Below are positions 1 to 64,000 of a stretch of 64,000 bases of DNA, piece after piece. The stretch comes from Octopus vulgaris (Eukaryota), in assembly GCA_951406725.2 (NCBI GenBank), contig OX597821.1, forward strand, positions 11,656,001-11,720,000, written 5' to 3'. A model generated the notes under the pieces. The model was not told the DNA's origin. It ran no database searches and saw nothing but the letters and a program-made list of their open reading frames with translations. Positions within the stretch are counted from its first letter, which is position 1. Every line of letters begins with the position of its first letter. Made by a program: the position numbers and the translations under genes.

Positions 1-622
1 ATGTCTTGCAAACAACTTGCACATACAAGTGCTACCAGTCAAAAGCTCTGTATACCGGAAGCCAGCAAGGGTATGGGGTCATCAGGAAAGAATGCGCGCC
101 GTTTCGGGGCCTACCTCTCGACGGCATCAATGCGCACTGACCCCCCCCCCAATGATATGAGGCCTCGCTTGCTAGATCAGCTGGTTATCAAGTTAAGCTC
201 AATATCCTTCTAGCCATCACTCATCGTCTCTTTTTAACCAAATCCAGTGGCTCGCCTTCTCCACTGTAGATTGGATATCGGTCATGGTAGTATTGACTTT
301 ACGATGAGTTAGGCCTAGCGATAACAACAGTCGTCTCACACTGTGCCCAACAAACCCTTTACATCCGACTTCTATATCTAGCATTTAGGCTGTCCACTTT
401 TAGTGGTCAGTCCTCTAAATTTTTTATGTAAAAAATTTTAATCTTCGTTTTTTTAAAAAAAATATTTTAGGTCACTGGTTTTAATTTTATCAATTTCTAC
501 CCTTATTTAATTTTAAATTTTATATATATATGTATTTATATATATGCATACATACATACATAATATATATATATATATGTATATATACATACATACATAC
601 ATACATAATATATATATATGCT

Positions 623-664
<42 letters not shown>

Positions 665-683
665 ATACATATATAATATATAT

Positions 684-724
<41 letters not shown>

Positions 725-785
725 AGTTGAGTGAAAAGTAGCGCCCGGTTTCTAGGAAGTCATGCCTTTCTTTGTTGTTTTGCAG

Positions 786-998
786 GTTATTACCGACAGT
801 TTTGAAAGTTAGTAAACCTCAATCATCTATCATGTTGTTAATACTCTTCGGTATCCGAACTCGTAAAAGAAGAACATGGAGTCAAAAGTGTCTCCGAGTT
901 GGGAAGTCATACATGTCAACGCTAAAACAGGAATTGGGTGCTACTTTTGGCTCACCTAGTGGATGGAAACTGTTTTCTCTCTACGATCTAGAGCCGAG
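786..998 (+). CDS. Candidate internal exon of an unidentified host gene (213 bp, symmetric phase)
   Basis: Polypyrimidine tract plus acceptor (ctttctttgttgtttttgcag|G at 786) and donor GAG|gtaaaa at 999. Length is a multiple of 3, only one frame is open (RLLPTVLKVSKPQ...YDLEPR) and the sequence is unique. No recognisable domain. Confidence 0.35.
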
Positions 999-1917
999 GT
1001 AAAAATAGAAAATAATTGGTAGAAATGATGAGAAGAAACATGCCAATATACTGGATAAAACTGTGTGTGATGTAAGGGCGATACATTACAACCTATTTGA
1101 AAGCAAAATACAGCAAATATATTTTTTATTTTCTAATAATATTCTATGTTTGTAAGTTGGGATTTATTTCGCGTGTCGGCTAAAAAGCTGTAAATTGAAG
1201 AGCAAAATTTAAATACATATATGGTACGAATCAGACAGAATGGTTGAATAACAGGATATTAAATTTAGGTTTCTGAGAGAGAAAAAGAAAGGGAGAGTGA
1301 GAAAGAAACAACAATGTAAGTGCTTGTATGCGTGTGTGTGTGTGATGAACAGTATCTTGAGGGAAATCCTTGAATACTGGTTTGAAATTTTGAGTTCTTT
1401 TATTTTATTGCACCGTCGTTAAAAACTCGTGCACAAAGAAATTGCTTTATATTTAAGAAATATTTTCATCACCAACCGTGTAAGAGACATTTTGGCTCAG
1501 CTGTTATGGCGCCTCGTATTCAGGCTTGTTTATTCAACGCAAACTTATTAGTTCCGCCCCATATTCTGCCTGTCTATCTGTTTCATTCTCTATCTCTATC
1601 TGCATGTTTATATTTCCTCGTGTGGTGTGTATGTATTATGATGGGGTATGCGTATTCCAAAACGTACTGCCGCCATTTGTAAAGTAGGTTAAAGTGGCGA
1701 ATCAGCCGTTTAAAGTAATTATGAATGTTTAATTCTGGAAGTTCAGCCCATTCATATGTATACAATTTACGCTCACATAGTTTCGGGTTCAGTCCCACTG
1801 TACGGCCAATCAAAGCTTGGTGAGTCGATTCGGTCAAAAGATACCGAAAGAAGCCCATCGTATGTGTGTGGGGGGTGGATGGGTTTATATCTATATCTAT
1901 ATCTATCTATCTATCTT

Positions 1918-1988
<71 letters not shown>

Positions 1989-2001
1989 GTCTATCTAGCT
2001 T

Positions 2002-2068
<67 letters not shown>

Positions 2069-2212
2069 GCATATATATAATGCATATATATAATGCATAT
2101 ATATATTTAGGGTTGAAACGTATAAAAGCTTACACACACACATAGACCCATATACACACACAGATCCAGACACAGATACAGACACACACACACACACTTG
2201 CTCACGCACACA

Positions 2213-2772
2213 GATGATGAAAGTGCACGATCTTCTCTCTTGGTCGTTTTTCTTGGCCTACCTGTAGACTTTCTTGCTTCACATGAACCACAATCATCGT
2301 AGACCTTAAGAATACCGTGACCAACATTTTTTGACTTGTTAACAATATTTGCAATAGAGCTAATACTTAAATTATCCTTCTTTCGAAGCTTAATAATCTG
2401 CTGACGATTTGGTAACGGAGTAAGTGGCATTATATTAACAAAGTACACTGCAGATATTCTTACTAATATTTAGTAAACGAACCGTCACGTAAACAAATTC
2501 AAAACATTAGAGTTCGACGGTTAAATATACTAAAACATGGAGTAAAAGCAACCGTTCTGATCCTTTTGGCCGCCATGGGTTTTGCAGTAAATCACTAAAT
2601 CATCCATAACTTTTGTATTATCCTCTCAAATTACACCAACATCTCAGACAATAACAAATAATATTGTATTTATTGTCTGTGAAAAGTATAGAATATAAAA
2701 CAACTTCGATAAAAACTTATACCTACTTTTCTGACGAAAACAATGCCGTTCTGAACATTTTGACCGCAACTG
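2213..2772 (-). mobile_element. Tc1-like DNA transposon 5' fragment (TIR plus transposase HTH remnant)
   Basis: ORF 2107..2448 contains RQQIIKLRKKDNLSISSIANIVNKSK...STGRPRKTTKREDR (Tc1 HTH/GRPR). End is TA|cagttgcggtcaaaatgttcagaacgg, with an inner direct repeat near 2552 (IR/DR type). Confidence 0.8.
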
Positions 2773-2922
2773 TATATATGTATGTGTGTGTGTGTATGTA
2801 TGTATGTACTATATGTATATATGTATATAAATGTATATATATATGTATAATATATATGTGTGTGTATATGTATAATATATATTTATGTGTGTGTATATAT
2901 ATGTATATAATATATATATATG

Positions 2923-2973
<51 letters not shown>

Positions 2974-2997
2974 AATATATACATATATGTACATGCA

Positions 2998-3048
<51 letters not shown>

Positions 3049-3113
3049 GCATGCACATATATTCTAATTCTCTCATCAGTGAATATCTGGGTTACATTAG
3101 AGCTAGTATGGTG

Positions 3114-3170
<57 letters not shown>

Positions 3171-3508
3171 ATGCATAAAATATATTTAACATATATTTAA
3201 ACCTACATCCTTACGAACACACGTACACTCACACAAACACACTTATAACGTATCTTATATGTTTTCTCGTAAAACATACTACCTACATTGTGTTTATAGA
3301 TGGAGAATTAAATAAACAAATCAATAATCTGATTTTGCATTAGATCCATAAATAGTAAATTTGTTTGGAAACAAATCAATATTTAATTTGCTTTCAAATT
3401 GAATAGTTATCGTCTTCCGAGCTGTATATCAACAGATGGGAATAGCGAAGAAGATTACCATTGAAGAAGAAGAGAAAGAGAGGGCGTGAGAGTGAGAGAG
3501 AGAGAGTA

Positions 3509-3539
<31 letters not shown>

Positions 3540-3787
3540 ATGAGAGAGAGACAGAGAGAATGCAGAAGGAATGAGAGAGAAAGAGATAAACGCTACTAAG
3601 AATGGAGGACAAAAGGGTAAATGAATGGGGGAGAGGAATACAGCACATATAAATATTGGGTGTATGTTTATACATACGTAGATATAAATTGCAATATTTA
3701 TGATAAATTTATATACACACATATAAATATATATACATATATATGTGTGCGTGTGTGTGTGTGTATTCACGTAGATACATATACATA

Positions 3788-3888
<101 letters not shown>

Positions 3889-3922
3889 ACATATATATAT
3901 GCATATATATACATATATATAC

Positions 3923-3958
<36 letters not shown>

Positions 3959-4129
3959 GTACATAAATACATACACAAGCAAACACACTCACGCTCATAC
4001 ACACACATACATACACGCACACATATATATTTGCAATTTTTTCGTTGGTGTAACTGGCGAACAGGTTATGCAATTGGAGGTCGCGTGTTGAAGCTAAATA
4101 AGTTACATCTCGGATGAGCTATTGTAGTT

Positions 4130-4520
4130 ATTTAATAACACACATAGATTTCAACATTTATAGATTTCACCAATTTATTTACACAAAAATTTTAACGTCC
4201 TTTCTAAACATTTAATAACGCAAAACTCCAATAGCGTCATTTAATAACATTCACAGATGTTAACATACGTTCTCGTAATAAAATGACGACACAAATCCAT
4301 TAACCTCGATTTCAGCCTTTTAATAACACACAAACCGATTAACATCTATTCTAATCAGTTAACATCTATTCTGTGCAATTTAATAATACAGAAAAATATC
4401 AACATGATTTCTACGCATCTAATAATACAAAAAAAAAAAAAAAAGATGCGAACATCCCTTCATATTATTTAATACAAATCTGTTGACTGCTTTTTGCTGA
4501 ACACGATTATTAATACAAGT
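4130..4520. repeat. Degenerate ~40-bp minisatellite
   Basis: Recurrent tttaataaca/ttaacat motif at irregular ~35-45 bp spacing. Confidence 0.4.
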
Positions 4521-4574
4521 CTTTAGCAATGTCAACGGAATATCGGTCACTGCTAAGATTCCTTAAACAACAAA

Positions 4575-5345
<771 letters not shown>

Positions 5346-5630
5346 ATGAACAAACACAGCATTCTTAATTCCTTTTCGACGAAAGCATGGAAAACAGGTT
5401 TCAATGGGGTCAGCTTTTGTTAAGGACTAAATAAAGCAAGAAGTGAATCATCTGCGGAAAGGCGCGCAATGTCAAATATTAACATTGGCCTGACTAGAAA
5501 TCAATTGTCCATTGTTGTCTTTTCCGTTGTTTTGTCCATTGTTTGAAAGTAGATGGACATTAAAGAAAAAAAAAAATAAACCACTGCCCGAGGTAAGTGG
5601 TGGTACTCAGTGTCAGCAAAAACTCAGATA

Positions 5631-6030
5631 AGTGCAGGAGTGGCTGTGTGGTAAGTAGCTTGTTTACCAACCACATGGTTCCGGGTTCAGTCCCAATGCG
5701 TGGCATCTTGGGCAAGTGTCTTCTGCTATAGTCCCGGGCCGACCAATGCCTTGTGAGTGGATTTGGTAGACGGAAACTGAAAGAAGCCTGTCGTATATAT
5801 GTATATATATATATGTATGTGTGTGTGTTTGTCCCCCTAGCATTGCTTGACAACCGATGCTGGTGTGTTTACGTCACCGTCACTTAGCGGTTCGGCAAAA
5901 GAGACCGATAGAATAAGTACTGGGCTTACAAAGAATAAGTCCCGGGGTCGATGAGCTCGACTAAAGGTGGTGCTCCAGCATGGCCGCAATCAAATGACTG
6001 AAACAAGTAAAAGAGTAAAAGAGTAAAGAG
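5631..6030 (+). mobile_element. tRNA-derived SINE family A (~400 bp, internal TA/CA microsatellite)
   Basis: Head gcaggagtggctgtgtggtaag...ggttcagtccc, core ggcatcttgggcaagtgtctt, tail (gtaaaaga)n. More than 10 copies in the window. Confidence 0.9.
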
Positions 6031-6060
6031 AGATGTATGTTTTCTTGAATATTGCTAGAC

Positions 6061-6203
6061 ACAGGGGAGTGGTTGTGTGGTAAATAGCTTGCTACCCAAC
6101 CACACCACATGGTTCCAGGTTCAATCCCTCTGCGTGACAACTTGGGCAAATGTTTTCTAGTATAGCCTCGGGCCGATCAAAGCCTTGTGAGTGGATTTGG
6201 TAT
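6061..6203 (+). mobile_element. SINE family A 5' fragment
   Basis: Similar to 5631-5770. Confidence 0.8.
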
Positions 6204-6246
6204 ACTCTGCTCTGAATTAAATTCAGAAATTGCCTCAGTCATGTCA

Positions 6247-6642
6247 TCTTTATATATAAAAGAGAAGTTGTGTGTCTGCCTCTTATGATTTAGATTCCTA
6301 ACTACTCCCACATTTTGCGGTGCAGTTTAACCAAAACCGGGTATCTTATAATCGTGATTCATATCGAGCCCATCTGGGTATTAGCGCGCGTCTACGATGA
6401 GTCTACGATTTAAAAAAAATTACCATCATCTTTTTCCATTTTAATGCATTTTTTTCGCTATTATAAACGGGAAGTAACTCTCTAAAAATGTCTACGATGA
6501 GTCAACGATTTAAAAAAAAATTTACCATCATTTGTTTTCCATTTTAATGCATTTTTTTGCTATTTTTTGGCTATAACTCTCTAAAAATGCTTATATAGTT
6601 ATTTCCCTTACAAACCCGAGCAATTCCGGGCGATACTGCTAG
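6247..6642 (+). mobile_element. Non-autonomous Helitron
   Basis: 5' TC, subterminal hairpin cccg-agcaattc-cggg, 3' CTAG, inserted between A and T with no TSD. Internal ~90-bp duplication. Confidence 0.8.
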
Positions 6643-7024
6643 TCTGGTATAAACGAGCTTACTGGATTTTCAGTCTTCGCCGACTGTAACTCAATTAGTT
6701 GTTGTTATTGTAGCATTTGTTTTTGCAACTCCTGTAGTTGATCCCGTTGCTTCGCTTGAAGCAGTACTACTGCGGCTAATAGGTTTTCCTTGACGCAGAA
6801 ATTGTCAAATAACCAATGTGAGTGTCGAACGATCCTCGTCGCCAGGTGTTACATCCTTGTGGATAAACGAACAGACGGCAACAGTGTAATTACAATATAA
6901 TCAAAACAAACGGCAGTAACCACACGGAAGGTAACAACAAAGTTTTAAGAACCAACAATCCAACACGTTAACTCGAACCGTAAGCTTTAAACTCTAGCTT
7001 TGAACTATCAACACACGAATTGTG

Positions 7025-8230
7025 GACTAGGGGCTACACAGAGGGGACAATAGAAGACGTGCAAAGAATTAAATGAGTTCGTTAGCTTTAACAATGAAAT
7101 CGGATGAGAAATAGAAAATCCAAAAAATGAATAAGGATGAACGTTTAAAATTTTATAATGATTTCCCATTAGGAAGTTGACAATAATTACAATCTGGGTC
7201 TAATTGACCTGCAGGTTTCCTATTAGTATTATTTCTCTTTTTATATTCTTTTCTTTTTCCTCTCGACCGGCTATACTAACCCGATCCAATTTTTCCGTAG
7301 CATTCTTACTATAGACATCCATCTTTTCGCAAATATACTTTGCGACAGGTGCCTTCTCTCTAGACGGACCATGCCATACAGGCGGTAGCTAAAACAACTT
7401 ACCAGCCCACGTCCAGAGATGTAGGTACCTGTCGCAATTCCTTTTTCACGCGTTTTCTATACTGTCTCTTTCAATATGGCCACTACACAGAAAAGTCACG
7501 CCTTTCATTCCTTTTTAAAAGAGGGAGGCGGTTCAATCTCTATAATAGATTCTGCCGATAGTCGTACTTCTCTCTAGTTGATATCAGCTGTTCGGCATAG
7601 GCCAGCAGTCCCTTTGTTTTCTCACATTGCACAAAGGCGTGCAGGACAGGTTCACTGTCCAGCTCGCAACTCGGGCATGTCGGAGGGGTGCCAAAACTGT
7701 GTCTTGACAGCATCTCTCGAAGAGGTAAATCCGATCGGTAGCACAATCAAGCAATTTCTGGTAGTTATCCAGGTACCCAAACCCGAAAGTCCTTCCAAAT
7801 AGGTTGATCAGCTGATTTCTATTAAAGCCTGTCTCCCTCAGGGCATCGTCAGACAAATACTCTGCCGACCCGCTATAGAAATCCGCGGTGGTACACCAGT
7901 TGCCGATATTGCCCGCCCGAGAGAGTAATGTGAATGCTTATCTGCACTCTGCCAGTCACCTATTCAAGGTCCACGCCTGATCCATGGATCTAAGTCCTGC
8001 GCGAGAAAGAAATTTATGTGCGGTGATTACACCTGCTCGGATTCCGGACAGAGACAGAGGTACCTCGACCTCAGCGCGAACTTGCATCGTCAGCCAAGGC
8101 ATCCCTAGCCCACGCTTTAACGGTTTTTGGCAGCAGAGTACCTCGCAGTTGGTCTCTCTCTCTCCACAAAAAGCGAAATAGGAGTCGTTCCAACCTGCTC
8201 ATCCACAATCAACGTCAAGGCACAACGGTC
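7025..8230 (-). mobile_element. Degenerate Tx1/L1-like LINE 3' portion
   Basis: Minus-strand remnants KPLKRGLGMPWL and TCPSCELDSEPVLHAFVQC (zf-RVT CCHC). 3' tail gggctacacagaggggacaa is shared with the 15474-16676 element. Multiple frameshifts. Confidence 0.7.
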
Positions 8231-9408
8231 AGCCGGTAGGTTATCACAGATGTTATAAATACCAGCTTCTATAGCTGATGCAGATAGCTTACCCTGTCCT
8301 TGTCCGACTTTTAATTCATGCAATTGAAAAACCGCTTTATTTATGGGATGACCCAATATATATACATATATCGGAGTGTATGAGCTGCACACAAGTATAC
8401 GAGTGATTCAGACATTTCCAAGACATTTCCAAGATGGCCGAAAAATGTCGATATTGATGAATGCTCTGGGAGCGCAAGGATCCCAAAATAATCGGTTGAC
8501 CTGAAAGCCTTCTGAAATCCCAGAATTGAAGTGCTTAGTCGCTGCCAACATGAGAGAGAATTCATTTTGCGCAGATGGAATTAGCCGCTTGATGACTAGT
8601 GAACAGAGACCGTACATAAATTGATTGTTTTCGAACACAAGTGGAACCGATTAAAGGGAGATAACTCAATCACATCCAGAAAGGTTAATCACTTCGAGGT
8701 GTTTCGTTTCAGGTTTTTAGTTTTCATAACCCTGCTGGCCAAAACTGTTTACTTGTCTCCATTGGTAAAGGGATAATGTGTTTCTGACCGGCAGATATTT
8801 TGCCTGGCCTATACTGTTGAGAGTACGAATAGACGTACAAAGGTAACTTTTCAGGGACCTTACATAATGACTACATTAAGTATGTTGCGCGCGCGTGAGT
8901 GTGTGTGAGTGAGTTTATTTGTATGTTTGAGAGTGCTTTCATAACTTCCCCACAAATTAGTGATCATTCAAGAAAAGAATGAAATAGATTTATTCGAGAT
9001 AATCACATGAACGCAGTAAATTTGCATGGCTGTCGTCCAATGACTGAAGTAAGTAGAAGAATACTAGAATAAAAGAATATTATTGCAGTAGATTTTTAAA
9101 CAAAAGAATAGTAAAATCAACATCATGAGGTGGGGCACAAGAATTTTTGTTATAATTATTACACATTTCTGATTCTACGATCCGTTCTTGTTAATTCTCC
9201 TTTTGAAAATGAATGTTGGTTTTGATTTTACAAAAGGAACCATATTAATATCTTTAAAGTAAGAATGTCTGCGCATGGCCAGACCAACAGAGCGGCGGAG
9301 AATATACCTCGTGGTATCAACTCACTGGAGTTCAGTTAGTTATATCTCTCATTCAATGGAATTCTGTAACACCTTGGTTTATCAAAATATATTAAATCTC
9401 TCTCTCTT

Positions 9409-9455
<47 letters not shown>

Positions 9456-10051
9456 ATATATATATATATATATGTATACATGTATGTATATACATATATG
9501 TAAGAAAGAAAAATAAACAAGTTTATCAACGAAATACTAAAGACGTCTGTTTAAATATTTTATATTTCACCCCAAGGCCTTGTGCATATGTTAGAAATCG
9601 ATCTATTTATATTTATAGACCGCAGTAATTGCTGACGGCCTGGAGCGGTAATTAAGTAGATTTAATAAAGATTTAATATTCTATTTTTGTTCAACTTCGC
9701 AAACAATACTAGTTATATATTTGTGCACGTATATAAATAGTTACTGGTCGCCATTATTTATTTAACGATATTCAGTGTCACCACACGATCACTCAGGAAA
9801 CTATAATAATAGACCTATCATTCCAAAGACGACTGGATATATAACAAATATCTCACCTAATCTCTAATTTCCCTTTAATATAGTTGAATTAAGATGTCTT
9901 AAAGTCGTACTTCTCAACATAAAATTGTGAACAAACACTAAATTTGCGTGTCTAACGGAAGAGAGTGTGACTGAATTCTTTTCCTTAACTATACTGATAT
10001 ATTCGCTGAATTTCTATTTATCTAATTATTCATGCTTACCACCCTGTCAAA

Positions 10052-10109
<58 letters not shown>

Positions 10110-10380
10110 GTCTGTCTGTCTATCTAACTATTTATCTATCTGTCCATCATTATTGTTAGGTAGTCATGTATCTTCTTAGATAAGTGCATACACATATGCA
10201 CAAAAATTCAAACGTAATAGACACATTTATACATACGTAAATGTTAGTCTGTATGTATATATATACATACATACACACACACATATATATATATATATAT
10301 GTGTATGTATGTATGTATTTATATATATATATAGATGTATGTATATGTGTATATATGTGTACATATGTATATATATATAT

Positions 10381-10446
<66 letters not shown>

Positions 10447-10449
<3 letters not shown>

Positions 10450-10740
10450 GGTCATCCCATAAGTAATCCGGTTTCTTATTTTAATCTAAAACATATGCTC
10501 TTCCATCTATCTGGTAGATTTCCGAAGCCCATTTTCCAAAATCCACTTTCCGTGATGAAAAATGCTCCTCCAGCAAATATTCTGACCTTGTCTACGAATT
10601 CATAATTTTTCCGTCCGAATGATTTTGAATATTGCGGAATAAATGATAATCAGATGGGGTAATGTCCGGTGAGTATTGTTTCCCATTACACCCTTTGGAA
10701 TGCCATACTCACTGTATGTGGTCGAGCATTATCCTCAGCA
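10447..10740 (-). mobile_element. Mariner transposase 3' remnant with TIR
   Basis: TIR gggtcatcccataagtaat after (TA)n. Minus strand gives PSDYHLFRNIQNH...NLPDRW. The same TIR occurs at ~8330-8357 and 63847. Confidence 0.7.
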
Positions 10741-11403
10741 TTGTCACTTCAATATGGCTGTTCCGTATGAAACTACATTACTACCATATTTTTTTTAATC
10801 AAGGAGAATATCTTCTCCAGCTCGTTAACGACACAACCTGTGTCCGATATACTGCGATCAGAGTGGTCACTGATTCCGTCAAACTGCTAGATGGTGGTTG
10901 TTCGCTTCCCAGTTTGCCATATATCGGACACAGGTTGTGTCGTTAACCAGCTGGAGGAGATATTCTCATGGGGTTAAAAAAATTGCAGTAACGTAGTTCC
11001 ATACGGAAGAGTCATGTTGAAGTGACGACAAACATTACTTTCCAATATTGTTATTACTTACATCTCTTATAGAGATTTAGAACTAGCTACGTTGCTTGCT
11101 GCAAGATTGGCGGCTGAATGTCGCTTATTTTACTATGTATTGCGAGCTAGGACGAACGACAGCCATTTCTAGCAGACAAGTATCCAGTACTGAGGAAGGG
11201 AAATACCCTGAAACCAGAATGGTTTACGGGTCCTGTCAAACCGGTAGATGGTAGGAGTTCGCTTCCCAGTTTGCTATATATCGGATACAGGTTATTTCGT
11301 TAACCAGCTGGAGAAGATATTCTCCTGGAGTTAAAAGAATGGCAGTAACGTAGTTTCATTCGGAACAGCCATGTTGAAGTGGCGACAAACATTACTTTAC
11401 ATT
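10741..11403 (+). mobile_element. Retrozyme-like element 1: ~356-nt tandem unit (~1.5 copies) preceded by an inverted partial copy
   Basis: gtcaaac..tagatgg..gttcgcttcccagtttgc at ~10878 and ~11236. 10741-10852 is the reverse complement of ~10920-11030. Contains an HHR. Confidence 0.8.
11184..11230 (+). ncRNA. Type I hammerhead ribozyme
   Basis: ccagta-CTGAGGA-aggg(aaata)ccct-GAAA-cca(gaa)tgg-TT-tacggg. Core intact, all three helices pair, GUU cleavage triplet. Confidence 0.85.
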
Positions 11404-11585
11404 TTCTTTATTTCTTTTGTTTCTGTCATTTGCCTGTGGTCTTGCTGTATATGTGTGTACGTATGTGCATATATGTATATAAATGTGTGTGTGTGTGCGT
11501 GTTTGTATATGTATGTATGTATATATGTATGTGTATATATATATATCTATATATCTATATATCTATATCTATATATATATCTATA

Positions 11586-11626
<41 letters not shown>

Positions 11627-11628
<2 letters not shown>

Positions 11629-11900
11629 GAGAAAGAAGCAACAAGAATGGATTAGTTTTTAGTACAATTGTTTCATACAAAGACAGGCTTTTATCTGCTG
11701 CAATTTTTGCAACTTGTAATAAAGCCTGTCTTTGTATGAAACAATTGTACTAAAAACTAATCCATTCTTGTTGCTTCATTCTCGTTTATAATCACCCCAC
11801 ATTATTGTATGGTTAACACCATATAGTTTTTCTGGTGCATCTAAGATAAGTACCACATTCAAGTAACTTCATTGGAATTTACTTGAATCTTAATTGCTTT
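11627..11900. repeat. Fold-back element in (TA)n: ~65-bp inverted arms (11627-11785) plus tail
   Basis: acgagaaagaagcaacaagaatgg...acaggcttt versus aaagcctgt...ccattcttgttgcttcattctcgt. Confidence 0.85.
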
Positions 11901-11931
<31 letters not shown>

Positions 11932-11941
11932 GTATATTATG

Positions 11942-12026
<85 letters not shown>

Positions 12027-12181
12027 CAATAAATGGTGGGGTTGTATTGACCGCACGTGGAGAAATGATAGGCAAAGAAAAATTGTAAAAAAGCAGAATG
12101 CTAAGTCGAAAGAAAATTTTAATGAAAATGGGTGTATGGAAAATTTTGAAAAATTGATAAAATATATATATATTAATTCAG

Positions 12182-12230
12182 AAATATGGAACGCTTCACG
12201 AACTTGCGTGTCATCCTTGTGCAGGGGCCA
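12182..12230 (-). pseudogene. U6: U6 snRNA 3'-half fragment
   Basis: Reverse complement tggcccctgcacaaggatgacacgcaagttcgtgaagcgttccatattt matches the U6 3' half. 5' half (ACAGAGA box) absent. Confidence 0.9.
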
Positions 12231-12272
12231 CGCAAGGATGACACGCAAATTCGTGAAGCGTTCCATATTTTT
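12231..12272 (+). pseudogene. U6: U6 snRNA 3'-end fragment
   Basis: cgcaaggatgacacgcaaattcgtgaagcgttccatattttt matches the conserved U6 3' end, including the oligo-T. Confidence 0.92.
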
Positions 12273-12372
12273 GAATTAATATATTTTATCGATTTTTAAA
12301 ATTTTCCATATACCCATTTTCATTAAAATTTTCTTTCAATTTAGCATCCTGCCTTTTTACAATTTTTCCTTG

Positions 12373-12408
<36 letters not shown>

Positions 12409-12462
12409 TGATTCTAGTTTCGGCTCACGAGCTGTGGCCATGCTGGGGCACCGCCATTTATA

Positions 12463-12534
<72 letters not shown>

Positions 12535-12700
12535 TTGTTTGGTAAAGCACGTGGGTGAATATATAAGAAAATAGTAAAGTGTGAAAAAACGACAGAAGGC
12601 TTAAATGTTAAAAAATATATATATTTGTGTCAAAATGTTTGGAGAATATTGGAAAAATTTTTTTTCCTTTCCTTAAAATGACATAATTTTAAAATTTTTA

Positions 12701-12740
12701 AAGAAATTACCGGTTTCGCGTGTAGCTTTTCAAATTTCTT
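12701..12740 (-). ncRNA. Minimal hammerhead variant (U3-A8 core), left arm
   Basis: Reverse complement aagaaat-TTGAAAA-gc(tacac)gc-GAAA-ccgg-TA-atttctt. Helix I is 7 bp and helix III is palindromic. Confidence 0.65.
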
Positions 12741-12924
12741 GTGACGTTATGTTTATATTGCATGGAGTTATCGTTGTTTTTATTTCCAGGAGATTTCTGA
12801 ATAAGGGGAGGTAGTGAGTTATTTATTCCGGTGTAAGGGAGATAATCGCTTAAAATTTTTTTTTTTTTTTTTTCCCTTTTCCTTGTTTGGGAAAATTTCT
12901 CTGTGTCAGTATGTTCGGATGGTT

Positions 12925-13484
12925 ATATACTTCATAAAAACCCAAAATTAAAGGAAATTCTAAACATACACCAAATCATTAAAAGCTACAAACAGCCTAA
13001 ATCACTTAAAAAGATTCTCACAAAGGCAAAATTGTCTTCTAAAATTACGGATGCAAAAGTAAAAAAATGTGGTAGATCGAACTGTGCAACATGTCCTAAC
13101 CTATTGGAAGGATCAGAATTCTTCTTTAAAGAGGGACAGAAATTTAAGATCAAATCTAACTTTACTTGTGCCTCTGAAAACATAATTTATGTTATTAAAA
13201 GCTCGGGCTGCCACCAAGACTACGTGGGTTCCACGGGACTATCACTCAGGCGTAGATGCACACTGCATCGACAACAGATTGCATTCCCAGAATATAGAAT
13301 GATACCTTTTAGTGAGCATATTGAGAAATGCGCAAAGCAACTACTGCCACAATTTTTAATCTTCCCATTTTACCAATGTGCTTTCGGATCATCAACACAA
13401 ATGAGACTGAACAAGGAAACATTCTTCATTGAAAAGTACAAACCCAGACTCAACCATCCGAACATACTGACACAGAGAAATTAA
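12925..13484 (+). CDS. PLE GIY-YIG endonuclease domain (truncated ORF, no RT)
   Basis: KCGRSNCATC Zn-linker, NIIYVIKSSGCHQDYVGST..LRRRCTLHR, RLNKETFFIEKYKPRLN. Open frame. Confidence 0.88.
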
Positions 13485-13623
13485 CAAGGAAAAGGGGAAA
13501 AAAAAATTTTTTAAGCGATTATCTCCCTTACACCGGAATAAATCACTCACTACCTCCCCTTATTCAGAAATCTCCTGGAAATAAAAACAACGATAACTCC
13601 ATGCAATATAAACATAACGTCAC

Positions 13624-13663
13624 AAGAAATTTGAAAAGCTACACGCGAAACCGGTAATCTCTT
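13624..13663 (+). ncRNA. Minimal hammerhead variant (U3-A8 core), right arm
   Basis: aagaaat-TTGAAAA-gc(tacac)gc-GAAA-ccgg-TA-atctctt. Confidence 0.6.
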
Positions 13664-13796
13664 TAAAAATTTTAAAATTATGTCATTTTAAGGAAAGGAA
13701 AAAAAATTTTTCCAATATTCTCCAGACATTTTGACACAAATATATATATTTTTTAACATTTAAGCCTTCTGTCGTTTTTTCACACTTTACTATTTT

Positions 13797-13870
<74 letters not shown>

Positions 13871-14479
13871 TGTATATATGCATACATACATATACATACA
13901 TATATATGTAGAGTTAATCCAAACATGAAAACACAACGCGAGGACGCGGAACAAATATAGCATTATTGGACGCTCAGGAAAGAAGGAAAGAAGGAAGGTT
14001 TAACGTTTATGTATATATATATATATATATATCTTGACCTAACTGGCTAACTCGCGAAACAATTCCAAGCACATTTTGGCCAGCCGGTATAGCAACAGCT
14101 CACAGTCTGGTCCATTCTCTGATGTGCTCACCTACATACGAACATACATCTCTCTCTTTCTCTCTCTCTCTCGAACCAAGAAAGAAAGGTCAGACTTGGT
14201 TGAACATCGGTCACGTGGGGAGAGAAGAGAGAGATGTAGAGGCAGAGGGATAGAAGAATTAAGGAGGGGCAAGAAGAAAAGGTAAGGGCCAGAGAGAAGT
14301 GAAAGAGGAAGAAAAGTGAGCATGAAGAGAAAGCCAGGAAATGTGAGAGAGGGGGAACGAAAGAACGAAGAGTGGAATGAACGAAGTGTGAAAGGGCTGA
14401 TAGAAAGAAGGAAAGAATGAAATAATAGAAAGAATAATAGAGTCGTACAAAATTTAGATTTATATATATACTTACATAT

Positions 14480-14922
14480 AAGAGACCAAAGTGCATGTAC
14501 GCCACGATATTTTTATATATAAAAAATAAAAATATGGGACCAGAACCCAAAACATCCAGACTTCTAGGTGATACAAAAAATGAGACAAAACAAACAGACG
14601 TACGATACAAAGAAAACAAGGACGGGTCATTCGGTGTCTTCTTTCCTCTGTCGATTTCCAGATTATCTTTGCAATTTCTGCTGGTTATACTCGAGATTAC
14701 TCCAATCTCGTCAGCGCTAAGGAAAACTAAGCTAAGAGCATTAGATTCCTTGGAAGAAAGCAGCGAATGTATATGAAAACAAGGACGAAAAAAAACGGGG
14801 AAATGTCACACAAATACAAATGCAAATAACAGGACATAACAATAGGTGTCTTTCGACTATGGACGAATTAAATTAAGCTGGCGTGTGTGGAAGTAAAGCC
14901 TTACGGCAGGGACATAAGATTT

Positions 14923-14925
<3 letters not shown>
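14480..14925. repeat. Unclassified interspersed repeat in (TA)n
   Basis: Segment ~14537-14680 recurs inverted at 60843-60988. Confidence 0.6.
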
Positions 14926-14953
<28 letters not shown>

Positions 14954-15473
14954 TTTTTTTTACTTGTTTCAGACTATGCAGAATTTTATTGAAACGAATC
15001 GATCCCAGTCTTATGATTTTCTAAAGCCTTGAACTTATTTTATCGGTATCTTTTGCCTAACCGTTAAGTTACGGGGACGTAAACACACCAACAACGGTTC
15101 TCAAGCGGGTGCTATATGATAATCAAAACCACAAAAATACGCAGACATCCAAACATACACTCATAAACGACCAGCTTCTACGATAAGATATTAGCCCAAA
15201 GTGGGAAGCAAACACCTTACTATACATACTCACAGACATACATACATATATATGAATATGTGTGTGTGTGCGTGTGTGTATGTGTGTGTGTGTGTGTGTA
15301 TGTATGTGTGTGTGTGTGTGTGTGTGTAGGATTACTATATATGCCGTTGTGCGTTCAAAAATACATGCATACATATTTACGAACATACATTTGATGAATA
15401 GATAGATGGATGGATAGATAGACAGGCAGACAGACATACAGACAGACAAACATATAGATAGATAGATAGATAA

Positions 15474-16675
15474 GTTTCTTTATTGGCCACACAGGGCTGC
15501 ACACAGATGGGACAAGTTACAAGGTAGAGCTTTTCTTTTGGGGGATGAAAAAAACAAAAAACAAAAGAAACAAAAAAGGGGTGGCGTAGGTTTTCGATCA
15601 AGAGGGATCGTAAAAGGGAAGAAAAGAACAAAAAAGATATTAAAAAAAAATAAAAATATAAAAAATAAAAATAAAAATAAGAAGAGGAAAAGGGACAAAA
15701 GAAAGGAGAAATGAAAAAAGAAGAAAAAGGGGAAAAAAGGGGAAGAGGAAAAAAAAAAACGATCAATAGGGATCGTGTATCACAGTGTTATGATATATGG
15801 TGTAAAGGGGAAAGCAAGTAAGGTTTATCCGTGGGAAGAAAAGCCTACGAAAAAGACCACAGTAACCTTGGTCAATATTGTTTTATGTTACCACATTTGT
15901 TTGCAAGTGGGTAACCCTCTGTTTTCAATTTCTGGGTTCATAGGATTATGCTCAAGGTGGCTTCGTCATTCATACGTGCCATTCTTGCTACATTCACCCA
16001 TCTTTTTTTAAAACATTCGCTAGACAAAACTTGCCTCTCTACTCTCACTTTCCTTTTCAAGTGGTACTTGAAGACGTTGATGAGAGATTGACCAGAGAGG
16101 AAAGTGTTTGTCTCCAATCCTTTCAGACGCGTCCACCAGATACATTCTTTCGCCATAGCCACAAGGATGATGAAAATAGCTCTTCCTTCCCGTTTGAAGG
16201 AAGGAGGCGTGACAATATTAGCGATAGACTCAGCTGATAAACCGACTCGTCCCACACGTGACAGCAGTTGTTCGACATAAGCCCACAGGTCGGAAATTGT
16301 TGGACACTGCACGAGTGCGTGCAGAACGGTTTCGTCGCTCTGACCACATCTCGGGCAGGTCGGCCCCGTGTTTCTCGAGCCGTGTCTGTAGAGCTTATCC
16401 CGAACGGGTTGCGCTTCTCGGTAGCACTGCCAGGTCAGGGATCTCTGGAAGTTGTCCATGGGCCCTGGTCCGAAAGTCGTCCTGAACAGGCGGGTCAGGT
16501 ACTCCTCGTCAACATCCAGGTTCGCCCCGAGCTCGTCGTCGTACCTCTCCTCCACTAATCCCCTATAGAATGCTTTGGTTGTGTTGAAGTCACTCAAGGT
16601 CGACCCAGGACGGCGGAGTTGCTTGAGAGCAACACGACACTCGCGGTGCCATTCGCCCTTCCTCGGCCTCTTTTT

Positions 16676-16676
<1 letters not shown>
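15474..16676 (-). mobile_element. 5'-truncated Tx1/L1-like LINE inserted in (GATA)n
   Basis: ORF2 C-terminus with zf-RVT (TCPRCGQSDETVLHALVQC), stop at 15938, ~460-bp 3' UTR ending near AATAAA. (GATA)n on both sides. Confidence 0.88.
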
Positions 16677-16740
<64 letters not shown>

Positions 16741-17349
16741 AAGTCAATAAATCATTCGGCAAGCCATCCAAGCACCTACAATAAATACCAGTAAAGTAAT
16801 AAGTTTGAGTTACTCAGTTATTACTCCTTCATCTCCCCTTCCACTTCCTGCCTCTTTCATCCACAACTCCTTCTTTCCTCTGTACATGAAGGGGAAGTGG
16901 GATCAAATATTGCCGGTGTATATAGAAACAGAGGCATATATCATTCTAGGCAAAGTGATACATCACACACAGCCACTCCCTAAAAGTCTCAAATAGGTGG
17001 CAAGCAGCCTAAGTGACTGAATTATTTCAAAATAGCGTTGGAAACAATGGAGCTATTAGCGACAAACAATCAACAGTGACAGCAGCAACGCCAATGGCAG
17101 CAGCACTAACGCTCACACCGGTGTTTCGATGTCATCGCCCCCACTCCTGTCACTCTTGATCCATATTTACATTATCGTTCACTGTCAGTAATACTATCAT
17201 AGTCATAAACAACATAACCAGGCAATAGAGAAGAGGGAATGGTGATGTAGTTGAATTTGGTTTTCGCTGATTAGTGCAAGGTTCTTCATCTTTTACACTT
17301 CTGTACATTACTGACACTGACATACGAACGCGCGCAAGCACGCATACAT

Positions 17350-17663
17350 GTATTCTGATGTGGCTGCGTGGTAAGATGCTTGCTGCTCAACCACATGGTT
17401 ACGACTTCAGTCTCGCTACCTGGTACCTTGGGCAATTGTCTTCTACTATAGCCCTGGCCCGACGAAATAACGTGAGCGGAATTGAGAGACAGAAACTAGA
17501 AGATATATATATATCTTCTAGTATATATATATATATATATCTTCTAGATATATATATATATCTAGTATATATATATATATCTTCTAGATATATATATATC
17601 TTCTTGTATATATATATATATATATATACATACATACATACAATACATACATACATACATACA

Positions 17664-17699
<36 letters not shown>

Positions 17700-18110
17700 T
17701 ATATACATATATACAACGGGCTTCTTTCAGTTTCCGTCTACCAATTCCACTCACAAGGCTTTGGTCGGCCCGAGTCTATAGTAGAAGACATTTGCCCAAG
17801 GTGCCACGCAGTGGGACAGAACCCGGAACCATGTGGTTGGTATATATATATATATATATATACATATTGGTGTATGTGTGTGTGTGTGTGTGTTTCGGTG
17901 TGTCTGTCTCTATCTTTATTCCCCACCACTGGTTGACAACCGGTATTACTTTTATTTCGTTCACGTCCTCATAAATAGCGGTTCGACAAAAGGAGACCAA
18001 AAGAATAATTAACAAGATTTAAAAAGAGTACTGGGGCCAATTTGTTTGACAAAAATCTTCAAGGCAGTTCCCCAATACGTCTACAGTTCAATAAATGAAA
18101 CAATTAAAAG
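17350..18110 (+). mobile_element. SINE family A copy with a nested inverted SINE A head (17711-17841)
   Basis: Order is head (+), microsatellite, head fragment (-), microsatellite, tail (+). Confidence 0.7.
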
Positions 18111-18990
18111 GACATGTGTGTGTGTGTGTGTGTGTATCTTACGTCATTATAATGTCATCAAACTTCAAAATTCCCATATATATTGTCACTAGAATTACCT
18201 CCCTCTTGTCACAATGTCAACTATGGCGCCATCTTCAGCCACGGTGTCATTATTGAACTTTGAAAGGGATTCATTAAACGGTCGATCTACCCGCAGGAAG
18301 TAGCAATCAAATTTTACACAAATTACATCATACAGTTTCTGGAAATAGAAGGAATGTCGTTCTACCTATACAATATTCGAGAGATGGACGTCGTGGTCAT
18401 GGTTAGCATCCCTTTGATCAAAGATCTGCTCAGTCTGGCCCCACCAAGGGTTCAAAAATGACAACGATAACCAGGCATTTCTTCCCCCTCCCCTTCCCCT
18501 CTTCATGCTCCTCCTCCTCCTCCTCATCATCATCATCATCATTACCGTCGTAATCGTCGTAATCGTTATTATTATCATTATTAATCAACGTCATCATTAT
18601 GCTCATTATCATCATTAACATTAATATGTTTGTTGTCATTGTCATGGTTGTCGTCAACACATCGTCATCGTCATCATCATCATCATCAGCATGATCATAA
18701 TGATGATCATGATGATCACCGTAATCACTACCACCACAACCTCCACCGCCATCTTTAACACACTGCTGCAACCAGCACCATAGTTACAACCAATCATCAG
18801 AACACTTCTCACATTCATGACATACTCCATTACTATTAAACACATCCAAGTCTCCATAGCAACATTAGTAACAGCAACAGCAGCAGCAGCAGTAGCAGCA
18901 GCAGAAACAGCAACGTCAACAACAACCACAAAAGCAGCATCAACAATAACTACAATGTCAGCAACAATCACTCCACGAATGACATTAGTA

Positions 18991-19560
18991 TTGGGTTGTC
19001 CGGAAAGTTCGTGCCGATTTTTAAAGGCAAGAAAAAGGTCAATAAATACTTGCCAATACATTTTTAATCAACCAAATATGAACCATTTTGCTGCAAAATG
19101 CGTCTCCATCTTTCCTTTACCTTGAAAATACTCTCTTCCCAGAATTGAGGTGGCTTCTGGCAAAGAATTCATCAAGGTATCTTTTTAATGTCATCCAAGG
19201 AAGGAATTGAAATTTTTACCATTAAGACTATTCTGCAGAGACCTGAATAAGTGGAAATCCGAAGGAGCAATATCTGGTGAATTTAGAAGGTGAGGTAACA
19301 CATCCCAGCCGAGCTGCAGCAATTTTTGTCTGGTTCCCAAAGCTTCAAGTGCCAAAGATAAACTTTCTTATCTTCCATTTTAAAGGGTAACAGAATTAAC
19401 ACAGGTTATAGGAACATAAACCTTCTTCCATGAAAATATAGCTTAAACTGTGCTCTAAATGGAGGTGTAGTCAAATCCTATTTTATGGACTCAACCATGT
19501 TCTAAAATAAGTCGAAAGGTAAGCAACTATAAATCGGCACGAACTTTCTGGACAACCCAA
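18991..19560 (-). mobile_element. Internally deleted mariner element with both TIRs
   Basis: 30-bp TIR ttgggttgtccggaaagttcgtgccgattt / aaatcggcacgaactttctggacaacccaa with TA TSD. Remnant WDVLPHLLNSPDIAPSDFHLFRSLQNSLNGKNF. Confidence 0.92.
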
Positions 19561-19772
19561 TAGTAACAATGAACAAATCAATATAAAAAACAACAACAAT
19601 AGCAGCTACAACAAATATAACTTCACCAGAAGCAAGAGTGGCAATATACGCGCTATGTAGAACACTAACAACAATTACTACATCCATATCAACAACGACT
19701 GCAATAACAACAACAGCAACACAACAATTACAGCATTAACAATATGTTATATATATAATTTGCTTCTACAAG

Positions 19773-20940
19773 ACGGAGAACTGGCAGAATCGTTTCCACG
19801 CTGAGCAAAAGGCTTTTCGGTATTTCGTCTGCCGCAACGTTCTGAGTTGAAATTCCTCCGAGGTCGACTTTGCCTTTCATCCTTTCGGGGTCGATTAAAT
19901 AAGTACCAGTTACGCCCTGGGTTCGATATAATCCACTTAATCCGTGTGTCTGTCCTTGTTTGTCCTCTCTGTGTTTAGCCCCTTGTGGGTAGTAAAGAAA
20001 TAGGTATTTCTTCTGCCGTTACGTTCTGAGTTCAAATTCCGTCGAGGTCGACTTTGCTTTTCATCTTTTTGAGGTCGATTAACTAAGTACTAGTTACGCA
20101 CTGGGGTCAATGTAATCGACTTAATCCGTTTGTCTGTCCTTGCTTGTCTTCTCTGTGTTTAGCCCCTTGTAGGTAGTAAAGAAATAGGTATTTCACTTGT
20201 CTTTAACGTTCTGAGTTCAAATTCCGTCTAAGTCGACTTTGCCTTTCATTCTTTCGGGGACGATAAATTATGTACCAGTTGCGTACTATGATCGATCTAA
20301 TCAACTGGCCCCCTCCCCCTAAATTTCGGGCCTTGTGCCCGCCTAGAGTAGAGAAGAATCGTTTGTACGCCGGACAAAATGCTTAGCAGTGTTTCGTCCG
20401 TTTCTACATTCTGAGTTCAAATGCCACCGAGGTCAACTTGGATTTACTTTCTTTCGGAAGGGATAAAATATGAACCTGCTGAGTTGGGGGTCAACGTAAT
20501 CGACATTTCCGCTCACCAGAATTTTCAGACCGTGTACCTAAATTTGAAACCGCTATAATTTTCTACTGCAGGTACAAGGACAAAAATTTTGGGGGACGAG
20601 CTAGTTGATTACATCGATTCCAGTACTTAAATATTACTTACTTTACCAACACCGAAAAATCGAAAATGCCACCGAGCATTTTGCCCAGCGTGCTAAAAAT
20701 TCTGCTAGCTTGCTGCCTTAGCATATAATATAATTTCAAATTTTAGCTCAAGGCCAGCAATTTCGGGGGAGGAGTAAGTCAATTTGATCGACATTAGTGC
20801 TCAGCTGCTATTTATTTTATCGACCATGATGAAAAGCAAATTCAACTTCGGCGGAATTTCAACTCAGAACGATAAGACATGAAATATTGTTAACCATTTT
20901 ACTCAGCACGGCATCTGTTCTGTTTGCTCGTCGTCTTTTT
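19773..20940. mobile_element. Cluster/tandem array of SINE family B (Meta/MESC-like core)
   Basis: Four + units of gttctgagttcaaattcc..gaggtcgactttgcctttcatcctttcggggtcgat..aagtaccag at ~180-bp period, then two degenerate - copies. Confidence 0.85.
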
Positions 20941-20944
20941 AGCA

Positions 20945-21160
20945 TACTCTCTTTTACTCTTTTACTTGTTTCAGTCATTTGACTGCGGCCATGCTGGAGC
21001 ATCGCCTTTAGTCGAGCAAATCGACCCCGGGACTTATTCTTTTTGTAAGCCCAGTACTTATTCTATCGGTCTCTTTTGCCGAACCGCTAAGTGACGGGGA
21101 CGTAAACACACCAGCATCGGTTGTCAAGCAATGCTAGGGGGACAAACACAAACATACACG

Positions 21161-21210
<50 letters not shown>

Positions 21211-21374
21211 TACGACAGGCTTCTTTCAGTTTCCGTCTACCAAATCCACTCACAAGGCTTTGGTCGGCCCGAGGCTATAGTAGAAGACACTTGCCCAAGG
21301 TGCTACGCAGTGGGACTGAACCCAGAACCATGCGGTTGGTAAACAAGCTACTTACCACACAGCCACTCCTGCAC
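20945..21374 (-). mobile_element. SINE family A, full length
   Basis: Reverse complement of 5631-6030. Confidence 0.9.
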
Positions 21375-22561
21375 TATGTAAAATTTGAAAAACAACAACA
21401 CCGACAGTACAATCAATTGTAGTAACAATAATAATAACAACTTCAATATTAGATCACTTGACTTGCAAGAAATGACTGCTAAATCTATATCAAATCACAT
21501 CCAAATCTTTAGACGAAATGAAGAGAAAATGCAAATATGAATGGAGTTATTTTGGATATTCAAAAATTGACAGAAACGACCAGACGATTATGAATGTTTG
21601 ATGATGGGTCGTTTCGATCAAAGATGGGCAGGGGTTAAACACCAACAAAATATCAATAAGAGCAATGAAAGCAACAACTGTGTTTGTAGAGGCAACAATA
21701 AATTTATGTACACAATATAAAATTTACCACCACCAACACCACCACCACTAACAACAACAACAACAACAACAAAAACAACAATAACAGCAACAGCAGCAGC
21801 AGCAGCAACAACAAAAAACAACAATAACAGCAACAGCAGCAGCAGCAGCAGCAACAACAACAAATATAACAACAGAAATTGAAACTAGAGAAGAAACAGA
21901 TGCTAAAGCCTATGAAGGAGTATCTTCGTACTCTTTTAATATGCTAGAAATGGTAGCCAAGTCTTCCACATATCAAACCATTGAACCATCGTTAGAAAAA
22001 GGGCAATGCATATTGGATAATGTGTCGAAGATACACTAAGTGAAAAGAAGAGGAAAGACGATATGGTCTCGGTTGGATTACGATCGATCTGCCTTATGGA
22101 TAAACAACAAAAGGAACAACAATTGTCGTAGCAACGGCAGCAGCAGCAGCAGCAGCAGCAGCAGCGTCAGAAGCAGCATTCGCAAAAGTGACAATAGTAC
22201 AAACCAAAAATTGTGGCTTTCGTTTCTAGTTAATGTCTGCTATGGTAACAGTAATCCATCGATCACTTTTAAAAGTGCACAAGTGGGGGATTGGTGGGAA
22301 GTCATGATGCCGGAAGAGAGAGAGGGAGGAGATAGAGATACAGAAAGAGTACAAGAGAGAGACAAAGAGTGATAGAGACGGAGAGATGTGAGAGAAGCAG
22401 GACGAGATATGAAAGAGAAAGGGTGAGAAAAGAATAAGAGGAACGGTGATAGTGACAAAGAGTGACAGAAATATAAGAACAGGTAGATGAAAGAATGAAG
22501 AAAGCAAAAGAAAAACCTGGAAGGACGTGACTAACAAATAAGAATGGGGAAAGTGTTATGC

Positions 22562-22601
<40 letters not shown>

Positions 22602-22705
22602 AATAATAAGGGTCAAACATTGAATATTAATTTGACTAGTATCAATTTAAAACCAGTTGCCTAGCATATTAAAATCTGGTAGTACAGCAAAGTATATTAC
22701 ATACA

Positions 22706-22916
22706 TATAAGAAGGATGACCACTACGTGGACAACCTTTTGCTAGAGGTAGATCAGCTATGGTATTACCACTAAGAAAGGAATGTTCCCAAGAAAATTTA
22801 GCAAACGTTATGGCTTTTGCTAAATTTTCTTGACAACATTCCTTTCTTAGTGGTATGACCATAGCAGATCTACTTCTAGCATAAGGATTGTCCACGTAGT
22901 GGTCATCCGACTTATA
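22706..22916. repeat. ~210-bp near-perfect palindrome (fold-back)
   Basis: ggatgaccactacgtggacaa...aatttagcaaa, ~10-nt loop, tttgctaaatt...ttgtccacgtagtggtcatcc. Confidence 0.9.
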
Positions 22917-22981
22917 TATATGAATGTACGCATGTATGTATGTATGTATGTATATTTATCTATATATATCTATATATCTAT

Positions 22982-23340
22982 ATAATGTAAAGTATAAAAG
23001 CCATCTCAATATGGCTAACCACAAGGGGGGGATGTTACTGTAGCTTTTTAGCCCCAGGAGATCATCGTCTCCAGCTGGCTTTAGACACACTTTCTGTGCC
23101 CTTATGGTATTTGCAAAGGGAGACCATCCCTTTCTCGTAAGCCTGAGTGGTACGCACCTGACCGGTTTCGAGATTATTGTCTCTAATCAACGGGCGGAGC
23201 CAGCTGGAGACAATGATCTCCTTGGGCTAAAAAGCTACAGTATCACCTCCCCTTTGTGGTTAGCCATATTGAGATGGCTTTTATACTTTACATTATCGAG
23301 CGATTACTGTTTACATCTCGTTCTGAGATTTAATAATGCT
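22982..23340. repeat. Fold-back element with 99-bp inverted arms and an HHR-like spacer
   Basis: 22982-23080 is the reverse complement of 23198-23296. The spacer minus strand reads TTGATTA-gaga(caataa)tctc-GAAA-ccgg-TC. Confidence 0.85.
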
Positions 23341-23353
23341 ATCTATATATCTA

Positions 23354-23432
<79 letters not shown>

Positions 23433-23533
23433 ATATGTATATACGTAATTGTCGAACGATGAAAATGAGTGTTCAACACCACATTGGTGGATATTATTTC
23501 TTTATTTTGTGAAAACCAATGGTAGCCTTAATT

Positions 23534-23582
<49 letters not shown>

Positions 23583-24226
23583 GATCGAAGAAATAGGGAA
23601 AACAATATAGAGGGCAAATTAGAGGCAAAACAGGATTAAGATTTTGTCGATAACTCATTGAACAACAGCAGTGACAACAATCATAATTAATTCATTCGTA
23701 TAATCAGCTTTTAGGAAATTCGAGTAAACAACAAGAAAAACCCAACGATCAGTCTTAAATGGTGATTGTTCATGATAATAAAAAGCAGCCAAATCTTCAA
23801 ATCACATTCTACCATCTTAGAAAATGATATAAAATAGAGGAGTGGATGGAGTAATCGTCTTTATTTTCACGCCCACTTTCATAGATTGAATGGACTCTTA
23901 CTAACACAAAGTTAAATAATTTATTTCATCATCATCTTTCTTTATCTCATTTTTTTTTTGTTGATATCTTTGCATATCTTTCCTTACCTGCTGTCATCTA
24001 AACGCATTAGATGTCACAATTAAAGCAACCTGTCTCTTGCATATCACATGTGATCCTTCTTATAGCTAGTTTCTTTATTATCTAAGCTAATCGGTATCAC
24101 ACCGCATATGATTGTTAATATTACACATATCGATATAAGTGATGCATGCTTGCTTAATTTCTCACCCAACTTTGCATGTCATCTGCATTCGGTGCTAACG
24201 TTTCATCGAGCAGAGAAAATGCATTC

Positions 24227-24300
<74 letters not shown>

Positions 24301-24301
24301 A

Positions 24302-24350
<49 letters not shown>

Positions 24351-24354
<4 letters not shown>

Positions 24355-24842
24355 TGTCAAAGGGAAATGGAATTTAATTAAAATTAAAACATTCAATCAA
24401 AAGTGGTCTAACATGCAGAAACACGCTAGAAAGAACAGCTAGGTTCTGTAAAGCACAAAAATAACGGATAAAATTCGACAGGAATAAATTTGGAAATGAA
24501 AAACATTTACCATCTAGTCCCTGGACCAATTGGTTTCTGATCATCTGTTAGTGAGTCAAGGAGAACTCACAAGGTCTGATTTTCTTCAGCAAGGTCCAAT
24601 ATAAAGTTGTATACATCCAATAGAAGACAAACATGGCTACTTGTCTCGTGTTTATACGAACTAACTATTCAAATTTTTCTGCGCAGACGCAGTCCTTCGC
24701 TGGCTACAATGAAAAATCGCCAACTTTTAACCGAAAATTATCCAAAAACTTACAGTATTTAATCATGTCAAAGGGAAATGGAATTTAATTAAAATCAAAA
24801 CATTCAGTCAAAATTTACATTTCCAGTGGTCTAACGTGCAAA
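24351..24842 (-). mobile_element. Retrozyme-like element 2: 411-nt tandem unit (~1.2 copies) adjacent to (TA)n
   Basis: atcatgtcaaagggaaatggaatttaatt at 24351 and 24762. Contains an HHR. Confidence 0.8.
24519..24594 (-). ncRNA. Type I hammerhead ribozyme with extended helix II
   Basis: Reverse complement ccttg-CTGAAGA-aaatca..gtgagt(tctccttg)actcac..tgatca-GAAA-ccaattgg-TC-caggg. GUC triplet and palindromic helix III. The base of helix II is imperfect. Confidence 0.75.
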
Positions 24843-24959
24843 AAAAAAATTATTCAAGAAGACTATATATTACTCAAACGACATAGTGTATATTTAAACA
24901 CTTCACTCTCTATTTCATATCTTATCTAGAATAACTATTGATCAACCATTTTCTCACAC

Positions 24960-25009
24960 GGTCTCCGGTGAAGGGATATATAAAATATCCCGGAAACAGC
25001 TGTAAGACC
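24960..25009 (+). ncRNA. Hammerhead-like motif with variant core (CCGGUGA)
   Basis: ggtct-CCGGTGA-a-gggatat(ataaa)atatccc-g-GAAA-cagctg-TA-agacc. Helices are perfect, with two core substitutions. Confidence 0.65.
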
Positions 25010-25442
25010 TATTTATAAATGTTCTGAAATCTTTCACAGCCCTGGATTTTAATCTCATTCTGTTTATATATATATATATATCTACATGCACATGTATATA
25101 TGTGCGTGTGTGTGTGCATGTATGTGTCTGTGTATGTCTGTGTGTGTGTGCTTGTATATATTGAGCAGATATGTGGAGACATGACAAAAGCAATTTTTCG
25201 ATCTTGAGAGAATATGGTTACTTTTTACAACTTTGGATTATGCGAAATCGCATATTTGTTAACAATTTTCTGAATAAATGAATGAGTATATTTTAAATAA
25301 TCATGCAGTTGCTCTCATCATACATAGAAACTCTGTGTTTAAACCACCATGACACCTCTAGAACTTGGAAAATAAATTAATTAGTTTCACATAATTAGTT
25401 TATTGCGTTCTTAAAGAATATCCACGTTAAGCAAGATATATA

Positions 25443-25673
25443 TATTTCTTTACTACCCACAAGGGGCTAAACACAGAGGAGACAAACAAGGACAGACAAA
25501 CGGATTGAATCGATTATATCGACCCCAGTGCGTAACTGGTACTTATTTAATCGACCTCGAAAGGATGAAAGGCAAAGTCGACCTCGACGGAATTTGAACT
25601 CAGAACGTAACGGCAGACGAAATACGGCTAAGCATTTCGCTCGGCGTGCTAACGATTCTGCCAGTTCAGCGCC
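25443..25673 (-). mobile_element. SINE family B, full length
   Basis: Reverse complement of the 19773-20003 unit. Confidence 0.88.
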
Positions 25674-25718
25674 GTATGAGCAAAATATATAGACTTCTCT
25701 CACTACCTCTCTCTTTAC

Positions 25719-25761
<43 letters not shown>

Positions 25762-26547
25762 TGACTAAAAGTATTAGAACAAACTCAGCAGTAGAATAAT
25801 TTATTAATTCCAACAGCATTTGCAGGTGCGCACTACTCGATAACATTTGCTAATACGATTAACATGGAAATATTTTCTTATTATGTAAGACTACAGACCC
25901 ATTTATAAGAAAATGAATGACATTTTTTAAAAAATGTTCCTGGTTACATTGCCATATATATTGTTCGATAGTAAATTAGTTATTTGAGAAATGTGTAGTA
26001 AATAATGAAGGCTTGCCAGTTCAAAATTTTAATTCTGGGAGAACAGAATGCTGAATATAATGTGAAAGAGAGAATACTCATTTAGTAACAAAGAAAATAT
26101 GTTAATTCATGGACAGCTTAAGAAAGGCTCAGGGGAACTCAAGACGGATGGATCTTAGAAATTGTTATACTTTAAGGGATTTCAGCTTGGGAATAATAAG
26201 CGGGCTGGATCCTTCCTAAAATTAATTATTCAGTATCATCTCTGTTAAAAGGTAATCCGCCATGGAGTAGATTAACAAACGTTATCTTTATTGAAGAGAA
26301 TTTATAGCATAAAGCAGAATAGACGTTTTGTCAGAAGATGCTTCTATTGCTGACTGATCGATCCGTTTCACGAATACTGTACCTACGGCATAGTAGTTAG
26401 ACACCAGGTAACTTTCCATCCAGGCGTTTGTACACCAACCTGCTTGTTTGTTTTCGATGTTCGTTTGTGGATAGTAAAAGGGGTAGGCAAACGGATGTAT
26501 CAGTAAACACTGTCGATACATGAACGTCGAAATTCATAAAATTTCTC

Positions 26548-26749
26548 TACTCTTTTACTTGTTTCAGTCATTTGACTGCGGCCACGCTGGAGCACCGCCT
26601 TTAGTCGAGCAAATCAACCGCAGGACTTACTCTTTGTAAGTCTAGTACTTATTCTATCGGTCTCTTTTGCCAAACCGTTAAGTTACGAGGACGTAAACAC
26701 ACCACCATCGGTTGTCAAGCGATGCTGGGGGAAAAACACAGACACACAA

Positions 26750-26848
<99 letters not shown>

Positions 26849-27014
26849 TACGACGGGCTTCTTTCAGTTTCCGTCTACCAGATCCACTCAGAAGGCTTTG
26901 GTTGGCCCGAGGCTATAGTAGAAGACACTAGCCCAAGGTGCCACGCAGTGGAACTGAACCCGGAACCATGTGGTTGGTAAGCGAGCTACTAACCACACAG
27001 CCACTCCTGCGCCT
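26548..27014 (-). mobile_element. SINE family A, full length
   Basis: Reverse complement of 5631-6030. Confidence 0.9.
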
Positions 27015-27023
27015 AAAAATGAT

Positions 27024-27073
27024 GACAACCTGAGTCAATTTTCGAACCTTATTGGCTTCTCATCAGAGGCGTC
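27024..27073 (-). ncRNA. Solo hammerhead-like motif
   Basis: Reverse complement gacgcct-CTGATGA-gaagcc(aataa)ggttc-GAAA-attgac-TC-aggttgtc. Core is canonical but helix III is poorly paired. Confidence 0.55.
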
Positions 27074-27622
27074 TACATGATTCTGACAGCCTCCATAAAA
27101 TATATTTCACTTCTTTGGTTCAGTGTAGCTTTTGCTAAAAAATGTTTGACTATTGTTAAAAGAAAAAAAGAACTGGTTAAAAACTACATCCTAATATAAT
27201 TCCACGAACGTTTTATCACATAATAAGTAGAATAAAACCACTTAAGTTTTAGAATTCTCAAGTTTGAATATAAATAATATGATGCCAATAGGAATTCGAA
27301 CACGTGAATAAGACGTTAACTAATTTCCACTCTACCGTTGTCCAACACTACAATAAATAAAACATTCATACAAGAGTGACAATATCGTTGGGAAAATTAT
27401 TGTTCCTGCAAGCAGAATCCTTAAAGCAGCGGAGAAACTATGTTATGTTATTTTTGCGGCTCTGTAAGTTCTGAGTTCCAATCTCTGCAAGGTCAATCTT
27501 ATTTTCATCCTTTTTGGATTGGTAAAATAAGTCCTAGCCAATTACTGGAGTTCATAGTATAGACTAACGATCCAGATAAATAATGATAATGATCACGAAG
27601 TCGTGGTGGTAGTGCGGTTGAC

Positions 27623-27655
<33 letters not shown>

Positions 27656-27994
27656 GATGATTGTGATGATGATGAGGATAAGGAGAGAAGAAGAAGAAGT
27701 AGGAGGAAGAGGATGGTCGTGGTTGTAGTGATGAAGTATAATACTCAGAGTGATGGAGACAAACACAAAACGAGAGACCGTGACACACTTTTTTGTAAAA
27801 AAGTACTTTTTACCTGAAAATGAAACCAAAACCTCAATAGGAATCTATGACACTGCAGCTGACAATACCATAATTGCTCGAAGCATCTAGGAATACATTA
27901 TAAAATTTGTCTTTCCGGTTATGTTTTTGTTTTGCAAACTTCCCAATGTGAAAGCGTTTTGAAACAGATATTGTTATATGTGTATTAGTTTATT

Positions 27995-28191
27995 CATTTA
28001 TTTGTTTCACTAACTTGACTGCAGCCATGCTGGACCACTATCTTTAGTCGAACAATTTGACCACAGGGCTTATTCTTTGTAAGCCTAATACTTATTCCAT
28101 AGGTTCTTTTGCCGAACCGCTACGTTACGTGGATATAAACACACCAGCATCGGTTGTCAAGAGATGGTGGGTGGGACAAGCACAAACACAG

Positions 28192-28236
<45 letters not shown>

Positions 28237-28396
28237 CGATGGGCTTCTTTTTGTTTCCTTCAACCAAATCCACCCACAAGGCTTTGGTCAACCCGAGGCT
28301 ATAGTAGAAGACACTTGCCCAAGTTGCACTCAGCGGGACTGAACCCGGAACCATTTGGTTGGGAAGGAAGCTTCTTACCACAGCCACGCCTGCACC
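27995..28396 (-). mobile_element. SINE family A (diverged)
   Basis: Similar to other copies. Confidence 0.85.
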
Positions 28397-28724
28397 TCAT
28401 TTTTTTTATTTGGTCATTTTAAAATGTTATTTTATTTTTTGCCAGTTAACCAGATGCACTGTAATAATAATAAAGCGGAAGTGAAAAACGAGTCGATAGT
28501 GTGTTGCTTAATTTGCAAAAAAAAAAATAAGAGACAAAAAGAAAAAAAATGACCATCACCGAATATAACAAGAAATTCGTCTTTCGTTTCTTGTTTTTAA
28601 CACGGTAGAGTAGGGGTCGGCGAACTGGGGTAAAAATGAAATTCTTGAGGGTAATGAAGACTCATTAGACATAAGTAAAATTATATAGAAAACGTGTTCC
28701 GTGTTACAACAGAATTCTTTTTCG

Positions 28725-28888
28725 GGCTTCGTCTGTCTTTACGTTTTGAGTTCAAATTCCGCCGAGACCGACTTTGCCTTTAATCCTTCCGGGGTCGATG
28801 AATTAAGTACCACTTGCGTACTGGGGTGGATCTAATCGACTGGTTCTCTCCCACCAAATTTCGGGGCTTGTGCCTAGAGTAGAAAAGA
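28725..28888 (+). mobile_element. SINE family B, 5'-truncated
   Basis: gagttcaaattccgccgag...gggcttgtgcctagagtagaaaaga. Confidence 0.8.
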
Positions 28889-29615
28889 TTTTTTTTTCTG
28901 GTAACACTGCATCAGTCCAGTGCAATGGACGTTTAAACAGATTGAATAAAACTTTTGAATTCAAAAAGCCTTTGATTTTCTTCCTTTCAAATAACGTCGG
29001 CATAAATATATTTTAGATTAATTGGCAAGAAAGGACCCTAACTCAATTGGTAGAGTTTGTTTGGCGGCTATTTCTAAAGAATAAAAGAAACGAACGACTT
29101 AAACGTTAGTAGAACGAAGGTTTTAAGCAAAGAGAGACAACTTCAAATCAGAACAGTATCATACTTACGATGAGATTAGAACTTATGCTAACCGTTCGAC
29201 TGTTACAAGTTAAAACGATGCTAGAAATTTACTGAGTATTGACACTCTGCATGAATGGTCTTCAATATCTTCGGTATCAAATCATTTTACACTTGAATTT
29301 ATTTTCTGAATGACTCCAGGTTTTTCAAAGGCTTTTCTCTACAACTAATTTAGAACTCGGCCATTCTCGTAGATACTACTTGTGCTGAGATGATGAATCT
29401 ATGCTCGGCAATTAGGAGATAGTTGCTCTACGCGGTCTCTCAACTTGCAGTACACATGACAGCCAAATCATTTTAAAACCAAATCCCTTTATATTTACTA
29501 AAAAAAATTCAAAAACAGAAAAAGAAACGAAATAAAGCACACTCTCAATACACTGTGTAAAAAAGAAGACAAAAGAGCACAAACTTCCACCATGGCAACC
29601 CCAACGTCCCAATGT

Positions 29616-31134
29616 TTTATTACCCGCCAGGGGCGAACAAAGAGGGAATAATACGTAACATGTTGGGACACACAACAAGAAAAATATAGGACAAACGTAT
29701 GAAAAAAATGAATGAAGAAGTGAAAAAAATGATAGAAATGGAATGAAGCTACTCGGCCTCACCCCCGAGCAGCCTCGTTTATACCTCTCCTCTTTTAAAC
29801 CCAGTTTCTTAAAAAATGTCTGTTTTATAATTTTTCAAAATATCCGTGTAATCAATAATTAATGGCATCTCATCTCTGTCCAAGTTTACTTCTCAAAACC
29901 CATACCCATAATCAAATCTTTCTAATATTTCTGCTTGTTCTTTGGTTAATATCACACAACTGTGCTACCCCTTCACATTATCACGTCCCTCTGTCTCAAC
30001 GCTTTTTACGTCTTTCCATGAAGCTATCTCCTGGTTTAAGTCTTCATTTATGTTATAAATCATACTCATAAAACTTTTTTCTCTTTAGCTGGAGGAGAGG
30101 AAGTTTGGGGCCTTGTGTGCATGTGTCTTTCTTTTTGTTTTTGCCGGAGGGGAATGGGTAGACTTGGTGTCTGTGGGGGAGGGGGGCTGAGTGGACGTGA
30201 GTGGGGTAGGTTTGGGCTTGGGTTTTAAGCCCGTATCACTTGCCTTTTTTTTCCTTTTCTTCTGTTTCCTCCACTCACCGTCTTCCACGTTTCCTCCCTT
30301 TTCTCCATTTTTTCCTCTTTCCTCCACCGGTTCTTCTATTTCCTTCTCTTGTTCTTCCGTTGTCTTTTTGGTCGGTGAAGGGCAGTCCACTCTAATGTGG
30401 CCTTGTAGACCACATTTGTAACATCGAGGGATTCTGCTCTCCATTACCACCTCGTCCATCGTAATGATCTCCGTCATCCCTTCCAACGTTACCGCCTACC
30501 CTTAAATTATCCTTTCCAGTGCTTGCTCCTTTCACATTTCGCATTATGTTCTAGTGGCCTGGAACACTGTTTTATCGTCCTCATTTTCCATGAGGACCGC
30601 GGCTGCTATCTAGGCTAAGTCTAACTGTAGCGGTATTCCTTCTACTCTTACCCTGTTGCACGTCGTCCAAGGTACGTGGGTAGAAGTACTATTTCTTCGT
30701 TTTTGACGCTTTCTCCTGCTTGCCTTTTTGTTGTTGCCTTGGCTTTCATCCTCACTTTCACCGTACCAAATTTGTTTCCTCTTGCTAGGTATGTAATTTC
30801 ATGACAAATTGGCCTAAGCGCTTTCTCAATTTGGCTTGCAGTCATAATGTCTATTTTTCCTGCTTTAACCGAATAAGTCTTGAACGTAATGGTTCATTCC
30901 CTTGTGTCACTCAGCGTTTCCTACGGGTGGTGGGGCCAAGCCCACATTATACCCGTCCCTACTTAGCAATCCTTTAAAACTTTCAATTTCCTTCATATCA
31001 ATTTCATTTTCTTGGCGTTTTGCCACATCCGCAAATTTTCTTTCCTTTTCAATGTTGCTGTCTATCTTCCCAATAGTTCTCAACAATTCATCTTCAGAAG
31101 ATGACAACTCAATAAAGCTGACGGTCCGAATAGA

Positions 31135-31165
<31 letters not shown>

Positions 31166-31492
31166 CTTCTTCTTCTTCTTCTTCTTCTTCTTCTTCTTCT
31201 TCTTCTTCACTTTCTTCTTCTTCTTCTTCTTCTTTATTTCATTTGTTCTTTCCATTTTCTTCCCTTCACTTTTCTTTTCATCTTGTTGTTGTTGTTGTTG
31301 TTCTTCTTCTTCTTCTTCTTCTTCTTCTTCTTCTTCTTCTTCTTCTCCATTAGGCCAACTCTCCTCATATGAGGAGGGAAACCACAAATACACTGGAGCT
31401 AAGACAATTAACAAATTTGCTTAAAAAACACTGACAAAAAAATTAAACACTGTCAAAATAACGTACTTACAATACGCACTTACAACGACGTC
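29616..31492 (-). mobile_element. ORF1/Gag-like-only (HAL1-like) degenerate retroelement
   Basis: Fragmented minus-strand ORF with LLPTYLGRRAT and CCHC knuckle RCYKCGLQGHIRVDCP, then a Lys/Glu/Pro-rich region and a Tx1-type 3' tail with AATAAA. No RT motif. Confidence 0.65.
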
Positions 31493-31499
31493 TTAATCA

Positions 31500-31830
31500 T
31501 TTTATTATCCACCAAGGGGCAAACATAGAGGGGACAATACATTACAAGTGGGGACAGAAAACAGGAAAAAGGATAGGACAACATATGAGAAACATGAAGT
31601 GACAAATGAAATGAAAAAATGTATTGAAGCTTCTTCATTTATACCTTTAACGCCTTTTGTACCCTGTTCCCTCCAAAACAACTATTCCATACTCTTCCAA
31701 CAGCTTCTCATAAGTCACCCACTCTGGCTGTGTATTCCTATCTAGTTACGCTTCCCACATGCTATATCCACTTTTATATTTTAATAATTTCTTTCTTGGT
31801 GTTCGTTTGAAGACTAACATAAACTGTTTT
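31500..31830 (-). mobile_element. 3' fragment of a related element
   Basis: tttattatccaccaaggggcaaacatagaggggacaatacattac...ataggacaacatatgagaaa parallels 29616-29750. Confidence 0.6.
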
Positions 31831-31845
31831 TGCTGCTTTGTGGCA

Positions 31846-32002
31846 ATCGATCCCAAAATGTAATCAGTTCCGCCGGTGACGAGGCCAAACATCCATGAAA
31901 GTTTCATCTTAGTCCATCCAGCGTTCTTGAGATATCGTGTTCACGGACAAACAAACACGACTGAAAGCAATACGTCGGCCTTTGCTGAGGTGGAGGTTAA
32001 TA
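31846..32002 (+). mobile_element. Helitron/Helentron-like non-autonomous end fragment
   Basis: aaagtttcat...atccagcgttcttgagatatcgtgttcacggacaaacaaac followed by a degenerate terminal hairpin. Confidence 0.45.
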
Positions 32003-33148
32003 AGCACGTTTGCAATGTCTTTCATTGTATGTATGTTTGATTGTATGTCTGATTGACTTGTGGTTCAACAACTACACCAGGGACATAAGCAATCACAACC
32101 ACCGTTAATAAATTAGGTTTTATATGGTCAGTTGCCCTATTAGAGATAGTAGTTAAATGACCCCTAATCATAGAATGGACTTCTTGAAAGGAGCAGCTTG
32201 GTTATACTGATTCCAAATCAACCTGGAGTTAAACAGTAGCAATACAAACAACAATAAGAAAACAACAACTAGAGCAATAACAACAAACGCAGGAATAATA
32301 AATGATTGAACAGAAACCGCCGGGGGAGATTTTAACAAATGGATTCAGGCTTGATTTTTAAGGATTTGTCCATTTATTTATTTATTTATTTATACATTAT
32401 TTATTTATTTGCTCCTTTCTTCACATATTTATTCCCATCACCTAAGTTACTTTAGAAGCATTTGACTCAACATACTGTGTAATCTCTCGGTGGATTAGCG
32501 GCAATGAAATACGATTCGACATTCAGAGAACGACATGCACGGCTTAAAAATCGATCTCATCATCTATTCGTAGCGACAAGCCGGAGCTATGTACAAAAAG
32601 TATGATCCCGTAAGTCAAGGGACTGTGTGTTCGTAAGTTCTTACGAACACACAGTATACAACACAGTATTCACAGAATACAACTGGATACACGTAGGCAC
32701 GCGCACACACACATACACATACACACACATACACATACACACACATATGTGAGTACGTATGAATGTATACATTCATGGATGAAGATGGCAATGAAATAAA
32801 CTTTTCAGAGTATAAGAAGATATTTTATCCCACAAAAGAATTAGCAATGAACCGAAGGAATATGAGAAAAGCTAAAATAATTATGTGATAAATAAAATGA
32901 AATATGGTAAAATATAATAAAATACAGCAAAATTAAAATATTCAGTAGTTACACAAATTCAGTTTTCACATATCAAATATAGATGGCGGAAATCGAATCA
33001 TCACTCGATATAGAAACATCGTTATATATAGACACTCGTATGTATGTATGTATGTATGTATGTATGTATGTATGTATGTATGTATGTATGAATACATACA
33101 TACGTATAGAAACGTACGTGTGTACATACATACATACGTACATACATA

Positions 33149-33562
33149 AAGAAATACTGGTGGAATGTACCAGTGAAGACCTCAATAAAATGTAAGCAAA
33201 ACAGACCGTGCTGCCCAGCAGATCTTACATAGAGCTGAAGATCGGTGAAAAAGAGAATACCATTGCTGAACTATAGAGAAATCTGCAGATAATCTGGATA
33301 GATCCAGATTACAAGTTCAGGTTTATACCTGTAATTATTGGGGCCCTGTGATATGTAACACACTGCCTAAATACTAATCTTGAAAAATTAGGCTTCTCAA
33401 AACCAGAAAGGAGAAAGCTAATTCGAAGACTACAGATTCAATTCATCACTGGAACTGTAAAAATCTGTGAAACTTCCCAGAAGTTTATCATTTATATATA
33501 TATGAGCATATCTAGATATGTAACTATATGCTTGAGAATACATAAAACATACAAATCTGCAC
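33149..33562 (+). mobile_element. Second RLE-clade non-LTR 3' fragment, inserted in (CATA)n
   Basis: Manual translation IELKIGEKENTIAEL*RNLQ...YKFRFIPVIIGAL*YVTHCLNTNLEKLGF...RRLQIQFITGTVKIC, with stop codons. Confidence 0.75.
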
Positions 33563-33755
33563 ATACATACATACATACATACATACATGCATACATACAT
33601 GCATACATATGTGTGTGTGTGTATGTGTGTATGTATGTGTGTATGTGTGTAGATACTCTATACGTTTGTAGAGGATAGATTATTATTCATAAACACCAAT
33701 ATTATTGATAATAACAATTTCAACAATATTCTCGTTTAAAAAGTATATACACACA

Positions 33756-33834
<79 letters not shown>

Positions 33835-34653
33835 GCATACATATACACATACACACGCAACTACCACTCTAGATATAAATACACTGAAGTAAGAACGAAC
33901 GGCGAAGAGGCAAAATTCCACAAAGACTTCTGGAACGAATATCATTTCCAAACGGTCTGTGTGGCGATTCCATGTTCAATGAGTCATATCAAGTATCGGA
34001 GAGAATAGGAACCGAAAACAGAAACATTAGTAACATCTAGGAAGAAACATTGAAAACCTCCTCGACATTGACAAAACACAGAGAATTCGAGATATATGTA
34101 TTTCAGTGTATGTATTGCATTTCATTGTATGTATGTATTTATGATTTTATGTATGTATGTATGTATGTATGTATGTATGTATGTACGTATGTATGTATGT
34201 ACGTATGTATGTACGTATGTATGTATGTTTGTATGTATGTATGTATGTATGTATGTATGTATGTATGTATGTATGTATGCGTGTGTGTGTGTGTTTGTAT
34301 GTGTGTGTGTGTGTGTGTGCGCATGAGTTTATATCAGTGGATGTATCTTTAAACGTGTATTGCATTGATTCTGCTTCGTATGAGGTTTTATATTATTGAT
34401 GTGATGTCGAAATTAATGCCTATGTGAATGTGTGTGTATATGTGTGTACGTGTGTGTGTGTATGCGTGTGTATTCGATGTGCTTTAAGTGCTTTTCATGT
34501 AGTCATTGCAATGTATTTATGTGTATACATACGTGTATATGCGTGTTCGTATGAGCGATAGATTGTTGTATGGCGTTGCAAGTAAACACACATATATACA
34601 CACGCACAGCGAGTAAACACACATATGTATACACACACACACACGTACACACG

Positions 34654-34685
<32 letters not shown>

Positions 34686-35263
34686 CACTCACACACATCC
34701 ACACATCCACATAAACACACGCATTACTATGCACATACGTGCAAACTAATGCAAGCACACACGCAGAGATACATTTACAAGTATGTATAAATATAAACAA
34801 TGGCGTTCAGCGTTGGTTCAATGTTTATGGGAATTTGTCGAGAACGTATGTGTGTGTATTTGTGTTGTGGGCGCACTTATATATATATATATACATACAT
34901 TATATGTATGCGTAAGCGCGTGTGTGTGTGTGTGTATACATGTATGTGTGTGTCTGTGTTTTGTGTTTGTGTATGCATTTTATCTAAGAGTGGTATTTTT
35001 GTATCGCCAAACAAACCAAATCGTAAAAGTTCTTCAAAACCGAAATGAAACAAAAGAAAGACAAAGAAGGGGAATTCATTCCAAAAACAAAAGAGAATGG
35101 TGATTGGTCCTTTTAGAATGTTAAAAGGTTCCGATATAAATTTATGGTTTCTCTATTATTCCGTTCTTTGTTGATGTGGCTGGTCTACTCCTTCTGTTAA
35201 ATATATAGTAGAATCACAGGCACACACATGCATGAACATATAAAATTTATATATTTATATATG

Positions 35264-35294
<31 letters not shown>

Positions 35295-35316
35295 GTATAT
35301 ATATATATATACATGC

Positions 35317-35373
<57 letters not shown>

Positions 35374-35375
35374 CG

Positions 35376-35417
<42 letters not shown>

Positions 35418-35610
35418 AGTACGTATGTACATATATTTAGTATATATATATTGTATTTATGTTTGTGTGTGTATATATGTATATATACGTATATATATAT
35501 ATTTATATATATCTATATATATATATTATATATGAATGTATATGTATATGCATGTATATTTGTATTTATCAGTCTATCTTCCTATGTATGTATGTGTGTG
35601 TTTGTGTTTG

Positions 35611-35643
<33 letters not shown>

Positions 35644-35999
35644 TCATATTGATATGGAGTAGGCTATGTACGAATAGCTTGACATGTATAAAGTTCACAC
35701 CATCACTATGCGCGCATATACTCGCACAACTATACGTTATCACTTAGTAGAGGTACACAAACAGACAAACGCAGTCAAGCTCACACACAAACTACCAAAT
35801 TGAATAAACTGCAGATACACACATGGCCATGTACAAGCACACAGATTTGTACACACATGGATAATACTCACATGTAGCTACGCATGTACACAGGAATACA
35901 TACAAAATACATGGATGCATAGTAATATCTAGATGGAAACGCTTTAAATAGAAAGGCATAGAAAATAAATATAAGACTACCAACCCATTTATCTATCTT

Positions 36000-36074
<75 letters not shown>

Positions 36075-36196
36075 GTCTATCTATCTGTCTATTTTCATTA
36101 CTCACTTTCTGCGTGTATGTATGTATGTATGTATGTATGTATGTATGTATGTATGTATGTATGTATGTATGTATGTATATATATATATACATACAT

Positions 36197-36228
<32 letters not shown>

Positions 36229-36340
36229 GTAGGTAGATAGATAGGTAGATAAATATGTAGAGAGACAGATTGATTGAGAAATAGTTAGGTAGATATAAAT
36301 ATATGTATACACATATACATATATGTATATATATATATAT

Positions 36341-36381
<41 letters not shown>

Positions 36382-37979
36382 ATAAATGCACTCACACACA
36401 CACATACACATATATGTCATATATATGAGTGTGTGTATGTGTGAGTGTATATATATACATACACACACTCACATATGCACACATAAATACATAGACACAT
36501 ATTTATTCGCAGATACTTAGAATATGTGATATAGGCTCTAGAAACACTCTCAGAGAACCGTAAACGCTCGACATACGCAAAGGAGCGCACAGATACACTC
36601 ATAGAAGAAACCGCATACACAATATTTTCACGAGTACTCGCACTTACATATATATGCATAAGAGTACACACATAGAGTGTTTATACATAGCCATGCATAT
36701 ACGCATTGATTAATACAGAGAAATACAAACATACGTATCGACTCATACATATATGCAAATGGCCGCATGCAAATCTTGGTAGATACCCAAAAAAATCTTA
36801 CGCATATATACAAATTCAAATGTACTCATACAATATACTATGTGCATAAAATACAAACATACACACTTAATTATGGACACATAAACATAGAAACGTCTGT
36901 GCACATAAAATTTACACATATGAACGAAAGCGCACATAACGTACTTAGTGCACATGCACGCATAGAATGAGTAACCAACATGCATTCATAACAGTTATAC
37001 GCAGATCTATGCATAGATATACATACAGAGGTAATAAAGTATACATGCGCATATCTGGAGAGCTGAGAAACGGGCGGTGAAACACATTTATCAAGATAGT
37101 TCTCTTTATTTATCCATTGCCGAATGATTCACTTCCGGTGTTTTTGGACAATGGAAGTAGGCTCTAGTCAAAGCTTAGGAATCGTAGTTGTGCAAACGTA
37201 ACAGTAGGTGAGTTATTGGGCTGGTGGTTGGAGAACGGGTATTCGAGCTGCTGAAATCTATGGTGTTAAATCAAAATAAGTCAATGGAGTAAGCTCTCTG
37301 ATGTTCGCAAAATGTGTAGAAAGAAGCGTCTGGCGCCAGAAATAAACATATAAATAAATAAATATTATAAGAAGAATAATGAAACAAACATCTGACGGAA
37401 AATTATAAATAATGTAATATAGTGGAATCAGAGCCACATATAATATACTTATCCGCTAATGTAGGGGATATATTTGTAGACAATATAAATAATATATTAC
37501 TGGTGCGTTAACATTGCTTTGTTAAGCGTGGCTGACCCTCACTGTTTCTTTCCTTCTCATTTGCTTCTTTCTTTACTCTCTCCCCTCTCTATCTGTCTGC
37601 TCCCCTCTCTCTCTCACTTGGCCCACGAAAATATTGCATAGAAGTATAAGTTATTTACATCTTTCTATAGATACATAGGGTTCTCTATAAATCTATAGTT
37701 CTAGTTTTATAATATAGATGGCATTAAATCAAAACATTGTTAAAGTACTACGAATACATTAATCAAACTAATTCTGAAGAATGCGTCATATATGCAAATC
37801 GGGCTATCGGGTTACTAAGCACTCTGTTGTCGAGGCTTCACCAGCAATGTTTCTGTGGACAGTAAAAGAGTATGCTCAGTTGTTGATCACATCCAAAAAT
37901 TGGACTGAAATGAGTTTGACTAATTCTTCTTTTACTGTTGAAGAAATTATATACGACACAAAGGTCAGATGTTCACACC

Positions 37980-38063
<84 letters not shown>

Positions 38064-38329
38064 TTATCTATCTTTCTATCTATTCATCTGTATCGATGTA
38101 TATTTACATAGTTATATATATATATATGTTCACAAACGTGTACATATGTATATACATATACATACTTTTATATATATGTGTGTATATATATATATATGTA
38201 TATACGTATATATATATTCATGCATATACATATATATATACACATATACATATATATATATATACACACACGCACAAAACATACATATATACATATGTGT
38301 GTGTGTGTGTGTAATTGTATATAGTTGAA

Positions 38330-38520
38330 ATTTACAGATAAGCGAAAGACGAAGACAGGAGTATGAACAACAAGCAGGTGTATTTGTTTCACTCTAGGGA
38401 AAGTGGGAAGGTATTTTACGTATCGAGTCTACGATCTTCAACTGAAAGAAATACGAGAAAATAAACAGAGATGCTAAGAGAATTTGCAGATTTAGCGGTC
38501 AAGCATGATGACTAGTTGGG
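38330..38520 (-). repeat. Short PLE-terminal-like repeat family C (degenerate copy)
   Basis: aaagacgaagacagg...caggtgtatt, also at ~13909-14010, 40950-41035, 59468-59640 and 60990-61131. Confidence 0.7.
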
Positions 38521-39014
38521 AAAACAAAGTTTTGACAGAAGAGGAGCTAATATATATTTATATCAGTCTATTATGTATAATAACGGTTAAAACTTAAGAA
38601 TATGTTCTGTAGTACAATGCATGACGAAGCGTAGATATGCCTGTAAGATTAATAATCAGGTCTGTTTATAATTCGAACTCTAAGTTGATTAATAATACGT
38701 TAAAAGGAATATAGTAAGATGAAAAACAGTGCGGAAGTCCACTCTCTTTCTGTGTGCAGGTATGTGTGTGTGTGTGTGTATGTGTAGTGCGTGAATGAAA
38801 AATATAATTTCACACAGAAAAAATTGAGTCACTTCAAAGTATCGAGTTACCGGTCTTCGCCAGACTGTTTGAAGTATACAAGCAAACCGAAACTTGGTAG
38901 TCACAGTGAAAATTTTCCTTGCGAAAATTTAATAAGCGTGCACCCTATTAAAAAGAGCTAAGGAATTCTGTTTAATATTAAATTATTCTCATTTAATCTT
39001 AAAAAAGAGGCATT

Positions 39015-39075
<61 letters not shown>

Positions 39076-39203
39076 CTTATAAAATAAGGGCAAAAGAAAA
39101 ATTCTGATGCCAAATATGCCGAAAAAAGACAAAACTGTCAATAACCATTATAATTTATGCGTCCCGAAACAAGCTGATAGAAATTTCTAAAAAAATTCCG
39201 TTA

Positions 39204-39264
39204 TTACCGTATTGGTCCCAATTTCGGTGTTAATTCATAAGAAGTTTTCCCTCCTCAGCGATAA
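39204..39264 (-). ncRNA. Type I hammerhead ribozyme
   Basis: Reverse complement ttatcg-CTGAGGA-gg...cc-GAAA-ttgg(ga)ccaa-TA-cggtaa. Confidence 0.75.
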
Positions 39265-40006
39265 ATACGTAAGACATAAATGTGATACTTACTCATACCC
39301 ATTGAAAAAGCAAGCACTAAGTCCTGAGTGGACCTAAGAACCCTAAATATATCCAAAATAGAAAATCTTCAGCACATCTCGAGGCACGTGCGATTCGAAC
39401 TAGAAACTTTCACAGAGTGAGAGAATCCGAAACTGAACACAATTAAATTTACAACTAATGTAAGATATAATTTTTTTCGGAGAAAAATTTTATCAATGGC
39501 CAGCATATCAAAAAATACCTTTAAAGGTTAAATTTATAAATAACTTATAAAATAATGGCAAAATAAAAATTCTAATGCCAAATATGCCGAAAATAATACG
39601 GTAATAACGGAATTTTTTAGAAATTTCTATCGGCTTGTTTCGAGACGCATAAATTATAAGGGTTATTGACAATTTTGTCTTTTTTCGGCATATTTGGCAT
39701 TAGAATTTTTATTTTGCCATTGTTTTACAAGTTATTTATAAATTTAAATAAGGTATTTTTTGATATGCTGGCCATTGATAAAAATGTTTTTCGAAAAAAA
39801 TGTTATCCTACATTAGTTGTAAATTTAATAGTATTCACTTCCGGATTCTCTCACTCTGTGAAATTTTCTAGTTCGAATCACACGTGTCTCGAGATGTGCT
39901 GAAGATTTTCTATTTTGTATATATGTAGGGTACTTAGGTCTACTCAGGACTTAGTGCTTGCTTTTTCAATGGGTATGAGTAAGTATCACATTTATATCTT
40001 ACGTAT

Positions 40007-40067
40007 TTATCGCTGAGGAGGGGAAAATTCTTATGAGTTAATCCCGAAATTGGGACCAATACGGTAA
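40007..40067 (+). ncRNA. Type I hammerhead ribozyme
   Basis: ttatcg-CTGAGGA-g-ggga-a-aattc(ttat)gagtt-aa-tccc-GAAA-ttgg(ga)ccaa-TA-cggtaa. AUA triplet, cleavage predicted after 40061. Confidence 0.85.
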
Positions 40068-40284
40068 TAACGGAATGTTTTTAGAAATTTCTATCGGCTT
40101 GTTTCGGGACGCATAAATTATAAAGGTTATTGACAATTTTGTCTATTTTCGTCATATTTGGCATTAGAATTTTTCTTTTGTCCTTAATTTATAAGTTATT
40201 TATAAATGTAACCTTTAAAGGTATTTTTTGATATGCTGACCATTGATAAAATATTTTTTCGAAAACTTTTTATCCTACATTTGT

Positions 40285-40329
<45 letters not shown>

Positions 40330-40331
<2 letters not shown>

Positions 40332-40526
40332 AATCACTTGACTGTGGGCATGCTGGAGTACCGCATTTAGTCAAGCAAATCGACACCAGGACTTATTTTT
40401 TGCAAGCTTAGTACTTATTCTTTCGGTATTTTTTGCCTAATCGCTAGGTTACGGGGATGTAAACACACCAGCATCGGCTCTCAAGCGATTTTAGGCGGAC
40501 AAATACAAACATACACACACACACAC

Positions 40527-40586
<60 letters not shown>

Positions 40587-40606
40587 GTGATCAATAACTG
40601 AGCATA

Positions 40607-40661
<55 letters not shown>

Positions 40662-40838
40662 TATACATACATATGTATGACGGGCTTCTATCAGTTACCG
40701 CCTTCAAAATCCACTCACAAGGTTTTGGTCGGCCCGAGGCTATAGTAGAATTCACTTGCTCAAGGTACCATGCAGTGGGTCTGAACCAGGAAGCAACTGG
40801 TTGGTAAGCAAGCTACTTACCTCACGGCCACTCCTGCG
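40330..40838 (-). mobile_element. SINE family A
   Basis: Similar to other copies, with an expanded internal microsatellite. Confidence 0.85.
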
Positions 40839-41085
40839 TCTATCTATCTATCTATCTATCTATACACCCACACACATACATACACACACAAACGCACATA
40901 TATATGTATATGTGTGTGTATGTATATATACATATATATATATAGTGGGAATTTACTAAAAGCAAAAGACGAAGACTGGTGTGTAAACAAGAAACAGATG
41001 TATTAGTTTAACCCTCGGGAAGTGAGAAAGTCTTAAGTACTCACACACACGCACACACACTCACATGCACACATACGCACACACA

Positions 41086-41134
<49 letters not shown>

Positions 41135-41220
41135 GCACACACGCACGCACACACGCATATATATATATCGGAAAAAGTCGAGGTAGAAAATGCTAAAGTA
41201 ATTTTATAAAAAACACATTT

Positions 41221-41256
41221 CAGTACCGGTTTCGGTCATTGAGACCTTTTCAACTG
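41221..41256 (-). ncRNA. Minimal hammerhead variant (U3-A8 core) in a short TA-flanked fragment
   Basis: Reverse complement cag-TTGAAAA-ggtc(tcaat)gacc-GAAA-ccgg-TA-ctg. Confidence 0.7.
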
Positions 41257-41375
41257 TTAGTATGGAAAACAATTGAACTTTTGGAAAGAATTAAATTTTG
41301 GAAATATATGTGTTTGTGTATGTATGTATATGTAATATACATATGTAAATATCTACACACAAACACACAACGACA

Positions 41376-41432
<57 letters not shown>

Positions 41433-41488
41433 ATATATATATACATACACACATACATACATACATACATATATATATATATATTTTG

Positions 41489-41880
41489 CTCTTTTACTTG
41501 TTCCAGTCATTTGACTGCGGCCATGCTGGAGCACCGCCTTTAATCGAGCAACTCGACCCCGGGACTTATTCTTTTGTAAGCCCAGTACTTATTCTATCGG
41601 TCTCTTTTGCCGAACCGCTAAGTAACGGGGATATAAACACACCAGCATCGGTTGTCAAGCAATGCTAGAGGGACAAACACAGACACACAAACACACACAC
41701 GCATATATATATATATACATTTATACGACGGGCTTCTTTCAGTTTCCGTCTACCAAATCCACTCACAAGGCTTTGGTCGGCCCGAGGCTATAGTAGAAGA
41801 CACTTGCCCAAGGTGCTACGCAGTGGGACTGAACCCGGTACCATGTGGTTGGTAAACAAGCTACTTACCACAAAGCCACT
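41489..41880 (-). mobile_element. SINE family A
   Basis: High identity to 20945-21374. Confidence 0.9.
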
Positions 41881-42491
41881 ATCGAAACAGCTTCATTCAA
41901 ATTCCTGACGAAAGATTTCTGAACAATTGACTCGGAATGCTTACAACAGAAGAGATTGATGACGTTTTACAAGGAATGGTTGGTAGAGTTGAAGTAGGTG
42001 TTCACTGACACCCATACTTCTTCTTCTAGCTTTCACTTATAAATCTGCTGTGAGAATCAAGCTCGGTGTTTTACTGTGGTTTCGAACCCTACTCCACGTA
42101 TATGTAAAGCAAAATTCTTCGCCTGTACTCAGTATTGCAGTCTTAGCACGCTTGACTGATGAAAGAATTCTTTATAATTATACGCACTTACAAGCAAACG
42201 CTCACACGCGCGCATATACACTCACACACTAACAAAGTCACACACGCACACATACACGAAGACACACATATATACATGGAATTCAACTTCTGTTTCTTTC
42301 ATCTACCGAATTTACAAGGCTAATGGTTTTGCACACATAACGTGTGTTTAATGCCTAATATTTGAATGTTAATGGTACTTAATAGACTTGTGTAACATGT
42401 GTACGCATACGCATTCCTCCACATGTATCTGATTATAAGCATTAATATGTGTAAATATCATATTTATTGTACATAAGTTTATGTTGAATAC

Positions 42492-42574
<83 letters not shown>

Positions 42575-43083
42575 CTTCTGAATCTGTCCGTCTGTCTACG
42601 TCTCTGTTTTTGTCTGTCTGTCTGTATGTCTGTCTATCTCTCTATCACTCTACACACACATACACACACACACACACACACGTACGCACACACACACATG
42701 CTTTAACACATTTATGCACATATGTATTTACTTGCCGTGTCTCGATGAAGCCACAGGACCCATGGCAATTATAAAATCGTGAAGGGTGTTGAGTTAGATG
42801 CCGTTAACGTTCTTTTTAAAAATTTAACCAGAAAGACAGTGATGGAATCTCTGGGCGCTGATGTTTGCAGAGGGAACAATTGTGCGTGGTAATTAATCCA
42901 AAGCCTGAGGCCTGGGGCACAACAACGATTATAAGAGAAGTAAAAGGGATAGGAAAAGAAATGCTGGTGTGGCGTTTTTAGCTCTAAGGTGCAAAGATCA
43001 ATCTCGTACCAGTAAAAAGACACACACATATATATATATATATATGTATGTATATATATATATATACGTATATATATATACGT

Positions 43084-43126
<43 letters not shown>

Positions 43127-43259
43127 CATATATATGTATGTATATATGTATACATACATATATATATACACAATATACACACACATATGTACATAAATGC
43201 ATATATGTATATAAACACACACATGCACGCACACACGCACAGATACACGCACATATATA

Positions 43260-44094
43260 CAGGGTCAGATGGCTTAATTTTTTAATTTCGCGCATTAGCA
43301 ATGTTTGCTTTTATTTTATCGACTACACCGTGTAGTAGGGTTACTTGGGTACCGTCTCTGAGAAAACTGGTACCATAACGCAGTTCGCTCTGCCAGAAAT
43401 TTGGAAACAACATGCTGTACTGCTTGGCATTCGCGCCAGAAGCTACAATACAAACATTTCAGAGTGTCTGGTTGTCAATCTGAGCACAGTGCATTCTGAG
43501 GACATGTACCGAGAGTGATAAAAATCAAACATCCAGTCAATATCATAGTGTTTGCAGTGGTCGCTTCTGATGGCGACGTTATGCCAGCATTCATCTTACC
43601 ACACGGCCTCACACTCAACACAGAGGCCTAATCAAATGCCTGGGTCAAGAGGGTTAGTGCAGGACGACCCTATGTCTGGCAACATGCCGCACAAGCAAGA
43701 ATACCCACTCATGGCTTTCAGACAATTTCAGCGACCACATCACCCCTAACATTTGGCCAACTAACTCCACATACTGTAACCACTTGATTCATTATGTGTG
43801 GGGCGTAGTTGAACGAGAGACTAAGAAAACTCTTTGTAACACGAAAGATGAACTGAAGGATTACGGTAGCATTCACCAATTTAAACAACGAGATCGTCCA
43901 AAAGAGTTGCAGGAGATTTGGAAGTCGTCTGGAAGTCGTGGTTGAAGCCAATGGCGATTTTCTTGAATAAATTAACTCTTTAGTATTTCAAGATGTTTTA
44001 TGTAATTTTGGTAAATATATGTGTTAAAATGAGATGTCAGTGTTTTTTTTTTTATTTTGCGTAATTTAGATGTCAATTCATTTAGCGCAACCTG
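43260..44094 (+). mobile_element. Degenerate Tc1/mariner (maT/DD37D-like) element
   Basis: TA-flanked cagg...cctg ends. Remnants WPTNSTYCNHLIHYVWGVVERETKK and CRRFGSRLEVVVEANGDF. Confidence 0.75.
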
Positions 44095-44419
44095 TATATA
44101 TAAGTAAACGTCGAACAATGTGAATGAGTGCTGAACAGAGCTTAGCTGGATAAAGAGTCTTTATTTGTGTATTAAGGCTAACGTTGGTTTTATGTTAAAA
44201 AGTATCTTAACAATATTTCATGCAGATCACACGGAGAAAATTGGCGTTCGTCTCCATTTTTTATTACAACACGAAAATCATGGGGATTCACAAAAAAGTC
44301 TCGCAAGAATTTTTGGTAAGGAAAAAAAAAAAAACATCGGCGCGGAGATGACTCTTAAGTAAAAACGTTTGCGTAATTATTTCCCTTGGGTTAAACGTTT
44401 TGAAAAATACTGAGCTGAA

Positions 44420-44461
<42 letters not shown>

Positions 44462-44626
44462 GTGTGTGCGTATGTATGTTTGTATGGATGGAGGGGGGAA
44501 GTGGTATAGGTGCGGTCGCGATATCTTGGTGAATATCTTCTATCGTAGCCTGTGGCCAAATAAAGAATTGATTCGTTTGACTTAAACTCTTTGCGGTGTT
44601 GCCCCAGTAAAATAAGAAATGCGCAT

Positions 44627-44708
<82 letters not shown>

Positions 44709-45628
44709 TTGTACACATGCAAATATATGAACATATATATAAATATAGGCGTATGTGCGTGTGTCTGTGTGTTGCGGTTGTTTAGCTACATATCAACCAT
44801 AGTCAAATAAACCTACGATAAAATTTTCCTCTATTTATCTCCATCTTACATTTTTGTGTAGCGAGAATTACGTTTCGTACAGTGTCCTTTATTTTTTCTT
44901 TCTCGTATCTGTAAGTTGTCATTTGATCGAATATATAGCATCTTTCTCTTTGAAATATAATCATAAATTCTCTTGTTATGGTGTGAGAGAAGAGAAATAC
45001 AAAAACAAGTACAGTAAACCAAGAAATAAAGTGTCTTCTCTAAGTAGATTTATTGATTATTTTTCAATCGTTCCTCTATATTATTTTGCGATATGGACTG
45101 TATTGATCATTGGTTCCTTCCTTTAGCTCTCACGTCCTTATGAAGTCGTGGAGGCGTTTTAAGATAAGGCGTGTCTAGGACATTTTAAAGCTGATTTCAT
45201 ACATAGAAAGAAAGTGACAGAGAAGAAAAGAGAAAGAAGAAAAAACAAAGAAGACCAGTAACGACAGCAACAGGAACAAGATGAAAAGAAAAGTGTAGGG
45301 AAGAAAATGGAAACAACAAATGAAATAAAGAAGAGGAAGAAGTAGAAAGTGAAGGACAAGAAAAAGAAGAAGAAAAAGAAGAAGAAGAAGAAGAAGAAGA
45401 AGAAGAAGAAGAAGAAGAAGAAGAAGAAGAAGAAGAAGAAGAAGAAGAAGAAGAAGAAGAAGAAGAAAGATCGATTATTGTACCTGTAATTGATTTGATC
45501 GACCATAAAATTATGAAAGGCAAAAGGAAAGAATTTGAACGCAGAAGGACGAAGCGTCAGTACGATGACTCTGAGTCACACCACTTCAACGTTTCTAACG
45601 ACTAGCAAAGCAGCATCGTTACGTACAA

Positions 45629-45677
<49 letters not shown>

Positions 45678-45747
45678 GCCGCTACTAATACTACCACCAT
45701 CACCACTGCTACTACTACTACTACTAATACTACCACCATCACCACTA

Positions 45748-45782
<35 letters not shown>

Positions 45783-46784
45783 ACTACTACCACTACTACT
45801 ACTGCTGCTGCTGCTGCTACTACTACTACTACTACTACTAATACTAATACTACTACTGCTGCTGCTGCTACTACTGCTACTACTACTACTACTACCGTAT
45901 TACCAAATATCATTTTACTCTGATGCAAATCTGTATTTTAAAATCTCATTAAATCTTGGCAGTCGGCATGTACTAACATTACCAATTACTCAACACACTT
46001 ACAAAACAGAGTTTGTAAGTGATATAAAGTGAATTGATACGATCAGCGGCCATGAGGAAAAGCCGAATCATCAGATAAAACGAGTAAATTAACTGCCTGA
46101 GAGATTTATACTTGATATATGTCAATGTACCATGACGTATACCATATCGCTAGTCACATAATTTCCCTGTTATACCTATTTGATTCATATTTTCCCCCTT
46201 TTATGTTTCCGTATCTTGATGTTGTGCCAATAAACCATTACAGTAAGAGAGGAGAGCCTCTTCATTTATTTGCTTGAAAGGTTCCTCGGGTATTTCAAGA
46301 TGAAAGTGGTACAGTTCAATGTTGACCAATTAAGGCTGAGGTTAGTTTTGGGATCAAGTCTCTTTGTCTTTGGATCGAATCCAATATACGTTTCCAGGTC
46401 ACTTCCTAATCGCTGCAGACTTAAGCCGAAGCCAAGTCTTTTGTTTGTGACAGCGAATCAGCGAATCAACGTCTTGCGAAGCGATGTGGTTAGATGAGAA
46501 TATGTGTACGCGCAAGCGCATGCTCACGTGCATGTGTGTGTGTGTGTGTGTATGTGTGAATGTATGTGTATGTGTGTACGTGCGTATGTGCAAAGAAGAA
46601 TATGTGCACATGGATATTTATGTATGAGCGTATGTGTGTATTGGTGCGCACATGTTTGAGTGTATATATATGAAGAAACGCAGCAATCTTTCTATCTATC
46701 TATCTATTTATCTATCTGTCTGTCTGAGTGTCTGTCTGTATGTCTTCATACACATACACACACATCTATGTGCATATATGCTTA

Positions 46785-46819
<35 letters not shown>

Positions 46820-46858
46820 GCGGATATGCACGGACACAGAAAGTGAAAGACGTATAAT

Positions 46859-46928
<70 letters not shown>

Positions 46929-47312
46929 TATATATATATATATGTATGTATGTATATATATATATATATATGCGCATGCGCTCGTGTGAATTCATATATT
47001 TCAACATACCTAATAATATACATATGTTACCCATTTATATGTCTATGTATATGTATATATTTACGTGTGTATATTTATACACTAATACGCACACTAATAC
47101 GAATATGTATTTACACATAAGCATATATACAGGGATAAGAAATGTATATATGCATATATGCACATTTACGTATACATGCGCGCACACACACGACAGATAT
47201 ATATATATATATGTAAAATGTACTTTTATACTTATAAACACACATGCATATATATATATGTACGCCTGCACGTATGTATGCATAAATCTATCTTCCACTC
47301 CCTCGGTATATA

Positions 47313-47358
<46 letters not shown>

Positions 47359-47380
47359 GTGTGTGTGTGTGTATACCTTT

Positions 47381-47412
<32 letters not shown>

Positions 47413-47430
47413 GCGTGTGTGTATACATTT

Positions 47431-47463
<33 letters not shown>

Positions 47464-47492
47464 ATATTATATTATATTATATTATATTATGC

Positions 47493-47527
<35 letters not shown>

Positions 47528-48728
47528 CGGCTCGCACGCACTTATGTATAGATATGACAATAACTTTCTCTGATATTATATAAAACATTCAAAACGATTG
47601 TGTTCATAAAGACTGCACAAGAGACGAAATTTACTCTCCACCCTCCACCCAGCGCTTTTAACGTGATTTAATTAGAAAAATCACATAAACGAATATATAT
47701 CCCTCCTCGATACTCTGTTTATATATATATTTATTTATATATTTCTCTTCAACGGCCATTATACAATTCTCTGTTCATTTTTCAAGCCGTACCAACGAAA
47801 TAGCCATATTAGCTATTTAGCTATCTTTGATCTTCGGAACTACAGACTGTAAAGAGATAGAAAATTATGTGAGATACTGAATACGTAATATTTTTTTTTA
47901 AATCCCCGAGTACTCTTTGTATTAATTCAACAACTACTGTCAACGACTATTGCAACCTCTGCATCTATTGTATATCAATTTTCTAACGATGTAACTGTAA
48001 AACAGCATGCTTGAAAATATGTTTGTACATACACGAGCTTATACATTTAGGTCCACATATATGTACATACGAGGAAATAAAAAAGAATATAATGTCTTGT
48101 TCTGTTAGATATTAACATGTGTATCTCTTCACGATGGATTTGGTTTTCTCTATAAAAACCTATTTAATCTTTATATGATTAAATGGTGTATGTAATACTT
48201 CTGTGCGCATGTATATAAATATGCACATGCACACAAATATATATTGAGGACATGATATAGATACACACACACACAACTATAGATAGCTAGATACATATAT
48301 GAATATATGATAAGCGTGTGTGTGTAAACATATATATGTACATACATATATACACAGATATATGTATATACACACACTTATATATTTATATTTATATTTA
48401 CGTATATATTTACATGTACATATATATTTATATTTATGCATGTATATATGTGTATATATATATAAATTATGTACATATATATGTATGTATATGCATATTA
48501 TATGTATGTATATACATATACTTATATATTTACATATACCTATATATATATATCTATACATGTATATATGTATATATATATATAACTATATACTTATATA
48601 TATGAATGTATATACATATATATACACAAATATATCTATATACACACACGTATATATTCTTATTTAAACATATGTATACATATATATATACAAAGCAATA
48701 CATTAATTATCTATGTACATTACATGTG

Positions 48729-48767
<39 letters not shown>

Positions 48768-48768
48768 T

Positions 48769-48802
<34 letters not shown>

Positions 48803-49605
48803 ATATACATATACATATATATATATATACACACATATATATATATATATACATAGTTATGTGTGTGTGCATATGTGTGTATACATATAGATACATATAA
48901 ATTTATATACACACTCATTTATATATTCAAAAACCATATATATTTATAAGTATTATGCATCTATGTGTGTATATGTGTGTATATCTGTCTATGTTTCTAT
49001 GTGTGCATATTGTATACACATGCATATGTGTGCAACGCGCGTGTGTGGGGGAATGCGTGCCTGTAAACATACACGCACTAACAGGTATAGAAATGCATGT
49101 AAACCCCTTAAACAGAAATATACATATGCGTATTAATGTACATACATGTGTGGGTGTGTTTCGAGTATGTGACTTCGTGGTTGATGTAATCGCCTTTGTG
49201 AATTTATCAAAAAAACGCCTGCATCCATGCAGTCATTAATTCCTCTCCCGCCCCACCCATCCAACACCCTTGCACCCTGACATCCATGCATTCAGACATC
49301 CATCCATCTATCCCTCCATGTATCTATCATACACATACTCATTTACTCATAAATGTATGCATACAGAATTTCATGTCAAAAATTAATTAATTATTTTATT
49401 AATTAATTAATAAATTAATTAGTTAATTGATTAATTCTATGGGCAGTTCAAAATATTTTTGAATAATTTGATATGTAAAGTACAAGAAGTTATTATTTTA
49501 TATATATATATATATATGAATATCTATCTGTGTATATATATGTGTATATATGTATGTTTATATGTATATATATATATATGTTTCTATGAATATATATTCG
49601 TATAC

Positions 49606-49745
49606 GAAGGCGCGATGCTAAGTGGTAGTGTATTCGGTTCATGCTCGTAAGATCGTGAGTTCAATTCCTGTAAACGACTTGTAGCCTTTGAGCAAGGCAC
49701 TTTATTTCACGTTACTACAGTCCACTCAACTGGTAAAAATGACTG
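49606..49745 (+). mobile_element. SINE family D 5' fragment
   Basis: Similar to 60464-60610. Confidence 0.7.
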
Positions 49746-49974
49746 AATATCTCGTTGAGAGATTTACAAATAGTAATTTTCTTTTAAAATTTCTGGTCAT
49801 AACTTTCGTTTATAATAAAAACGGGACACGAAATTGTAGGCTATACTTGACTGAGACAATCAACGATATTACTGAACATAGAGGCCTGAGATATTTTCTA
49901 TCTGCCGTTGACAGTAACCATTTCTTTTTATCAACTTCTCCTGTCCAAAGTGATCATGGAATAGCATAGTGATC

Positions 49975-50402
49975 ATAGGCGCAGGAATGACTATAGGCAC
50001 AGGAGTGACTATAGGCAGAGGAGTGACTGTGTGGTAAATAGCTTGCTTACCAACCACATGGTTTCGGGTTCAGTCCTACTGCGTGGAACCTTGGGCAAGT
50101 GTTTTCAATTATAGCCTCGGGCCGACCAAGTGAGTGAATCTGATAGACGGAAACTGAAAGAATCCCGTCGTATATGTGTGTGTGTGTGTGTATGTGTTTG
50201 TGTGTCTGTGTTTGTCCCCCGAACATCGCTTAACAACCGATGCTTGTGATTTTAGGTTACCGTACCTTAGCTGTTCGGCAAATAAGTACTAGGCTAGAAT
50301 AAGTCCTGGGCTTAAAAAGAATAAGTCCTGGGCTCCATTTGCTCGACTAAAGGCGGTGCCCCAACATGGCCGCAGTCAAATGACTGAATCAAATAAAAGA
50401 AT
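49975..50402 (+). mobile_element. SINE family A with 18-bp 5'-end tandem reiteration
   Basis: ataggcgcaggaatgact-like unit repeated 3 times before the SINE body. Confidence 0.85.
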
Positions 50403-51321
50403 ATATGACAAACCACGACAATTACACTGGGACCTCCACCCCTATCATCTGCCTAAACCAGAATGTCTATATTTGTTATTCGGTATTTAAAGCCACCAGC
50501 TGAATAAATTTGATCCATATGAGGTTCAAACTTATTACCATTTTATGTATTTTGACTAATGGTTAACCACTTAACTGGTGACTGAACGATAAAAATATTC
50601 TTTCCCATTGATTTCATCTCTGCCTAAGAAGGTAAAATACTGAGTAGCATCGGAGTAGTGAATCATAAACATTTTCTAATGAATATAATGCCTACATCGT
50701 ATGTTGAGTAAAAGATACAAGGCCTCTCGCACGCACAGGCACACCCAATATATATATATATATATATATTTGTGTGTATATGTGTGTGTGTGTACGTATG
50801 TGTGCGTGTGCGCGTTTGTGTGTGTGTGTGTGTGTGTACGGGAAAATCATAAAATATCGAAATTAGCATAAATAAGCGACAGAGACTCGAAGAACATTTT
50901 CAGCTTCATTTTTGTAGACTTGTCTTTGTGCGACGAAAATAAAGACTATTTCATCTCTACTAGTCGTTTTTTTACTTTCTCTCCTCCTTATATATATCCA
51001 TGGACGTGTGTTGTGTTTGTGGGTGGGTATAATATATTGTAATATAATATACATTGCTATATTCGTATATAATATATATATATATATATTTGCATACGTA
51101 TACAGCTGTCTACCCATGTGCGTGTGTGTGCGTATGTGTGTGTATTTGTGTGTGCGCATATATATATATATTTCGGTGTGTGGTAAAGTAAATTATTTTA
51201 CTGAACCCTAATTATATAACGTAATGTTCTAAATATACCGTAAATGGAACACTACTTGGTAAAATTAATAATTAATTAATTTTACCCTTTTATTATTGAT
51301 ATATATATATATATATATATC

Positions 51322-53263
51322 AATAAAGTTGTTGGATCAAGTAATGAAGGTCACGCAGAGCATCATAGCCCAACTAATTAGGGAGAGAGTCAATTAAGAT
51401 GGGATGCAGTTTAGGTTCGTACCAGGGAAAAGCACCACTGATGCTATGTTTCTGGTAAGAAAGTTGCAGGAGAAATACCTAGCCAAAGATAAACCTCTGT
51501 ACCTGGCTTTCGTTGACATAGAGAAAGCCTTTGACAGGGTCCCCCCATTAATTATCTGGTGATCAATCAGGAAACTAGGGATAGATGAATGGTTATTGAG
51601 AGCTGTGCAAGCCATGTACAGGGATGCTGTCAGTAAGGTGAGGATTGGCAACGAGTACAATGAAGAATTCCGGGTGGAGGTAGGGGTCCACCAAGGTTCA
51701 GTCCTCAGCCCCCTCTTATATATCATAGTCCTCTAGTCAATAACAGAGGAATTCAAGAAAAATTGTCCCTAGGAGGTACTCTATGCTGATGACCTTGATC
51801 TAATTGCTGAGTCACTAAGCGAGCTACAGGAGAAGTTTCAGGTGTGGAAGCAAGGATTAGAATCGAAAGGCCTTAGAGTCAACCTAACTATAACCAAAGT
51901 CCGAATAAGTAGGAAGGCAGACAAACCACAAATCCCTACAGGTAGATGGTCCTGCTCAATCTGTAGAAATGGCGTAGGTAGAAACTCTATAAGATATACC
52001 CAGTGTAAGCTATGGACACATAAGAGGTGCAGCAATATCAAAAGAAGGCTAAATGGGAAGATAGTTTTTGTATGTGGCAGATGCGCAGGAGCAATAAACA
52101 CTGAAAATGTGCAGAGAACAACTTCCGCCACATCCCAGGGAGAAAAACTAGAAGTAGTTGATAGCTGCCGTTACCTAGGTGAACAAGTCAGTAGCGGTGG
52201 TGGGTGCAATGAAAGAGTAGCTGATAGAATAAGAATAGCCTGGGCAAAGTTCAGAGAACTCTTACTTCTGCTGGTGACAAAGGGCCTCTCGCTCAGAGTA
52301 AAAGGCAGACAGTATGACGCATGTGTACGAACAGCCATGCTACATGGCAGTGAAACATGGGTTGTGACTGTTGAGGACATGCGTAAGCTTTCAAGGAATG
52401 AAGCCAGTATGCTCCGCCGGATGTGTAATGTCAGTGTGCATACTCGAGAGAGTGTAAGTACCTTCAGAGAAAAGTTGGACCTAAGAAGCCTCAGATGTGG
52501 TGTGCAAGAGAGACGACTGCGCTGGTCTGCTCATGTGGTGAGAATGGATGAGGAAAGCTGTGTGAAAAAGTGTCACACCCTAGCGTTTGAGGGAACCTGT
52601 GGAATAGGTAGACCCAGGAAGACCTGGGATAAGGTTGGGAAGCACGGCCTTCGAACATTAGGCTTCAACGAGACAATGACTAGTGAGCGAATCTTATGGA
52701 GATATCCTGTGCTTGAGAAGACCCGGCAAACCAAGTGTGCCCATAACCCGTGCCCTATGTCAGGGTGTAACTAGCCCACTTATGCGTAACTTTCCTTCAT
52801 TGGACACTAAACTCTGCTTGCAAAGACTTTTTGAGGCAAGTGAAATCGAAATCGAAATCAAATTCGGTGACTAGCATGCGTGCTAGTAGAGCGCTAAGAG
52901 CACCATCCGAGCGTGGTCGTTGCCAGAGCAGCTGACTGGCTTCCGTGCCGGTGGCACATATAAAGAACCATTCGAGCGTAATCGTTACCAGCGTCTCCTT
53001 ACTGGCACTTGTGCCGGTGGCACGGGAAAATCAACATTCGAGCGAGGTCGTTGCCAGTGCCGCTGGACTGGCTTCAGTGCAGGTGGCACGTAAAAGCACC
53101 CACTACACTATCGGAGCAGTTGACTTTAGGAATGGCATCCAGCTGTAGAAACTCTGCCAGATCAGATTGGAGCCTGGTGCAGTAATCTGGTTAGCCAGTC
53201 CTCAGTCAAATCGTTCAACCCATGCCAGCATGGAAAGCGGACGTTAAACGATGATGATGATGA
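51322..53263 (+). mobile_element. 5'-truncated RTE-clade LINE (RT pseudogene plus 3' UTR)
   Basis: QFRFVPGKSTTDAMF..LYLAFVDIEKAFDRVP, GVHQGSVLSPLL, LYADDL, AMLHGSETW, GRPRKTW. In-frame stops. 3' end ggacgttaaac(gat)n. Confidence 0.93.
52875..53100 (+). repeat. ~65-bp tandem hairpin repeats in the RTE 3' UTR
   Basis: cgagcg..tcgttgccag-N9/10-ctggc..gtgccggtggcac at ~52908, 52974 and 53038. Confidence 0.8.
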
Positions 53264-54327
53264 AATATGGTTGAAACCTGAATTTTCCATGTATTATTAT
53301 CACCTTATGTAGTAAATATAACAGTGTACTTATCAGTGGATCCTAAACCGCCGGCATAGTGTTAGATTCATAGAATTAACACTTTATTTTTGTGTTTTAT
53401 ATTATTTATATTTATATCATATCAATTGTCCAGTTTGAGGCCAAATCTCGAACTGAAGAAATATATTACAAAAGGAAAAGGTGCTTCGATATATGTGATA
53501 GGAGAAAGAAAGAGAGAGAAAGAGAGAGATATATAGATATGAAGAGGTAAAAGAGTTGATGGGAAAACGGAATAGGAAAAACTCACATCATACTTCAACA
53601 TTTAAAAACTTTTCTTTTCATTCGTATATAATAAAATGACTACTCGAATACTGTGTAATTTTTCGGTTTCAATTATAGGTTTTACGCCGATATTCAAGTA
53701 GAGAAATACGCAATTACTGAAACAGCATTTCTGTTATTATTGCTTCCTTTATAGCATTTAATGTTGCTGCTATCTATTTATTTGAAGAGAAATGTACGTA
53801 TTCTATATTTTTTTTTCGCACGTTCAACAATCGGTTTGGTAAACTTTCAAGAAATAACTTATTATTAGGATCCACATGAAATATTTAAAAAAATAAAATT
53901 AATGCTCGTATATCAAATAGAGGGGCAGTGCTTTAATGCTACAGTAAGACGACTGTGCGCTGTGTAAAAAAAGAAAGCAATAAAAAAACAAAAAACACAA
54001 AAAAAGAGAATAAAATGAAATATAAAACATTAGACAGCGAGAAATATTTTTACAGTAATTTTTGCATGTAGGCACTTTAAGGATTGTGTGACTAAACAAA
54101 TCACTTTGCAGATACATCGTATCGGGTTTAGCTCCGTTGCGTGGAACTTCGGGCCAAGGGTTTTTTCAATATTTCCAAGTGGACTATAGTTTTGATGTCC
54201 TGTGACTGGGTTCGATATACTGAAAATCAGAAAAGATCGTCATGTGTGTACAAGTGTATATATGTGTATACGTACATACATAACGTATTCAAAGTATGTA
54301 TATACATAGTTAATATATATATATCTG

Positions 54328-54402
<75 letters not shown>

Positions 54403-54581
54403 ATATATATATGTATGTATATATGTATATATATATGTATGTATATGTATATATATATTTATGTATATATGTATAGTCACACAATCCTTATATATTATTA
54501 TCGAGTTAGAAAACAGAAATCTAATGGATACAATTTAATTTATTAATTAATATATTTACTTACGATTGTTTTATTGATATG

Positions 54582-54830
54582 GGTGCAGGAGTGGCTGTGT
54601 TGTAAGTAGCTTGCTTACGAATCACATGGTTCCACTTTCAGTCTCACCGCGTGGCACTCAGGCAGACCAAAGCCTTGCGAATGGATTTGGTAGACAGCCG
54701 CTTGATAACCGATGTTGGCGTGTCTGAGTCACCGTAAGTTAGCGGTTCGGCAAAAGAGGCGGATGGAATAAGTACTACACTTGCAAAGAATAAGTCCTGG
54801 GGTCGACTTGCTCGATTAAAATAGGTGGCT
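54582..54830 (+). mobile_element. SINE family A, internally deleted
   Basis: Head and tail are joined without the microsatellite. Confidence 0.8.
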
Positions 54831-55193
54831 GCTGGCGTTAAATAACGTTAGATATTAAAAGTTATATTTATCATAAGGGCACACGAAGCACCTACCAGCT
54901 GGAATGTGGAGTTAAATCCTTCTATTTAACCACCAATGACACTGAAAAATTCAACAGATAACAACAGTAGCCAGGCAAACGACCAAAACAAAAAAATTGA
55001 CATACCTTCATAGCTTAATGTTATATAATTTGGTATTTTGGATATACTTCTATCATAATTTCGAGTTTTGGCGAACAATATAGCATTAAGCTGTTATGGC
55101 ACGTCAATTTTTTTCTCTTTGTTTGCGCGACTACTGTTGTTATCTGTTGAGTTTTTCAGTGACATTGGTGGTTGAGTTGAGGCTTTTAACTTA

Positions 55194-55256
<63 letters not shown>

Positions 55257-55260
<4 letters not shown>

Positions 55261-55499
55261 GTTGCTGCACAATTATTGCGGCATCTTTTCAACAAGTTTT
55301 ATTCAACAAAAATAATTACATGTTACAAAACCATCCTTAAATGATTATTCGGGAGCATGTTCACCATCTACTTCAACTATTGCTTCCCATTTGCTTGGCA
55401 AATGGTCAGACCGTCATTTGAAGAAGTTTTAGTAATTTTGTTATTGTTTTTCTTGAATAAAATTTGTTGAAAAAACCGTAATAATTATGCACCAAACCA
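55257..55499. mobile_element. Mariner-derived MITE
   Basis: Imperfect TIRs ttgggttgctgcacaattattgcgg / ccgtaataattatgcaccaaacca. Remnant LPSKWEAIVEVDGEH on the minus strand. Confidence 0.7.
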
Positions 55500-55551
55500 G
55501 CACACACATACACACACACATCACACACACATACACATATGTATGTATGTA

Positions 55552-55610
<59 letters not shown>

Positions 55611-55832
55611 CTGTATGTGCATGACTCTATGTGTGTGTGTGTCTTTGTGCATGTTTTTATTCACCTTCACCACTTAGCAACCGCTGTTGGTCTTCTTATG
55701 TCCCCCTAACTGATAAGTTCGGCAAAAGAGATAATACAATAAGTAACAGACTTAGAAACAAGTACAGGGGCGTTTGAAACCTACAAGGCGGTGTGCATCA
55801 ATGGCCGTATCCCATTTGCTGAAACAAGTAAC

Positions 55833-55895
<63 letters not shown>

Positions 55896-55929
55896 TGTAT
55901 ATGTATGTATGTATATGTATATATATAAG

Positions 55930-55976
<47 letters not shown>

Positions 55977-56011
55977 TTATTTATATATTTATACACACAC
56001 AAACATTTTTT

Positions 56012-56210
56012 AAGGCGGCAAGGTGGCCGAATCGTTAGCACCCCGAGCAAGATGCTTAGCGGCATTTCATCGGTTTTAATATTCTGAGGTCGACTTTGCC
56101 TTTTATCCTTTTGTGGTCGACAAATAAGCACTAGCCGAGCACTGGAGTGAATGTAATCGACTAACCCCTTTGCCATTATTGCTGGCATTTTGACAAAATT
56201 TGAAATCGAT
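56012..56210 (+). mobile_element. SINE family B (diverged)
   Basis: aggcggcaaggtggccgaatcgttagc...gaggtcgactttgccttt. Confidence 0.75.
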
Positions 56211-57208
56211 ATTTATATAGATATTGTTTATAATGTGTCACTACAACTTGACAAGCGGTATTGGCAATTTAGGGCTTCAGTAGTTTCACTAAATTGAACG
56301 TTAATATAAGGATTCAACTAAGTATGGAGGCCAATGTGTTCGGCTGCTACTATAGGGCAACACTTCAGTATGTTCTCATTGCATTGAGTGAAGAAGGTAT
56401 GAGAGTATATAAGAGAAACAACACCGAAGAGATAACTTAGAAACTCTGTCATGTTTTCGTCCTTATTATAACGCCAACAGTGCACCATAGATTTCTGCCA
56501 GACGTACTTTCTGAAGTAGCTATAGGAAATTCAAGCAGCAAAATGGAGAAGAGGATATATTAGCTGGCATAGAAAAACTAAAATTTTTTAGAAAATAAAT
56601 TACTCTAATGTTTCTTGCCTTCAGCTCATACACCTACATATTCAAAAAATTTATACTGACTTAAGTGTATTACAAAGCAATTCTAGTAACCATTTTTAAT
56701 TTTCATTTTCTTTTACTTTCATTTCATCGCGTTTACTATTCTCATAATCACATCATGGAATCTATTTAACGTTTTAATGTTTATAGCTAGAAATTACCTC
56801 ATTTTGTTTGCGTAGTGGTTGGGGTATGTGTGTGCTTTGGTTTAAACAGAGTTAAGTTTAAGTATGCAGTTAGAGTTTCGGTGCCTAATTAAATTACGGT
56901 TGATGTAGGCTTGGTAACCACTCCTTAATTGAATATTAAATTACCCTTAAATATGTGATTTAAATATATTTATCTAATAAATTAGAGCCGTAGAAAGGAA
57001 CTATAAATTTGTGGATTTCTGTGGAACACTAACGCTAGAGATTAAGATTTTATAACAAATAAAAGCAGAAAAGTTTTTCAGGACTAAACACTGCTTTTCG
57101 GGAATAAATAGCGCAAGAACAAATCATCCAAGTGTTTATCTATCCTATCTAGTAAACTGGAAATTGAGGGTATTTATGTTTATCGTTATCTTTTACTTGT
57201 TACAAACA

Positions 57209-57284
<76 letters not shown>

Positions 57285-57287
<3 letters not shown>

Positions 57288-59460
57288 AAATAAATACATG
57301 GAGTTGAACGAAAGTGTTAACAAAATTCCTTTACTCTCGACATATGTTTCGGAGACAACATGGTTTTATTCCAAAGGAATAAACGGTTTAAGATGCAATC
57401 TTCTCTTCAGGAAAGAAAGGGAGCCTCTCTCAACAACAAGACATTATAACAATTACGATGACTGCCTACATGGTAAACAAAACGTTAATAAGTGTTTTAA
57501 AAAAACCGTTAGTAGAATTGACGTCAAAGTTCGATAGTAGGAAGAGAAGGGTTAAAGGAATAATAAGTAGGGAACAAATAGAGAGGGAGGGGTACGTTGA
57601 TTAAGAGAATATTCAAAGGTTTCGGAAAGAATTTCTCTATTGAAGTGGAGTGCACGTTAAACTAATTGTTCAAACTATAATGACTATCGAAATCATTTAT
57701 ATGAGTAAAAAGTATGTTTCTGCCAGTGTTTACATTTGTACGATTTCTCTATAAGTGTGTTTACAAGGGGATTCTTAGAAAAGAGAATATGGAAGAGTTC
57801 AGAGTTGCAAATGTTGCAAAATCTCCTGCCCTTATCAAAAGGAAAGGATACAGACAGTATGAACCAATCTAACTTAAAATCTATATTATTGTCTTTAAGA
57901 TGCCAAACTAATTTACTTAGCCCTGTACTATGTCGTTTTTTTACTATCCCTAAATGATGAATAATGGTTTGAAATTCTCTTGTATAACTGGGAAGTGGAC
58001 GCACCTATATAGAAGAAGACATCGGTACCGGAAGAAATTTTACACTGGTATATAGAATTCTTAATCTTAGAATTATTAGACAAAAATTTAATTCTGTTGG
58101 GGTTGTCCTCCGAGATCGAAACGAAATTTTTATTGCTATGATTGTTGTTACTATTATTATTACCACCACTAACAACACTATTCTTATTATTATTAGTATT
58201 ATTATTGATAATACAACTAATAATACTATCAATAGTAATACCGTTATTATTATTATTATTATTAACATTACCATTGTTATTAACACGACTATTACTATTA
58301 TTATTATTAACATTGTTATCACCATCACTATTATCATTAATATTATTATTAATACTATTCTTATTATTATAATTGTATGAGGGGTTGGCATTAGCAAGAT
58401 TAATGCTGGAACTCCCGGGTGAAGAACCTTTATTTAGCGGCTTGGTATTTTGAGAAGATATAATTTGTGAAAGATTTCTAGTGTTAGAGAAAGCGATTCT
58501 AACTATGTGGGAATTGATAATAGAATAATATCTAGAATTTTTGGGAAAGTTCTTAGCAACAGCTTGACGGAACTGCAAGAGAAGGTTCGATTTAATTTGT
58601 TTTCCGAAAGGGATTACGAACCAGTGACTTTTGAATTGTACGTAGTGTTATGTGTAAAAGTAGGGAGAAATTTCTGGGTTGGGAATTTAGGGTTAAATAG
58701 CGCTTACTTCCCCTGGTCCGTAAAGAATTTATATTATGTATTGGGCTACTTACACTATTAGAATTAAAATCACAATTCCTATTACAAATATCTATTTTAT
58801 CTGGAGAAGCAGATGTAGGTCTAGAATGAGCAGAATCGATATATGACACTTTCTCTTTATAGCCAGCTTTTAACAAGGCGGCGTTATAGAAGTCTGTCAA
58901 CGTAGGCAGATAATTTAGACAGTCTAAGAGATATGTTTTTGACTAAGTTATCGGTAACTACCCTAGCGTGATTACTGTAAAGATTTGTGGAAGGTTTATG
59001 ATATGGGAAGTATGAGTTATTCTGTAAATTGAGGATGATGTCTAAGAAGTTGGCTTTAGTTAACTCATCGCCAAAAACGATGCGCAAGCCCATTCCATTA
59101 AAAAATCTAACTAATCTATTCTTAACCTTCTGTATTTTTTTATTTGAAATGTTTTGGAGGTAAAGCAGACAATCGTCGCGATAAAGACCTCCGCAGATGT
59201 CCGGGAACTGGTCTGCCATTTCGTAAAGAATATATATTCGACCAAATCGGCTATCGGGGCGCTGTCTGTACTTCCCATTAATACATCAAACGCATTAGGG
59301 GTATCACTGCGGACCCACAACTTGCTATCGAACTTGATGAATGATTTCCTAGCAGTCAGTATCACATTAATTTTCTTCCCTAGAGAGGCCTGCCTTATTG
59401 TGTGCGTGCCATAGTGCCATAGGGCCTTATTAAGTATATTAGTATTAAGTATAATCGTAT
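57285..59460 (-). mobile_element. 5'-truncated, frameshifted Penelope-like element (RT plus GIY-YIG) in (TA)n
   Basis: RT motifs LMGSTDSAPIADLV, GGLYRDDCL, NFLDIILNL, YHKP. EN motifs SIYQCKI..FYIGASTSQLYKRISNH and CNICNSE..KCKH. HHR in the 3' terminal region. Confidence 0.92.
57334..57415 (-). ncRNA. Type I hammerhead ribozyme in the PLE 3' terminal repeat
   Basis: Reverse complement ctttc-CTGAAGA-gaaga...tttattcc(ttt)ggaataaa...tctcc-GAAA-catatg-TC-gagag. GUC triplet and palindromic helix III. Confidence 0.82.
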
Positions 59461-59467
59461 TATATAT

Positions 59468-59639
59468 ATGAAAAAAACAAAAGACGAAGATAGGTGGTGT
59501 ACAAAACAAACAGGTGTATTAGTATAACGCTCAGGAATAGAAAGTCTTTTACGTTTCGAGCCTACGCTCTTCTACAGAAAGGGACACAGAAAAAACAAGG
59601 AGAGAAAAAATGTGTGTAGTGGCTAACGATCTATCATGG

Positions 59640-59640
<1 letters not shown>
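59468..59640 (-). repeat. Repeat family C with HHR-like motif (59546-59581)
   Basis: Reverse complement cttt-CTGTAGA-a-gagc(gtag)gctc-GAAA-cg-TA-aaag. Confidence 0.7.
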
Positions 59641-59728
<88 letters not shown>

Positions 59729-59749
59729 CCCTAGTTATAATTTGACGAT

Positions 59750-60342
59750 ACAAACCGGTATCTTAAACAATTGCCAGCAGTTGTTGGCAAATGTGCACTC
59801 GTCGTTCATTAGAAAATTTCAACAATATCTTCTCACTACCCCGAGCTTATGAAGGTGTCGACTAATGGTGTTTGTGAAGGACCAAGGTCTTCCGACAATA
59901 TACGAGTGGTTGTGCTTCGCTGATGTGCAACCATTTGAAAAAATACCTTATCTTTCACAATAGAATGTCTGCCTGACATTGGTCTGTCTAAGAAGCTATT
60001 GCCACTTTCTTGAAATCTCTGAACGAGTTTCGTGCCACAGTTTAATTGATTGTTCCGTGAACTTCAGTATCATTAATTTCTTCCACCACCACCACCCTTC
60101 CATTCAGTCCTTTTCCCACCGGTTGCGTAAAATGGCTCCATAGCAATTTTTCTTTTACTGCGCATCACCAAAGTTGTAAAATAAACTATAGACATTCAAT
60201 ATTCATATGTTATATATCGCAATTAAGAATAAATAATTCAGCAACGACTGGACAAATTGTATCACACTAGAAATATAACATGGAGATACAGACTGTTTAC
60301 ATTTTTCAGTGACAATCTGAAAAGACTTTTCACTGAACCTTG
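59750..60342 (-). mobile_element. Degenerate mariner 5' fragment
   Basis: Minus-strand QRFQESGNSFLDRPMSGR...RSTTTRILSEDLG resembles the mariner HTH/SGRP region. Ends at TA. Confidence 0.55.
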
Positions 60343-60350
60343 TATGTGTG

Positions 60351-60788
<438 letters not shown>

Positions 60789-60796
60789 AGATGTCT

Positions 60797-60845
<49 letters not shown>

Positions 60846-60989
60846 AAATTGCGAAGATAATCTGGCATTCGACTGGGGAAAGAAAACATCGAATGACCTG
60901 TCCTTGGTTTCTTTGTATCGTCTATCTGGATGTTTTGTTGGCTAATTTTTGTATCACCAAAATGTCCGGATGTTTTGCGTTCTTGTCCA

Positions 60990-61131
60990 ATTTGTATTGT
61001 TTTTTTCCCTCCTTGTTTTTTTCTGTGTCCCTTTCTGTAGAAGAGCGTGGGCTCGAAACGTAAAAGACTTTTTTTCAATTCCAGAGCGTTATACTAATAC
61101 ATCTGCTCGTTTTGTACACCACCTGTCTTCG
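60990..61131 (+). repeat. Repeat family C with HHR-like motif (61031-61066)
   Basis: cttt-CTGTAGA-a-gagc(gtgg)gctc-GAAA-cg-TA-aaag. Confidence 0.7.
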
Positions 61132-61143
61132 TGCCAACCACCA

Positions 61144-61181
<38 letters not shown>

Positions 61182-61189
61182 TAGTGGTT

Positions 61190-61478
61190 GGCACTCTGTC
61201 GGTTACGACGTCAAGTGTTCCAGTTGATCCAATCAACGGAACAGCCAGCTCGTGAAATCAACGCTCTTTGAAATACAGGTACAACAGAAACATAAAGAAA
61301 GAGTGAGGGAAAGTTGTGGTCTAAGAGTACAGCAGAATCCGCTCCCTTCTCCTGCTGGAATCTTGTGGAATTTTAGGTGTTTTTTTCAATAAACACTCAC
61401 AACGCCCGGCCTGGGAATCGAAACCGCGATCTTACGACCGCGAGTCTGCTGTCCTAACCACTGGGCCATTGCGCCTCC
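61190..61478 (-). mobile_element. tRNA-derived SINE family E (internally deleted)
   Basis: Reverse complement of 62019-62410, lacking ~100 bp. Confidence 0.85.
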
Positions 61479-62018
61479 ATATATATATATATATATTTAT
61501 AAATGCATGGTGTGTGTGTGTAGGTGTTTGTATACGTGTGCGTGTAGAAATATTAGACTTACAAAAATGAAATAGAGGTGAAGTCTATTCTGTTCAAGTA
61601 GAAGATAATATGGCATCATCGACGGAATTCTGTTAATGAAATGAATAACTGAATCACAAACCGAACGAGCAATTGAAATTATGTAATACAGCTTACATGT
61701 TATAAGCAAGGGTTCTTGGAAATCCAATTATTTTCGTTATAGAAATATTCACTCACACACGCATAAATATATACACTTATATAACTTTTATTACAGGGGA
61801 TTCATAAAGAATCTATAAAGTGCATCGAAGTGAAACATGCCACAAATTGCCTAGACAGAATATCGCAAAGCAGGCAGTTAAGTAATCGATTATCATCGAA
61901 CGGAATGCGTGAAAAGGAAGTTCATTGTTGTAAATAGTCCACGAATCCAAAAGTATCCAAAAGTATGCAACAATGAATGGGACATTAGGGTGACGTAAGT
62001 ACTTAATATTTACACGGG

Positions 62019-62411
62019 CGGAGGCGCAATGACCCAGTGGTTAGGGCAGCGGACTCGCGGTCATAGGATCGCGGTTTCGATTCCCAGACCGGGCGTTGTA
62101 AGTGTTTATTGAGCGAAAACACCTAAAAGTTCCACGAGGCTCCGGCAGGGGATGGTGGTGATCCCTGCTGTACTCTTTCACCACAACTTTCTCTCACTCT
62201 TACTTCCTGTTTCTGTTGTACTTGTATTTCAAAGGGCCGGCCTTGTCACTCTCTGTGTCACGCTGAATATCCCCGAGAACTACGTTAAGGGTACACGTGT
62301 CTGTGGAGTGCTCAGCCACTTACACGTTAATTTCACGAGCAGGCTGTTCCGTTGATTCGGATCAACCGGAACCCTCGTCTTCGTAACCGACGGAGTGCTT
62401 TCATCCATCCA
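62019..62411 (+). mobile_element. tRNA-derived SINE family E, full length
   Basis: ggaggcgcaatgacccagtggttagggc...tttcgattccc head and (tcca)n tail. Confidence 0.87.
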
Positions 62412-62557
62412 TAATATTTACACGATTCTCAATTAATCATCGTAACCAAATATTCGGTTATCCTGATGAGTTGAGAGAAACGTAACATTAACTAATGTTA
62501 TGTATATTGTGTATACTGCATACCTGATTGTACTATATTTACGACAAAATAATGTCT

Positions 62558-62853
62558 TTACTCTTCTTTCACTCTTCTACATATTTCAGTAATTTCACTG
62601 TGGCCATGCTGGAGCACCGCCTTTAGTCGAGCAAATGAACTCCAGGACTTATTCTTTGTAAGCCTAGTACTTATTCTATTGGACTATTTTGTCGAACCGC
62701 TAAGTTACAGGGACGTAAACACATCAGCATCGGTTGTCCAGTGATGTTGGGTGGACAGTCACAGACACACAAGCATACATACATACATACATACATACAT
62801 ACATACATACATACATACATACATACATACATACATACATACATACATACACA

Positions 62854-62924
<71 letters not shown>

Positions 62925-63055
62925 GACGGGCTTCTTTCAGTTTTCGTCTACGAAATCCACTCACAAGGCTTTGTTTGGCCGGAGGCTATAGTAAAGGACA
63001 CTTGCCCAAGGTGCCACGCAGTGGGACTGAACCCGGAGCCATGTGGTTCGGAAGC
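62558..63055 (-). mobile_element. SINE family A
   Basis: Similar to other copies. Confidence 0.85.
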
Positions 63056-63306
63056 ATACGTAATCCATCTGTCTATTATATTATGAAATTGGATATAGAC
63101 GTAAAAATACACGTGCATTCTCGCGCAGGCTCGAGCACACGGAGATGATAGTGTGTAACAGAAGGTATTTCATGAGAAAAGTTAATCTGGACCCCGCAGT
63201 TAGTTTCAAAATCAAGCCAAGGTTGTACTTATTCTATAATGTGTGTATATACATATATCCATACACACACACACATATATATATACACACACAAACACAT
63301 ACGTAC

Positions 63307-63812
<506 letters not shown>

Positions 63813-63845
63813 ATATACACACACACGCACACACATATTTGTATA

Positions 63846-64000
63846 CTGGGTCATCCCTTAAATAATGCAGTTTTTAACATTCATTTTTTCAAAATTAAGA
63901 TAAACAAGCTTCTTTTTTAATCTACAATATAAAATATACTCTCCTTCATTTTCTAGAATTCACTTCAACCTATCTGGTAGATTGCAAGGCTCTTCTTCCA
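63846..64000 (-). mobile_element. Mariner 3' end (runs off window)
   Basis: TIR ctgggtcatcccttaaataat and remnant NLPDR, as at 10447. Confidence 0.65.

What the first reader, a model, noticed from the sequence alone, without database searches (positions are those of the whole stretch)
12068..12377. U6 snRNA-derived palindrome (3' half of U6 plus downstream flank, inverted)
Two divergent copies of the U6 3' portion, each followed by the same ~105-bp AT-rich flank, form a ~150-bp stem between (TA)n tracts. A plain U6 retrocopy would end at the oligo-T, so the flank implies a read-through or chimeric transcript, a U6-containing mobile element, or a DNA-level event. The architecture matches the neighbouring PLE and retrozyme fold-backs, suggesting PLE trans-mobilisation (inference). 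If transcribed, it gives dsRNA or antisense RNA against the U6 ISL/3' region. The break falls near U6 GCGCAA, recalled as the Dada-U6 transposon target site (unverified).
Basis: partly seen in the sequence, partly recalled or inferred. Interest (0 to 1): 0.8.

Follow-up and report, generated by a model that had tools for sequence, protein, structure and literature searches.

The report
U6 fused at Penelope ribozyme cut
A piece of the spliceosomal U6 RNA was joined to a Penelope-type jumping gene at the spot where that element's own ribozyme is predicted to cut its RNA, and the hybrid was pasted into the genome as a hairpin; it is probably a dead, one-off copy, but it may be a fossil sign that these ribozymes really cut in living cells.

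Summary
The palindrome is real: arms 12068-12221 and 12231-12377, about 6% diverged, between (TA)n tracts, each holding the U6 3' end with five T. The 'flank' is not U6 gene flank. In other copies the place taken here by U6 holds a minimal hammerhead core (U3-A8 type, as in the neighbour), and the U6 junction falls at its predicted cleavage site. Best reading: mature U6 (2',3'-cyclic phosphate) was ligated, probably by RtcB, to the 5'-OH ribozyme product, then reverse-transcribed and inserted by PLE machinery with the usual head-to-head inversion. An RT jump from the cut end onto U6 is the main rival. Stem I of the parent ribozyme, actual cleavage, and whether more U6-joined copies exist could not be tested. 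Dada-U6 is not supported; nothing suggests function. U6/LINE chimeras are known; a PLE partner with a ribozyme-defined junction was not found in four literature searches.

The parts
11950..12023 (.). (TA)n target tract, left
12026..12067 (-). 42-nt PLE-type 3' extension ('tail'), on the left arm only; holds CCACGTGC 7 nt after the internal TAT end
   Evidence: highest summed depth of the family lies at 12044-12061
12068..12179 (-). 3' part of a high-copy PLE-type repeat (pLTR), starting at the predicted first base after the hammerhead cut; left arm
   Evidence: 336, 4, 45 and 3 contigs laid from 4 of 4 runs; loose ends behind 12180
12180..12230 (-). U6 snRNA 3' part, Rfam model 55-105, ending in the five-position T run (one T>C); three decay substitutions (12181, 12203, 12220)
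12222..12230 (.). 9-nt loop of the palindrome; U6 sequence present only on the left arm. The inversion junction 12230/12231 has 2-3 nt of microhomology
12231..12272 (+). U6 snRNA 3' part, Rfam model 64-105, ending in five T
12273..12377 (+). Same PLE-type 3' part, right arm, without tail, ending at TAT in the (TA)n tract; 3 substitutions and 2 deletions against the family
12375..12404 (.). (TA)n target tract, right
12532..13798 (+). Neighbouring separate PLE insertion used as reference: 5'-truncated GIY-YIG ORF (12925-13484) with a C-x4-C-x2-C linker, inverted arm 12532-12924 with its own tail
   Evidence: Pfam GIY-YIG E 0.013, weak; Atlas 0.97 to clusters with GIY-YIG in 29-42% of members
12700..12740 (-). 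Complete U3-A8 type I hammerhead of the neighbour (stem I 7 bp, palindromic stem III); second copy at about 13624-13665 on +

Best explanation
A decayed PLE-made insertion of a U6-PLE chimeric RNA. (1) A PLE-type transcript was cut by the hammerhead in its pLTR, leaving a 5'-OH RNA of about 154 nt (inferred from motif position). (2) Mature U6, ending in five U and a 2',3'-cyclic phosphate, was ligated to that end, most likely by RtcB (inferred by analogy with U6/L1 and retrozyme ligation). (3) A PLE protein nicked a (TA)n tract and reverse-transcribed the chimera; one arm starts at the tail end, the other at the internal TAT site, both stop inside U6 and are joined head-to-head over 2-3 nt of microhomology (anatomy shown, enzyme inferred). 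(4) The arms have since decayed neutrally (shown). No function is implied.
For: Shown: flank and tail are an abundant repeat in runs of four organism labels. Behind 12180 the displayed loose ends of 3 of 4 runs are not U6; read by hand on the minus strand they give UGAAAA, a G-C-closed stem II of 4-5 bp, GAAA, a palindromic stem III (AACCGGUU in the X1 consensus of 10 records) and U17, so the first base after the predicted cut is the G of GAAUUAA, which is the base that follows the five T of U6 in both arms. The same core lies in the neighbour PLE with a full stem I and at 41253-41223. A descriptor without stem I and with stem II of 4 bp or more hit 0 of 12.8 million shuffled positions. One-sided 30-40 nt tail, inverted 5'-truncated copy and (TA)n bias are PLE hallmarks (PMC8557442; PMC11167929). 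CCACGTGC occurs only twice in the window, in the tails of this element and the neighbour, 7-8 nt after the internal TAT (shuffle mean 0.5). X2 and X5 contigs run into (TA)n near the same internal end. RtcB joins U6>p to 5'-OH RNA, mature human U6 ends in 5 U (PMC6789731); hammerhead products have 5'-OH and are RtcB substrates (PMC7229834). In the neighbour each arm holds sequence the other lacks, which points to two RNA-templated strands; if so here, both crossed the same junction, which then pre-existed in the RNA.
Against: One locus only. The parent's ribozyme is read from 30-letter loose ends: position 3 and stem I were not visible; the X5 record lacks G12; the X1 consensus has agreement 0.67; 36 loose-end rows were not shown. 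The predicted cleavage triplet is UUU, which I recall as a poor one (one search gave nothing on it). The parent has TTT at the junction, so 3 of the 5 T are also microhomology and the joint is fixed only within 4 bonds. The right arm lies wholly within the left, so fold-back copying can explain the shared junction without ligation (self-priming is proposed in PMC3846280). Metazoan PLE hammerheads cut weakly in vitro and no RNA ends at the site were seen in Anolis data. The autonomous partner was not identified.
Confidence: 0.5

Rival explanations
1. End-to-end template jump: the PLE RT ran off the 5' end of the ribozyme-cut RNA and jumped onto the 3' end of U6 during insertion; the second arm was copied from the first by fold-back.
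For: Explains the same junction and five T equally well. Template switching to U6 is the classical model for U6/LINE chimeras, many with 5'-truncated U6 (PMC4476161). The right arm is contained in the left, with microhomology at the turn.
Against: The neighbour's arms each have unique sequence, which simple fold-back cannot give. U6/L1 chimeric RNA forms without retrotransposition. A cyclic-phosphate end is, from memory, a poor jump acceptor (untested).
Confidence: 0.26
2. Microhomology switch from an uncut PLE RNA to U6 at a TTT run; the match to the ribozyme site is chance.
For: 3 nt of T microhomology at the junction. Ribozyme cleavage is not needed for PLE insertion in vitro.
Against: Eleven other T-runs of 3 or more lie in the 154 nt downstream, most longer, so about 1 in 12 at best, less with unseen upstream sequence.
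Confidence: 0.08
3. Two steps or a family: a U6-pLTR fusion arose once in DNA (or by the routes above) at a donor locus, and its read-through RNA was mobilised in trans; this copy would be one member of a small U6-headed non-autonomous PLE family.
For: pLTRs suffice for mobilisation in trans (PMC3846280). snRNA-headed SINEs exist (PMC4494074). An octopus annotation lists a recent 'SINE/U' family of 19 insertions, not further described in the passages seen. U6-joined records would be hidden by the human-match filter.
Against: None of the displayed loose ends behind 12180 is U6. No second copy in the 64 kb. No internal promoter is known for snRNA genes.
Confidence: 0.1
4. Dada-U6 DNA transposon footprint.
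For: The right arm starts one base inside the published target GCGCAA.
Against: The left arm reads through the target; no Dada subterminal 9-mer within 7 kb; no DDE transposase ORF recognised nearby (by eye only); PLE tail and TA targets are not Dada features.
Confidence: 0.02
5. A selected hairpin that makes dsRNA or antisense RNA against U6.
For: The stem is very stable if transcribed.
Against: Both arms changed independently, three changes fall in the antisense-U6 arm, two deletions in the other; at least eight similar fold-backs without U6 lie in the window.
Confidence: 0.03
6. Assembly or library fold-back artefact.
For: U6 fold-backs can look artefactual: L013 is a perfect palindrome centred on the middle of its contig.
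Against: Here the arms differ by 6% plus indels, each arm has its own changes against the family, and only one has the tail.
Confidence: 0.01

Closest known systems
U6/LINE-1 chimeric pseudogenes formed by RtcB ligation (Moldovan et al. 2019, PMC6789731; passages read)
   Same: U6 3' end with 4-6 T joined in sense to a 5'-shortened retroelement RNA; no added bases.
   Different: Partner is a PLE-type pLTR; the 5'-OH would come from the element's own hammerhead rather than an unknown nuclease, so the junction is site-specific; U6 is 5'-truncated; insertion is palindromic in (TA)n with no visible TSD or poly(A).
U6-L2, U6-RTE and U6-SINE chimeras of platypus, lizard and opossum (Doucet et al. 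2015, PMC4476161; passages read)
   Same: 5'-truncated U6 in front of a short 3' end of a non-L1 retroelement.
   Different: LINE/SINE partners; the word Penelope does not occur in that text; no ribozyme, no inversion.
EN+ Penelope-like element insertions, Neptune-type (Craig et al. 2021, PMC8557442; Frangieh et al. 2024, PMC11167929)
   Same: Inverted 5'-truncated copy, one-sided tail, two RT start sites, microsatellite target, hammerhead in the pLTR.
   Different: Everything upstream of the ribozyme cut, the ribozyme core included, is replaced by U6.
Minimal PLE hammerheads and non-LTR retrozymes (Cervera and De la Pena 2014, PMC4209133; Cervera and De la Pena 2020, PMC7229834)
   Same: U3-A8 core variant, G10.1-C11.1 pair, palindromic short helix III; RtcB acts on the products in vitro.
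   Different: The product was joined to a host snRNA instead of being circularised; no tandem array seen here.
SINEU (Kojima 2015, PMC4494074; passages read)
   Same: snRNA-derived head on a retroposed unit.
   Different: U1/U2 heads, poly(A) tails, Tx1-mobilised, thousands of copies; here U6, PLE, and only one copy seen.

Membership tests
U6/retroelement chimeric retrocopy | U6 3' end with 4-8 T joined in sense, without spacer, to a retroelement 3' part | tested here: met
   five T positions in both arms, then the repeat
U6/retroelement chimeric retrocopy | One insertion event inside a target-site duplication | tested here: inconclusive
   both ends lie in (TA)n, where a TSD cannot be read
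U6/retroelement chimeric retrocopy | Partner is a LINE or SINE | tested here: not met
   partner has PLE features; hence a variant, not a plain member
U6/retroelement chimeric retrocopy | Ligated chimeric RNA exists apart from the genomic copy | not testable with these tools
   only contigs were on offer and human-like records are filtered
EN+ PLE insertion | Head-to-head inverted 5'-truncated copy | tested here: met
EN+ PLE insertion | 30-40 nt tail on one end only | tested here: met
   42-44 nt on the left arm
EN+ PLE insertion | Microsatellite / AT-rich target | tested here: met
   (X2 and X5 loose ends in TA repeats)
EN+ PLE insertion | Parent encodes RT plus GIY-YIG endonuclease | not testable with these tools
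   no genome held; parent seen only as 30 letters upstream; it may be non-autonomous
Minimal type I hammerhead (parent family) | Core positions 4-9, G10.1-C11.1 with helix II, GAAA, A15.1-U16.1, H17, palindromic helix III | tested here: met
   read by hand: X13 record meets all; X1 consensus shows GAAA and helix III; X5 record lacks G12
Minimal type I hammerhead (parent family) | Position 3 pairing with 8, and helix I closing over the cut | not testable with these tools
   display ends at position 4; met in the neighbour
Minimal type I hammerhead (parent family) | Self-cleavage | not testable with these tools
   needs an experiment
Dada-U6 | U6 split into 1-70 and 65-end around the element, GCGCAA duplicated | tested here: not met
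   pieces are model 55-105 and 64-105, inverted, no 5' U6 part
Dada-U6 | 9-nt subterminal inverted repeats and DDE transposase | tested here: not met
   (motifs only at 20147 and 45218); transposase looked for by eye only
SINEU-like family | Many copies sharing one snRNA|body junction | tested here: inconclusive
   none displayed, but such records may be filtered out

The most novel reading that the evidence does not exclude
PLE hammerheads cut in the germ line and feed a regular host pathway in which RtcB caps the 5'-OH product with U6; the PLE protein then retrotransposes these RNAs. U6-PLE junctions would pile up at ribozyme position 1.1 across animal genomes, giving a genome-readable assay of in vivo cleavage and of sense-strand templating by PLEs, and possibly seeding U6-headed non-autonomous PLE families.
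Probability: 0.3. Interest if true: 0.8.

Novelty: new variant of a known kind. Interest (0 to 1): 0.62.

Why it matters
The role of hammerheads in endonuclease-bearing PLEs is called unclear (PMC8557442); they cut weakly in vitro, are dispensable for insertion in vitro, and no RNA ends were seen at the site in Anolis data. A host RNA fused at the predicted cut would be fossil evidence that the cut happens in the germ line and that the cut sense RNA is a template, against the antisense-template idea raised in PMC3846280. It would also name a natural source of the 5'-OH end, left as an 'undefined endoribonuclease' in the U6/L1 model. The prediction is cheap to test in any PLE-rich genome. The locus itself is probably inert.

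Tried and rejected
No whole genome is held, so no genome-wide count. No RNA holder listed; the 'RNA?' label of X5 is a guess and is not used. Zero depth at 12182-12186 proves nothing (human-like records are filtered). Summed depths are not copy numbers. A 24-nt tail motif found 0 matches in metagenome contigs. The U6 fold-back pattern gave 13 loci, 12 of them short hairpins with no Rfam U6 match. L013 could not be extended. Family motifs were absent from the supplements held for PMC8557442 (1 file, metadata sheet) and PMC13282606 (1 file); their sequence libraries were not visible and could hold the parent. The parent's stem II motif has no copy in the window (18 matches at 2 mismatches, 20.8 expected). 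The flank is not significantly alike to the 3' products of the neighbour or of the 41.2 kb hammerhead (p 0.26-0.39), so only motifs are shared. The tails form no significant stem-loop (z about 0). A-to-I editing as cause of the arm differences was rejected: changes go in all transition directions. Reading the loose ends as an ORF end was considered and dropped in favour of the ribozyme. Rfam miRNA hits on the hairpin are generic stem matches far below gathering. Earlier scan notes: nothing by sequence or place.

Full report
Observation. The inverted repeat is as described. The arms align over 12069-12219 and 12233-12376 with 135 matches, 9 substitutions and 2 indels; one more mismatch at 12220 extends the stem to a 9-nt loop at 12222-12230, and none of 100 shuffles folds as well (z = -31). 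Rfam U6 matches both arms: model 55-105 on the minus strand at 12230-12180 (E 3.7e-10) and 64-105 on the plus strand at 12231-12272 (E 4.4e-7). Both end in five T positions and continue into the same AT-rich sequence. (TA)n tracts close both ends.

Setting. The window is a microsatellite-rich animal sequence with many fold-backs between (TA)n tracts. From memory its repeats look like those of an octopus; this was not tested, and no genome is held. The next insertion (12532-13798) is a PLE fragment: a GIY-YIG-like ORF (Pfam E 0.013, weak; Atlas 0.97 to clusters where 29-42% of members carry GIY-YIG) with a C-x4-C-x2-C linker of the Neptune type (motif), an inverted arm with its own tail, and a complete hammerhead with the U3-A8 core and a 7-bp stem I (3 hits in the window, 2 in ten shuffles, none of those at full strength). 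The 8-mer CCACGTGC occurs twice in the window, in the tail of that element and in the tail of ours, 8 and 7 nt after the internal TAT end (shuffle mean 0.5). Inverted truncated copy, one-sided tail and (TA)n bias are listed as PLE hallmarks in PMC8557442 (passages), and the tail was traced to two RT start sites in PMC11167929 (parts 1-2 of 4).

What the flank is. I searched public runs with 12026-12186 (24 listed, 20 holding part of it, four organism labels) and laid 4 of them, one per label. All four hold it: 336, 4, 45 and 3 contigs. In X1 the summed depth reaches about 196,000 over the tail against 28-75 for the eight X1 contigs listed singly; this is not a copy number, but it marks an abundant repeat. 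X2 and X5 contigs run into (TA)n near the place where our right arm ends. Behind position 12180, where the window turns into U6, the loose ends displayed for X1 (10 records, agreement 0.67), X5 (1) and X13 (1) are not U6. Read by hand on the minus strand they give UGAAAA, a G-C-closed stem II (GUCAC/GUGAC in X5, 4 bp in X13), GAAA, a palindromic stem III (AACCGGUU in the X1 consensus) and one more U. This is the register of the neighbour's hammerhead and of a third one at 41253-41223, and it fits the published minimal PLE hammerhead, U3-A8 variant included (PMC4209133, parts 1-2 of 4). A descriptor of that strictness hit 0 of 12.8 million shuffled positions (7 with stem II of only 2 bp). The X13 record meets it in full; the X5 record lacks G12. 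The predicted cut leaves a product starting GAAUUAA, and that is what follows the five T of U6 in both arms. Limits: the display ends at core position 4, so position 3 and stem I are unseen; 36 loose-end rows were not shown; human-like records are filtered, so U6-joined copies could not appear; the parent has TTT at the joint, which fixes it only within four bonds; and the triplet UUU is, from memory, a poor one (PMC6155905 passages, did not address it).

Mechanism. Mature human U6 ends in five U and a 2',3'-cyclic phosphate, and RtcB joins it to 5'-OH RNAs, giving U6/L1 chimeras; the nuclease that makes the 5'-OH is left undefined (PMC6789731, passages). Hammerhead products carry a 5'-OH and are RtcB substrates in vitro, including a mussel retrozyme (PMC7229834, passages). 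I therefore favour cut, ligation to U6, then PLE insertion with inversion (0.50). An RT jump from the cut end onto U6 gives the same junction (0.26). The neighbour leans towards ligation: each of its arms has sequence the other lacks, which needs two RNA-templated strands, and if that held here both crossed one junction. But our right arm lies within the left, with 2-3 nt of microhomology at the turn, so fold-back copying is open (self-priming is proposed in PMC3846280, passages). Both routes need the ribozyme cut (0.76 together). A switch at TTT without a cut would have had eleven other T-runs in the 154 nt downstream, so 0.08. A donor locus or small U6-headed family gets 0.10.

Age and function. 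Against the family letters and the U6 model, the left arm has 7 substitutions and the right 3 plus two deletions (X13 record 9 has no gap against the left arm). This is independent decay of a few percent per arm; on the octopus scale quoted in PMC13282606 (0.09 = 25 My; passages) that would be roughly 5-13 My, if the host is an octopus. Nothing points to selection on the hairpin. The divergence and the one-sided tail also argue against an artefact, unlike L013, a perfect U6 palindrome centred on its contig.

Dada. The recalled target is right (U6 65-70; PMC3706591, passages), and the right arm starts one base inside it, but the left arm reads through it, no U6 5' part is present, and the subterminal 9-mers are 7.7 and 33 kb away. 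Rejected.

Novelty. U6 chimeras with L1, L2, RTE and SINEs are known (PMC4476161, PMC11838501; passages; neither text contains 'Penelope'), as are snRNA-headed SINEs (PMC4494074, passages) and PLE-derived retrozymes (10.64898/2026.07.22.740005, part 1 of 5). Four searches (listings only for papers not named above) found no U6-PLE chimera and no U6 joined at a natural ribozyme cut. The library lacks most subscription papers and repeat databases, and the sequence supplements of PMC8557442 and PMC13282606 were not visible. Verdict: a new variant of a known kind, probably inert, of interest 0.62 because it yields a sharp genome-wide test of whether PLE hammerheads cut in vivo.

Noticed in passing
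window 12068-12377: All 9 arm substitutions are transitions, against 71 of 124 in nine other fold-backs of the window (Fisher p 0.011, post hoc). Directions are mixed, so not A-to-I editing; unexplained.
   Followed up: partly
window 41160-41265 (minus): Solo U3-A8 minimal hammerhead (stem I 3 bp, stem II 4 bp, palindromic stem III, A17) about 60 nt from a TA tract; a third PLE-type family.
   Followed up: partly
window 39075-40284: 1.1-kb fold-back with a C3-G8 hammerhead in each arm and a partial tandem.
   Followed up: no
window 57693-59518 (minus): Frameshifted PLE-like ORF pieces (RT-like motifs, GIY-YIG-like motif) with a long Asn-rich insert, reminiscent of the N-rich inserts in rotifer Penelopes; Pfam gave no informative hit.
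   Followed up: no
window 10743-11381, 11628-11783, 22692-22929, 22982-23296, 54910-55191: Further short fold-backs near TA tracts; 11628-11783 has a long extension on the right arm only.
   Followed up: partly
L013 473-578: A second U6 3'-half fold-back (Rfam 51.8 bits on both strands) turning 3 nt from the window's left-arm end; perfect over the whole 1050-nt locus and centred on its 5574-bp contig, so probably an assembly fold of a U6 gene. The shared turning region may mark a place where copies of U6 tend to stop or snap back.
   Followed up: partly
window 12077-12104: X2, X5 and X13 hold a diverged subfamily whose TA-joined end differs from the window's; X1 has a T at 12092 in about two thirds of its depth where the other runs have G.
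   Followed up: no
window 51773-52774 and 15938-16813 (minus): LINE-like ORF fragments (by eye); not scanned.
   Followed up: no

Follow-up and report, generated by a model that had tools for sequence, protein, structure and literature searches.

A recurrent UUGAAAA core in the Octopus vulgaris window

The 64,000-nt stretch of Octopus vulgaris DNA analysed here (the window) carries a short motif that recurs at three sites and resembles a hammerhead ribozyme in which the C3-G8 pair is replaced by U3-A8. Are these motifs hammerheads, which elements carry them, and could they still cleave? Querying the whole window for TTGAAAA-N(7-30)-GAAACCGGTA returned exactly three matches, at 12708-12733 (- strand), 13631-13656 (+ strand) and 41224-41253 (- strand), and 100 dinucleotide shuffles gave a mean of 0.00 and a maximum of 0. 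All three sites contain the core UUGAAAA ... GAAA ... UA with U3-A8, and conform to the hammerhead frame N3-U-G-A-N-N8-A ... G-A-A-A ... U-H with a Watson-Crick 3-8 pair. Matches to this frame were absent from sets of 100 and 300 shuffles. A strict structural descriptor identified two U3-A8 matches, whereas 300 block shuffles averaged 0.013 per window. The order helix I-TTGAAAA-helix II-GAAA-ccgg-TA-helix I, which an earlier note on this DNA had read at each site, is thus present as a pattern three times out of three, with the reservation that helix I is mismatched in the 13624 copy. Judged by their sequence and predicted fold, the three motifs can be taken as real U3-A8 minimal type I hammerheads.

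The same note expected standard searches to overlook such motifs, and they did. Rfam gave no hammerhead match for the first family, A (12701 and 13624), while family B (41221) reached only 12.5 bits with HH9, against a cut-off of 52. Falling short of the gathering threshold is the expected outcome for both, because their cores are minimal variants. Over the whole window, the best 150 of 545 Rfam matches were all sub-threshold and mostly microsatellite artefacts. A separate repeat finder reported mostly microsatellites, except for two inverted pairs.

The host of family A is a Penelope-like element

The right copy of the family A hammerhead (13624..13663, + strand; U3 at 13631, A8 at 13636, A17 at 13656) sits 147 nt 3' of the stop of a GIY-YIG ORF. 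This ORF (12927..13484, +) is the C-terminal part of an RT-EN ORF, with a CX4CXXC zinc-finger linker and a GIY-YIG endonuclease. The linker, read as CGRSNCATC, fits the CX2-5CXXC pattern. Protein P0009, which bears an RT (RVT_1 at 174-326), matches the ORF through its residues 479-654 at 74% identity, and in close relatives the endonuclease likewise lies C-terminal to the RT. Together they form a 5'-truncated Penelope-like element (PLE), consisting of the ORF end and the 3' non-coding part, or pLTR (12925..13799, +). With a GIY-YIG ORF at this locus and relatives with RT upstream, the family A hammerhead is located in the pLTR of a PLE.

To the left, this PLE recurs in inverted orientation and with still more of its 5' part missing (12559..12924, -). 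The hammerhead of this left copy (12701..12740, -) has a 7-bp helix I (AAGAAAU/AUUUCUU), the core UUGAAAA, a 2-bp helix II (GC/GC, loop UACAC), GAAA and ACCGGU. Its U3 is at 12733 and its A17 at 12708, which places the predicted cut between 12708 and 12707. An extension of about 28 nt (12531..12558, -) is found at the left end only and fits the one-sided 30-40 bp PLE tail (PMC8557442). The insertion is bordered by (TA)n microsatellites on the left (12444..12530) and right (13800..13868). An inverted arm, a tail at one end only and insertion into a microsatellite all agree with PLE anatomy (PMC8557442). By its GIY-YIG endonuclease, (TA)n target and tail, the host is a Neptune-type PLE (Neptune or Nematis), in a copy that lacks the RT.

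The two arms (366 nt, 95% identical with gaps) are one insertion on opposite strands. They are therefore counted once, so that the three sites provide two independent observations, and the arms could not dimerise in cis. In the right copy, C13659 breaks helix I with an A.C mismatch, so this copy fails the strict descriptor. Other copies have T at this position (about 100% of depth in 4/4 runs); C13659 is therefore a private mutation of the 13624 copy.

Family B and its relation to family A

The family B hammerhead (41221..41256, -; U3 at 41253, A17 at 41224) has a 3-bp helix I (CAG/CUG), the core UUGAAAA, a 4-bp helix II (GGUC/GACC, loop UCAAU) and ACCGGU. It resides in a 137-nt island between microsatellites (41169..41305, -), for which we found no ORF and no second copy within the window. 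The island is a putative truncated pLTR. Helices I and II differ between the families and still pair, as had been claimed, in the 12701 (7 + 2 bp) and 41221 (3 + 4 bp) copies, but the mismatch in helix I makes 13624 an exception.

Both families retain U4, G5, A6, A9, G10.1-C11.1, G12, A13, A14 and A15.1-U16.1, with helices I and II paired. In local alignments, their flanks scored no higher than shuffled sequence, with p 0.96 for the upstream part, 0.27 for the downstream part and 0.14 for the whole; control comparisons with families C and D gave p 0.26-0.37. The flanks thus do not align, as expected of the two unrelated families originally proposed, but A and B also share A7, CCGG and A17, positions that are free to vary. 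Therefore, one origin appears as likely as two.

Read data from four runs showed no other letter at U3, A8 or A17 among the 40 listed of 111 variable places, although conservation of the core was not significant on these 40 places (chance 0.29-0.34). Diverged contigs begin or end matching at 13624-13625 and 13655, which are the motif edges, and their loose ends reveal related copies with C after U16.1 (C17).

A known 3-8 variant and a palindromic helix III

The U3-A8 variant is not new. For PLEs, the literature already describes this core, even as the exact heptamer UUGAAAA, together with a palindromic helix III and cleavage as a dimer (PMC4209133, and PMC3088659 in its U3-A8 passages). Around 1,300 U3-A8 minimal hammerheads are reported from Schistosoma mansoni PLEs (PMC4209133). 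The same study contains UUGAAAA itself and one U3.G8 case, and it describes the palindromic helix III as well as a low activity of dimers. That the double change preserves the 3-8 pair is well founded: the U3-A8 passages of PMC3088659 describe 3-8 as a Watson-Crick pair and C3-G8 to U3-A8 as a covariation in several natural hammerheads. Keeping the pairing, from which selection had been argued, is not the same as keeping activity: in a type III hammerhead mutated pairwise, G3-C8 was the only swap that rescued activity, and all other double mutants remained low (PMC9901934). In a lizard PLE, the hammerhead relies on its 3-8 pair and is assisted by protein (PMC11167929).

The proposal that the palindrome ACCGGU leads to dimeric folding agrees with secondary-structure prediction, in which helix III has a probability of 0.0 in monomers and 0.74-1.0 in dimers. 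This is the very short, dimer-forming palindromic helix III typical of PLEs. In a search for a loop II pseudoknot or tertiary partner, only matches of 3-4 bp were found.

The closest known systems are the U3-A8 families of S. mansoni Cercyon (Cervera and De la Pena 2014, PMC4209133), with the same type I topology, pLTR site (as in family A), U3-A8 pair, palindromic helix III and G10.1-C11.1. Their motifs, too, mostly stand alone or in pairs on opposite strands and stem from truncated elements, and in the published row S. mansoni(4) the core is likewise UUGAAAA. The octopus motifs differ in having a 6-nt palindrome, ACCGGU, in place of ACGU, a helix II that at 2-4 bp is much shorter, A17 instead of U17 or G17, and a Neptune-type host. 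They also lack the base that the published consensus inserts between A9 and G10.1; this base is not universal, as it is missing from the M. japonicus and S. kowalevskii(2) rows (PMC4209133). With the hammerheads of Perreault et al. (2011, PMC3088659) they share the U3-A8 covariation, and a 2-bp helix II and weak helix III are common there; its U3-A8 passages do not place the pair in a Neptune-type element family or an A17 context. In the Neptune clade of EN+ PLEs (PMC8557442), a CX2-5CXXC linker and a GIY-YIG endonuclease come after the RT, and the elements show 5' truncation, an inverted 5'-end copy, a one-sided tail, a microsatellite target and a pLTR hammerhead; all of this is found here except the RT, which this copy lacks.

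Among 83 candidate stretches, a metagenome scan detected two distant elements. In one of them (L001, 41% identity), the ORF is followed by a degenerate hammerhead-like motif with C3-G8 that failed the strict descriptor, and the other (L002) has no recognisable hammerhead motif. Scans of viral (0/69) and prokaryote (0/59) sequences yielded no relatives.

Active parents, relics or a lock

As written, A17 obeys the NUH rule, yet it is predicted to pair with U3 (probability 0.54-0.81 in copies with intact helix I), and the closed U3-A17 form is predicted to be more stable than the open one by 1.4 and 2.2 kcal/mol per dimer. U3 can thus, in these models, create a pair that competes for A17, a cost that the earlier note did not consider. 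It would mirror the inhibitory C3-G17 trap of G17 hammerheads (Kalweit and Hammann 2013, PMC3884650), in which N3 and N17 can pair, stack on helix I and cover the cleavage site; here the predicted pair is U3-A17 instead, and the ribozyme is a natural, minimal and dimeric one.

We consider it likely that these are minimal U3-A8 type I hammerheads of PLE pLTRs whose activity is weak, dimer-dependent and probably protein-assisted, inherited from active parents, with inert copies in the window. In tandem transcripts of such parents, two copies would pair via ACCGGU into a double hammerhead, which would cleave weakly after A17, probably with the element's protein, and so process the precursor RNA. 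The parent elements would have fixed U3-A8, possibly in a single event before A and B separated and perhaps via a U3.G8 wobble, and the window copies would be inert remnants.

Less probably, the motifs are dead or nearly dead relics in which U3-A8-A17 traps the cleavage site, and which persist by descent or as a folded protein-binding site because movement does not need cleavage. The genome is AT-rich (window GC 27-43%), and each of the two core changes is a transition from C:G to T:A. The predicted U3-A17 pairing has an analogue in C3-G17, which slows minimal hammerheads 300-fold and tertiary-stabilised ones 8-100-fold (PMC3884650). The loop II matches are too short to be a convincing tertiary partner, insertion of the lizard PLE in vitro is unaffected by catalytic mutants (PMC11167929), and Naiad elements are successful in the absence of canonical hammerheads (PMC8557442). 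On the other hand, two families with non-aligning flanks keep all catalytic-core bases, and both 3-8 changes co-occur. Furthermore, a U-A pair presumably traps less than C-G, and the related C17 copies would escape the trap.

It is more doubtful still that the U3-A17 pair is a selected lock, keeping the free hammerhead shut until dimerisation through the GC-rich palindrome and the RT-EN protein opens it and times cleavage. U3 does occur together with A17 in both families, whereas the U3 rows of PMC4209133 Fig. S3 (3/56, machine-extracted columns) have U17, U17 and G17. Impaired cores have been proposed as on/off switches (PMC3884650), and the lizard element sets a precedent for protein assistance (PMC11167929). 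However, with possibly one origin the two families count as one observation only, C17 occurs in related copies, and secondary-structure energies ignore the tertiary fold.

Finally, it is very improbable that the 41221 motif is a chance match and only one family is real: although its helix I is short, it lacks an ORF and a second copy in the window, and U3-A8 is the commonest core of sequence-only chance matches (40 of the 106 distinct matches listed from a pattern scan of viral contigs with at least 120 loci, used as background only), its core letters are identical to family A (17/17), its 4-bp helix II has G10.1-C11.1, no shuffle contained a frame match, none of those 106 listed matches forms both helices, and microsatellites flank it as they do family A.

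Implications for PLE hammerheads

The motifs mainly add a host lineage to the known U3-A8 ribozymes, and annotation by CUGANGA or Rfam undercounts them. They may also bear on whether PLE hammerheads need cleavage at all. Should the lock prove true, the Neptune-type lineage would hold a natural shifted NUH rule that acts as a timing switch. A high-copy young U3-A8-A17 family, related C17 copies and C3-G8 families in the same genome would form a natural series for the co-evolution of the 3-8 pair and N17.

Results

The UUGAAAA hammerhead core proposed as recurrent in the earlier note was confirmed in the window, which holds three instances of the frame TTGAAAA-helix II-GAAACCGGTA; 100 dinucleotide shuffles gave none. 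Two occurrences (12708-12733, minus strand, and 13631-13656, plus strand) belong to family A, the hammerheads on the inverted arms of a 5'-truncated Penelope-like element (PLE), and one (41224-41253, minus strand) to family B. Read as type I hammerheads, both families have the core U3 U4 G5 A6 A7 A8 A9, G10.1-C11.1 and G12 A13 A14, followed by the palindrome A15.1-CCGG-U16.1 and then A17. As was also claimed, helices I and II differ between the families yet pair: helix I is AAGAAAU/AUUUCUU in family A and CAG/CUG in family B, and helix II has 2 and 4 bp, respectively.

A strict structural descriptor identified four motifs in the whole window, two U3-A8 and two C3-G8, none of them with a mixed 3-8 core. 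The expectation for U3-A8 was 0.013 matches per window (300 block shuffles). The 13624 copy failed the descriptor because C13659 disrupts helix I; other copies carry T at this position at ~100% of depth in all four sequencing runs. As an outside background, viral contigs supplied 106 distinct matches to the sequence alone; helix I could form in 4 of these, helix II in 11 and both in none, and their commonest chance core was U3-A8 (40/106). The family A motif has CAUAA on its upstream side (13612-13617) and UUAUG on its downstream side (13678-13682, plus strand), which could lengthen helix I; both also turn up in loose ends of diverged contigs with different inner flanks.

In the available text of PMC4209133, Cercyon elements carry U3-A8 (~1,300 hits, Schistosoma mansoni). 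Helix III is described there as palindromic, the ribozymes as acting in dimers, and truncated elements as the source of motif pairs on opposite strands. The variant and the dimer idea are therefore already in print, as is the blind spot of standard searches. Among the 56 rows of Fig. S3 of that paper, approximate counts (columns are split in the extracted figure text) give U3-A8 in two, one exactly UUGAAAA, and U3.G8 in one; position 17 in these rows is G, U and U. The literature searched, incomplete in coverage, yielded no discussion of the U3-A8-A17 combination, a weak negative.

The family A sites are within one insertion, in which 12559-12924 repeats 13452-13805 in inverted orientation (366 nt, 95% identical with gaps). 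Between the copies, the end of an ORF (12927-13484) encodes a GIY-YIG domain (below the Pfam cut-off at E 0.01; seven of eight aligned relatives match) together with a CX4CXXC linker. This ORF is 74% identical to residues 479-654 of an RT-bearing relative (P0009) with RVT_1 at 174-326; the endonuclease therefore follows the RT. A further protein, P0008, differs from the ORF product at 2/185 residues, one a conserved cysteine. (TA)n borders the unit, with an extension of ~28 nt at one end only. The accessible parts of PMC8557442 describe Neptune-type PLEs as 5'-truncated, with an inverted copy alongside, a tail at one end only, a zinc-finger linker and microsatellite targeting; the element has these features, which make Neptune its probable type on anatomical grounds. 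Family A is abundant: at least half of its sampled words were present in 20 of 24 runs among those listed (12 studies, six organism labels), even in runs of 5-6 million letters. At ~230 nt from the element's left end is a U6 snRNA-like sequence (12180-12296, minus strand), which scores just below the cut-off (43.6 versus 44 bits, E 1.3e-07).

Family B lies in a 137-nt island (41169-41305, minus strand) flanked by microsatellites. The island lacks an ORF and occurs once in the window; it is probably a truncated PLE pseudo-LTR. A pyrimidine-rich stretch with UACUAACAG immediately before the core (41254-41275, minus strand) looks like a 3' splice site, in which the CAG also forms the 5' strand of helix I. 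Judged from sequence alone, this is like the Drosophila virilis Penelope intron, which likewise ends at helix I (PMC4209133, available text).

The earlier note regarded the two families as unrelated, and alignment of their flanks outside the core indeed does not exceed that of shuffles (p 0.96 for the upstream and 0.27 for the downstream side). However, both have A7, the CCGG insert and A17 at positions that are free in hammerheads, whereas the window's C3-G8 motifs have other palindromes, AUUGGGACCAAU and ACAUAUGU. A core inherited from one ancestor, with turnover of the helices, is thus no less likely than two separate double changes. In a distant RT-EN relative from a metagenome (L001, 41% identical), a degenerate C3-G8 motif follows the ORF, so the core switched state somewhere in this group; the direction cannot be given from one locus. 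That hammerhead-like motif (2838-2880 of the locus) has the palindrome ACAUGU and lies ~300 nt after the ORF.

Other hammerhead or hammerhead-like motifs were found in the window. A third family (39061-40290; C3 at 40013, plus strand, and 39258, minus strand) has a canonical CUGAGGA core, a helix I of 6 bp and a long helix II; its helix III, 12 nt long, is nearly palindromic, with G.A pairs at the centre. Its host, a non-coding element with a ~463-nt partial tandem and an inverted copy, resembles a non-autonomous or retrozyme-like repeat of PLE origin. The window also holds another Penelope-like element, in decay (57300-59300, minus strand), which has RT-like and GIY-YIG-like frames by eye and no match in a Pfam search; its C3-G8 hammerhead (C3 at 57410) has a 53-nt helix II region, the palindrome ACAUAUGU and C17. 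A hammerhead-like C3-G8 motif at 11180-11235 (plus strand, C3 at 11190), with a real hairpin helix III, U17 and a weak helix I, sits at the junction of a ~357-nt direct repeat, adjoined by what we take to be a mariner remnant, and may be due to chance. Further retroelement remnants are an RT end with a PHD-like finger (51773-52774, plus strand), a zf-RVT (15938-16813, minus strand) and a zinc knuckle (30085-30495, minus strand). In its repeats the window resembles a cephalopod genome.

Comparison of four runs over 12930-13790 gave 111 variable places. U3, A8 and A17 are absent from the 40 listed, among which there is thus no major allele with C3 or G8; a 26-nt stretch without a variable place has a chance expectation of 29-34%. 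Among 24 loose ends listed of 521, diverged contigs cease matching just behind 13655 (11 in run X1, 8 in run X3) and begin matching at 13624-13625 (2, 2 and 1). These are the motif edges, and other loose ends were found elsewhere too. In the diverged contigs that cease matching behind 13655, the next base is C, followed by UUUCU, giving C17 with one helix I strand retained.

Discussion

The family A hammerheads lie on opposite strands, facing away from each other, and a transcript spanning the locus is predicted to fold into a single long hairpin with the motif buried. The two count as a single observation, and dimerisation in cis is not possible for them. Dimer formation through the palindromic helix III, on which the earlier proposal of dimeric cleavage depends, finds support in folding calculations, in which helix III has a pair probability of 0.0 in monomers versus 0.74-1.0 in homodimers. 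The computed energies are -15.3 (A) and -21.3 (B) kcal/mol for the open double hammerhead, whereas the active fold of the monomer has +2.5 and -0.5. These values support dimer dependence in thermodynamic terms only. The calculations also predict a U3-A17 pair at the cleavage site, a point absent from the earlier note. This pair (probability 0.54-0.81 in the two intact motifs) would lengthen helix I over the site, and the closed form lies 1.4 and 2.2 kcal/mol per dimer lower than the open one. It has a counterpart in the C3-G17 trap, put forward as an explanation of the NUH rule; by the accessible text of PMC3884650, that trap slows minimal hammerheads at least 300-fold and tertiary-stabilised ones 8-100-fold. 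The boldest reading, in which the ribozyme locks itself by U3-A17 until dimerisation and the element's protein open it, seems to us improbable.

Evidence on U3-A8 activity is mixed. In the available parts of the sources, covarying pairs are described as proven active in vitro (PMC3088659), whereas a type III construct was rescued by a G-C swap only (PMC9901934). In the available text of further papers, the activity of PLE hammerheads is low, dimers included (PMC4209133; PMC6765202), and a lizard PLE hammerhead cleaves only with the element's protein and is dispensable for insertion in vitro (PMC11167929). The interpretation in the earlier note is partly supported. The sequence, the helices and the anatomy of the element are established here; cleavage, protein help and selection on the 3-8 pair are what we infer beyond these. 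In the reading that we favour, the ribozymes of the parent elements would be weak, dimer-dependent, probably protein-assisted and under selection, and the copies in the window would be inert.

Follow-up and report, generated by a model that had tools for sequence, protein, structure and literature searches.

The window analysed here is a microsatellite-rich stretch of 64,000 nt on contig OX597821.1 of Octopus vulgaris, whose genome measures 2.8 Gb in 227 contigs. Within it, a non-coding unit with a predicted hammerhead ribozyme lies in two head-to-head arms between (TA)n repeats, and the arms meet close to the position at which the ribozyme is predicted to cut. The question raised by this locus is whether the junction is a genomic footprint of self-cleavage in vivo, as a preliminary description of the sequence had proposed, or whether it arose by another route. 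Our analysis favours another route: the window copy belongs to an abundant family of non-coding hammerhead retrozymes that are likely copied in trans by a Penelope-like enzyme, by way of priming at two sites on one multimeric RNA.

Architecture of the insertion

The features of the insertion are listed below, with unit positions numbered from the first base 3' of the predicted cut (u1, at 39599 and 40062).

39015..39074, no strand: (TA)n microsatellite of 30 copies (period 2), left half of the likely target
39075..39595, minus strand: minus arm, running from about u82 to 463 and on to about u142; stops at the short 3' site and abuts (TA)n
39196..39272, minus strand: minus-arm hammerhead, core from 39258, predicted cut after 39210, likely damaged
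39594..39599, no strand: head-to-head junction, with a 1-nt overlap at 39595 and the cut-homologous position at 39598/39599
39595..40287, plus strand: plus arm, u460 to 463, 1 to 463 and 1 to about u222; stops at the long 3' site
39599..40061, plus strand: one full 463-nt unit from cut to cut, folding z-score -2.0
39975..39986, plus strand: 12-mer resembling the sequence upstream of U6 genes, 11 of 12 letters
40007..40067, plus strand: type I hammerhead, predicted cut after 40061
40201..40287, plus strand: 'tail' extension of about 80 nt between the two 3' end sites, missing from the end of the minus arm
40287..40329, no strand: (TA)n microsatellite of 21.5 copies, right half of the likely target

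The head-to-head arms hold about 1.1 copies of the unit on the minus and about 1.5 copies on the plus strand. The preliminary description had given these numbers for a unit of about 465 nt between (TA)n, and they were borne out with a unit of 463 nt and flanks of (TA)30 and (TA)21.5. It had also let the plus arm start at the scissile junction, which proved not to be the case: the arm begins at u460/461, which lies 3-4 nt before the cut, so that the entire A-U-A triplet is retained, and the description's own text places the four letters aata ahead of its cut bar. Over 461 nt the two arms show 92% complementarity and thus differ by 8%, the local GC content is about 0.29, and the 463-nt unit contains no open reading frame of at least 130 aa. 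Because both flanks consist of (TA)n, a target-site duplication is unreadable at this copy. With one complete hammerhead per arm, the window copy is likely a dead end, whose read-through transcript would form a long hairpin.

A dispersed family of 463-nt units

The window element has many relatives: the 16-mer at u88-103 has 3,696 exact matches in the genome, as opposed to 0 for its reversed control. The copies are dispersed and mostly under one unit long, head-to-head arrangements make up about half of the sampled insertions (151 such pairs versus 164 unpaired arms at the sampled loci), and long arrays of the unit were not seen among the sampled insertions. Full units measure 444-508 nt (27 arms) and fall into several subfamilies; a minority of the other arms span two complete hammerheads. 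The window element is an ordinary member of a non-autonomous retrozyme family that is likely mobilised by Penelope-like elements, and the Penelope-type inverted architecture that had been proposed for it is supported both by the window copy itself and by the 151 pairs.

At a few loci (L144-L146 at C10:29.16-29.19 Mb, and L344) the unit sits inside larger local tandem duplications with periods of about 4.7 kb and about 960 bp, which represent passive amplification. L144-L146 were considered as a candidate autonomous partner and rejected, as they form a segmental tandem. A 12-mer at 39975-39986, which is conserved in most subfamilies, matches 11 of 12 letters of a sequence that precedes U6 genes by about 58 nt, a score that is equalled by 17 of 200 shuffles and so lacks significance; it is a possible snRNA-type promoter element.

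The predicted hammerhead

The cut at 40061/40062 that had been predicted beforehand falls within a type I fold at 40007-40067, the helices of which covary across the family. The fold comprises stems I, II and III of 6, 4 and 4 bp, the triplet AUA, the core CUGAGGA at 40013-40019 and GAAA at 40046-40049. The best structure that keeps all three helices has an energy of -14.3 kcal/mol and lies 3.8 kcal/mol above the minimum of -18.1, and Rfam returned no hammerhead model match for the 463-nt unit at E<=10. In the minus arm, stem II is down to 2 bp.

The hammerhead core is at least 95% conserved across copies and intact in 178 of 240 of them; the exception is position 7 (G 0.38, C 0.37, A 0.17), where free variation is compatible with hammerhead chemistry. 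Compensatory changes are found in the pairs 414/1 (G-C 166, A-T 62; 244 copies) and 424/445 (G-C 115, A-T 107, G-T 19; 251 copies), tallies that represent copies rather than independent events and to which a few subfamily changes contribute most of the signal; at 454/459 the two positions can pair in just 68% of the copies. Because of these compensatory changes in its helices, the predicted ribozyme is likely to have been functional in the source lineages.

Paired 3' ends

The arms of this family end at two preferred sites. Among 466 arms, 378 end in one of two windows, u125-156 (short, around u142) or u200-245 (long, around u222), so that the two 3' end sites are about 80 nt apart, and 298 of these 378 standard ends run directly into TA repeats. 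In 97 head-to-head pairs both ends are standard, while in the other 54 of the 151 pairs one or both ends lie elsewhere, which places them outside this count. Ninety-two of the 97 pairs combine a long with a short end, 5 are short and short, and none is long and long. Since unpaired arms include 73 short and 61 long ones, about 50% of the pairs would be expected to combine long and short if the two arms ended independently, and the observed excess has a P of about 2e-22. The window element obeys the rule, and so do 11 of 11 pairs of an ORF-bearing element (scored by eye), 8 of 8 pairs of a second family (family X) and 3 of 3 chimeras of U6 snRNA with a third (family Y), all of which are described below. 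The 3' end sites of the autonomous element and of families X and Y coincide, by eye, with short TA-like runs, a hint that base pairing to the cleaved (TA)n target might assist priming.

At the other end of the arms, where the two meet, sequence overlaps occur at 85 of 151 junctions, no clear excess over the 149 of 299 synthetic blunt joins, and blunt junctions are fewer and filled junctions more frequent than in this control.

Template of the two arms

The two arms of a pair resemble each other more than they resemble the rest of the family. In 62 scoreable pairs the identity between arms is 94.7% versus 89.7% to other loci, and 62 rare alleles are common to both arms where 5.3 would be expected. 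Private alleles are shared between arms at a rate of 0.20, in shifted register at 0.16 and between adjacent units at 0.14, all of them far above the rate of 0.013 between loci, which indicates that both arms derive from one source variant. The sources would so have passed through near-monomer bottlenecks or have been young homogeneous tandems. Counted against a single template is that shared alleles could also reflect later gene conversion or two RNAs of one dominant source.

A monomeric circular RNA, produced by hammerhead cleavage and ligation and copied by rolling reverse transcription, might be the usual template; this is compatible with priming at two sites, and we regard it as possible, though less likely than not. 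Such a circle would account for arms that read through the cut and for arms longer than one unit, and circles have been reported for other animal retrozymes in the available text of PMC7229834. It also agrees with the similarity of adjacent units within one arm, which equals that between the two arms of a pair (94.2% versus 88.9% in the control; 97 arms), with the elevated rate at which such units share private alleles, as given above, and with the equal overall similarity of same and shifted registers (94.1% and 93.8%). The same family-wide pattern, however, would be yielded by a young homogeneous tandem source. Seven private alleles are informative on this point: 3 occur in every unit and 4 are limited to a single register, the latter at the window copy, L025 and L193, where a monomeric circle would need later conversion. 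At the window copy, u113 and u121 are both A in the upstream unit of either arm, but both are C in the terminal unit; because the variant letters shared by both upstream units are absent from the terminal ones, a monomeric circle is a poor fit here, and the pattern speaks for a linear or multi-unit template, or for later conversion.

It is unlikely that the arms stem from two separate RNAs and owe their likeness to a dominant source or to gene conversion of the inverted arms after insertion. Inverted repeats can convert each other, the arms of 6 of the 92 long and short pairs are assigned to different subfamily references, and only one fifth of the private alleles is common to both arms. Unshared private alleles are, however, expected from mutation after insertion, and adjacent units in direct orientation share private alleles at a similar rate to the arms, unlike what conversion within a hairpin predicts. 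Furthermore, the same rare U6 junction is present in both arms of four head-to-head chimeras (see below), which supports copying of one RNA twice. We retain a single multimeric RNA as the likely template of both arms.

5' ends in relation to the predicted cut

Had the plus arm terminated where a self-cleaved RNA begins, the junction would be a footprint of cleavage in vivo. At the level of single loci some observations agree with this: the window junction lies no more than 4 nt from the cut-homologous position, the arm at L033 starts exactly at the cut, and that at L297 starts one base past it. The window plus arm, however, retains the triplet that should depart with the other cleavage product. 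The locus L033 (1439-1720) carries a near-identical junction in an independent insertion, with a minus arm from u83-84, a plus arm from u1 and a 4-nt filler.

The 5' boundaries of other copies were compared with the cut in three samples of arms, each anchored independently of the 5' ends. The first, 88 arms from 90 of 172 exact matches to u1-16, can reveal ends at the cut or upstream of it but none downstream; L033 is the only arm in it that starts exactly at the cut, and the nearest other starts are at -7, -10 and -10. The second consists of 83 arms from 88 u88-103 anchors taken in chromosome order, 51 of which reach the cut; none starts at the cut and one starts at -3. In the third, which relies on anchors placed in upstream units (101 out of 133 matches, with one local duplicate removed), 41 arms reach the cut and the ends nearest to it are at +1, at -4 (the window copy) and at -5. 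Taken together, 5 of 180 arms at risk end near the cut, whereas 9.6 are expected from the flanking rate, and 2 of 180 end within 1 nt of it as opposed to 2.8 expected, with an upper 95% bound of 3.5%. There is no excess just downstream of the cut either (2 versus 5.05 and 7 versus 8.12 expected), only 1 of 84 companion arms ends inside an 11-nt window at the cut, and a scan over 300 arms found 3 ends at -2 to +2 compared with 5.75 expected. Most arms read straight through the cut, and 5' ends occur at a nearly constant rate per base. An exact pattern, which misses diverged copies, gave 0 matches for a U6 fusion at the cut of the 463-nt unit.

The reading of the junction as a footprint of self-cleavage, for which a random distribution of boundaries in other copies had been named as the counter-evidence, is already refuted at the family level above about 3.5% of the arms, and we consider it very improbable for the window copy. 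Its 5' end is ordinary among the family, its closeness to the cut is then a coincidence under the explanation that we prefer, and the junction should not be cited as evidence for ribozyme activity. Of the proposed origin from a self-cleaved multimeric or circular RNA, the multimeric template is supported, whereas the junction as a product of cleavage is not. The missing peak of 5' ends is not evidence against cleavage in vivo, because circles and uncut multimers both predict read-through.

Several other accumulations of 5' ends were considered along the way. A pile-up at u51 was mostly an artefact of using a single reference for several subfamilies and shrank with more references; the interval around it, +46 to +52, is still the only window that survived correction for the scan (P 0.01), and we treat it as a likely mapping artefact because it lies on a subfamily indel. 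A hint of ends shortly past the second cut, seen in 5 of 7 long arms, did not recur among 100 arms sampled for this purpose. An accumulation 36 nt upstream of the cut was rejected as a transcription start (10 versus 5.7 expected, P 0.065); in fresh samples it amounted to 1 of 30 and, by eye, 3 of 100 arms.

Two further origins of the inversion can be dismissed with more confidence. Twin priming of the LINE type, or fold-back of the cDNA from a single 3' end, would produce a head-to-head junction with short overlaps or fillers like those seen here, but LINE twin priming leads to one standard 3' end and to non-overlapping parts, whereas in this family each arm terminates in (TA)n at a standard 3' end of its own and shares sequence with the other arm, and arms that mostly begin at different unit positions speak against fold-back; we consider such an origin highly improbable. 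An assembly artefact is of negligible probability: no public contig bridged the exact junction, which is uninformative in a repeat, but similar joints are present in contigs of two other public runs, the arms have different end sites, 151 pairs exist at other loci, and arms that are only 92% complementary cannot be the fold-back of a read.

U6 snRNA joined to Penelope-like tails

A second head-to-head insertion in the window may bear on ribozyme cleavage more directly.

12024..12375, no strand: chimera of U6 snRNA and the Penelope-like tail of family X, head-to-head; oligo-T of U6 joined at 12272/12273, one long and one short tail

Both arms of this insertion contain the 3' part of U6 (Rfam U6, 43.6 bits). 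The join is located at the predicted cut of the minimal hammerhead of the parental elements, whose triplet UUU leaves an ambiguity of 3 nt, and an identical join is found at a second locus of family X (L279/L390). In an unbiased search for U6 3' ends, the matches listed (100 of 433) represent 71 distinct ends, two of which belong to loci with a Penelope-like tail, in both cases that of family Y. With a directed pattern, able to find only X and Y junctions, 6 family Y loci (L385-L389, L392) and 2 family X loci were recovered, with five T at each junction. In family Y the five T are joined exactly after the GUA triplet of the parents (L394-L417), with no microhomology. Three of the family Y chimeras are head-to-head, with both arms chimeric and with one long and one short tail. 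The parents of families X and Y are located downstream of remnants of reverse transcriptase and endonuclease genes at some loci. Because L387 and L388 share an odd duplication of the U6 5' part and may not be independent, the chimeras represent a minimum of two events, one per family.

The junctions resemble the chimeras of U6 and LINE-1 described in PMC6789731, in which, according to the available text, a U6 end with about five T is placed on a 5'-truncated retroelement and then retrotransposed. They differ from these in two respects: the partner is a Penelope-like tail, and the join has a constant position, at a predicted hammerhead cut, while the L1 junction varies in that account. For the U6/L1 chimeras the same text describes how RtcB joins a 2',3'-cyclic phosphate to a 5'-OH. 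A predicted hammerhead cut at the join of families X and Y would be a natural source of such a 5'-OH, and by analogy our findings fit a ligation of the cyclic phosphate of U6 to the 5'-OH of the hammerhead product. Judged from their sequences, the U6 fusions are therefore likely a better candidate than the window junction for a fossil of in vivo cleavage by related ribozymes; if this is true, they represent genomic evidence for in vivo cleavage by Penelope hammerheads.

Nine other odd 3' flanks of U6 contained no short tail with (TA)n within 260 nt. Most dispersed U6 3' ends (C1-C3, among the matches listed) are followed within a few bases by other short repeats that start with a GGCG-like word, which suggests either the target preference of another retrotransposon or U6/SINE chimeras. 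In addition, two tandems of U6 with U6 (L455, L456) and a cluster of U6 genes at C1:139.42 Mb (L380-L384) were observed.

Autonomous relatives and other elements

Shortly downstream of the family X chimera, the window also contains part of an element with coding capacity.

12531..13799, no strand: 3' portion of an autonomous Penelope-like element from a young family, in head-to-head arrangement; GIY-YIG endonuclease at 12846-13484 and minimal hammerhead at 13631; one of its tails is long, the other short

The family of this element (L217-L246, L351-L354) is very young, as all 150 of 150 scored copies are at least 99% identical over 144 aa. It has an intact frame of 869 aa for a reverse transcriptase-endonuclease and an overlapping upstream frame of 492 aa, carries a minimal hammerhead of the U3-A8 type, forms 4-kb head-to-tail tandems, and is a ready candidate for work in vitro. 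The presence in the genome of young, intact elements with reverse transcriptase and GIY-YIG domains and with the same architecture was counted in favour of a Penelope-type explanation for the 463-nt family. Among the elements compared, no autonomous partner with the 3' end of the unit emerged, a point that counts against this explanation: the similarity between the 3' UTR of the young element and the 3' end of the unit was not above that of shuffles (58 of 200), and the other endonuclease remnants examined, from a genome with 17,804 candidates, had no matching tail.

Apart from these elements, a simple scan found hammerhead-core-like motifs at 11190 (plus strand) and 27066 (minus strand) of the window. 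Decayed frames at 57928-59518 (minus strand) include GIY-YIG-like and RT-like words with no convincing Pfam match and possibly represent another Penelope-like clade. Remnants of LINE elements are located at 15938-16813 (minus strand; zf-RVT match, E 1.7e-7) and 51773-52774 (plus strand; weak RVT_1 match), and we take 4557-5018 (plus strand) to be a C-terminal LINE-like frame. Tandem repeats are present at 19819-20287 (period 184 nt, 2.5 copies) and 52904-53095 (period 66 nt, 2.9 copies).

A model for integration

The inverted architecture, the paired 3' ends in (TA)n, the common source variant of both arms and the lack of an excess of 5' ends at the cut are observations, from which we infer the class of the enzyme, its cutting of both strands, the use of a single RNA molecule and the end-joining of the cDNAs. 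A Penelope-like reverse transcriptase/endonuclease, probably acting as a dimer, would cleave a TA microsatellite on both strands, and each cut strand would prime cDNA synthesis at its own fixed internal site on one RNA. Both cDNAs would stop at random and would then be end-joined head to head, giving rise to the central junction. The ribozyme would probably serve to process or circularise the transcripts, and its cut does not define the boundaries of the insertions.

A broader proposal, which we consider evenly balanced, is that Penelope-like elements in this genome, autonomous elements and passengers alike, integrate by asymmetric double priming on one RNA; hammerheads would cut in the germline, their product would have been caught by U6 ligation in two families, and uncut or circularised RNA would be the normal template.

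Comparison with known systems

A literature search from whose coverage most subscription journals are excluded returned no paper on the 463-nt family, on a strict pairing of long and short ends combined with a common template, or on fusions of U6 to the cut of a Penelope hammerhead. Fig. S2 of PMC11167929, which concerns genomic ends, may bear on the novelty of the long and short pairing. The comparisons that follow refer to the available portions of the cited reports.

Like the metazoan non-LTR retrozymes (PMC7229834; 10.64898/2026.07.22.740005), which have been proposed to be moved by Penelope-like elements, the family described here has a non-coding, AT-rich unit with a predicted type I hammerhead and occurs in partial head-to-tail tandems. 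Unlike those retrozymes, it consists of dispersed copies, mostly of less than one unit, and about half of its sampled insertions have a head-to-head arrangement with fixed paired 3' ends. Li et al. define an 'active' retrozyme by at least two consecutive complete hammerheads (10.64898/2026.07.22.740005), and the window copy falls outside this definition because it has one complete hammerhead per arm. The strict pairing of its ends and the shared template link an animal retrozyme to the Penelope machinery by the footprint of its insertion and not by co-occurrence.

Insertions of Penelope-like elements with an endonuclease (PMC8557442) resemble the window copy in their inverted 5'-truncated arm, partial tandem, one-ended tail and microsatellite target. 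Unlike such an autonomous element, the 463-nt unit lacks a reverse transcriptase/GIY-YIG frame and would work like a non-autonomous passenger. The minimal hammerheads of Penelope-like elements include a variant with a U3-A8 core (PMC4209133), and families X and Y and the autonomous element are like the elements in that report, with a U3-A8 core and a palindromic helix III. The 463-nt unit differs from these minimal hammerheads in its standard C3-G8 core and its longer, non-palindromic helix III, and it could fold as a monomer. Pairs of hammerheads located 100-700 bp apart on opposite strands have also been described (PMC4209133). Both the route to tandem and inverted insertions of Penelope-like elements and the cutting of their hammerheads in vivo are stated to be open in the available text (PMC8557442, PMC11167929, PMC4209133), and the 463-nt family matters here as a data set for their integration.

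The closest experimental parallel is PAc (Poseidon), which in purified form cuts and extends both strands of an AT-rich target from two internal start sites (PMC11167929). The enzyme is a predicted dimer, its insertion is independent of hammerhead cleavage, and no reads end at the cut according to the same report. Initiation by PAc takes place without homology to the target, whereas in the elements studied here short TA-like letters are found, by eye, at the start sites. In addition, the available account of PAc in vitro gives no difference between strands in the choice of start site, whereas the two sites are mutually exclusive between the arms of the genomic pairs in this study. The pairing of a long with a short end, together with a template shared by both arms, represents a sharp prediction for an in vitro system that already exists.
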